Source: Myxococcota bacterium | Lineage (GTDB): Bacteria; Myxococcota_A; UBA796; CAJQPC01 | Assembly: GCA_036012755.1 (NCBI GenBank) | Contig: DASCPX010000125.1 | Location: forward strand, 1-32,753 | DNA length: 32,753 bases | Direction: 5' to 3' | Shown: positions 1-32,753 of the stretch, piece by piece | How positions within the stretch are numbered: position 1 is the stretch's first letter | How the letters are laid out: each line of letters starts with the position of its first letter | Notes under the pieces: generated by a model | Told to the model about the DNA's origin: nothing | What the model saw: the letters and a program-made list of their open reading frames with translations, nothing else | Databases searched by the model: none | Translations under genes and position numbers: made by a program

Positions 1-173
1 CCCTCCTGGGCCATGAGGCGGGCCACACGCTTCTTGCCGACACGGACCCCGCGAGCACGCAGCACAGCATGGACGCGCGGCACGCCGTAGGTCTCATGCG
101 ACTCGTCGAAGATCGTGAGGATCAGCTCGAGCAACTCCGATTCCTCCCCATCCGCTTCGTCGTTCCCATGCAA
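1..173 (-). mobile_element. IS3-family transposase OrfB fragment (HTH_21 region), 5'-truncated, running off the left edge
   Basis: The minus-strand frame from 173 reads LHGNDEADGEESELLELILTIFDESHETYGVPRVHAVLRARGVRVGKKRVARLMAQEG, matching the IS3 OrfB signature I..IF..S..TYG.PRV...L...G..V.KKRVARLM. An in-frame TGA lies at 174-176 and no OrfA is visible upstream. Not in the ORF track. Confidence 0.85.
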
Positions 174-217
174 TCACCCGACACCCCCGGAAGGCGTGCT
201 GGGCCTCACCGGGTCGC

Positions 218-585
218 TCAGTGCGTCTGGCCCCACCACCAGAAGACTCGATCGATCGAGGCGCGTGTCAGCGGTTTCCACACGACAGGCGCAGGGAGCG
301 CCGTCGAGTCGACCACGTCCATCCCGGTGAGCTGCACGACACGGGGGACCAAGGACGGTCGCAAACTGGTCAGACGTTCGACCCACTCGGTCCCGAGCAT
401 GGACGGCATGTCGATGTCGACGAGGAAGCCATCGAAGTCCTCCTCTGTGGCGAGCCGAAGGCCCTCCAAGGGGTCCGTCGATCTCACCACCTGAGGCTTC
501 AGCTGGGCGGTGATCGCCTGTGCGGCAACCTCTGTGCGGCAACCTCACTGTCGTCGATGAGCAGAATCCGAAGGGTTTGGGCCAT
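218..585 (-). pseudogene. Single-domain response regulator (CheY-like receiver), frameshifted by a 14-bp tandem duplication
   Basis: ATG at 585 gives MAQTLRILLIDDSEVAAQ and then shifts frame. Removing one CTGTGCGGCAACCT copy (518-545) restores a 117-aa ORF continuing AITAQLKPQVVRSTDPLEG...FLVDIDMP...LTG...WKP, with the DD, phospho-Asp, T and K receiver residues intact. Confidence 0.85.
518..546. repeat. Perfect 14-bp tandem duplication (CTGTGCGGCAACCT x2)
   Basis: Copies at 518-531 and 532-545, seen directly. Confidence 0.97.
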
Positions 586-709
586 GCTCAGACTATCGAC
601 CACCCAGGACGGACCCGGAGACGCTCCGAGCTGGCGCTACCGAACCGACGTCGCAGTAGGAAGGTTCAAGGTATCATCCCCGGAGGAGCATGATGGTCGA
701 GGGAATCGC

Positions 710-1756
710 ATGACGCGGAAGCCGGTGGTCTTGGTGGTGGACGACGAGCCGGCCAACCGCACCACGCTGCGGCTCATGCTGCAGGCGGACTCGGAGGTCA
801 TCACCGCCAGCTCGGGAGACGAGGCCCTGCACCTCGCCGCTGAGCGTCGCCCCGTGTTGGTCCTCGCCGACCACAAGATGCCCGGAATGAGCGGCGTCGA
901 GCTCCTCGCCCGGCTCCGCGACAAGCACCCCGGCTGCGTCCGGATGCTCATCACAGCCTATGCGGATCGCGACACCCTGGAGGAGGCCATCAACCGGGCC
1001 GGAGTGTACCGCTTCGTCAAGCGCCCGGCGGACCCGGCGATGCTCCGCTTGGACATCCTCCGAGCACTCGAGCACCGGGCGAGCATCGAGGCTGCCCAGC
1101 GACAGGAGCGCCTGCACATCCTGGGACGGCTGGCGGCCTCGGTCGGGCATGACCTCAACAACTACCTGTGTCCGGTTCTTGCCGCGCCGGCCGAGCTCCG
1201 CTCCGGCGATGCGGAGCTGGTTTCAGAAGCCATCTCGACGCTGGAGTACGCGGCGGTCCACCTCCAGGCCCTCAGCGCGGAGATGCGTTCCATCGGACGA
1301 GGCAAAGCCCCCCGGTATCAGCACGTGTCGGCTCACCTGGAGGACACCGTCGAGGGTGCCTTGGCGCTCTGCGTAGGCGGCCCCTACACCGGGATCGTGC
1401 TGGCGCGGAGCTACGAGCCGAGCCTGCCGGAGATGAGACTGTGCACCGGACGCATTGCGCGCCTAGTCACGAACCTGGTAAAGAACGCCGCCGAGGCGGC
1501 CGGGCCAGGCGGCCGCGTGGAGGTGCGCGTTCGCCGGGACCAGGACCTGATCCTGCTGGAGGTCGAGGACGACGGCCCGGGGATTCCCGAGGAGCATCGG
1601 GGGCAGGTCTTCGATGCGAACTTCACGACCAAGGATGCGGGCGTGGGACTGGGCCTGGCGATCTGCCAGATGATCGTCGCTGGCCACTCCGGGCACCTCG
1701 AACTTGGTCCTGGCACTCTCGGAGGTGCACTATTCGTGGCCAGGTTGCCGGTTTGA
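710..1756 (+). CDS. Hybrid receiver-histidine kinase (REC + HisKA + HATPase), cytoplasmic, 348 aa
   Basis: Start re-assigned to ATG 710 (MTRKPVVLVVDDE). Receiver motifs DD, ADHKMP, ITA, VK; H-box ASVGHDLNN; N-box NLVKNAAEA; DDGPGI; FTTK; GVGLGL. Confidence 0.92.
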   Translation: MTRKPVVLVVDDEPANRTTLRLMLQADSEVITASSGDEALHLAAERRPVLVLADHKMPGMSGVELLARLRDKHPGCVRMLITAYADRDTLEEAINRAGVYRFVKRPADPAMLRLDILRALEHRASIEAAQRQERLHILGRLAASVGHDLNNYLCPVLAAPAELRSGDAELVSEAISTLEYAAVHLQALSAEMRSIGRGKAPRYQHVSAHLEDTVEGALALCVGGPYTGIVLARSYEPSLPEMRLCTGRIARLVTNLVKNAAEAAGPGGRVEVRVRRDQDLILLEVEDDGPGIPEEHRGQVFDANFTTKDAGVGLGLAICQMIVAGHSGHLELGPGTLGGALFVARLPV

Positions 1757-1956
1757 TCGATGGCCCTCGTCACCGGCGCCGCGGACGTCCCACCCCGAGC
1801 GTTGGAGGCCGGATGACCCTCCTGCCAAGACCCACAGATCGCTGACTCTGACGAGAGGGGGTGTCCCCCTCTCGTCGCTCTCCCCCCCCTCAACCCCGGA
1901 CGTCAACAACCAGGAAGACTCCAAGGGCTTCGATACACCACTTGACGGGACACAGC
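1757..1956 (+). mobile_element. Probable IS256-family 3' remnant (transposase tail and right end)
   Basis: 1757-1816 reads SMALVTGAADVPPRALEAG*, resembling the C-terminal tail of IS256 transposases. TACACCACTTGACGGGACACAGC (1934-1956) resembles IS256-family ends (TACACCAC...GGGACAC). Based on recalled similarity, not an alignment. Confidence 0.4.
1850..1876. repeat. Perfect hairpin, 12-bp stem (GACGAGAGGGGG-TGT-CCCCCTCTCGTC)
   Basis: Inverted repeat seen directly. No U-tract follows. Confidence 0.85.
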
Positions 1957-1967
1957 TGGCGCTGACT

Positions 1968-1992
1968 CCGCCCACGGCGGAGCCGTGGGCGG
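1968..1992. repeat. Perfect hairpin, 11-bp stem (CCGCCCACGGC-GGA-GCCGTGGGCGG), REP- or IS200/605-end-like
   Basis: Inverted repeat seen directly. The CCCACGGC...GCCGTGGG core resembles REP/IS605-type hairpins (recalled similarity). Confidence 0.75.
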
Positions 1993-2132
1993 GCGAACCG
2001 GCCGGGCGCGCAACGACGTCCGGGGAAGGCGACGCTTGCGTCACCACCACCGCCCCGCCAGGCAGGCCACCACCCCACTGCGAGCGCCAACCACTGGTGC
2101 CCCTCCAGGGCAGGCCCCGAAAGCGACGGGAT

Positions 2133-2285
2133 GTTGCGCATCGGCCTGGGTTCTCCGGAACCCTCGAAGATGTGCAACAAAACGTTGCGTATCGGCCTGG
2201 GTTCTCCGGAACCCTCGAAGATGTGCAACAAAACGTTGCGTATCGGCCTGGGTTCTCCGGAACCCCCGGAGATGTGCAACAAGAC
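2133..2285. repeat. Tandem array of three 51-bp palindromic units
   Basis: Unit GTTGCGTATCGGCCTGGGTTCTCCGGAACCCTCGAAGATGTGCAACAAAAC starts at 2133, 2184 and 2235. Each has outer arms GTTGCGYATC/GATGTGCAAC and an inner GGGTTC-TCCG-GAACCC hairpin. No spacers. Confidence 0.95.
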
Positions 2286-2372
2286 GTGCTTGCACGCCGC
2301 CGAGGACAGAGGTCGGGCGCGGAGCTGCTGGGTGGACGTGGCACGCTCGCGGACCACGGCTGCGAGATCGAC

Positions 2373-2458
2373 GCTCAAGGACCGTCCTACGGTCCTTGGA
2401 GGCCGATCTGGGCGCCTGATCAGGGCTCAAGGACCGTCCTACGGTCCTTGGAGGCCGA
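2373..2458. repeat. Two identical 34-bp direct repeats, each containing a perfect 10-bp hairpin, 18 bp apart
   Basis: GCTCAAGGACCGTCCTACGGTCCTTGGAGGCCGA at 2373-2406 and 2425-2458; stem CAAGGACCGT-CCT-ACGGTCCTTG. Confidence 0.95.
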
Positions 2459-2581
2459 ACAGATCCTGGCGTGACAGGTGCTCCTCGTCACCGTCGGCCG
2501 TCCACCGTTGGCGTCAGGCCCGCATCTCGAGCAGGACTCTCGGAGCTCGCGGCCTGCTGCGACAGGTCAGGATCCAGCCGG

Positions 2582-3403
2582 TCAGAGCCACCCCTCGAGC
2601 GCTTCCGCCAGGCGAGCGTTTCCCTCGACAGTGAGGTGGATCGGGTCCTCCTCGAAGAAGAGCCCGTGGTCCAGCTCCGGGGCGAAGAGCGGGATGCCCT
2701 CTGCGTCGGCGAGCTCCTCCAGTACGGCGAGGTGTTCGTTGGCCTGCTCGACCATCGGGAAGGCGAACAAGAGCGGCTCGGCTCCGGCGCTCCGGACTTG
2801 CTCGATCAGGGCAACGAGGTTGGCCCGGTAGCGCTCCGGTGGAACGCGATGCACGGCCGGACCGTCTCGGGGCCCAGGGGCTGGCCGGAGACTACGTATG
2901 GTCCGCAACAGCGCCAGGTTCGAGGGCGCCGAAACCGATGGGCGCTCGTGGTCCGCCATCGGCGCGAGCTCGGCGTCGCGGACGAGGAAGGCCAGCAGCA
3001 CCTGGGATGGCTCGGTCGACATCGCCTCGTCGATGCGCGCGAGCCCCTGGAAGGTGGAGTAGCCGGGCACCCCGCCGTTGACCGCGCCGTCCACCAGGGC
3101 GGGCCAGGCCTCGTCCTCCTCGACGCCCCAGCCAAAGGTCGTCGAGTCGCCCAGGCACAGGAGCGCTCCTGGCTGGGGCTCGTCACCCCGCCACCCGAGC
3201 GCGTTGGTACGAACGCCGAACTCGGTTCCCCGCTCCACGAAGCGCACCGGGCGCTGGATGTCGGGCCGCAGACGCCAGATGGGCGTGTGCTCGTCGATGT
3301 AGAGCGAGGGCTCGCTCACGAGGCGCAAAAACAGCTCGGCGCCGCCGAGGACCACGACTGCCATGATGGCGCTGAAGCCGAGGTTCCGGAGGACCCGCTT
3401 CAT
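2582..3403 (-). CDS. SGNH/GDSL-family hydrolase with an N-terminal membrane anchor
   Basis: Block I LCLGDSTTFG, block II VNGGVPGYST, block V DPIH. Block III reads LVRD instead of G.ND. ATGA overlap with the upstream gene. Confidence 0.88.
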   Translation of the reverse strand: MKRVLRNLGFSAIMAVVVLGGAELFLRLVSEPSLYIDEHTPIWRLRPDIQRPVRFVERGTEFGVRTNALGWRGDEPQPGALLCLGDSTTFGWGVEEDEAWPALVDGAVNGGVPGYSTFQGLARIDEAMSTEPSQVLLAFLVRDAELAPMADHERPSVSAPSNLALLRTIRSLRPAPGPRDGPAVHRVPPERYRANLVALIEQVRSAGAEPLLFAFPMVEQANEHLAVLEELADAEGIPLFAPELDHGLFFEEDPIHLTVEGNARLAEALEGWL

Positions 3404-4722
3404 CCGGGATTGGCGAGCCGAGCGTAGTAGACCTCATTGCTGCCCCGGACGCCCTGGTTCCAGACGACGTGGAAGTCCCCGTCCGAGGACGCGGAGATCG
3501 ACGGCAGGCCAGGCTTTCCCTTGCCGATGGTGGCGACGCGGCGGGGCTTGGACCAGCCCGTGCCCGTGTCGACAGCGTAGACGAGCTCCGCCTGCTCACC
3601 GCTGTCCCAGCCCCAGACCAGCACGCGATCACCATCCGCGTTGATCTCGATGTCGGGGTCGAAGTGGTAGCCGCCGTAGCCCGCGCTGGGCTCCACCGCC
3701 TCACCCCATGCACCGGGGTGGCCGGAGCGCACGTAGACCGCCACGGGTCCGGTGGCCGGTTCCTTGTGGAACCAGGTCACATGGTCCAGCTCGGCGAAGG
3801 CGAAGTGGGGCCGCTCGCCCTTTGGACCGCTGGCGCTGAGGTTCTCTGGCTCTCCCCACTTCCCGTCACGACCCTCGACCACGTACAGCGTCGTCGGGGT
3901 GCCCCCCGTGCCGATGTCCCAACCCGCGAGGACCGACCCGTCCGGGCGGCGCTCGACGTTCGAGTGCCAGGCGTCCTGCTCGCCGTCAGACAACAACAGC
4001 GGCGCGCTCCAGCTCTCGCCATCGAAGATGCGACCAGTCGCCTTGAAGCGGTCGTCGGGGCTCATCTTCTTTCCGATCCAGACGTAGTACAGCGCACCTC
4101 CGAGCCCATGAGCGATGTGGCCGCTGCCGATCTCGCCTGCGGGGTCGTCAGCCGTGAGCGGCTCGGGTTCGCTCCAGCTCTCCCCGTCCCAGATGGTGAG
4201 CCAGCCCCGGCTGTGGAAGTCCTCTGCGGCGTGGTCCCAGCAGAGCACGACGCTGCCGTCGTCTCGCGCCACGATGTCCGGCCCCCAGTTCCGAAGCTCG
4301 TCGAAGCCCACGTGCACCGGGTCGGTCCACGTCGCGCCGTCAGCGCTTCGCCGGTGGCGGATGAGATCTCCCTCGTCGGCCCGCTCGTAGAAGACCGCGT
4401 GCACCTCATCCCCCGCGCCGACCGTGACCTGGGGCCTGTAGCCACCGCCAGGATCGGCGGACAGTCGGAGAGGCTGTGACCACTCGCCAGTCCCGTCGAC
4501 CCGTGGCCCCTGCGGGGCCGGGCGGTCGTGGAAGCCCGGGAAGCCGGAGGGGTCCTGCAGGCCGGCACCCGAGCCCCCGTCGACTGGCGGAGCGGGACCT
4601 CCCGGGGGCGGGTTTGGCGGCATCTGGCCGTTGGGTGGCCCGGGATGGGTCTGTGGGGTCGACGGCGCTTCAGCTGCTGGCTCCCCCTGGGGGCTGCAGG
4701 CGAGCCACAAGAGCATGCTCAT
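3400..4722 (-). CDS. Lipoprotein with a Pro-rich N-terminus and a BNR/Asp-box-like beta-propeller
   Basis: Lipobox MSMLLWLAC. Repeated blade motifs RSADGATW, WDGESWS, FDGESWS, DGKWGEP, TGTGWSKP. Confidence 0.75.
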   Translation of the reverse strand: MSMLLWLACSPQGEPAAEAPSTPQTHPGPPNGQMPPNPPPGGPAPPVDGGSGAGLQDPSGFPGFHDRPAPQGPRVDGTGEWSQPLRLSADPGGGYRPQVTVGAGDEVHAVFYERADEGDLIRHRRSADGATWTDPVHVGFDELRNWGPDIVARDDGSVVLCWDHAAEDFHSRGWLTIWDGESWSEPEPLTADDPAGEIGSGHIAHGLGGALYYVWIGKKMSPDDRFKATGRIFDGESWSAPLLLSDGEQDAWHSNVERRPDGSVLAGWDIGTGGTPTTLYVVEGRDGKWGEPENLSASGPKGERPHFAFAELDHVTWFHKEPATGPVAVYVRSGHPGAWGEAVEPSAGYGGYHFDPDIEINADGDRVLVWGWDSGEQAELVYAVDTGTGWSKPRRVATIGKGKPGLPSISASSDGDFHVVWNQGVRGSNEVYYARLANPG

Positions 4723-4728
4723 GGCGGG

Positions 4729-4738
4729 AGTATATGCT
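4729..4738. promoter_or_regulatory. Overlapping opposite -10 boxes (putative bidirectional leaderless promoter)
   Basis: Minus-strand TATACT (4734-4729) is 6 nt before ATG 4722. Plus-strand TATGCT (4733-4738) is 7 nt before GTG 4746. Confidence 0.6.
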
Positions 4739-4745
4739 CGCTACC

Positions 4746-6197
4746 GTGCTCGCCATCGCCATCGCCATCGCCTGCTCGAGGGCTCCCGAGCCCACAGCGC
4801 TCGACGGTCAGGACCCGGGCGCACGGCACCACGACCCTGTCGCCCAGGACCAGCAGCACCCACCCATCCCGGCTCACGACCCCATCTGGGAGTGGGACGC
4901 CGGCGGCTTCGTCGGTCACTCCCAGTGGTACGGCGAGCACTCGTGGACCGACGTGAGGATGCGCGTGGCGGGGCACATGACCATCGCCGGACGTGATCTG
5001 GCCCGCATCCAGGCATCCCGGGGAGACCTCGAGGGCGCGGCCGCGACGTGGCACGCGCTCCACACCGATCTGATGGCTCTCGACATCCCCGACGAGGGCG
5101 TGGCCGGCCAGCTGGTCGCGGTCGTCCGAGCCCACGCACAGCGCGAAGCCGAGCTGCTCGACGCCCTCGCCGCGGGGAGCGCCCTGCCGACGCGAACCCC
5201 CGGCACCCTCGGCGCGGCCCGGGTGGCGGTGCTCGGGCTCTCGGCCAACCCCGATCCGCAGCAAGCGAAGGCGGCGCAGGCTGACCTCGAGGAGCTGCTC
5301 GATGAGCGCCCGGACCTGGACCTCGACGCCTTCGAGGACTTCGACGCGCGCCACGAGCTCCGAGTCCGGCTCTACGAGGCGGCGTTGGACTCCGGCGACC
5401 CCCTCGGCCTCGAGGAGCCCTGGGGCTACTGGGAAGCCTCGGAGCTGCGGAGGCAAGCGCTGATACTCGGCTACGTCGCCGGGCGACTCGGCGGGGACGA
5501 CTGGAGCTCGCGCGTCGCCGAGTTGGACGGGACCCCGCCAGAGCTCGACGGCGATCCGCTGCGCTGGCCCTCCCTCGTGGCGGACGCCCTCCGGACGAGC
5601 TCCGAGACCTTCACGCCCGACGGCCTCGGCTGGCTGCCGACCGGGGACTCGCTCATCGACATCGGCGCCCAGCCAGGCCCGCGCGCCATCGGAACGCTCT
5701 CGAAGCTGGGCCTGGACGACGAGGCCCACGTCTCCTGGCTCCAGGCCGAGGCCGATGCGCTCAACCTGCTCCTGGCAGACGACATCGACGCCGTGCCCGG
5801 CCGCATACGGCAGACCACCGCGGCGCTGGACGCGCACGAGCACGGGAGCCGGTACTACAACGTCAAGCAGGCTCGGAACGAAGCTGTCCGCCAGCTCGCC
5901 CGCAACGGACGTCCGGACCTCGCGCTGGAGGTCCTCTCCGGCAACTACCCGCTGCACAACCAGGACTGGGCCTGTCCGAACCGGGAGGGCATCCTCCAGG
6001 CCCTCGAAGGCCGCCTGCTGGCCGAGGCAGGTCGGCTGGACGAGGCGGAGGCGAAGCTCTCCGAGTCACTCCAGACCTCCCGCGACTTCGTCAACCTGGT
6101 GGACCAGGCTGCTGCGGCTCCCCCGGGAGGGGGCCCGGGGGCGTCTCCCCCGGTACCCGACCAGGGCCCTCCCAAAGGACCTCCTCCACGCAGATGA
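4746..6197 (+). CDS. Hypothetical alpha-helical lipoprotein (TPR-like C-terminal region, Pro/Gly-rich tail)
   Basis: Start GTG 4746 (MLAIAIAIAC) or ATG 4734. High-GC3 codon pattern and amphipathic helices. No family recognised. Confidence 0.75.
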   Translation: MLAIAIAIACSRAPEPTALDGQDPGARHHDPVAQDQQHPPIPAHDPIWEWDAGGFVGHSQWYGEHSWTDVRMRVAGHMTIAGRDLARIQASRGDLEGAAATWHALHTDLMALDIPDEGVAGQLVAVVRAHAQREAELLDALAAGSALPTRTPGTLGAARVAVLGLSANPDPQQAKAAQADLEELLDERPDLDLDAFEDFDARHELRVRLYEAALDSGDPLGLEEPWGYWEASELRRQALILGYVAGRLGGDDWSSRVAELDGTPPELDGDPLRWPSLVADALRTSSETFTPDGLGWLPTGDSLIDIGAQPGPRAIGTLSKLGLDDEAHVSWLQAEADALNLLLADDIDAVPGRIRQTTAALDAHEHGSRYYNVKQARNEAVRQLARNGRPDLALEVLSGNYPLHNQDWACPNREGILQALEGRLLAEAGRLDEAEAKLSESLQTSRDFVNLVDQAAAAPPGGGPGASPPVPDQGPPKGPPPRR

Positions 6198-6945
6198 GCA
6201 AGGCGCCGCCTGCCTCGTCGAGGTGCAACACCGGGCTCGTGCAGGTCCTGATGGCCCCCTCGGAGAGGATGCGCTGGAAGTCGCTCCAAGTGCCATCGAC
6301 AAGGCGCGCGAGGTAGGGGACGCGGTCACCGGCGGGGCCCTGGGCGACCAGCCAGAGCTCATCGTCGACGACGAGCGCATAGGGCACGGCGAAGCCCTCG
6401 AAGGTGCGCTCCTTCACAGGGGGATCACCCACGTAGAGCTCTACGTTGCCTCGAGCGGTCACGAAGAGGTGGTGCTCCCCTTGGAACTCGACCGCCGACG
6501 GATCCGCAAACCCCATGCCCGAGAGCCAGACCCTCGGCGGCGGCGAGGAGCGGATCTCCGTGGGGTTGTTGGCCGGGTCCCCGGTGACCCCGCTCCGCGA
6601 CGTGAAGTACAGGACGTCCCCTAGGAACTGGGGGTCGATGAAGTTCACCACATCCTCGTCATCGACGCTCCACGCCCCGGGCGACCAGGTCTCGCCATCT
6701 CCCTCGTAGCCGCGGACGCGCAACGGCACGTAGCGCTCCCAAGCCGGAATCCGACGCTGATGGTCGAGGCCGACGAGCCGGAGCGTGCCGTCGTGCTCGG
6801 AGAGCCCGAGCGTGTCGAAACCTACGAAGAGGGCGCCCTCGTCCATTGCCCAGGTCTCCAGATCAGCTGAGCGCCAGACCCGCACGGAGGATCCGTCCAA
6901 GAGCCCGGGCTGGGGCGAGCTACACGCCAGCCAGATCGCGAGCAC
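6091..6945 (-). CDS. Hypothetical lipoprotein, probable beta-propeller (glycosidase-like fold)
   Basis: Start re-assigned to GTG 6945 (MLAIWLACSS), overlapping the upstream gene end by 26 bp. Blade-like motifs WRSADLETW, FIDPQ, FADPS, CTSPV. Confidence 0.65.
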   Translation of the reverse strand: MLAIWLACSSPQPGLLDGSSVRVWRSADLETWAMDEGALFVGFDTLGLSEHDGTLRLVGLDHQRRIPAWERYVPLRVRGYEGDGETWSPGAWSVDDEDVVNFIDPQFLGDVLYFTSRSGVTGDPANNPTEIRSSPPPRVWLSGMGFADPSAVEFQGEHHLFVTARGNVELYVGDPPVKERTFEGFAVPYALVVDDELWLVAQGPAGDRVPYLARLVDGTWSDFQRILSEGAIRTCTSPVLHLDEAGGALLICVEEVLWEGPGRVPGETPPGPLPGEPQQPGPPG

Positions 6946-7798
6946 AGCGGAATCCACTGGTCTTCCGGCGCAGCTCCGCGAGGAAACGGTGGCGCTCGGA
7001 GCCCGGGTTTCGGGCGAGGTCGAAGTAGTAGCTGCCACCACGCACGGCGACGTAGAGGCCAGGTCCGGCGGTGCCACGCAGCGCGGCGTCCTCCACCCGC
7101 CAGTCCGAGGTCAGCTCCCAGGCGTTGCCGAAGGTGTCGTCGAGCCCGAACATGGAGCGGCCTTCCGGGTACGAGCCGACCGGCGAAAGCCAGAGGTGGC
7201 CGTCGCTGTCGTCCACGTTGGGGGTCTCGAACTTGCCGTGGTTGAGCTTGCTCCCGTCGTAGCTGTCTCCCCACGGCCAGGCGTGGCCGGCCCTGTCTGG
7301 TCCAAGGGCCGCGAGCTGCCACTCGGCTTCGGTCGGCAAGCGCTTGCCTGCCCAGGTGCAGTAGGCGCGGGCGTCGTACCAGTTCACCAGGACCACCGGG
7401 AGATCCTCGTCACCGACACCCTCCCAGTTCCAGTCGTCGGCCCACTCCTCGTCGACGTGCGGCGGCCGGTAGCCGCTGTCCTCGAGGAACTTGCCATAGT
7501 CGCCCCGCGTCACCTCGGTCCGGTCGATCTCGAAGGTCTCCACGGCCACGGCGGTGAGCGCCATCTGCTGGCCGTCGACGAGCTCCCAAGGCGCCCAGGG
7601 GCCCGTCCGCTGGCGAGTCGCCGTCTTCATCTCGGGAGGCGGACCCGGGCCGTTGGCGGGCGCCTTGGCCCCGTGGAGTGCGCCCTTCGGCATGGTCGAG
7701 CCGACGCGGACCATGCCATCGGGGATCCTGACCATCTCGGAGAGATCCTCCGGCTCTGGAGCCCTGGCGCAGGCCAGGATCAGAACTGCAGCCGACAC
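6920..7798 (-). CDS. FGE-sulfatase-domain (SUMF1/PvdO-like) lipoprotein
   Basis: FEIDRTEVT, PVVLVNWYDARAYCTWAGKRLPTEAEWQLAA, PVGSYP, GLDDTFGNAWE, RGGS, GFRC. Lipobox MSAAVLILAC. The catalytic Cys pair of true FGE is absent. Confidence 0.92.
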   Translation of the reverse strand: MSAAVLILACARAPEPEDLSEMVRIPDGMVRVGSTMPKGALHGAKAPANGPGPPPEMKTATRQRTGPWAPWELVDGQQMALTAVAVETFEIDRTEVTRGDYGKFLEDSGYRPPHVDEEWADDWNWEGVGDEDLPVVLVNWYDARAYCTWAGKRLPTEAEWQLAALGPDRAGHAWPWGDSYDGSKLNHGKFETPNVDDSDGHLWLSPVGSYPEGRSMFGLDDTFGNAWELTSDWRVEDAALRGTAGPGLYVAVRGGSYYFDLARNPGSERHRFLAELRRKTSGFRCARDLAGV

Positions 7799-9078
7799 TC
7801 GAGCACCGCGCGATGTTCGATGGCGAGGTCCACGTCATCCGGCACGACGACCTCGTAGCCCAGGTTCGTCGACACGCCGCTGTCGGACCAGGCTGTGTCG
7901 ATCGCCAGGGCGGCCCCTGTGTGGTGATCGACCGGTGTGTCCTGATCGGGATCGAACCAGGACACGCGGACGACAGGGGTGACGCGGCTCGCGGCCCCGC
8001 CCGTCTCGAAGTCCCGCGCGAGGTGGCCAGCCGCCCCCAGGCTCGTCGGGCCGAGGCCCTGGCGGCCGTAGACCTCGACCAGCGCCCGGTTGGGCCCGGC
8101 GTGCACAAAGGCGACGCCCTCGTAGCCGACCTTCGTGGCGCCTCCCGTGCCCGGTCCAGCCAGCACAGAGGCCGAGACGGTGAGTGCCTCGATCGGTGTG
8201 ACCGCGACGCGCAGGCTCAGGTCCTTGGGGATCTCGACCTCGGGTTCGCTGGAGTTCGTGAGGTTGACATCCAGACGGACCATCTCGCCCAGCCCACCGT
8301 TCCATCCGAGGCCCAGGGAGCGCTGAGGGAGGAGCCCTTCGCCGACCACGACCGGGAGGTAGAGGGCCGGGCCGGGCAAGGGAAAGCCGCCACCTTCGTA
8401 GGAGTCGACGACCCCGAATGGGAGCCGGGCGTTCCCGAGGGTGAAGGTGCCACCGCGGGGCGTCGCGTAGGCGAGGTGGGCGTCGAGGAGCTCGGCAGAC
8501 CAGCCGCTCGGCGCCGCAGGCACGGCCACGGAGGCACCGTCGCTGGTGTCGAGGCTCGTCGAGGTCTGGTCCTGCGCGAGCTGAAGCTCGATGCGGGCGG
8601 AGGCGCGCTGTCCGAAGTCGTGGTCGACCGACAGCCGCGCGACGGGGATCACGAAGGCGAGGCTCGGGTCCTCGGCGACCTCGGGGTGGAGGTTGTCGAG
8701 CCGGTCTGCGAACAGATCGACGCGCAGATCCCCACCGATCCTGGTGTCGCCCAGGCCTGCGACGACCTCGCGAACGACGACGACATCAGGCGGGTCAGGT
8801 GGCTCCGGCGGACTCACCTCGGCCGGCTCCGGCGGCTCCGGCGGCTCCGGTGGGCTCACCTCGGCGGGCTCCGTTGGACTTGCCGCGGGCTCATCGGTGA
8901 CGACCTTGGCCTCCTTCGCCTCCATCTCAGCCAGCCGCGCCTCGGCGTCGGCGAGTCGAATGAGGGCCTCTGCAATCCGGATCTTCTCTTCGATCTGCTG
9001 GAGCTCGGAGGGCTCCTCTTCAGAGGAGGTCTCGGGGTCCTCCGCCAGCGCGAGCCCACTCAGAACCAACCAGCTCAT
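7780..9078 (-). CDS. Outer-membrane porin (OprO/P-like beta-barrel) with an N-terminal coiled-coil and Pro-rich linker
   Basis: GGAGG before ATG 9078; short signal MSWLVLSGLALA; porin-like ARL..., LLDAHLAY, LGNARLPFG segments; alternating beta-strands; C-terminal Phe. Confidence 0.7.
   Translation of the reverse strand: MSWLVLSGLALAEDPETSSEEEPSELQQIEEKIRIAEALIRLADAEARLAEMEAKEAKVVTDEPAASPTEPAEVSPPEPPEPPEPAEVSPPEPPDPPDVVVVREVVAGLGDTRIGGDLRVDLFADRLDNLHPEVAEDPSLAFVIPVARLSVDHDFGQRASARIELQLAQDQTSTSLDTSDGASVAVPAAPSGWSAELLDAHLAYATPRGGTFTLGNARLPFGVVDSYEGGGFPLPGPALYLPVVVGEGLLPQRSLGLGWNGGLGEMVRLDVNLTNSSEPEVEIPKDLSLRVAVTPIEALTVSASVLAGPGTGGATKVGYEGVAFVHAGPNRALVEVYGRQGLGPTSLGAAGHLARDFETGGAASRVTPVVRVSWFDPDQDTPVDHHTGAALAIDTAWSDSGVSTNLGYEVVVPDDVDLAIEHRAVLECRLQF
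8801..8872. repeat. Intragenic duplication encoding EPAEVSPPEP twice (42-bp period), with 9-bp GGCTCCGGC repeats
   Basis: Near-identical 30-bp copies at 8801-8830 and 8843-8872 within the porin linker. Confidence 0.8.
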
Positions 9079-9112
9079 GGCACCTCCGAAATCCGCCGCT
9101 TACGACGCGGCG

Positions 9113-11242
9113 ATGAATTATCGCGGACTCGAGCTCGACCCATTCCAGGAAGAGGCGATCACGCACCTCCAAGCAGGCCGGTCGGTCCTCGTCTGCGCGC
9201 CCACGGGGACCGGCAAGACGGTCGTCGCAGACGCCCTCGTGGACGAGGCCCTCGAGGCCGGACAGCGCGTGATCTACACAGCGCCGGTCAAAGCGCTCTC
9301 GAACCAGAAGTTCCGGGACTACTGCCGGCTCCACGGCGCAGACAAGGTCGGGCTGGTGACGGGAGACCTGGTCATCCGCCGAGACGCGCCCTGCGTCGTG
9401 ATGACGACCGAGATCCTGCGGAACATGCTCCTGGGCGACGAGGAGATGGACGATCTCGCCGCGGTGGTGCTCGACGAGATCCACTTCCTCGACGACGTCG
9501 AGCGCGGCACGGTCTGGGAGGAGGTGCTCATCTACCTCCCGGCGCGGGTGAAGGTGCTCGGCCTCTCGGCCACGCTGTCGAACGTGCAGGAGTTCGCGGA
9601 CTGGCTCAGCAGCGTGCGCGGGCAGGAGGTCGAGGTCGTCCAGGAGTTCCAGCGCGCGGTCCCGCTCGACGTCCTCATCGCCAACAGCGACATGGGGCTC
9701 GTCACCCCCGAGCGCTTCCGTCAGGGCTACAAGAAGTGGAAGAAGAAGGACCGGGAGTCGCGACCCGCCAAGCGGACGAAGGGCCGGCGCAATCGACGCG
9801 GTCCGCCCACACGCGAGCGGCGCAAGACGACCTCGCACCTCGAGCTCTTCCGAATGCTCGAGCACAGCCACACGCCCTACCTCTACTTCGTACCCTCGCG
9901 GAAGCTCGCCGAGCTCTTCGCCCGCCGACTGGGGCACAAGGTCCGCGGCACTCTGCTGGTGTCCGAGAGCCAGCGGACCCTGGACGATGTCCTCTCAGAG
10001 GCCTTCGATCGCCTCGGTCCCGCGGTGCTCGACCCGGACCTGGTGTCGCTGTATCGGCAGGGCATCGGCTTCCACCATGCTGGCCTGCACGTGCAGCTGA
10101 AGGCGCTGGTCGAGGGACTCTATGAGCGGAAGCTCCTGGCGGTGCTCTACACGACCAGCACCTTCGCGCTGGGCATCAACATGCCGGCGCGCACGGTGGT
10201 CATGGACAGCCTGCTCGAGTTCAACGGCCGCAGCCTGGAGCCGCTGAGCGTGCGCCAGTTCATGCAGAAGGCGGGGCGCGCCGGACGCCGCGGCATGGAC
10301 GACTACGGCACCGTCGTGGTCCGGCTCGACTACTTCGACTGGCCTCGCCTCAGCGGGGAGCTGGAGCGTTACCTCGCCGGACAGAGCGAGCCCGTCCACA
10401 GCAGCTTCAACCTGAGCTTCAACTCGGTCGTGAACCTGCTCGAGCAGCGCGGACGCGAGGCCTGCAAGGCGATCGTCGCCAAGAGCTTCCTCGCCTTCCG
10501 CCAGGGCATGGCGAATCAACGACTCGTGGACCAGCGAAACCAGACCCGTGATGCGCTGCGCGGCGCAGGGGTCAAGCAGGGCGATTGGCCCGAGGACACC
10601 CGGCTCCAGCGCAAGGTCAAGGACCTCCGCAAGCTGGACAAGCGCATCCGTGTCGGCGGCGTGAAGGTCTGGCGAGACTTCGAACGACGCCGCCAGTTCC
10701 TCGTCGAGATCGGCTACCTCGGCGACGACGACACCCTCAATGCCGGCGGCATGGTGCTCCGCCACCTGCAGATCGAGGAGATCTTCACGACCGAGCTCGT
10801 GCTCGATGGCATCTTCGAAGACCTCGGCCCCGGCGAGCTCTTCGGACTCTTGACCGCCATGACCGGCAAGCTCCCCAAGGGCGTCCATCTCCACGCGAGG
10901 CGCCTGAGCCCGGACCTGAGACGCATCGCGCACAGCGCCGATCGGATCCGCTGGGGCGACGTGGTGACGGCTGCAGAGGCCCTCACCGGTCACCAGGTCA
11001 CCTGGTGCCCACCGCTGATGGAGTTCGGACGAGCCTGGTACGAGGGTGCGACCCTCGAGGACATCGGCGACCTCTACGAGAGCGAGACCGACATCTCCGG
11101 CGGGCTGGTGGGTGGCTTCCGCCGCTCGAAGGACCTCGCCGGCCAGCTCCGCATCGCCCACCGCGATCACGAAGTCCTCGCCGGTCGCCTGCGTGAGATC
11201 GTGAAGACCGTCAGCCGCGACGAGGTCGAGGTCGTGGCGTAG
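9113..11242 (+). CDS. helY: Ski2/HelY-like DExH-box RNA helicase, 709 aa
   Basis: Start re-assigned to ATG 9113 (MNYRGLELDPFQ). Motifs APTGTGKT, YTAPVKALSNQK, DEIH, LSAT, FHHAG, GINMPA, QKAGRAGRRGMD; DSHCT-like C-terminus. Confidence 0.92.
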   Translation: MNYRGLELDPFQEEAITHLQAGRSVLVCAPTGTGKTVVADALVDEALEAGQRVIYTAPVKALSNQKFRDYCRLHGADKVGLVTGDLVIRRDAPCVVMTTEILRNMLLGDEEMDDLAAVVLDEIHFLDDVERGTVWEEVLIYLPARVKVLGLSATLSNVQEFADWLSSVRGQEVEVVQEFQRAVPLDVLIANSDMGLVTPERFRQGYKKWKKKDRESRPAKRTKGRRNRRGPPTRERRKTTSHLELFRMLEHSHTPYLYFVPSRKLAELFARRLGHKVRGTLLVSESQRTLDDVLSEAFDRLGPAVLDPDLVSLYRQGIGFHHAGLHVQLKALVEGLYERKLLAVLYTTSTFALGINMPARTVVMDSLLEFNGRSLEPLSVRQFMQKAGRAGRRGMDDYGTVVVRLDYFDWPRLSGELERYLAGQSEPVHSSFNLSFNSVVNLLEQRGREACKAIVAKSFLAFRQGMANQRLVDQRNQTRDALRGAGVKQGDWPEDTRLQRKVKDLRKLDKRIRVGGVKVWRDFERRRQFLVEIGYLGDDDTLNAGGMVLRHLQIEEIFTTELVLDGIFEDLGPGELFGLLTAMTGKLPKGVHLHARRLSPDLRRIAHSADRIRWGDVVTAAEALTGHQVTWCPPLMEFGRAWYEGATLEDIGDLYESETDISGGLVGGFRRSKDLAGQLRIAHRDHEVLAGRLREIVKTVSRDEVEVVA

Positions 11243-11244
11243 GG

Positions 11245-12513
11245 CTAAGGGGCCGGAAAGCGCACGAAGAAGGTCGCCCCGTGTCCCGGGTCGCTCCGCA
11301 CGCTGACCTCGGCGCGGGTGCGCATGCAGAGATGCTTCACGAGCGCCAGACCAAGGCCCGTGCCGCCGTACTGCCGGGCCCTGCCCCGATCGATCCGGAA
11401 GAAGCGCTCGAAGATGCGCTCGATGTGCTCCGGGTCGATGCCCGGTCCCCGATCGTGGATCTCCAGCCAGACGTGCTCGCCGTCGGGACGAACGACCACG
11501 CGGACCTCGCCGCCATCGGGGCTGAAGTTCACGGCGTTCGCGAGCAGGTTGCCGACGACACGACCGAAGGCCTCCGGGTGGATCAGCGCCAGGGCGTCTC
11601 CGCTCCGATGGATGTTCACCCGCCGCTCACGAGCCACCTCCCGGGCCTCGTCCAGCAAGGGCCCGAGGGTCTCGGCGATCGAGCGCTCCTCGAGCTCGAG
11701 CTCCTCGTCCCCAGCCTCCAGGCGGGCGAGCTGGAGGAGCTCCGCGAAGATGAGCGTCAGCCGCCTGGCGTTCCGATGAATGGCCTCGGCCATGACGCGC
11801 CCGTCGTCGTCGAGCCCCTCGTGGTCCAGAAGGGTCTCGGCGTATCCGCTGATGCTGGTGACGGGGGTGCGCAGCTCGTGGGAGACGTTGGCCACGAAGT
11901 CCGAGCGGGCCCGAGCGGCTCGCCGGAAGGGGCTGACATCGACGACCACGGCCACCGCGCCGGTCCCGCCGACCGGAGCCGCCCGCAACAGCAGGTCGAA
12001 GCGCCCAGAGCGAGCTTCCCGGAAGGTCGAGGTGCCCTTGTCCAAGGCGTCCTGGATCGTCTTGACGAGCGGCTCGAAGGGGACCGCGTCTCCGAGGCGC
12101 CTCCCGATGGGGTCGCCCACCACCGGCAAGAGTTCGCGGATGCCCGGGTTCGCAGCCAGGACCCTCAGCCCGCGCCCGACGAGGACGACCCCGCCGGGCG
12201 CGTTCTCGAAGAGAGCGTCACGAAGGTCCTCGTTCCTGCGAGCTCGACGTTCGGCCAGCGCCACCTCGCCCAGGAGCGCAGCGAGCGCAACCTCGACACC
12301 CTGGATGGTGGGCTCGGCGGCCAGATGCGCCGCCAGGTCTGCCACGGCCTGCTGCTCGAGCGAGCGCAGGCGGGTGACGATCTGGGCGACGACGAAGGCG
12401 CCGAGCAACAGGACGACGATCCCGGCAGCGGGGTGGAGCATCGCGGCGGTGGCGAGGGCCAGGCCGCCGACAGCGGCGACGGCGAGCCCCGCGACGAGGC
12501 CGCTGGCGTTCAC
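11245..12513 (-). CDS. phoR: PhoR-like sensor histidine kinase (2 TM, PAS, HisKA, HATPase)
   Basis: RSDFVANVSHELRTPVTSISGYAETL, NLLANAVNFS, DRGPGI, RIFERFFRID, GGTGLGLALVKH. Directly downstream of an OmpR-family regulator. Confidence 0.85.
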   Translation of the reverse strand: MNASGLVAGLAVAAVGGLALATAAMLHPAAGIVVLLLGAFVVAQIVTRLRSLEQQAVADLAAHLAAEPTIQGVEVALAALLGEVALAERRARRNEDLRDALFENAPGGVVLVGRGLRVLAANPGIRELLPVVGDPIGRRLGDAVPFEPLVKTIQDALDKGTSTFREARSGRFDLLLRAAPVGGTGAVAVVVDVSPFRRAARARSDFVANVSHELRTPVTSISGYAETLLDHEGLDDDGRVMAEAIHRNARRLTLIFAELLQLARLEAGDEELELEERSIAETLGPLLDEAREVARERRVNIHRSGDALALIHPEAFGRVVGNLLANAVNFSPDGGEVRVVVRPDGEHVWLEIHDRGPGIDPEHIERIFERFFRIDRGRARQYGGTGLGLALVKHLCMRTRAEVSVRSDPGHGATFFVRFPAP

Positions 12514-13209
12514 TCAGCCCACGAAACGGTAGCCGACACCACGCACCGTCTCCACCATGTCCGCGGCCTCGCCGAGCTTCTCCCGCAGACGCTTGACGTG
12601 GGTGTCCACCGTGCGGGTGTTGAGGTCCGGCGGCATCTCCCAGACGTCCTGCAGGAGGCGCCCGCGGCTCTGGACGCGCCCGGTCCGGGTCACCAGTGTG
12701 TGGAGCAGCCGGAACTCGGTGGCCGTGAGCGCCAGTTCCTCGCCGGAGATCCAGACCCGGTGGGCGGCGACGTCGATGCGTATCGGACCCACCTCGATCG
12801 GCTCCTGGCTCGCGTCGTCGGCCGCGGCGGGGGAGCGGCGGAGGATCGCGCGAACACGGAGCACGAGCTCTCGGGTGCTGAAGGGCTTGGTGACGTAGTC
12901 GTCCGCGCCGACCTCGAAGCCCACGACGCGGTCGATCTCTTCTGCTCGGGCGGTCAGCATCAGGACGGGGATCTCGCTGGTCGTCGTCTGGCCCCTCAAG
13001 CGCCGGCAGACCTCTGTGCCTTGGAGGTCGGGCAGCATGAGGTCGAGCACGATGAGGTGCGGCTTGTGCTCCCGCGCGAGGTCCAGCGCGTCCACGCCCC
13101 GGTCGCAGGTGAGCACCTCGTAGCCCTCTCGGCGCAAGTTGATGGCGAGCAGCTCCCTGATGTCGGGCTCGTCGTCGCAGACGAGGATGAGGGACACATC
13201 GTCGGTCAC
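12514..13209 (-). CDS. phoB: PhoB-like OmpR-family response regulator, 231 aa
   Basis: Start re-assigned to GTG 13209 (GGAGG 5 nt upstream). LDLMLP, MLTARAEEIDRVVGFEVGADDYVTKPFS, LTATEFRLL, TRTVDTHVKRLREKLG, ETVRGVGYRF. Confidence 0.88.
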   Translation of the reverse strand: MTDDVSLILVCDDEPDIRELLAINLRREGYEVLTCDRGVDALDLAREHKPHLIVLDLMLPDLQGTEVCRRLRGQTTTSEIPVLMLTARAEEIDRVVGFEVGADDYVTKPFSTRELVLRVRAILRRSPAAADDASQEPIEVGPIRIDVAAHRVWISGEELALTATEFRLLHTLVTRTGRVQSRGRLLQDVWEMPPDLNTRTVDTHVKRLREKLGEAADMVETVRGVGYRFVG

Positions 13210-13296
13210 GGGGGCCTCCGCAGGCGCCACGCATATCCCGCCTCGATGGGCATCGCCCGATGACGATGTCGCTCTCGGGGTATCATTCGGGCCGCT

Positions 13297-14511
13297 GTGG
13301 CCGACACGCGCTGGGGCAGCTTCGAGGTGTGGCTGGAGCCTGCGGGCTTCGGCCGGCGCCAACCGGTGAACGGACCGCACCGATCGATCTACTCGACCGA
13401 CCGCCACACACAGGTTCCCGTTCCGACCGAGGTCTTCGTCCAGGTCCTCAGCGAGCTCGAGCGGAGCTACGGCCAGCTGATGTGGGGCCAGCAAATGGAG
13501 TCACGGATCAACATCCAAGGCGTCACGGTCGGCTTCGTCGCCAAGAAGGCGCGCCCCGCCTGCGAGGTCTGCAGCGATCCGCTCCCCGTGATGTCGACCG
13601 ACACCGACGGGACGATCTACTGCTCCTCCTGCGGAGCGCCGTCCCTGCTGCGCCCCTCGCCCTACTGGCTGCGTGTCGAGCTCCCCACCGCCGTCCAGGT
13701 CTACGGCGGCGTGCGCGACGGCCAGGCGCCCCCTCCGTCGGCGACGGACCCGGCCTTCGGCTCGGTCTCACTGTCCGCGAAGACCTGGTATGTGCGCTTC
13801 GAGGGCGACTTCGTCGAGGAGCTGGACCTGGACGCAGAGGACGAGTCGACGGAGGAGGAGTTCCTGTCACGCCTGGGGGTGACAGAAGACCCTCGGGAGC
13901 TGATGAAGGCGCTGGAGTTCGCCGAGAGCGACTTCGCCAAGCGACACATCCAGGCCCAGCTGGACGAGCTCACCGACCGGGTCGAGCGCTGGTCCGTCGG
14001 AGCCGCGCAGAGAGCCCGCGCCTGGATCCTCATCGCGTGGGCCCTGGCGGGTCTCTACGCCCCCGCCGTGCCGCTCATGCTCGCCGCGGTGTGGATGACC
14101 CCCTTCGAGTTCCAGGGTCTGATCATCGAGGAGAGCCCCTTCATGGAGATCATGCTGATCTTCCAGATCCTGCTGTTGTTCCCGGCGATCTTCGCCGCCC
14201 AGAAGGCCGTCCAGGCTCGCGGCGGCGTCAGCTTCTCAGAGGCCTTCAGCCACGTCGGCTTCCACCTGGTCATCGCGCTGTTGCCCGGGTTCGGCCTCCT
14301 CGCCGCGCTCGTGCACGCGAAGATCCTCTTCGGCGGCACGCTCGTCAAGGCGGACATCACAGACAGCGACGGCAACCTCCTGCGCCCCTACCCGCTGGAG
14401 AGCGACGTCCACGTCGGCTCGGCCTCCTGGCCCGCGGCCACCCTGATCCTCCTGGCGACGATCACCGCCCAGGGAACCTGGCTGTCGCTCCTGGGTCCAT
14501 ACCTGTTCTGA
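13297..14511 (+). CDS. Hypothetical membrane protein with a Zn ribbon and C-terminal TM helices
   Basis: CEVC-x15-CSSC Zn ribbon, an acidic linker and about 4-5 hydrophobic segments in the C-terminal half. Confidence 0.78.
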   Translation: MADTRWGSFEVWLEPAGFGRRQPVNGPHRSIYSTDRHTQVPVPTEVFVQVLSELERSYGQLMWGQQMESRINIQGVTVGFVAKKARPACEVCSDPLPVMSTDTDGTIYCSSCGAPSLLRPSPYWLRVELPTAVQVYGGVRDGQAPPPSATDPAFGSVSLSAKTWYVRFEGDFVEELDLDAEDESTEEEFLSRLGVTEDPRELMKALEFAESDFAKRHIQAQLDELTDRVERWSVGAAQRARAWILIAWALAGLYAPAVPLMLAAVWMTPFEFQGLIIEESPFMEIMLIFQILLLFPAIFAAQKAVQARGGVSFSEAFSHVGFHLVIALLPGFGLLAALVHAKILFGGTLVKADITDSDGNLLRPYPLESDVHVGSASWPAATLILLATITAQGTWLSLLGPYLF

Positions 14512-14528
14512 GCCCTCGGAGGCCTCGC

Positions 14529-14537
14529 TGGTAGCCT
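14529..14537 (+). promoter_or_regulatory. Extended -10 box (TG-n-TAGCCT) for a putative leaderless transcript
   Basis: TGG TAGCCT at 14529-14537, 7 nt before GTG 14545. No SD sequence. Confidence 0.5.
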
Positions 14538-14544
14538 GCGGCTC

Positions 14545-15252
14545 GTGCTCCTGCTCATGCTGGCCTGCGGCGAAGACCGCCCTCCCGGGCAGGATCGAGT
14601 CGACTTCGTGGCCGCCCTCCAGTTGGCCGAGGACCACCCGAACAAAGCCGCCGCGCTCTGCCACGAGATCGAGGACGGCCCGCTGAGGGCCGACTGCGCC
14701 TGGGCTGTCGTGCCCCACCTCGAGGGCGAGGAGGCCGCGGCACTCTGCGTCTCCTTGCCGGACACCGCCCTCGGCCACGAGTGCTGGTTCCTCCTCGGCG
14801 AGTCCGGCGATCCCAGCGCCTGCGCGAACGCTGGACCCATGGCCGACGACTGCCGGATCCACGTCTTCAGCCAGCGCATCTGGAGCCACTTCGACTCTGA
14901 TGTCAGGCCCGGCGAGGCCGAGGAGGAGGTGCTCCTCCACGTCGTGGGGGTCGGCTTCGCTCCCAGCGACGTGAGACCCTGGTCGGCGTGGTTCCGTCAG
15001 CTCTTCACCAGAGGCGTCCTGGACCCGACGACCTGTCTCGCCGTCGAGGACCTCGACCGGCGCGAGGTCTGCGCCCGTACGGTGTTGCCCGTCTTCCACG
15101 ACCGCCTGAACCACGGGCGCGACACCGAGGAGGGACTCTGCGAGGAGGACCCCGCCTGGGCGGTCCTCGACGAACCCCTACGCCTCGTATTGGAAGAGCG
15201 CCGCGCCGAGGACCTCTGCGATCCGACGAAGAAGCAGGCACCTCCAGGATGA
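14545..15252 (+). CDS. Cys-rich hypothetical lipoprotein
   Basis: Lipobox MLLLMLAC; regularly spaced Cys pairs in helical repeats. Confidence 0.8.
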   Translation: MLLLMLACGEDRPPGQDRVDFVAALQLAEDHPNKAAALCHEIEDGPLRADCAWAVVPHLEGEEAAALCVSLPDTALGHECWFLLGESGDPSACANAGPMADDCRIHVFSQRIWSHFDSDVRPGEAEEEVLLHVVGVGFAPSDVRPWSAWFRQLFTRGVLDPTTCLAVEDLDRREVCARTVLPVFHDRLNHGRDTEEGLCEEDPAWAVLDEPLRLVLEERRAEDLCDPTKKQAPPG

Positions 15253-16031
15253 TCTGGCTCTTGTCCTGCGCCCCTGTTCCGGACGCCGAGCTCTATGTCA
15301 CGGCGCTGGACCCCGAGATCCCGATCGCAGAGGCGCTGTCGGCCTGCGCCGCGATGTCCGAGCGCTCCGACGAGTGCGCCACCGCGGTGGTCGCCCAGCG
15401 GGACGGGGATCCCGCCATCTGTCAGAGCCTGGCCTCCGAGTGGGGGGAAGAGTGCCACTTCCGGGTCGCCGAGCGACTCATGGCCCAGGGCGAGCGCTGG
15501 GAGGCCCTGGTCGAGTGCGGCCTGTCGAGGCGGTACTACGACGAGTGTCTCTACCACCTCTGGAGCCGGGAGCTGCAGACGGCCGTCGAGCCCGACTCCG
15601 CTGAGATCTCCCGTGCGGTGGACCACGAGGCCGCCGGCGGAGAGGTCGTGGACTACTTCTCCGGCCTGCGCACGATCCGGCAGGACCCGGAGGAGCTCCT
15701 CTGGGCGGACTTCTGGTACTTCGCCCACACGCGGAATCGCCCCGCGCGGCTCGAGGACTGCACCGACAGCGTCGATCCCGACCGCTGTGTTCGCGGAACG
15801 CAGGTCTACGTGGAGCGCCTCGTGACGGAGAGCCTGACCCGCGCCACGACCGATCCGGCGGTCAGAGACAGGGCCTGCCGCTCCGGCGAGCTGCCCGACG
15901 CGATCGGGGAGGGAGCGTGGATCGCCGACGGACTCCTCGAGGCCCCGGCCATCGCCGGCCTCGCCAACGCTTGCCAGACCCCGATACGGCGCCCGTGGAG
16001 CCCGAGCTTCATGCCGATGAGGCCGCTGTGA
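15249..16031 (+). CDS. Cys-rich hypothetical lipoprotein, probable paralog of the upstream gene
   Basis: Start re-assigned to ATG 15249 (ATGA overlap). MIWLLSC; shares Cys spacing and EC.F...E and DxC..H motifs with 14545-15252. Confidence 0.8.
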   Translation: MIWLLSCAPVPDAELYVTALDPEIPIAEALSACAAMSERSDECATAVVAQRDGDPAICQSLASEWGEECHFRVAERLMAQGERWEALVECGLSRRYYDECLYHLWSRELQTAVEPDSAEISRAVDHEAAGGEVVDYFSGLRTIRQDPEELLWADFWYFAHTRNRPARLEDCTDSVDPDRCVRGTQVYVERLVTESLTRATTDPAVRDRACRSGELPDAIGEGAWIADGLLEAPAIAGLANACQTPIRRPWSPSFMPMRPL

Positions 16032-16909
16032 CGCTCCTGCTGTTGGCTTGCACCGCCCCAGAGGACCAGCTCACCTTCACGGACAGCTGGGAGCTGTTGG
16101 TCTCGAACTCGGACAACAACGTCCTCGATCTGCGCTTCGTGCGATGCAACACCGGTCTCCTGAAGGGCATGGGCCACGCCCGTGGCGAGGTCGGGCGGCG
16201 CCGCGAGACCTCGATCCGGCTGGGCTACGACGCTCATCCCGACGAGGTCGAGGTCCTCGACCGTGGCCTCCGCCTGGGTCCCGACTACGTCGAGGAGACC
16301 GGCGATGGCTGGCAGGTGCTCTTCCGCGAGGGCACCGAGCTCGATGGCTACCGGGACCTGCGCATGGCCGTGGCGTCGAGCGGCCTCGAGGTCGAGCCCC
16401 TGCTCCTCGACGGCTGGACCACAGAGGTCGCCGAGCCCCTCGGCGCTGTGAGCGGCGCGCTGGCGGCGGGCGGTCGCCACCGCTTCCTGGTGGGTCGCGG
16501 GGTCCTCTTGCATCGCTACGGCCCGAATCCTCCGACCCTCGCCGGAGCACGGCGCGATGCGGTTTTTGCGCTCGCAGAGGACATCAGCGTGGGCGTCGAT
16601 CAGACCGGCGGCGACGTCGTCGCGTGGGCCTGGATCGACGGCGAGCTCTACCAGGCGTCCCCGGTGCTCACGCGCGACGAAGGCACCGTCATGGTCGACT
16701 TCCGCCCGGATCTCCCCTTGATGATGCGCGTCCAGGAGCACGGCCCCCGGGTCACCGAGGACCCCTACGAGGAGCTCAGCGACCCCGAGCGAATCGCTCT
16801 GGACGCGTGGGCGGGGCTGCCCACGCGCGAGCTCACGTCGGGCGTCGCGGAGATCCGGTGGATGGACCAGGCGCTCACCGCCCCGGCGCTGTCACTCCAG
16901 GTCCGCTAG
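16028..16909 (+). CDS. Hypothetical beta-rich lipoprotein
   Basis: Start re-assigned to GTG 16028 (GTGA overlap). MTLLLLAC; codon pattern typical of a real gene. Confidence 0.75.
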   Translation: MTLLLLACTAPEDQLTFTDSWELLVSNSDNNVLDLRFVRCNTGLLKGMGHARGEVGRRRETSIRLGYDAHPDEVEVLDRGLRLGPDYVEETGDGWQVLFREGTELDGYRDLRMAVASSGLEVEPLLLDGWTTEVAEPLGAVSGALAAGGRHRFLVGRGVLLHRYGPNPPTLAGARRDAVFALAEDISVGVDQTGGDVVAWAWIDGELYQASPVLTRDEGTVMVDFRPDLPLMMRVQEHGPRVTEDPYEELSDPERIALDAWAGLPTRELTSGVAEIRWMDQALTAPALSLQVR

Positions 16910-16921
16910 GAGTAGACCGGA

Positions 16922-19759
16922 TCAGCCGCCGAGTGGCAGCGTGGCTGCGGCGAGCTCGACCTCTCCCGAGGAGTCGTACCAGACGTTCACGGAGGTGATG
17001 TCCGTGAGCCCGTCGCCATCACGGGCGAGGACGACGAAGAGGTTCCAGCCCTCTTCGAGGCGCGCGTCGACGGTGAAGGGGAGCGTCGTCACGCCGTCGT
17101 CGCCGCCCTGGAAGAAGATCTTGCCGTCGTCCTCTGTGCCCTTCTGGTAGACGATGACGTCGCGGAGACCGGCGTCGTCGCGGGCGACCCCCGAGATGAC
17201 GATCTGGGGATCCGCAGTCACGAGCGTGGGCTGGCGGGTGACGTCGAGGCTCGGCGGGGCCCTGGCGCTCCACTGGGCCGCCGTCCCGACGGGGACCGTC
17301 AGCTCGTCGCTCTGTGTGAAGAAGCCATAGAAACCACCTCGCCAGATGGCGGCGTGGTCGTAGCGGGCCTGGTCGCCCAGGACGAACTCGACCTCCAGGG
17401 GCTCGGCGCCCTTGACCTGGAAGACGAAGCTGTCGGTGACGACCTCGCCAGGGGCGATCTCGCCGAGCTCCAGGACGCCCGTTCGAAGGTCGAGTTGCTT
17501 GCCGCTGTGGTTCTTGAGCTTCGCGAAAGCCTCCGAGGTGGCGCCCTCGCCGACGTTCTTCACAGTCAGCGTCAGGGCGACGGTCTCGCCCGGCTCGGCG
17601 ATGCCGTCCCCGTCCCCGCGCGTGCCCTCTACGCCGGTGTCCGTCAGGGCGTAGCTCCACTCGAAGCTCGGCAGCGGCTGTCCCACCGTGCGGACCATGT
17701 GTTCGCTGTGCCCGAGGTCGCGTCGCTGGGAGTCGTGGAAGTCGATCGTGACCTCTCCCACCTCGTCCCGGTATCCGTCGATCATGGTGATCTTCGTCGG
17801 CCAGCTGAGCGTCTCGCCAGGATCGATGCGACCGAAGTAGTACTCGTCGCCGTCGAGGAAGTCGAAGGTCGACTCGGAGACGCCCAGCACCTGGTGGACG
17901 GGCTGTTCGCCATCGTTCGTGACGCGCAGCCAGATGACCTGCTCCTCGCCCGTGGCGGCGAGCACGTCGTCCTCGCCGAGGTCGAAGACCGCCGAGAGCT
18001 GCGGCTCGGCCGGCTGCTCGCCTTGGGTCCAGTCGAGGTCGATGTCACCGAAGGCGGCCTCGATGGCCTCTTGTTGACGCTGGGAGTGGGTGCTGACGAC
18101 AGCGCCAACGCTCGCGAGCACCTCGGCCCGGTTCGCCTCGTCGGGGCTCGCCACGATCAGGTCGCGGGCGAACTGCACCTCCCAGTCGGCGGCGAGGTCC
18201 AGCTTGTCGCTGCGCTGCGCCTCGATGTCCGGGACATAGAGGTGGCGCACGCTGTAGACGGGCGCCTCGCCCCTCAGATCGACGCGCTCGAGGCTGTGGT
18301 CGAGGTCGGCTTCGCGTGAGACCCGCTCCCTGGCGTACATCGCGATGAGGTGGTCACCTTCCTCGGTCTCGTGGACGATCGTCCGCTCGATGCGGATGTC
18401 GGGCGGGATCCCGATGGCCTGGATGCTCTTCTCTCCGGGAGTCAGGTACTTCGCGACGGTGAGCTTCAGCTTGGAGGCGTCCCCCGGGTTGTCGTAGAGG
18501 TTCTGGACGCTGCCCTTGCCAAAGGTGCGCTCGCCGACGACCACGGCGCGACCTCGGTTCTTGAGCGCACCGGCCACGATCTCGCTCGCGGAGGCGGAGT
18601 TCGCGTCGACGAGGACCACGATCGGGTAGTCCGCCTCCGTGTTCCCTCGGGACGCACCCTTCTCGTCGACGTTGCGGTTGCCGCGTTCGACGGTGGACAC
18701 GATCTGGCCGGTGTCGAGGAACATGTCGCTGACCTCGACCGCCTGGTGGAGGTAGCCGCCGGGGTTTCCGCGCAGGTCGAGGACGAGACCGCGCAGCTCG
18801 CCGCCGTTGTCGCGGCGGAACTGGGAAAGGAAGGTCATGACGTCGTTGGAGACCATCCCGTGGAAGTTCGAGATGCGGACGTAGCCGACGCCGCCCTCGA
18901 GCAGCTCGCCCTTCACCGGGTTGATCTTGATCCTGGCTCGCTCGATCGGGAAGGCCTTCGGCTCGCTCCAGCCCTCCCTCTCGACGTGCACCACGACCGT
19001 GCTGCCGACCTCGCCTCGGAGCTTGGACACCGCCTCGGTGAGGTCCATGTTGATGGTGGACTCTCCGTCGATGCGCACGATGCGGTCGTCTGCCTTGAGG
19101 CCCACGCGAAACGCCGGCGTGTCCTCGAGCGGGTACTCGACGGTCAAACGACCGTCCCTCAGCGTGATCGTGATGCCGAGGCCCCCGAACTCACCGGAGT
19201 TCTCGACATCCATCTCCTTGGAGATCTCTGGTGGGAGCAACACGGAGTGGGGATCGAGCGTAGAGAGCACGCCGTTGATGAGCGCGTACTCGATCTCCGG
19301 GAGAGGGACCTCGTCGGACAGCCGCGCTTCGAGGACCGTCGCGACCCTGGCGAGCTGGTCGGTCATCTGGCCGACGGTCTCGATCTGCGGGAGCTCCAGG
19401 GTCGTGGTGTAGCTCCCGACGGCGACGTGGAGCAGCCGACCACCGGGCTCGCGACGGAAGAGCACCTCCGGCACTCGGCGCTCGACGTCGTCGAGGGCCT
19501 CGTCGAACATCAGGTCCGGGTCGACGCGGCTGGGGTCCACGTACCTCTCCTCGACGAAGTACATCGTGCGGCGGAGCAGGCTCAGGCTCTCGAGCGAGTA
19601 GGGCCGCTCGTGGCCGGTCGCGAACTCCTGGAGCTGGTCGATGAGGTCCGCAGGGACGCTGTTGGCGCCGGCGTCGGAGTTCGACACCAGGTGGTAGAGG
19701 AGGATGGATGCGGGGAGGGCCACGCCGAAGACGGCGAGGTGTTTGACCGCTGCGTGCAT
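16922..19759 (-). CDS. Carboxy-terminal processing S41 serine protease with PDZ and C-terminal Ig-like domains (MXAN_5808-like architecture)
   Basis: LDPHS, GEFGGLGI (PDZ), LDLRGNPGG, SASASEIVAGAL (catalytic Ser), GERTFGKGSVQ (Lys), KLTVAKYLTP; long beta-sandwich tail. Confidence 0.92.
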   Translation of the reverse strand: MHAAVKHLAVFGVALPASILLYHLVSNSDAGANSVPADLIDQLQEFATGHERPYSLESLSLLRRTMYFVEERYVDPSRVDPDLMFDEALDDVERRVPEVLFRREPGGRLLHVAVGSYTTTLELPQIETVGQMTDQLARVATVLEARLSDEVPLPEIEYALINGVLSTLDPHSVLLPPEISKEMDVENSGEFGGLGITITLRDGRLTVEYPLEDTPAFRVGLKADDRIVRIDGESTINMDLTEAVSKLRGEVGSTVVVHVEREGWSEPKAFPIERARIKINPVKGELLEGGVGYVRISNFHGMVSNDVMTFLSQFRRDNGGELRGLVLDLRGNPGGYLHQAVEVSDMFLDTGQIVSTVERGNRNVDEKGASRGNTEADYPIVVLVDANSASASEIVAGALKNRGRAVVVGERTFGKGSVQNLYDNPGDASKLKLTVAKYLTPGEKSIQAIGIPPDIRIERTIVHETEEGDHLIAMYARERVSREADLDHSLERVDLRGEAPVYSVRHLYVPDIEAQRSDKLDLAADWEVQFARDLIVASPDEANRAEVLASVGAVVSTHSQRQQEAIEAAFGDIDLDWTQGEQPAEPQLSAVFDLGEDDVLAATGEEQVIWLRVTNDGEQPVHQVLGVSESTFDFLDGDEYYFGRIDPGETLSWPTKITMIDGYRDEVGEVTIDFHDSQRRDLGHSEHMVRTVGQPLPSFEWSYALTDTGVEGTRGDGDGIAEPGETVALTLTVKNVGEGATSEAFAKLKNHSGKQLDLRTGVLELGEIAPGEVVTDSFVFQVKGAEPLEVEFVLGDQARYDHAAIWRGGFYGFFTQSDELTVPVGTAAQWSARAPPSLDVTRQPTLVTADPQIVISGVARDDAGLRDVIVYQKGTEDDGKIFFQGGDDGVTTLPFTVDARLEEGWNLFVVLARDGDGLTDITSVNVWYDSSGEVELAAATLPLGG

Positions 19760-19886
19760 TGAGTCTCCGCCGAGTCGCTGTACCCAGTTTAGCTGTTCAC
19801 GTAGGGACCTTGTGGGAACCCTGGCGGTTCACGCGTGACAAGAAAACACAGCACGGGTTAGCCGAGACCCCCGGACCGAAGGACTG

Positions 19887-22880
19887 ATGGCGCTCAAGAT
19901 CTCATGTCCGCACTGCGGGAGTCCCCACCGCCTGAGGGAGCCCTTCCCGGACCCGGGCGCTGAGGTGCAGTGCGACTCCTGCGGCGCGACGCTCGCCATC
20001 ACCTACCCCGTGGGACTCGTCGATCGGCTGCGGTCCAAGGGTGCGCGCTTCCAGGGTGACCCGGAGCCCGTCCTCACTCCCGCCCCCACTCCTCGACCAG
20101 AGCATCTCCGACGCCTCGAGCGCCCCGAGCTCGGACAGGTCTTCCAACCCCAGGAGACCGGTCCGACCCAGGTGCTGAGCCAGTCCCCGAGTCCGCAGCC
20201 GCAAGAGACCGGGCCCACGATGCTGCTCGGCCCCGGCGATGCCCCGCCACCCGTCACCGCGCCGCCGAGCGCGCGGGGCGAGCAGGCGCCAGCCGACGAG
20301 GAGCGCACCATCCTCGCGCGGCAGAAGGCGCGCCCCCACGACCCGACCGACCCGATCGACCGGACGGGAGAGCTCTACGACTCTCTCGAGGGGCAGCCCG
20401 AGCCGCTCTCGCCCGGACCGCGGGGACCAGCCCCGCGCCTCATGGAGATCCCGCATCAGAGGAAGCCGTGGGGCTGGGGCAAGCGCCTGGTCGTCGGCTT
20501 CGTCGCGATGTGCGTCATCGGAGTGGCCACGTTCGCCGGTTCCTGGGCGTACTTCAGCCAGGATCTGCCTACGTTGGAGACCCTCGAGACCTACCGGCCG
20601 CCCACGGTCACGGTCGTCTACGACAACCAGGGCCAGCTCCTCGGCGAGATCTACGAGCAGCGCCGCTACGTCGTGCCCCTCGAGACGATGCCGGAGCACC
20701 TCCGACACGCCTTCATGGCCTCCGAGGATGCGAACTTCGAGCACCACAAGGGCGTCGACCCGATGGGCATCCTCAGGGCGATGGTCAAGAACGTCCAAGA
20801 ACGCGGCATGGCCCAGGGTGCCTCGACGATCACGCAGCAGGTAGCCCGGAACTTCCTGCTCACGAGCGAGAAGAAGCTCACCCGCAAGATCAAGGAGGCC
20901 ATCCTCGCCACGCGGATCGAGGAGGCCTTCGACAAGGACCGCATCCTCTATCTCTACCTGAACCAGATCTACCTGGGGTCCGGGGCCTACGGGGTCGAGG
21001 CTGCCTCCCGGATCTACTTCGACAAGCACGTCAGTGACATCAGCCTGGCCGAGGCTGCGCTGCTCGCCGGCCTCCCCCAGCGGCCCTCCGACTACAGCCC
21101 CCATCGCAACTGGGACAAGGCGCGGGCGCGCCAGGAGTACGTGCTCGGCCAGATGCTGGACAAGGACTTCATCACCCAGGCGGAGCACGACGCGGCCGTC
21201 GACGAGGAGATCCGCATCGTCAAGACGGAGAACCCCATCCGCCTGTTGGCCCCCTACTACACCGAGCACGTGCGGCGACACCTCGTCGAGACCTACGGCT
21301 TCGACCGGGTCTACAACGAGGGCCTCATCGTTCACACGACCTGCGACCTGGAGCTTCAGCAGATCGCCCAGAACGCCGTCACCAGGGGCATCACCGAGCG
21401 CAACATGGCCCTGGGATGGCGAGGGCCGCTGGAGACCCACGAGGGCGAGGCAGCGATCTCGGCGAGACTGCAGGCGCAAGAGCAGTCGATGCGCGAGCAC
21501 GACCAGTTCCTCGCGGACAACGCGCGGCGCAACCCGCTCCCGGAGCTCAGCTCCCTGCGCGCGGGCGAGCGCTTCGAGGCCGTGGTCACGGCGGTGGAGA
21601 AGAAACACGCCGTCGTCGGCATCGGCGCCCACGAGGCGATCGTGCCGCTGTCCTGGACCTACTGGGGCTTCGAGCCGAACATCAAGAAGTCCTGGCGCTA
21701 TCGCAAGAACAACGACCTGACGACGACCCTCTCCGTCGGAGACGTGGTCACGGTCGAGGTCGTCGCGGTCGACTCCCAGACGGAGAAGAACCTCGAGGGC
21801 TACGAGGCCGCCGTGGGGCTCGCAGCGGCGAAGCTCTACCAGAAGCCCGAGCTGCAGGGCGCGCTGTTGTCCTACGACCTCGACACCGGCGCCGTCCGCG
21901 CCATGGTCGGTGGGGTCGACATCGAGGAGAGCGAGTTCAACCGCGCCCTCCAGGCACGGCGCCAGGTCGGCTCCACCTTCAAGCCGATCGTCTACGCGAC
22001 CGCGCTCGACGAGCGCAAGTTCACGACGGGCTCGATGGTGCCGGACACCCCCAAGACCTTCTTCGACTACAACGAGGAGAAGATCTGGAAGCCCGGGAAC
22101 TACGGCGGCGACTACCTCGGCAACATCTCGCTGCGGAAGGCCCTGGCGCTCTCACGAAACGTCTGCACCGTGCACGTGCTCGACGTCGTCGGCATGGACC
22201 CGGTCTACGACATGGGCCGCACCCTGGGCATCGAGAGCCACCTGGAGAAGGACCTGTCGATGGGGCTGGGCACCTCGAGCCTGTCGATGATCGAGATGGC
22301 CCGCGCCTACTCGGTCTTCGCGACCTACGGCAGCATGGTGGACCCCTACTTCATCGAGTCGGTCGAGGACCGCGACGGCGTGGTGCTCGAGCAGCACGAG
22401 CTCGTCGATCATCCAGAGGTGCTGGACCCGACGGTCGCAGGGATCACCACCTGGCTCCTGCGCGAGGTCGCCACCGCCGGCACGGGCGCGGCCACGAACC
22501 GCCTGGGCGTGCACATCGCTGGAAAGACGGGGACGACGAACGACTTCAAGGACGGCTGGTTCGTCGGCTTCACGCCGGGGGTCATCACCGCCGCCTGGGC
22601 CGGCTACGACAAGCCACGCAGCATGGGCGTGAGCAGCACCGGGGGGCGCATCGCCCTGCCGATGTGGATGGAGTACATGGAAGCTGCCTGGCCCAAGGAA
22701 GTGGACCGCCCCTTCCCCGAGATCCCGGACGCCGTCTGGGCGTCCATCGACGAGTCGAGCGGCAAGGTGCGCTCCGGTGGGCGTGGCATGCCCTTCATCC
22801 CGGGCACGGTCCCGGAGAGGAGCGGCGCAGCGGCTGGACAGGTCACCACGGAGGAGTTCATGACCGGGGGTCTGTTCTGA
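19887..22880 (+). CDS. mrcA: Class A penicillin-binding protein 1A with an N-terminal Zn ribbon and Pro/Thr-rich cytoplasmic extension
   Basis: Glycosyltransferase motifs EDANFEHHKGVD, GASTITQQ, RKIKE; transpeptidase motifs GSTFK, SRN, KTG; OB/S1-like insert; N-terminal CPHC...CDSC; single TM helix. Confidence 0.93.
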   Translation: MALKISCPHCGSPHRLREPFPDPGAEVQCDSCGATLAITYPVGLVDRLRSKGARFQGDPEPVLTPAPTPRPEHLRRLERPELGQVFQPQETGPTQVLSQSPSPQPQETGPTMLLGPGDAPPPVTAPPSARGEQAPADEERTILARQKARPHDPTDPIDRTGELYDSLEGQPEPLSPGPRGPAPRLMEIPHQRKPWGWGKRLVVGFVAMCVIGVATFAGSWAYFSQDLPTLETLETYRPPTVTVVYDNQGQLLGEIYEQRRYVVPLETMPEHLRHAFMASEDANFEHHKGVDPMGILRAMVKNVQERGMAQGASTITQQVARNFLLTSEKKLTRKIKEAILATRIEEAFDKDRILYLYLNQIYLGSGAYGVEAASRIYFDKHVSDISLAEAALLAGLPQRPSDYSPHRNWDKARARQEYVLGQMLDKDFITQAEHDAAVDEEIRIVKTENPIRLLAPYYTEHVRRHLVETYGFDRVYNEGLIVHTTCDLELQQIAQNAVTRGITERNMALGWRGPLETHEGEAAISARLQAQEQSMREHDQFLADNARRNPLPELSSLRAGERFEAVVTAVEKKHAVVGIGAHEAIVPLSWTYWGFEPNIKKSWRYRKNNDLTTTLSVGDVVTVEVVAVDSQTEKNLEGYEAAVGLAAAKLYQKPELQGALLSYDLDTGAVRAMVGGVDIEESEFNRALQARRQVGSTFKPIVYATALDERKFTTGSMVPDTPKTFFDYNEEKIWKPGNYGGDYLGNISLRKALALSRNVCTVHVLDVVGMDPVYDMGRTLGIESHLEKDLSMGLGTSSLSMIEMARAYSVFATYGSMVDPYFIESVEDRDGVVLEQHELVDHPEVLDPTVAGITTWLLREVATAGTGAATNRLGVHIAGKTGTTNDFKDGWFVGFTPGVITAAWAGYDKPRSMGVSSTGGRIALPMWMEYMEAAWPKEVDRPFPEIPDAVWASIDESSGKVRSGGRGMPFIPGTVPERSGAAAGQVTTEEFMTGGLF

Positions 22881-23335
22881 TGATCCTGTCGCTCTTGCTG
22901 TCATGCGTAGAGGCCGTCACGGTCGAGGTGCCCGTCTGCGAGGTCTCGCTCACGTCGCTCTCCCCCGCCGCGGCGGGTGTGGGGGACGAGGTCGTCCTGT
23001 CCGCGAGCCCCCTGTCAGAGGCCTGGGACACGGTGATCCTGGTCGGCGGCGTGCGCGCCGAGCTCAGCGGTCTCACGCGAGACGACTGCGACAGCTGCGA
23101 TGCCTGTCGGGAAGACAACGAGTGCAGCGACTGCTTCTCCGACTGCGACGCCTGCGACGCGCAGTGCGCTGCCGACTGCGTCGAGACCGCCACCTTCGTG
23201 GTCCCCGAGCTGCTGCCGGGGCTGACCACGGTGGAGCTCTTCAACACCCATGGGGGCAGCGAACGGATCGCATTCGAGGTGCTCGGAACAAGCGACACCG
23301 GCGCCGGCGGGGACTCCGCGGACACAGGCGGCTGA
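22880..23335 (+). CDS. IPT/TIG-like lipoprotein with an acidic Cys-rich insertion
   Basis: ATG 22880 overlaps the PBP1A stop by 1 nt. MILSLLLSC; IPT-like LSPAAAGVGDEVVL...VGG...FVVPELLPG...VELFNTHGGS; 9-Cys insert. Confidence 0.82.
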   Translation: MILSLLLSCVEAVTVEVPVCEVSLTSLSPAAAGVGDEVVLSASPLSEAWDTVILVGGVRAELSGLTRDDCDSCDACREDNECSDCFSDCDACDAQCAADCVETATFVVPELLPGLTTVELFNTHGGSERIAFEVLGTSDTGAGGDSADTGG

Positions 23336-23401
23336 TCACGCTATACACCTCACCGTTTGCAGCGGCGCCGCCACGACGCACACTGCACTCCCGAGGTCCC
23401 A

Positions 23402-24007
23402 ATGATCCTGCTAGCAACCGTCCTGTCGACGAACGCCGAGGCCGGCGGCATCGGCATCATCACCACCGCCGGTACGCACCAGGACCGCTTCTACGCCTAC
23501 GACCTGTCGGACGCGCAGTACGTGATCTCCGCGCAGCGCCCGGACTACGGGTTCGGCTTGCAAGCCGTGCTGGGCGACCGTGACGACAAGTGGGTCGGCA
23601 CCGCGCGCCTCTGGGCGCAACAGGACGCCGCCCAGTCGGACGTCGGCCACAACGCCAAGGCCCGCGAGGAGGGCTGGAAGCCGACGACCGAAGAGGGCCT
23701 CGACAACGAGCTCACCTACGTCTTCCGGGACGAGCCGCGGACCCTCGGGCTCGCATCCGCGGGTGTCCAGTGGCGCCTCTGGGGCGAGCCCCTGGGCTTG
23801 CAGCTGTCGCTGATCACGAACGTCGGCACCGGCTTCCTCACCGTCGACTCCAGCGAGTTCCTGCTGGCGCAGATCGGCCCGGGTGTGCACTACACGATCA
23901 ACGACCGCATCCAGGTCAACGCCGAGTTCGGCTACGAGATGCGCTATCGGAAGAGCTTCTACCACGGCTCGACCTTCAACCTCGGCGTCCGGTACCTCAT
24001 CGATTGA
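23402..24007 (+). CDS. Small outer-membrane beta-barrel protein
   Basis: Start ATG 23402 (GAGG upstream). Signal MILLATVLSTNAEA; amphipathic strands (IGPGVHY, VNAEFGYEMRY, FNLGVRYLID). Confidence 0.75.
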   Translation: MILLATVLSTNAEAGGIGIITTAGTHQDRFYAYDLSDAQYVISAQRPDYGFGLQAVLGDRDDKWVGTARLWAQQDAAQSDVGHNAKAREEGWKPTTEEGLDNELTYVFRDEPRTLGLASAGVQWRLWGEPLGLQLSLITNVGTGFLTVDSSEFLLAQIGPGVHYTINDRIQVNAEFGYEMRYRKSFYHGSTFNLGVRYLID

Positions 24008-25872
24008 TAGCGCTCGCCGCTGCCCTCGGTGCCTGCTCCACGGCGCGAACGACCCCGGAGTGGCTGGAGCAGCGAGAACCCGGGGGACCCTGCTACGAGG
24101 CAAACCTGCTCGACGGACTCTCGGAGGAGAGCACCGACGAGCTGCACGCGGTCTTCGACTGCCTGAACCGACAGGACGCCTTCGAGCCCTTCTCGGGTGT
24201 GGTCGACAGCCTCGACACCGAGGCACGAGACGGAGACCCCGCCGGCGTCGAGCTCGCCAGGGCGACGAACCAGGCTGGTGACGCCGACATCGATGTCTTC
24301 GGAGTGGCGACCGTCCTGCTGGACGCCGCCCGCTCGGGCGAGCTGACCTACTGGTCCGAGGTGGTGGTGGAGGTGCTCTACGGGACCTCCTACGAGCGCG
24401 TCGAGAGCGAGGTCGATCTGCGCGCAGGATCCTCGCTGGATCGCGGCCTCGTGCGGCCCCTGCTCCCGGCCCTGCGCTTCTCCGCCGAGGCCATCGTAGA
24501 CAACGACCTCGAGCCCACCACGGTGCTCGGCGAGGCGCTGGTCAGCGAACACGTCGCATCGGCGACCGAGCGCTTCGCGGAGCTCGCGGAGGCAGGGCTG
24601 TTCGACGACGTGCCCGCGGACCTGGGTGACGCCATCGAGCGCAGCCGGAGCACCGACAACGACCGCTGGGACGAGGCCTCCGGCGACTCGATCCGGGACA
24701 TCTCCGAGAAGCTCTTCCTCGAGACCGGCAACGACGGGCGCATCGCCATCGAGCACATCGCCGACCCCGCGCGGGTGGTGCTGGCCGACGACCAGGTCCG
24801 CGATGGCCTGCGGCAGACGCTGATCGAGCTCGACGACGGCGGTCACCTCCGCGCCCTGCCACCGCAGCTCGTCTACCTCGCCGAGGTCGACCCCGACGGA
24901 GCGGCGCTCGAGGCCGGCGAGGACTCGGCGTTGGTCGCCCTGTTGCGCCTGCTCCAGCGCGGGAACGGGCCGATGGAGTGCTCGCTGGATCTCTGGGTGG
25001 CTTCGCTGGACGTGAAGATCGACAACTTCTCCGTCGAGTTCCTCTCCCGCCTCGCCCAGCAGGACCCGGGCGCCGTAGAGAGTGGCGTCTCCATCCTCGG
25101 TGATCTCTTGGGCTGGCCCTTCAGCAGAGAGATCCTCTACGCCATCGCCGACTCGGGTCTCTGCAACCCCCTCGACCGCCAGATGGTCGACGACGTACAG
25201 GCCATCGACCGCTTCAACGACCCCGCAACGAGCGACCTGCTCAGAGCGCTGTTGTGGACGCTGGAGGACTTCTACGCGGTCGACGACTCGAAGATCCCCG
25301 AGCTCGTCGACCTGCTCGCGACCGTCCGGAACTTCGACGCCGACAGGCCGCTGGAGGAGCTGCTCCGAGACATCGGCACCAGCGCGCTCGTCTACGACTT
25401 CGTGGACGTGCTCGCCGAGCTGCGCGCTGACTTCGATCCGCTCTGGGACGCAGCGGAAGCCGCCTTCGCGATCCGCTCCTCCGGTCGCTCGGGAGTGGAG
25501 GAGCTCAGCCCGACGATCCAGGCCGCCTTCGTCCAGGAGGGCACCTGGACGACACTCGGAAACACCGCCACGCTGCTCCAGCGCGGGGACGCCCGCTCCA
25601 CGGAGCTCCTCGCTCGTCTCCCGGGGCTGCTCCAAGAGGACCTGCCCTTGCTCACCGGCCTCGGCGAGGCCCTACAGGACGAAGGGCTGGTGCGCCCGAT
25701 CCTGCTCGTGGTCGAGACGGAGGAGGTGCACACCGCCATGGCGCAGGCCGAGATCACCGTAGAAGGTCCCCTCCCCTTCCTCGCGCGGTTGGTGGTGGGC
25801 GGCACCCTGACGGAGGCCCTGGCGCTGCTCGAGTGGGGCTTGGATCTCCTCGAAGGTGAAGAAGAGCGATAG
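24004..25872 (+). CDS. Large acidic alpha-helical hypothetical lipoprotein
   Basis: Start re-assigned to TTG 24004 (TTGA overlap). Lipobox MIALAAALGAC; Leu/Asp/Glu-rich helices. Confidence 0.75.
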   Translation: MIALAAALGACSTARTTPEWLEQREPGGPCYEANLLDGLSEESTDELHAVFDCLNRQDAFEPFSGVVDSLDTEARDGDPAGVELARATNQAGDADIDVFGVATVLLDAARSGELTYWSEVVVEVLYGTSYERVESEVDLRAGSSLDRGLVRPLLPALRFSAEAIVDNDLEPTTVLGEALVSEHVASATERFAELAEAGLFDDVPADLGDAIERSRSTDNDRWDEASGDSIRDISEKLFLETGNDGRIAIEHIADPARVVLADDQVRDGLRQTLIELDDGGHLRALPPQLVYLAEVDPDGAALEAGEDSALVALLRLLQRGNGPMECSLDLWVASLDVKIDNFSVEFLSRLAQQDPGAVESGVSILGDLLGWPFSREILYAIADSGLCNPLDRQMVDDVQAIDRFNDPATSDLLRALLWTLEDFYAVDDSKIPELVDLLATVRNFDADRPLEELLRDIGTSALVYDFVDVLAELRADFDPLWDAAEAAFAIRSSGRSGVEELSPTIQAAFVQEGTWTTLGNTATLLQRGDARSTELLARLPGLLQEDLPLLTGLGEALQDEGLVRPILLVVETEEVHTAMAQAEITVEGPLPFLARLVVGGTLTEALALLEWGLDLLEGEEER

Positions 25873-25893
25873 GGTCGGCGACTCGGAGTAGCC

Positions 25894-26709
25894 ATGCCCG
25901 ACTCGCAATACCGTCGCCTGCCCCGCCCCGGCGAGACCCTGGACCACCGCTACGGCGACAACGTCCACATCCTCAGCCAGCCCTACCCGATGTCGCTGTT
26001 GACGGAGCTGTGCCACCCGCACACGGTCCAGCCTCGCTTCAACCAGATCCTGGAGACCCTCTACGACTGGCTGCTCACCGCCGTGTGCTCCCGAGAGCTC
26101 GCCACGGCCCAGGTCGACTGGCCGACACGCATGGAGCAGTTCAACCCGGAGGGGCGCTACGCCGGCGAGGTCATCGACCGCGCGCAGTCCGTCGTCGTCG
26201 CCAGCATCGCCCGCGGCGGCGTGCTGCCCGGGGCCCGCTGGTTCTCTGGCCTGAACTACCTCCTCGACCCGACAGGGGTGCGACAGGACCACATCTTCAT
26301 GGAGCGCGCCACCGACGAGCACGGACGCGTCATCGGCGTCGACGTCAGCGGGAGCAAGCTGGGCGGACCGGTCGAAGGAGCGACCGTCTTCATCCCCGAT
26401 CCGATGGGAGCGACCGGTGGATCGATCGTCGAGACGATGCGCATCTACTCCGACCAGGTCGCGGGGACCCCGAAGCGCCTGGTCTCGATTCACCTGATCG
26501 TCACCCCTGAGTTCCTGAGACGGGTGATGACCGAGTTCCCGGAAGCTCACGTCTACACAATCCGCCTGGATCGTGGGCTCTCGGCGCCGGTGGTCCTCGC
26601 CGAGGTCCCCGGCGCCCGCTGGGACGAGGAGCGAGGCCTGAACGAGAACCAGTACATCGTCCCTGGCGCAGGCGGCCTCGGGGAGCTGATGAACAACGCC
26701 TGGGTGTAG
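25894..26709 (+). CDS. upp: Uracil phosphoribosyltransferase (divergent type)
   Basis: PRPP loop IPDPMGATGGS; C-terminal GLNENQYIVPGAGGLGE; clustered with hpt. Confidence 0.85.
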   Translation: MPDSQYRRLPRPGETLDHRYGDNVHILSQPYPMSLLTELCHPHTVQPRFNQILETLYDWLLTAVCSRELATAQVDWPTRMEQFNPEGRYAGEVIDRAQSVVVASIARGGVLPGARWFSGLNYLLDPTGVRQDHIFMERATDEHGRVIGVDVSGSKLGGPVEGATVFIPDPMGATGGSIVETMRIYSDQVAGTPKRLVSIHLIVTPEFLRRVMTEFPEAHVYTIRLDRGLSAPVVLAEVPGARWDEERGLNENQYIVPGAGGLGELMNNAWV

Positions 26710-26712
26710 AGA

Positions 26713-27246
26713 ATGATCGCGACCACCGACCCGCGGCTCGACACGCTGATCGACGCCGACGCCATCGCCGCTCGCGTGGAAGAGCTCGGCAGGGGGATCC
26801 GCGAGCACTACGGAGAGGCGCCCATCACGATCATCGGTGTGCTCAAGGGCAGCTTCGTCTTCATGGCCGATCTGGCCCGCGCGATGGGCGGCGACGTGAA
26901 GATCGAGTTCCTTGGAGTCAGCAGCTACCACGGCGGGACTCGCAGCACGGGGGTCGTCCGCATCACCCAGGACCTGCGTCATCCCATCGAGGGCCAGCAC
27001 TGCCTCGTCGTCGAGGACATCGTCGATACCGGCCTGACGATGGACTACCTGCTCCGCATGCTGCAGGTCCGAGGCCCGAAGTCGCTGAAGGTCGTGACCC
27101 TCCTCGACAAGCCGGGGAACCGGGAGATCGAGGTCGACGTCGACTTCGTGGGCTTCACCATCCCCGACGAGTTCGTCGTGGGCTACGGGCTCGATCTGGG
27201 CGAGCTCTACCGGAACCTGCCCTTCATCGCGGTCTACAGCCCATGA
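26713..27246 (+). CDS. hpt: Hypoxanthine phosphoribosyltransferase
   Basis: GVLKGSFVFMADL, VSSY, LVVEDIVDTGLT, LLDKP, FVVGYGLD, YRNLPFI. Confidence 0.97.
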   Translation: MIATTDPRLDTLIDADAIAARVEELGRGIREHYGEAPITIIGVLKGSFVFMADLARAMGGDVKIEFLGVSSYHGGTRSTGVVRITQDLRHPIEGQHCLVVEDIVDTGLTMDYLLRMLQVRGPKSLKVVTLLDKPGNREIEVDVDFVGFTIPDEFVVGYGLDLGELYRNLPFIAVYSP

Positions 27247-27626
27247 GGGTCGTGAGCACGGATCAGGCGCCGGCGGCGATCGGGCCCTACAGCCAGGCCA
27301 TCGTGCATGGCGACCTCGTCTACTGCTCCGGCCAGGTGGCCATCGTGCCCTCGACCGGCGAGCTGCTCCAGACCTCGGACGTGCAGGAGGAGGCCCGCCA
27401 GGTGCTCGCGAACCTCGCCGCCGTGCTGGAGGCTGCCGGCACGGACCTGCAGCACTGCCTGAAGGTGACGGTGTTCCTGAAGGACATGGACGACTTCGGG
27501 GCGGTGAACGCCGTCTACGCAGAGGCCTTCGGCGCCCACAAGCCGGCGCGGGCCTGCGTCGAGGTGGCGAGGCTGCCCAAGGACGTGCGGGTGGAGATCG
27601 ACGCGGTCGCGACGACGACCGGGTAG
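27243..27626 (+). CDS. ridA: RidA/YjgF-family enamine/imine deaminase
   Basis: APAAIGPYSQA, SGQ, KVTVFLKDMDDF, PARACVEVARLPKDVRVEIDAVA. Confidence 0.95.
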   Translation: MRVVSTDQAPAAIGPYSQAIVHGDLVYCSGQVAIVPSTGELLQTSDVQEEARQVLANLAAVLEAAGTDLQHCLKVTVFLKDMDDFGAVNAVYAEAFGAHKPARACVEVARLPKDVRVEIDAVATTTG

Positions 27627-27632
27627 CCGGGG

Positions 27633-28838
27633 TCAGCGTCGGCGGCGGCGGCGCCCCGAGCCCCCGCCGTTTTCGGAAAGGCTGCCTTCGAACTCCCGCA
27701 CGATCCCCATGATCTCCTCGCCGTAGCGCTCGATCTGCCAGTTGCGGAGCTCCTCGACCTGCCGCAGCTCCTCCAGGCTGACTGGACGAAAACCCGCGAT
27801 GGCCTTGAGCTGGCTGTTGCTTCCGACCATCGAGAGCGGGAGATCGCCCTTCCTCATGCGCTTCTGGCGCCAGCCCTTCAGCACGGTGAGCAGCCGGTCC
27901 GTCTCACGCGAGCCATAGCGAGGCTTCGTGCCCACGCGGACCTTCTTGGGAGCCGAGGGGAGCGGCTCCTCGTCAGCCAGTCCGACGACGACGGCATCGA
28001 GCATGGACTGGCCGTGGCGGCGGAACATCGAGGACTTTGCTCGGATGAGCTTTGCGAGCCCGTCCAGATCACCTGGTCGCTTTGCGGCGATCGCTACGAG
28101 CACCTGGTTCGGGAAGACCTTGTAGGCGGGCCGGTCGAGCTCGCAAGCCCGATCGTCACGGAGCGTCCACAGGGCGCGGAGCACCCGCAGCCCGGTCTCG
28201 TCGAGGCGACTGGAGCCCTTCGTGCGCAAGAACGCAGCCGGGTCGTCCGTGGCACCGCCCCACACCCGCGACTCGAGCGCCTGGAACTCCTCCAGCGCCA
28301 CGTCCATGCGACCAGCCCGCTCCAGCTTGAGCTTCAGGAGCTCCCGCAGCGCCAGCAGGTAGTGGGTGTCACCCCGCGCGTAGAACAGGTGCTCCGGCTC
28401 GAGCGGACGCCGGGCCCAGTCATGGGTCTGGTACTTCTTGTCCATGTCCGCGCCGAAGGCGTTGGCGCACAGGTCGGCGAGACCGACCTTCGGAAGATCG
28501 AGGAGCTGGGCCGCGATCATCGTGTCGAAGAGGTTCGTGATCGTCCAGCCGAAGTCCCGCTTGAGCGACACGACGTCGTAGTCCGCGCCGTGGAAGATCT
28601 TCACGCGGTCGCCGTCGGACATCAGCGTGCCGAGGGGGGCGAGGTCGAAGCCGGCGAGCGGATCGACGATGTAGTCCCGGCGCCTGTCGGAGATCTGGAT
28701 CAGGCAGACCTTCTCCCGGTAGCTGTGCATCGAGTCCGACTCGGTGTCGATGCCCAGGACCGGCTCGTCGGCGACCCTCTCCAACAGATCCGCCAGCCCC
28801 TCCGCGTCCTCGACCATCTGCAGGGGGGTGTCGTCCAC
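27633..28838 (-). CDS. rnd: Ribonuclease D (DEDD exonuclease with two HRDC domains)
   Basis: IDTE, CLIQIS, KIFHGADYD, FDTMIAA, DWARRPL, YARGD; HRDC-like regions; basic tail. Confidence 0.93.
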   Translation of the reverse strand: MDDTPLQMVEDAEGLADLLERVADEPVLGIDTESDSMHSYREKVCLIQISDRRRDYIVDPLAGFDLAPLGTLMSDGDRVKIFHGADYDVVSLKRDFGWTITNLFDTMIAAQLLDLPKVGLADLCANAFGADMDKKYQTHDWARRPLEPEHLFYARGDTHYLLALRELLKLKLERAGRMDVALEEFQALESRVWGGATDDPAAFLRTKGSSRLDETGLRVLRALWTLRDDRACELDRPAYKVFPNQVLVAIAAKRPGDLDGLAKLIRAKSSMFRRHGQSMLDAVVVGLADEEPLPSAPKKVRVGTKPRYGSRETDRLLTVLKGWRQKRMRKGDLPLSMVGSNSQLKAIAGFRPVSLEELRQVEELRNWQIERYGEEIMGIVREFEGSLSENGGGSGRRRRRR

Positions 28839-28844
28839 GCCCGG

Positions 28845-28850
28845 ACGCTA
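28845..28850 (-). promoter_or_regulatory. -10 box (TAGCGT) for a putative leaderless rnd transcript
   Basis: Minus-strand TAGCGT is 6 nt before GTG 28838. No SD sequence. Confidence 0.5.
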
Positions 28851-28968
28851 ACGGACGCCCCCTGCGATATCAAACGGGGCCAGGCCTCGACCATCACTTC
28901 GCCGGACCGCCCGGTGATGGGCCGCCGGGTCGAAGAGGCGCCCGGACCGGGGCTAAGATGGAGCCTGC

Positions 28969-30816
28969 TTGAAGCAGCCCGGCGACGTCATCGGCAGATT
29001 CCAGGTGGAGCGACTCCTCGGAGAGGGGGGCATCGCCCAGGTGTATGCCGTGCGCCACCGCCAACTGGGCACCTTGCACGCGCTGAAGCTGCTGACGATC
29101 CAGCGAGGAGGTCTGGCCGCGCGGCTCTTGCAGGAGGGGCGAATCCAGGCCCAACTCCGCCACCCCCATGTCGTCGCCGTCACGGATGTCGTCGAGCACG
29201 AAGGCCAGATCGGGCTCGTCATGGAGTACATCCAGGGCTTCAGCCTCGACGCCTGCCTGAAGGAGGGTGGCGCGATGCCGGCGGTGGACGCGCTGGAGCT
29301 CTTCGGCCAGGTCACCGCGGGTGTCGGCGCAGCACACGAAGCCGGGGTCCTCCACCGTGATTTGAAGCCCGGCAACATCCTGCTCACGACCGTGGGGAAC
29401 AAGGTCATCGCCAAGGTCGCGGACTTCGGCATCGCGAAGATCGCCACGGAGGGCATGCAGCGCGACGCGATGACGATGAGCGGCACGGCGATGGGCACCC
29501 CCGGGTACATGGCGCCCGAACAGATCACCGACTCGGCGACCGTCGACGCACGCGCCGACATCTTCGCCCTGGGCACCATCCTGTACGAGATGCTCAGCGG
29601 GACCCGGGCCTTTGGTCGCGGCGACGTGCTGGGGATCATGAACCGCACGGCGGCGGGTGACTACACCCCCTTGGCGGCGATGCTGCCGAGCCTCCCGGCG
29701 AGGATCTCGGCGGCCGTCGACGTGGCGCTGTCGGCCCATCCCTCGCAGCGCTTCTCGACCTGTAGTGCCTTCGCGGAGGCTCTCGGCGTCGATATCCAAG
29801 CAGCCGAGCCGGCGCTGTTGACCCAGCTCCCCAGCATCCCGCCCACGGAGGCACCCAACCCGACGCTGATGCCCTCGCCGACGGAAGCGCCGCGCGAGGA
29901 TCCCTACCGCGACACGTGGTTTCCAGAGGAACTCCCGCAGGGCGACCTGGTGGCCCCGTCCTCGACGCCGCCGCCCCCGATGACGGCCCCACCGCCTACG
30001 CCGCACGCGGACCTTCACACACCCGTCGGCACCATCGACCCGGAGGTGCCCACCGAGCTCGCGACGGACCCGCCGACCGAAGAGGAGCTCAACTCCCGCT
30101 TCGGGCTGGACGACGAAGGCGTCCAGATCGACGGAGCCCTGCCCCCGCACCGCTTCCAGCGCGCGAAGCCACCTCCGCCGTCCAACCCGACTCCGCTTCC
30201 AGCAGAGCAGACGGAGGAGCGCGACGTCCCCGAACACGAGCGGCCCGGGATGCACGTCGACGCCGGCGAGGCCGGTCAGCTGGTCTACGAGCTGGTCTGG
30301 CCGCTGCTCAGGGCGCTCTACAACACCGGCCGCTACCTCGCCTTCCCGGTGATCGGCGTCCTGGTGGCTGGCCTGCTCACGGCCCAGATGGGCCAGTCGG
30401 AGCTCGCCGACATCCAGGCCGAGGTCGAGATCAGCGCGACGCAGCTCTCCCACGCAATCGAGGGCACGATGCCGCTCTACAGCGAGCTCCTCACGATGGG
30501 GGCGAGAGAGCCCGTGCTGACCCCCTTCCTCGACCGCTACCAGCGCGGCGAGGACGAACTGACGCGCTACGGCGCAGCACTGGATCTCTGTGACGCGATG
30601 CTGCAGGAGCTCCGCGTGCTGCCCACGATGGAGGACACCGCTCAGATCCAGCGCCGCCGCGAGGTCGAGGTGCAGCTGAACCACATGCGCTCGCAGTACG
30701 AAGCATGGAGTCAGAACCTGGCCGCGTGGCAGGACTCAGCCGGCGGCATGAAGGGCACGCTCGCGATCCGCACCGGCCTGGCGACCGCCCCTCCCGGTTG
30801 GGAGGATCCGAGCTAG
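28969..30816 (+). CDS. Hanks-type Ser/Thr protein kinase with a Pro-rich linker, TM helix and extracytoplasmic helical domain
   Basis: GEGGIAQV, ALK, HRDLKPGN, DFG, GTPGYMAPEQ, DIFALG; TM segment YLAFPVIGVLVAGLL. Confidence 0.93.
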   Translation: MKQPGDVIGRFQVERLLGEGGIAQVYAVRHRQLGTLHALKLLTIQRGGLAARLLQEGRIQAQLRHPHVVAVTDVVEHEGQIGLVMEYIQGFSLDACLKEGGAMPAVDALELFGQVTAGVGAAHEAGVLHRDLKPGNILLTTVGNKVIAKVADFGIAKIATEGMQRDAMTMSGTAMGTPGYMAPEQITDSATVDARADIFALGTILYEMLSGTRAFGRGDVLGIMNRTAAGDYTPLAAMLPSLPARISAAVDVALSAHPSQRFSTCSAFAEALGVDIQAAEPALLTQLPSIPPTEAPNPTLMPSPTEAPREDPYRDTWFPEELPQGDLVAPSSTPPPPMTAPPPTPHADLHTPVGTIDPEVPTELATDPPTEEELNSRFGLDDEGVQIDGALPPHRFQRAKPPPPSNPTPLPAEQTEERDVPEHERPGMHVDAGEAGQLVYELVWPLLRALYNTGRYLAFPVIGVLVAGLLTAQMGQSELADIQAEVEISATQLSHAIEGTMPLYSELLTMGAREPVLTPFLDRYQRGEDELTRYGAALDLCDAMLQELRVLPTMEDTAQIQRRREVEVQLNHMRSQYEAWSQNLAAWQDSAGGMKGTLAIRTGLATAPPGWEDPS

Positions 30817-31292
30817 CAGTTGTCGTCGCCGACGATGCTGAGCTCGAAGACCTCGGACTTGTTGCCCGCGGAGTCCTTGACCGTGGTCGACACCTCGTAG
30901 TCGTCGTTGTCGATGTCGAAGCCGAGGTAGAGGTCGCCGATGTCGCAGCCGCGATCCTCCTCGTCGAGGATCCGAGCGTCGTTGGAGCCTATGTCCCAGG
31001 TCTGCCCGTCGCCCAGGCCCTCGAACTCGACCCAGACCCGACCGCCGTCGAGGTCATCGTTGCGGTCCCGGTACTCGTAGCAGAGGTTCAAGAGGCAGCC
31101 CGTCTGGGAGTTCGGCAGGTCCTCGTAGGCGTAGGCCACCTCGTCGATGACCGGAGTGTCGTCAGGCGGGTCGTCGTTGGTCCCGGTGTCCCCGGTCTCG
31201 TCCGGGTTGTCCCGGTTCGCGCTGTTCCCTCCGCCATAGAAGCCAGGGTCCCCGAGTTCACATGCGAACAGTGCGAGGGCGAGTGCGGTCAT
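30813..31292 (-). CDS. Small acidic hypothetical lipoprotein (Ig-like)
   Basis: Start re-assigned to ATG 31292 (GGAGG 6 nt upstream, TACACT further upstream). MTALALALFAC; DTG-rich linker; DSAGNKS motif typical of Ig-like domain ends. Confidence 0.78.
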   Translation of the reverse strand: MTALALALFACELGDPGFYGGGNSANRDNPDETGDTGTNDDPPDDTPVIDEVAYAYEDLPNSQTGCLLNLCYEYRDRNDDLDGGRVWVEFEGLGDGQTWDIGSNDARILDEEDRGCDIGDLYLGFDIDNDDYEVSTTVKDSAGNKSEVFELSIVGDDNC

Positions 31293-31372
31293 GGGTGTCC
31301 TCCGCTGCCGAGACGGGCAGTGTACCCGAGGCTCCCATAGGAGGTATCGTCGCCGTTCCAAGGGAGAACGGC

Positions 31373-32753
31373 ATGTCGACCCCCGACGACAAGAGCGAAG
31401 GTCAGGACAAGAAGCGACCTGTCATAGAGATCGGCGACGAGTACGACCGCGATCCGATGCTCGAGAGCGACACAGACCACCCGTCGATCGGAGACCTCCC
31501 CTCGCCGCGACCGCTGGCCGCGGCCATCGATGCTCCCGCTCCCAAGGTCGAGCTGACCGAAGAGGCCCAGAAGCCCGCTGGTGACGGGATCAGGGTGGTC
31601 GCGGACCTCGGCAGCTCCCGCCCGGATGTCGACCGGGTGGTGCGCCTGCTGGACACCGTCGGCATGCTGGACCCGCTCGGCAGCGAGCTCAAGGTCAAGC
31701 TGGCGCCCCGGCTGAAGGTCCTGGACGCCTCTCCTGGCGAGGTCGTCGTCCACGAAGGGGATCCCGGAAACGCGATGTACCTCATCGCCAGCGGAATGGT
31801 CAGCGTCTACCGCTCCGACCGGGATCTCGGCGTCACCGTCGAGCTCACCAAGCTGGGCAGCGGCGACAACTTCGGCGAGATGTCGCTCATCACCGGAGAC
31901 CCGCGAAGCGCGAACGTCGCCGCGATCGAACAGACCCGCCTCCTGGTGATCGACACCGTGATCTTCGAGCGCCTGGTCAAGGCGGTCCCGCAGGTCGGGC
32001 TCAAGATCGCAGCTCGCCTCGCTCACCGCATCGACGAGCTGAACCAGGCCCGCGGTGTCAAGTTCGACACCCTCGAGGGCCGCAGCTTCGACGAGCGGCT
32101 CCTGCAGCTGGTCCCCGTTGCGACCATCCGGCGCCTCAAGATGGTCCCGATCGAGGAGAAGCGCGGCGTGGTCGAGGTGGCGACACCGCAGCCCCACAAC
32201 CGGGCCGGGCTGCTCGAGATCCGGCGCCTGCTCAGGGGGATGCAGGTCCGCCTCATCGCCGTCTCGCTGCGGGACTACGCCGACTTCATGCGCGCCCACG
32301 TCGAGAAGGTCGAGTCCATGGACACCCGGTCGCGCCTGGGCTTCCGGAAGCGCATCCAGGAGCGAGCCAACCGCATCGCCTACGACGGGGTCACGGCGCA
32401 AGCAACGGGCAGGGGCTCGGCCGTGCCAGCCACGCAGACATCCTCGCGCGAGGTGTCCAAGCTGATCGACCAGATGGTAGTGGAAGCCATCGACCGGGAC
32501 GCTTCGGACGTGATCATCGAGCCTACCCGGGAAGCGCTGCGCATCCGCTTCCGCGTCGATGGACGGCTGCAGGACCGGGACGGCAAGACCGGGCTGGGCC
32601 TCCACGCCCCCTTCATGTCACGCCTCAAGGTGCTCGCGGGCATGGACATCACCGAGCGTCGCCTGCCCCAGGACGGCCGGATCTCGCTGAAGATCGACAA
32701 GGAGACCTACGCCCTCCGCCTGGCCACGGTCAACACCCGCTGGGGCGAGAAGG
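31373..32753 (+). CDS. GspE/PilB-family secretion or pilus ATPase with an N-terminal cyclic-nucleotide-binding domain (3'-partial)
   Basis: Open frame from ATG 31373 (GGAG upstream) to the window end. cNMP domain VVHEGDPGNAMYLIASG...FGEMSLITGDPRSANV; then ASDVIIEP, IRFRVDG, SRLKVLAGMDITERRLPQDGRI, GEK. Not in the ORF track. Confidence 0.92.
   Translation, partial: MSTPDDKSEGQDKKRPVIEIGDEYDRDPMLESDTDHPSIGDLPSPRPLAAAIDAPAPKVELTEEAQKPAGDGIRVVADLGSSRPDVDRVVRLLDTVGMLDPLGSELKVKLAPRLKVLDASPGEVVVHEGDPGNAMYLIASGMVSVYRSDRDLGVTVELTKLGSGDNFGEMSLITGDPRSANVAAIEQTRLLVIDTVIFERLVKAVPQVGLKIAARLAHRIDELNQARGVKFDTLEGRSFDERLLQLVPVATIRRLKMVPIEEKRGVVEVATPQPHNRAGLLEIRRLLRGMQVRLIAVSLRDYADFMRAHVEKVESMDTRSRLGFRKRIQERANRIAYDGVTAQATGRGSAVPATQTSSREVSKLIDQMVVEAIDRDASDVIIEPTREALRIRFRVDGRLQDRDGKTGLGLHAPFMSRLKVLAGMDITERRLPQDGRISLKIDKETYALRLATVNTRWGEK

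Follow-up and report, generated by a model that had tools for sequence, protein, structure and literature searches.

Very short, uncharged lipoprotein-type N-termini recur across the genome of an uncultured marine myxobacterium and are candidates for minimal Sec/SPase II signal peptides

A textbook signal peptide combines a basic n-region with a hydrophobic core long enough for the Sec lateral gate, and in the usual lipoprotein signal, as in the PROSITE rule, the cysteine is found at about residue 15-35. In E. coli, a signal that is both short and uncharged represents the worst combination, so that function of such a sequence via an unmodified pathway is not self-evident. Passages of a published study likewise give a positively charged n-region followed by an h-region as the norm for lipoprotein signals (PMC9360617). 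Ten genes in the window, a stretch of 32,753 nucleotides from an uncultured marine myxobacterium, depart from this norm in length as well as in charge (Table 1), which raises the question whether their N-termini are signals at all and, if so, which pathway would accept them. The preliminary description of this DNA had proposed a modified or even non-canonical export and lipidation system. On the basis of sequence comparison, the N-termini are probably genuine, very short Sec-type signals for SPase II, and the ten genes would sample a genome-wide trait that includes SPase I substrates and is pronounced only in certain lineages of the order, an uncultured Myxococcota order represented here by 151 genomes.

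Table 1. Lipoprotein-type genes of the window and two neighbours with SPase I (SPI)-type N-termini.
Feature	Position	Strand	Start	N-terminus	Further characteristics
440-aa lipoprotein-type gene	3400..4722	-	ATG	MSMLLWLAC, Cys9	Pro-rich linker; no Pfam match
483-aa lipoprotein-type gene	4746..6197	+	GTG	(V/M)LAIAIAIAC, Cys10	only weak TPR_4 match
284-aa lipoprotein-type gene	6091..6945	-	GTG	(V/M)LAIWLAC, Cys8	no Pfam match
292-aa lipoprotein-type gene, FGE-sulfatase domain	6920..7798	-	GTG	(V/M)SAAVLILAC, Cys10	PF03781, E 9.5e-43
432-aa protein, putative beta-barrel	7780..9078	-		short, uncharged, SPI-type: MSWLVLSGLALA	no Pfam match
235-aa lipoprotein-type gene	14545..15252	+	GTG	(V/M)LLLMLAC, Cys8	no Pfam match
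260-aa lipoprotein-type gene	15249..16031	+	ATG	MIWLLSC, Cys7	start overlaps stop of preceding gene
293-aa lipoprotein-type gene	16028..16909	+	GTG	(V/M)TLLLLAC, Cys8	start overlaps preceding stop
151-aa lipoprotein-type gene	22880..23335	+	ATG	MILSLLLSC, Cys9	start overlaps preceding stop
201-aa outer-membrane beta-barrel-like protein	23402..24007	+		signal MILLATVLSTNAEA	conserved mature start GGIG
622-aa lipoprotein-type gene	24004..25872	+	TTG	(L/M)IALAAALGAC, Cys11	start overlaps preceding stop
159-aa lipoprotein-type gene	30813..31292	-	ATG	MTALALALFAC, Cys11	start preceded by GGAGGA

Re-reading of the sequence confirms the ten N-termini as first described, with the cysteine at position 7-11 and Lys or Arg before it in none of the ten, and a lipobox (A/G/S at -1, a hydrophobic residue at -3, Cys at +1) fits all of them. 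The start anchors named at that time hold as well. Three of the reading frames cannot be extended (4722, 7798 and 14545), since an in-frame stop lies 6, 12 and 11 codons upstream, respectively, with no ATG, GTG or TTG in between; four starts overlap a preceding stop (15249, 16028, 22880 and 24004) and one, at 31292, follows the GGAGGA motif. Alternative starts exist nearby in three of the ten genes, 4-11 codons upstream, none of which adds Lys or Arg or a normal h-region. For the gene at 4746 (+), an ATG at 4734, 4 codons upstream, would give MLATVLAIAIAIAC with the cysteine at position 14, both candidate starts being uncharged; a GTG 4 codons upstream of 6945 (-) would prepend VDSA with a single Asp, and a GTG 11 codons upstream of 16028 (+) would gain acidic and polar residues only. 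All six of the proteins looked up in public collections, that is, the four ATG-start lipoproteins at 4722 (-), 15249 (+), 22880 (+) and 31292 (-) and both SPI-type neighbours, are present there in exactly this form, hence the same starts have been chosen by other gene callers. For the SPI-type protein at 7780..9078 (-), the best start is also the first possible one.

The same holds beyond the window, where 483 lipobox N-termini (in the following, anchored-short) comprise at most 12 residues whichever ATG, GTG or TTG start is used; in 233 of them, fewer than 10 codons are open upstream, owing to in-frame stops. An SD-like motif precedes 44.7% of these 483 starts and 42.7% of 1,797 unambiguous other starts, peaking in both groups at -11 to -9, versus 20.6% of internal in-frame start codons (n = 2,270), and the upstream codon score is -0.41 for the short-signal starts compared with -0.34 for the others. 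The suspicion that the true starts are located upstream and the short signals merely reflect annotation, which could draw on the three window genes with an alternative start, is almost certainly mistaken, as in-frame stops leave hardly any room upstream in those 233 genes, SD motifs and coding-potential profiles match those of real starts, and the alternatives in the window contribute no basic or hydrophobic n- or h-region. The ten N-termini begin at genuine starts.

Genome-wide counts were obtained with a gene caller and a lipobox filter that are both home-made and crude, and are thus approximate; the gene at 6091..6945 (-), for example, was missed by the caller because of the overlap with a neighbouring call. 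With these tools, a lipobox motif is found 5-9 residues past the called start in 639 genes, while its frequency in internal sequence (425 per 1,680,059 residues) predicts only about 7 per such bin. For a DNA proxy of the shortest form, ATG-(NTN)4-GSN-TGY, the genome has 50 matches, 48 at gene starts, and scrambled controls have 0-4. Short lipobox starts are therefore in excess of chance. Without any filter, in the 2,855 genes where no possible start precedes the best one, the first cysteine lies at position 7, 8, 9, 10, 11 or 12 in 92, 171, 112, 91, 51 and 45 genes, respectively, compared with about 15-30 at each other position, and the genome-wide mode of the cysteine position is 8. Among the 585 genes of this set with the first cysteine at 6-12, the residue at -1 is A/G/S in 77% and the one at -3 is Leu in 47%; Leu also occupies -2 in 53%, which indicates that h-region and lipobox merge. 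A control set with the first cysteine at 30-36 does not show a lipobox-like pattern. The 483 anchored-short proteins fall into 341 clusters, 304 of them singletons, by which a single expanded paralog family as their source is refuted.

Tabulating first-Cys position together with n-region charge, as had been suggested, revealed a genome-wide class that is short and mostly uncharged. Lys or Arg precedes the cysteine in 93 of the 585 N-termini of the filter-free set and in 14 of the 483 anchored-short ones, the latter figure being subject to a filter that bars charged residues at the six positions preceding the cysteine; at positions left unconstrained by this filter, Arg accounts for 13 of 492 residues. 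In the same genome, 99 strictly canonical lipoprotein signals coexist with the short ones. The h-region of the short class is richer in Leu (56% versus 41% in the 99 canonical signals), and a Pro-, Asp- and Glu-rich linker follows the cysteine in short-signal proteins as it does in the canonical lipoproteins. Compensation of the missing charge by acidic mature N-termini was considered and rejected, as the charge per 15 residues is practically equal in both classes (-2.14 short, -2.18 canonical).

Within the order, the trait is unevenly distributed. Strong proxy values (15-54) are restricted to 19 of the 151 genomes, belonging to parts of three families, and in the search of 257 Myxococcota genomes that lie outside it, no value exceeds 12. 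Even inside a single genus the contrast can be large, as in g15, where some genomes stand at 3-12 and others at 32-42. With the same pipeline, the anchored-short share amounts to 46% in the genome studied here (483/1,050), 13% in a low-trait member of the order (G059, 9/69) and 3% in a genome from outside (G303, 1/34). This difference between G303 and G059 and the ceiling outside the order indicate that some order-level permissiveness exists. When proxy matches were read individually in three genomes (G112, G117 and G133), each of the 30 proved to begin a reading frame of 155 codons or more, and for 18 of them there is no upstream start. Applying the full pipeline to contigs around secY in high-proxy genomes of family f7 yielded only 6 lipobox genes in 139 kb, a low number attributable to the richness of these contigs in housekeeping genes. 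Taken as predictions from sequence, these data support minimal signals that are lineage-restricted and lie outside the charged n-region norm.

Cysteine conservation was examined for two of the window lipoproteins, and in both the residue is kept. Orthologs of the 622-aa protein (24004, +) occur in 116 of the 151 order genomes, and the cysteine is retained at all 30 loci read although the signal varies in length from 8 to about 25 residues; for the 151-aa protein (22880, +), it is retained in all 13 orthologs with a covered N-terminus. The cysteine-keeping orthologs include some with canonical, Arg-bearing signals, and this occurrence of both signal types in front of one and the same cysteine argues for one shared pathway. 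A corresponding picture emerges for the 201-aa barrel-like protein, whose orthologs keep an A|GG(I/V)G junction; the predicted signal is uncharged and 13-14 residues long in this genome and G073, and it extends to 23-26 residues and contains Arg in G105, genus g4 and family f7. In addition, uncharged SPI-type signals of 9-13 residues are predicted for TonB-dependent receptors, OmpA-family proteins and efflux outer-membrane proteins, all of them families that depend on export. As judged from these N-termini, the short-signal trait extends to SPase I substrates and is not lipoprotein-specific. Regarding the two window neighbours initially taken for beta-barrels with short uncharged signals, the signals stand, while the barrel assignment of the 201-aa protein relies on an OMP_b-brl match (E 0.0011) that is weak and under the cut-off.

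In many respects, these N-termini resemble canonical Sec/SPase II signals of the E. coli Lpp type: a hydrophobic stretch runs into a lipobox cysteine, Lgt, LspA and Lnt are encoded, and, where orthologs were read, the cysteine corresponds to the one in canonical signals of related genomes. Unlike the latter, however, they comprise only 7-12 residues in all and lack the basic n-region. The very short N-terminal leader is shared with type IV prepilins, whose basic leaders terminate in Gly and are cleaved by a prepilin peptidase ahead of the hydrophobic segment, whereas here the hydrophobic segment precedes the cut and ends in the lipobox cysteine. In the literature covered, mostly abstracts and outside subscription journals, ultrashort uncharged Sec or lipoprotein signals are not described for Myxococcota or elsewhere. 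The probable signal would consist of Met1 and about 4-7 Leu-rich residues continuous with the lipobox (L)-(L/x)-(A/G/S)-Cys, without a basic n-region. The precursor would cross the inner membrane by the ordinary SecA/SecYEG route, its cysteine would be diacylglycerylated by Lgt, and cleavage by LspA and N-acylation by Lnt would follow. High Leu content might offset the short length, and the free alpha-amino group of Met1 would be the sole possible positive charge.

The enzymes of this route are all encoded: two LspA, five Lgt, one Lnt, one SecY, one SecA, three S26 peptidases and one Ffh, with the Lgt, LspA and Lnt matches all exceeding the family cut-offs. Lgt, LspA, Lnt, SecA, SecY, Ffh and LepB are present and look ordinary, and both LspA paralogs, aligned with solved LspA structures, retain the GN..DR and FN.AD motifs. 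The genome contains an lspA-lspA-lgt-lgt cluster. Over the 151 order genomes, however, copy numbers of LspA (1-3) and Lgt (2-9 in most) are unrelated to the proxy, so that duplication of these genes was rejected as a cause, and a single LspA is found in seven high-trait f7 genomes (G108, G112, G115, G119, G125, G131 and G133). Genus g15 has one LspA in four high-proxy genomes and two in eight lower ones, a pattern failing elsewhere.

The only change found in the machinery is an order-wide SecY substitution at the pore-ring position aligned with E. coli Ile187. All 50 order genomes compared have Ala (24) or Ser (26) here, and all 40 Myxococcota from outside the order have Ile (35), Met (4) or Val (1). 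The substitution represents one phylogenetic event. Moreover, SecY of the order has Val at the equivalent of E. coli Ala79, a small-to-large exchange three residues from pore-ring Ile82 that may simply restore packing; only two SecY columns are fully order-diagnostic, one on the pore ring and the other three residues away from a ring member. In family f7, the lateral-gate residue that corresponds to E. coli Phe286 is, in addition, Ala. According to passages of the respective papers, Ile187 is a member of the SecY isoleucine ring (PMC2171872), Phe286 is the second site of prlA4 (PMC3164448), and prl alleles pass proteins with defective signals (PMC2171872, PMC3164448). SecY of the order is therefore comparable with prlA alleles of SecY/Sec61 in being substituted at a pore-ring position and, in f7, at the prlA4 site, but differs in that the change is natural, fixed throughout the order and paired with one near Ile82; a prl allele at Ile187 itself was not found in passages of the prl literature. 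By analogy, the order-wide pore remodelling (Ala or Ser at Ile187, Val at Ala79) could conceivably lower the threshold for signal recognition prl-style and permit such signals, an idea that we consider possible but doubtful. Equally tentative is the notion that a naturally prl-like Sec channel, with the pore changes and, in f7, Ala at the Phe286 site, might have let signals shrink to Met1, about five Leu and a cleavage or lipobox motif, the alpha-amino group of Met1 replacing the n-region.

The Ile187 substitution coincides with the order, whose anchored-short share of 13-46% compares with 3% outside, but not with the large differences inside it. Among the 50 SecYs (8 from high, 26 from low and 16 from intermediate genomes), none of the columns follows the trait across lineages, and those differing between high and low genomes are markers of family f7. 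The same substitution is shared by order genomes with proxy values of 0-5. In a Nitrospirota MAG considered as an independent replicate, the Ile187 position is likewise Ser, yet the proxy of 3 versus a control of 1 corresponds to background level. Given the few short signals in some order members with the change and this background value, the SecY change can be at most permissive; across the order it may be permissive without being sufficient for the trait. Of the modified Sec/Lgt/LspA pathway put forward in the preliminary description, there remains this order-specific change in the SecY pore ring, while the copies of LspA and Lgt are untied to the trait; inspection of SecA, SecY, Lgt, LspA and Lnt for unusual substitutions found the enzymes ordinary and the LspA motifs intact.

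Considering these limits on the role of SecY, the pathway might be wholly unmodified, any Sec/Lgt/LspA set accepting Leu-rich mini-signals, with their distribution reflecting drift or mutation bias and the SecY residues being a clade marker. Leu richness can offset other signal defects, and the short signals are indeed richer in Leu; no SecY column follows the trait within the order, copy numbers of LspA and Lgt do not either, 7-residue signals are scarce in order members that share these SecY residues, and the Ser-bearing Nitrospirota MAG stays at background. We nevertheless hold this unlikely, though deserving consideration, as not one of 257 outside genomes passes a proxy of 12 compared with 19 of 151 at 15-54 within the order, the anchored-short share is lower outside (1/34) than even in a low-trait member (9/69), and the sole two order-diagnostic columns of SecY sit at or near the pore ring.

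Departing further from the reading as Sec-type SPase II signals, a dedicated export and lipidation system distinct from Sec/Lgt/LspA has a slim chance of being correct. In its favour are the break with the charged n-region norm described in passages of PMC9360617 and the additional paralogs of Lgt (5 copies) and LspA (2 copies) with their cluster, but paralog numbers are an order-wide feature without relation to the trait, seven high-trait f7 genomes manage with one LspA, SPase I-type proteins use the same short signals, orthologs swap one signal type for the other while the cysteine stays in place, and no candidate machinery was seen among the components examined. No sign of the separate non-canonical system once envisaged was found. 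Very improbable, too, is that the N-termini are uncleaved membrane stubs or that the proteins stay cytoplasmic: in favour of this explanation, 5-7 hydrophobic residues are insufficient for a bilayer-spanning helix, but the lipobox-like pattern appears without being imposed, the cysteine is invariant in orthologs with canonical lipoprotein signals, the protein families concerned are extracytoplasmic, and the Pro/Asp/Glu-rich linker past the cysteine resembles that of the canonical lipoproteins of this genome.

With the interpretation as genuine minimal signals, 7-12 uncharged residues appear to be enough for hundreds of diverse proteins in this one genome, and likewise in several related lineages. 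If confirmed, this would redraw the natural lower limit of Sec and SPase II signals and offer compact tags for secretion and lipidation, and in environmental genomes, rule-based annotation may overlook a part of the exported proteins and lipoproteins; should the prl-like reading be true, the minimum for a functional signal peptide would have to be defined anew, and much of the envelope proteome would be hidden from such prediction. As the SecY substitution of the order falls in the class of sites where laboratory prl suppressors map, these lineages would, if the trait is confirmed, represent a natural experiment on translocon proofreading, relating pore composition to signal stringency.

All ten short lipoprotein-type N-termini of the preliminary description are found in the window, with the cysteine at residue 7–11 and no lysine or arginine preceding it; the start codon is ATG in four of the genes, GTG in five and TTG in one. 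The anchoring proposed for their starts likewise holds, as in three genes no ATG, GTG or TTG lies between the start and the in-frame stop upstream, four other starts share bases with the preceding stop codon and one is preceded by GGAGGA as Shine-Dalgarno (SD) sequence. An alternative start 4–11 codons upstream exists in three of the ten genes, none of which would gain a basic or hydrophobic extension from it. The four ATG-start proteins and two SPase I-type neighbors all have an exact match in public protein collections (6/6), and a clear Pfam family, FGE-sulfatase, can be assigned to a single gene of the ten. Three consecutive short-signal lipoprotein genes of unassigned family, in which the stop codon of one gene overlaps the start of the next, seem to form one operon.

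Locations of the genes and gene clusters considered.
Feature	Location	Remark
Short-signal gene start	window 4722 (-)	in-frame stop 6 codons upstream
Short-signal gene start	window 7798 (-)	in-frame stop 12 codons upstream
Short-signal gene start	window 14545 (+)	in-frame stop 11 codons upstream
Three consecutive lipoprotein genes	window 14545-16909 (+)	
151-aa protein	window 22880..23335 (+)	
201-aa barrel-like protein	window 23402..24007 (+)	
622-aa protein	window 24004..25872 (+)	
BamD (YfiO) homolog	G000 C149:39926-40537 (-)	
lspA-lspA-lgt-lgt cluster	G000 C59:100000-102591	outside the window
Same arrangement in relatives	e.g., G073:C47, G105:C761, G039:C93, G093:C154	
LspA paralogs	L001:1501-1962; L002:1501-1962	

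Across the whole genome (G000; 6.73 Mb, 250 contigs, 68% G+C), of which the window is contig C125, a crude home-built gene caller based on codon log-odds gave 5,663 genes at 90% coding density, 1,050 of which show a lipobox-like cysteine near the start. In 483 of these, the cysteine is at residue 12 or earlier even when counted from the farthest in-frame ATG, GTG or TTG (mode 8), and in 233 of these anchored-short genes the open frame extends upstream by fewer than 10 codons; a further 256 lipobox genes are canonical-possible and 311 ambiguous. The lipobox motif is about 90-fold more common at gene starts than at internal positions. When the lipobox filter was dropped and the 2,855 genes considered in which no possible start precedes the best one, the first cysteine still peaks sharply at positions 7–12, and a lipobox emerges unforced, with A, G or S at -1 in 77% and leucine at -2 in 53% and at -3 in 47%. 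A single expanded family as source of these signals is ruled out by the 341 similarity clusters, including 304 singletons, into which the 483 proteins fall. Strictly canonical lipoprotein signals are also encoded (99, some of Tat type), several bearing a twin-arginine motif, e.g., MKRRDFFKMVGVTGAAGLTAC.

The short starts are real. An SD-like motif precedes 44.7% of the 483 short starts and 42.7% of 1,797 unambiguous other starts, with a common peak at -11 to -9, versus 20.6% of internal in-frame start codons (n = 2,270), and codons upstream in the same frame receive non-coding scores before the short (-0.41) and the other starts (-0.34) alike. Compared to the 44.7% in G000, the motif is found at just 2 of 30 short-signal starts in the genomes G112, G117 and G133 of family f7 (loci L129-L158), and the two families may differ in their signals for translation initiation.

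The trait is lineage-restricted. As a stand-in for it, the pattern ATG-(NTN)4-GSN-TGY, encoding Met, four hydrophobic residues, A or G, and Cys, was counted per genome (proxy). G000 has 50 matches, 48 of them at gene starts, while scrambled controls give 0–4. Within the uncultured Myxococcota order holding G000, 19 of 151 genomes reach a proxy of at least 15 and the remainder 0–13 (reversed-pattern control 0–3). The high values are found in family f1 (50, 47 and 20 in the genus of G000; 34 in genus g2), in family f6 (19 and 20 in genus g30) and in 13 genomes of family f7 (maximum 54), where genus g15 has values of 3–12 and 32–42 side by side. Outside the order, no proxy above 12 was found in 257 genomes (phylum sample of 301). 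In G112, G117 and G133, each of the 30 matches read begins an ORF of 155 codons or more, and 18 lack an upstream start. With the same pipeline applied to 400 kb each, the proxy-0 order member G059 yielded 69 lipobox genes (43 canonical-possible, 9 anchored-short, 17 ambiguous) and G303, a member of Myxococcota outside the order, 34 (30, 1 and 3, respectively). By these crude calls, an unusually high proportion of genes have lipobox-type N-termini (1,050/5,663 in G000, 69/323 in G059, 34/304 in G303).

Conservation in orthologs was established for three window proteins. Orthologs of the 622-aa protein are present in 116 of the 151 genomes, and its cysteine is kept at all 30 loci read, behind signals that vary between 8 uncharged residues and about 25 residues including arginine; the cysteine of the 151-aa protein is conserved in 13/13. 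In the 201-aa barrel-like protein, the A|GG(I/V)G junction is kept in orthologs, behind a signal of 13–14 uncharged residues in G000 and G073 and of 23–26 residues with arginine in G105 of the same genus, genus g4 and family f7. The same type of short signal occurs on TonB-dependent receptors, OmpA-domain proteins and outer-membrane efflux proteins. Since extracytoplasmic families thus carry short signals, the trait is one of Sec signals at large rather than of lipoproteins only. BamD is usually a lipoprotein; the homolog in G000 has the N-terminus MFALLLTLSLPAVAAKNQ without cysteine within the first 50 residues, which suggests a signal that is of SPase I type or uncleaved, in place of the lipoprotein form.

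The preliminary description had proposed a modified Sec/Lgt/LspA pathway, of which the part concerning the lipoprotein enzymes is not borne out. G000 encodes two LspA and five Lgt, with an lspA-lspA-lgt-lgt cluster on C59 among them, three S26 peptidases and one each of Lnt, SecY, SecA and Ffh, and these enzymes look ordinary. The two LspA paralogs can be aligned to solved LspA structures, with intact GN..DR and FN.AD motifs. Relative to the solved chains, both have about 12 extra residues inserted between the motifs that hold the catalytic Asp residues. Copy numbers across the order are 1–3 for LspA and, in most genomes, 2–9 for Lgt, and do not follow the proxy; for instance, a single LspA is found in seven f7 genomes with a high proxy, and two LspA with six Lgt in G059. 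In genus g15, four genomes with a proxy of 32–42 have one LspA and eight with 3–12 have two, an association that does not recur in the rest of the order. For Myxococcaceae, too, PMC13616975 reports multiple Lsp homologs.

Partly in favor of the proposal is an order-wide change at a SecY pore-ring position. SecY of G000 is conventional (E 5e-132 to E. coli SecY chains), and there are just two alignment columns in which the order and the genomes outside it share no residue. At the position of the E. coli pore-ring Ile187, all 50 SecYs of the order have Ala (24) or Ser (26), whereas 40 of 40 other Myxococcota, four of which share the class but not the order, have Ile (35), Met (4) or Val (1), and 31/31 Geobacter-type SecYs have Ile. 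The other column is aligned with Ala79, which precedes pore-ring Ile82 by three residues; members of the order have Val or Phe there, and genomes outside it Ala, Thr or Ser. In addition, 16 of 18 f7 SecYs have Ala aligned with Phe286, the second site of the E. coli signal-sequence-suppressor allele prlA4 according to PMC3164448. Judged from sequence, this pattern would fit an order-wide lowering of signal stringency. A stronger SecY reading is disfavored, as the change is a single evolutionary event and leaves differences in the trait within the order unexplained, and as a Nitrospirota MAG with Ser at the Ile187-aligned position has a proxy of 3 versus a control of 1. Within the order, none of the columns in the alignment of 50 SecYs distinguishes high- from low-proxy genomes across lineages.

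In E. coli, high leucine content can offset short length and missing charge of a signal. In G000, leucine makes up 56% of the h-region in short signals versus 41% in canonical ones, and the mature N-termini are equally acidic after both. Because residue 2 is usually bulky, Met1 is probably retained, its alpha-amino group being the sole possible positive charge of a short signal. In the literature searched, subscription journals being outside its scope, no description of ultrashort uncharged Sec or lipoprotein signals was found, either for Myxococcota or elsewhere. The short-signal proteins would most likely be exported by SecA/SecYEG and then processed by Lgt, LspA and Lnt, and their signals would represent Sec/SPase II signals far beyond the canonical parameter range.
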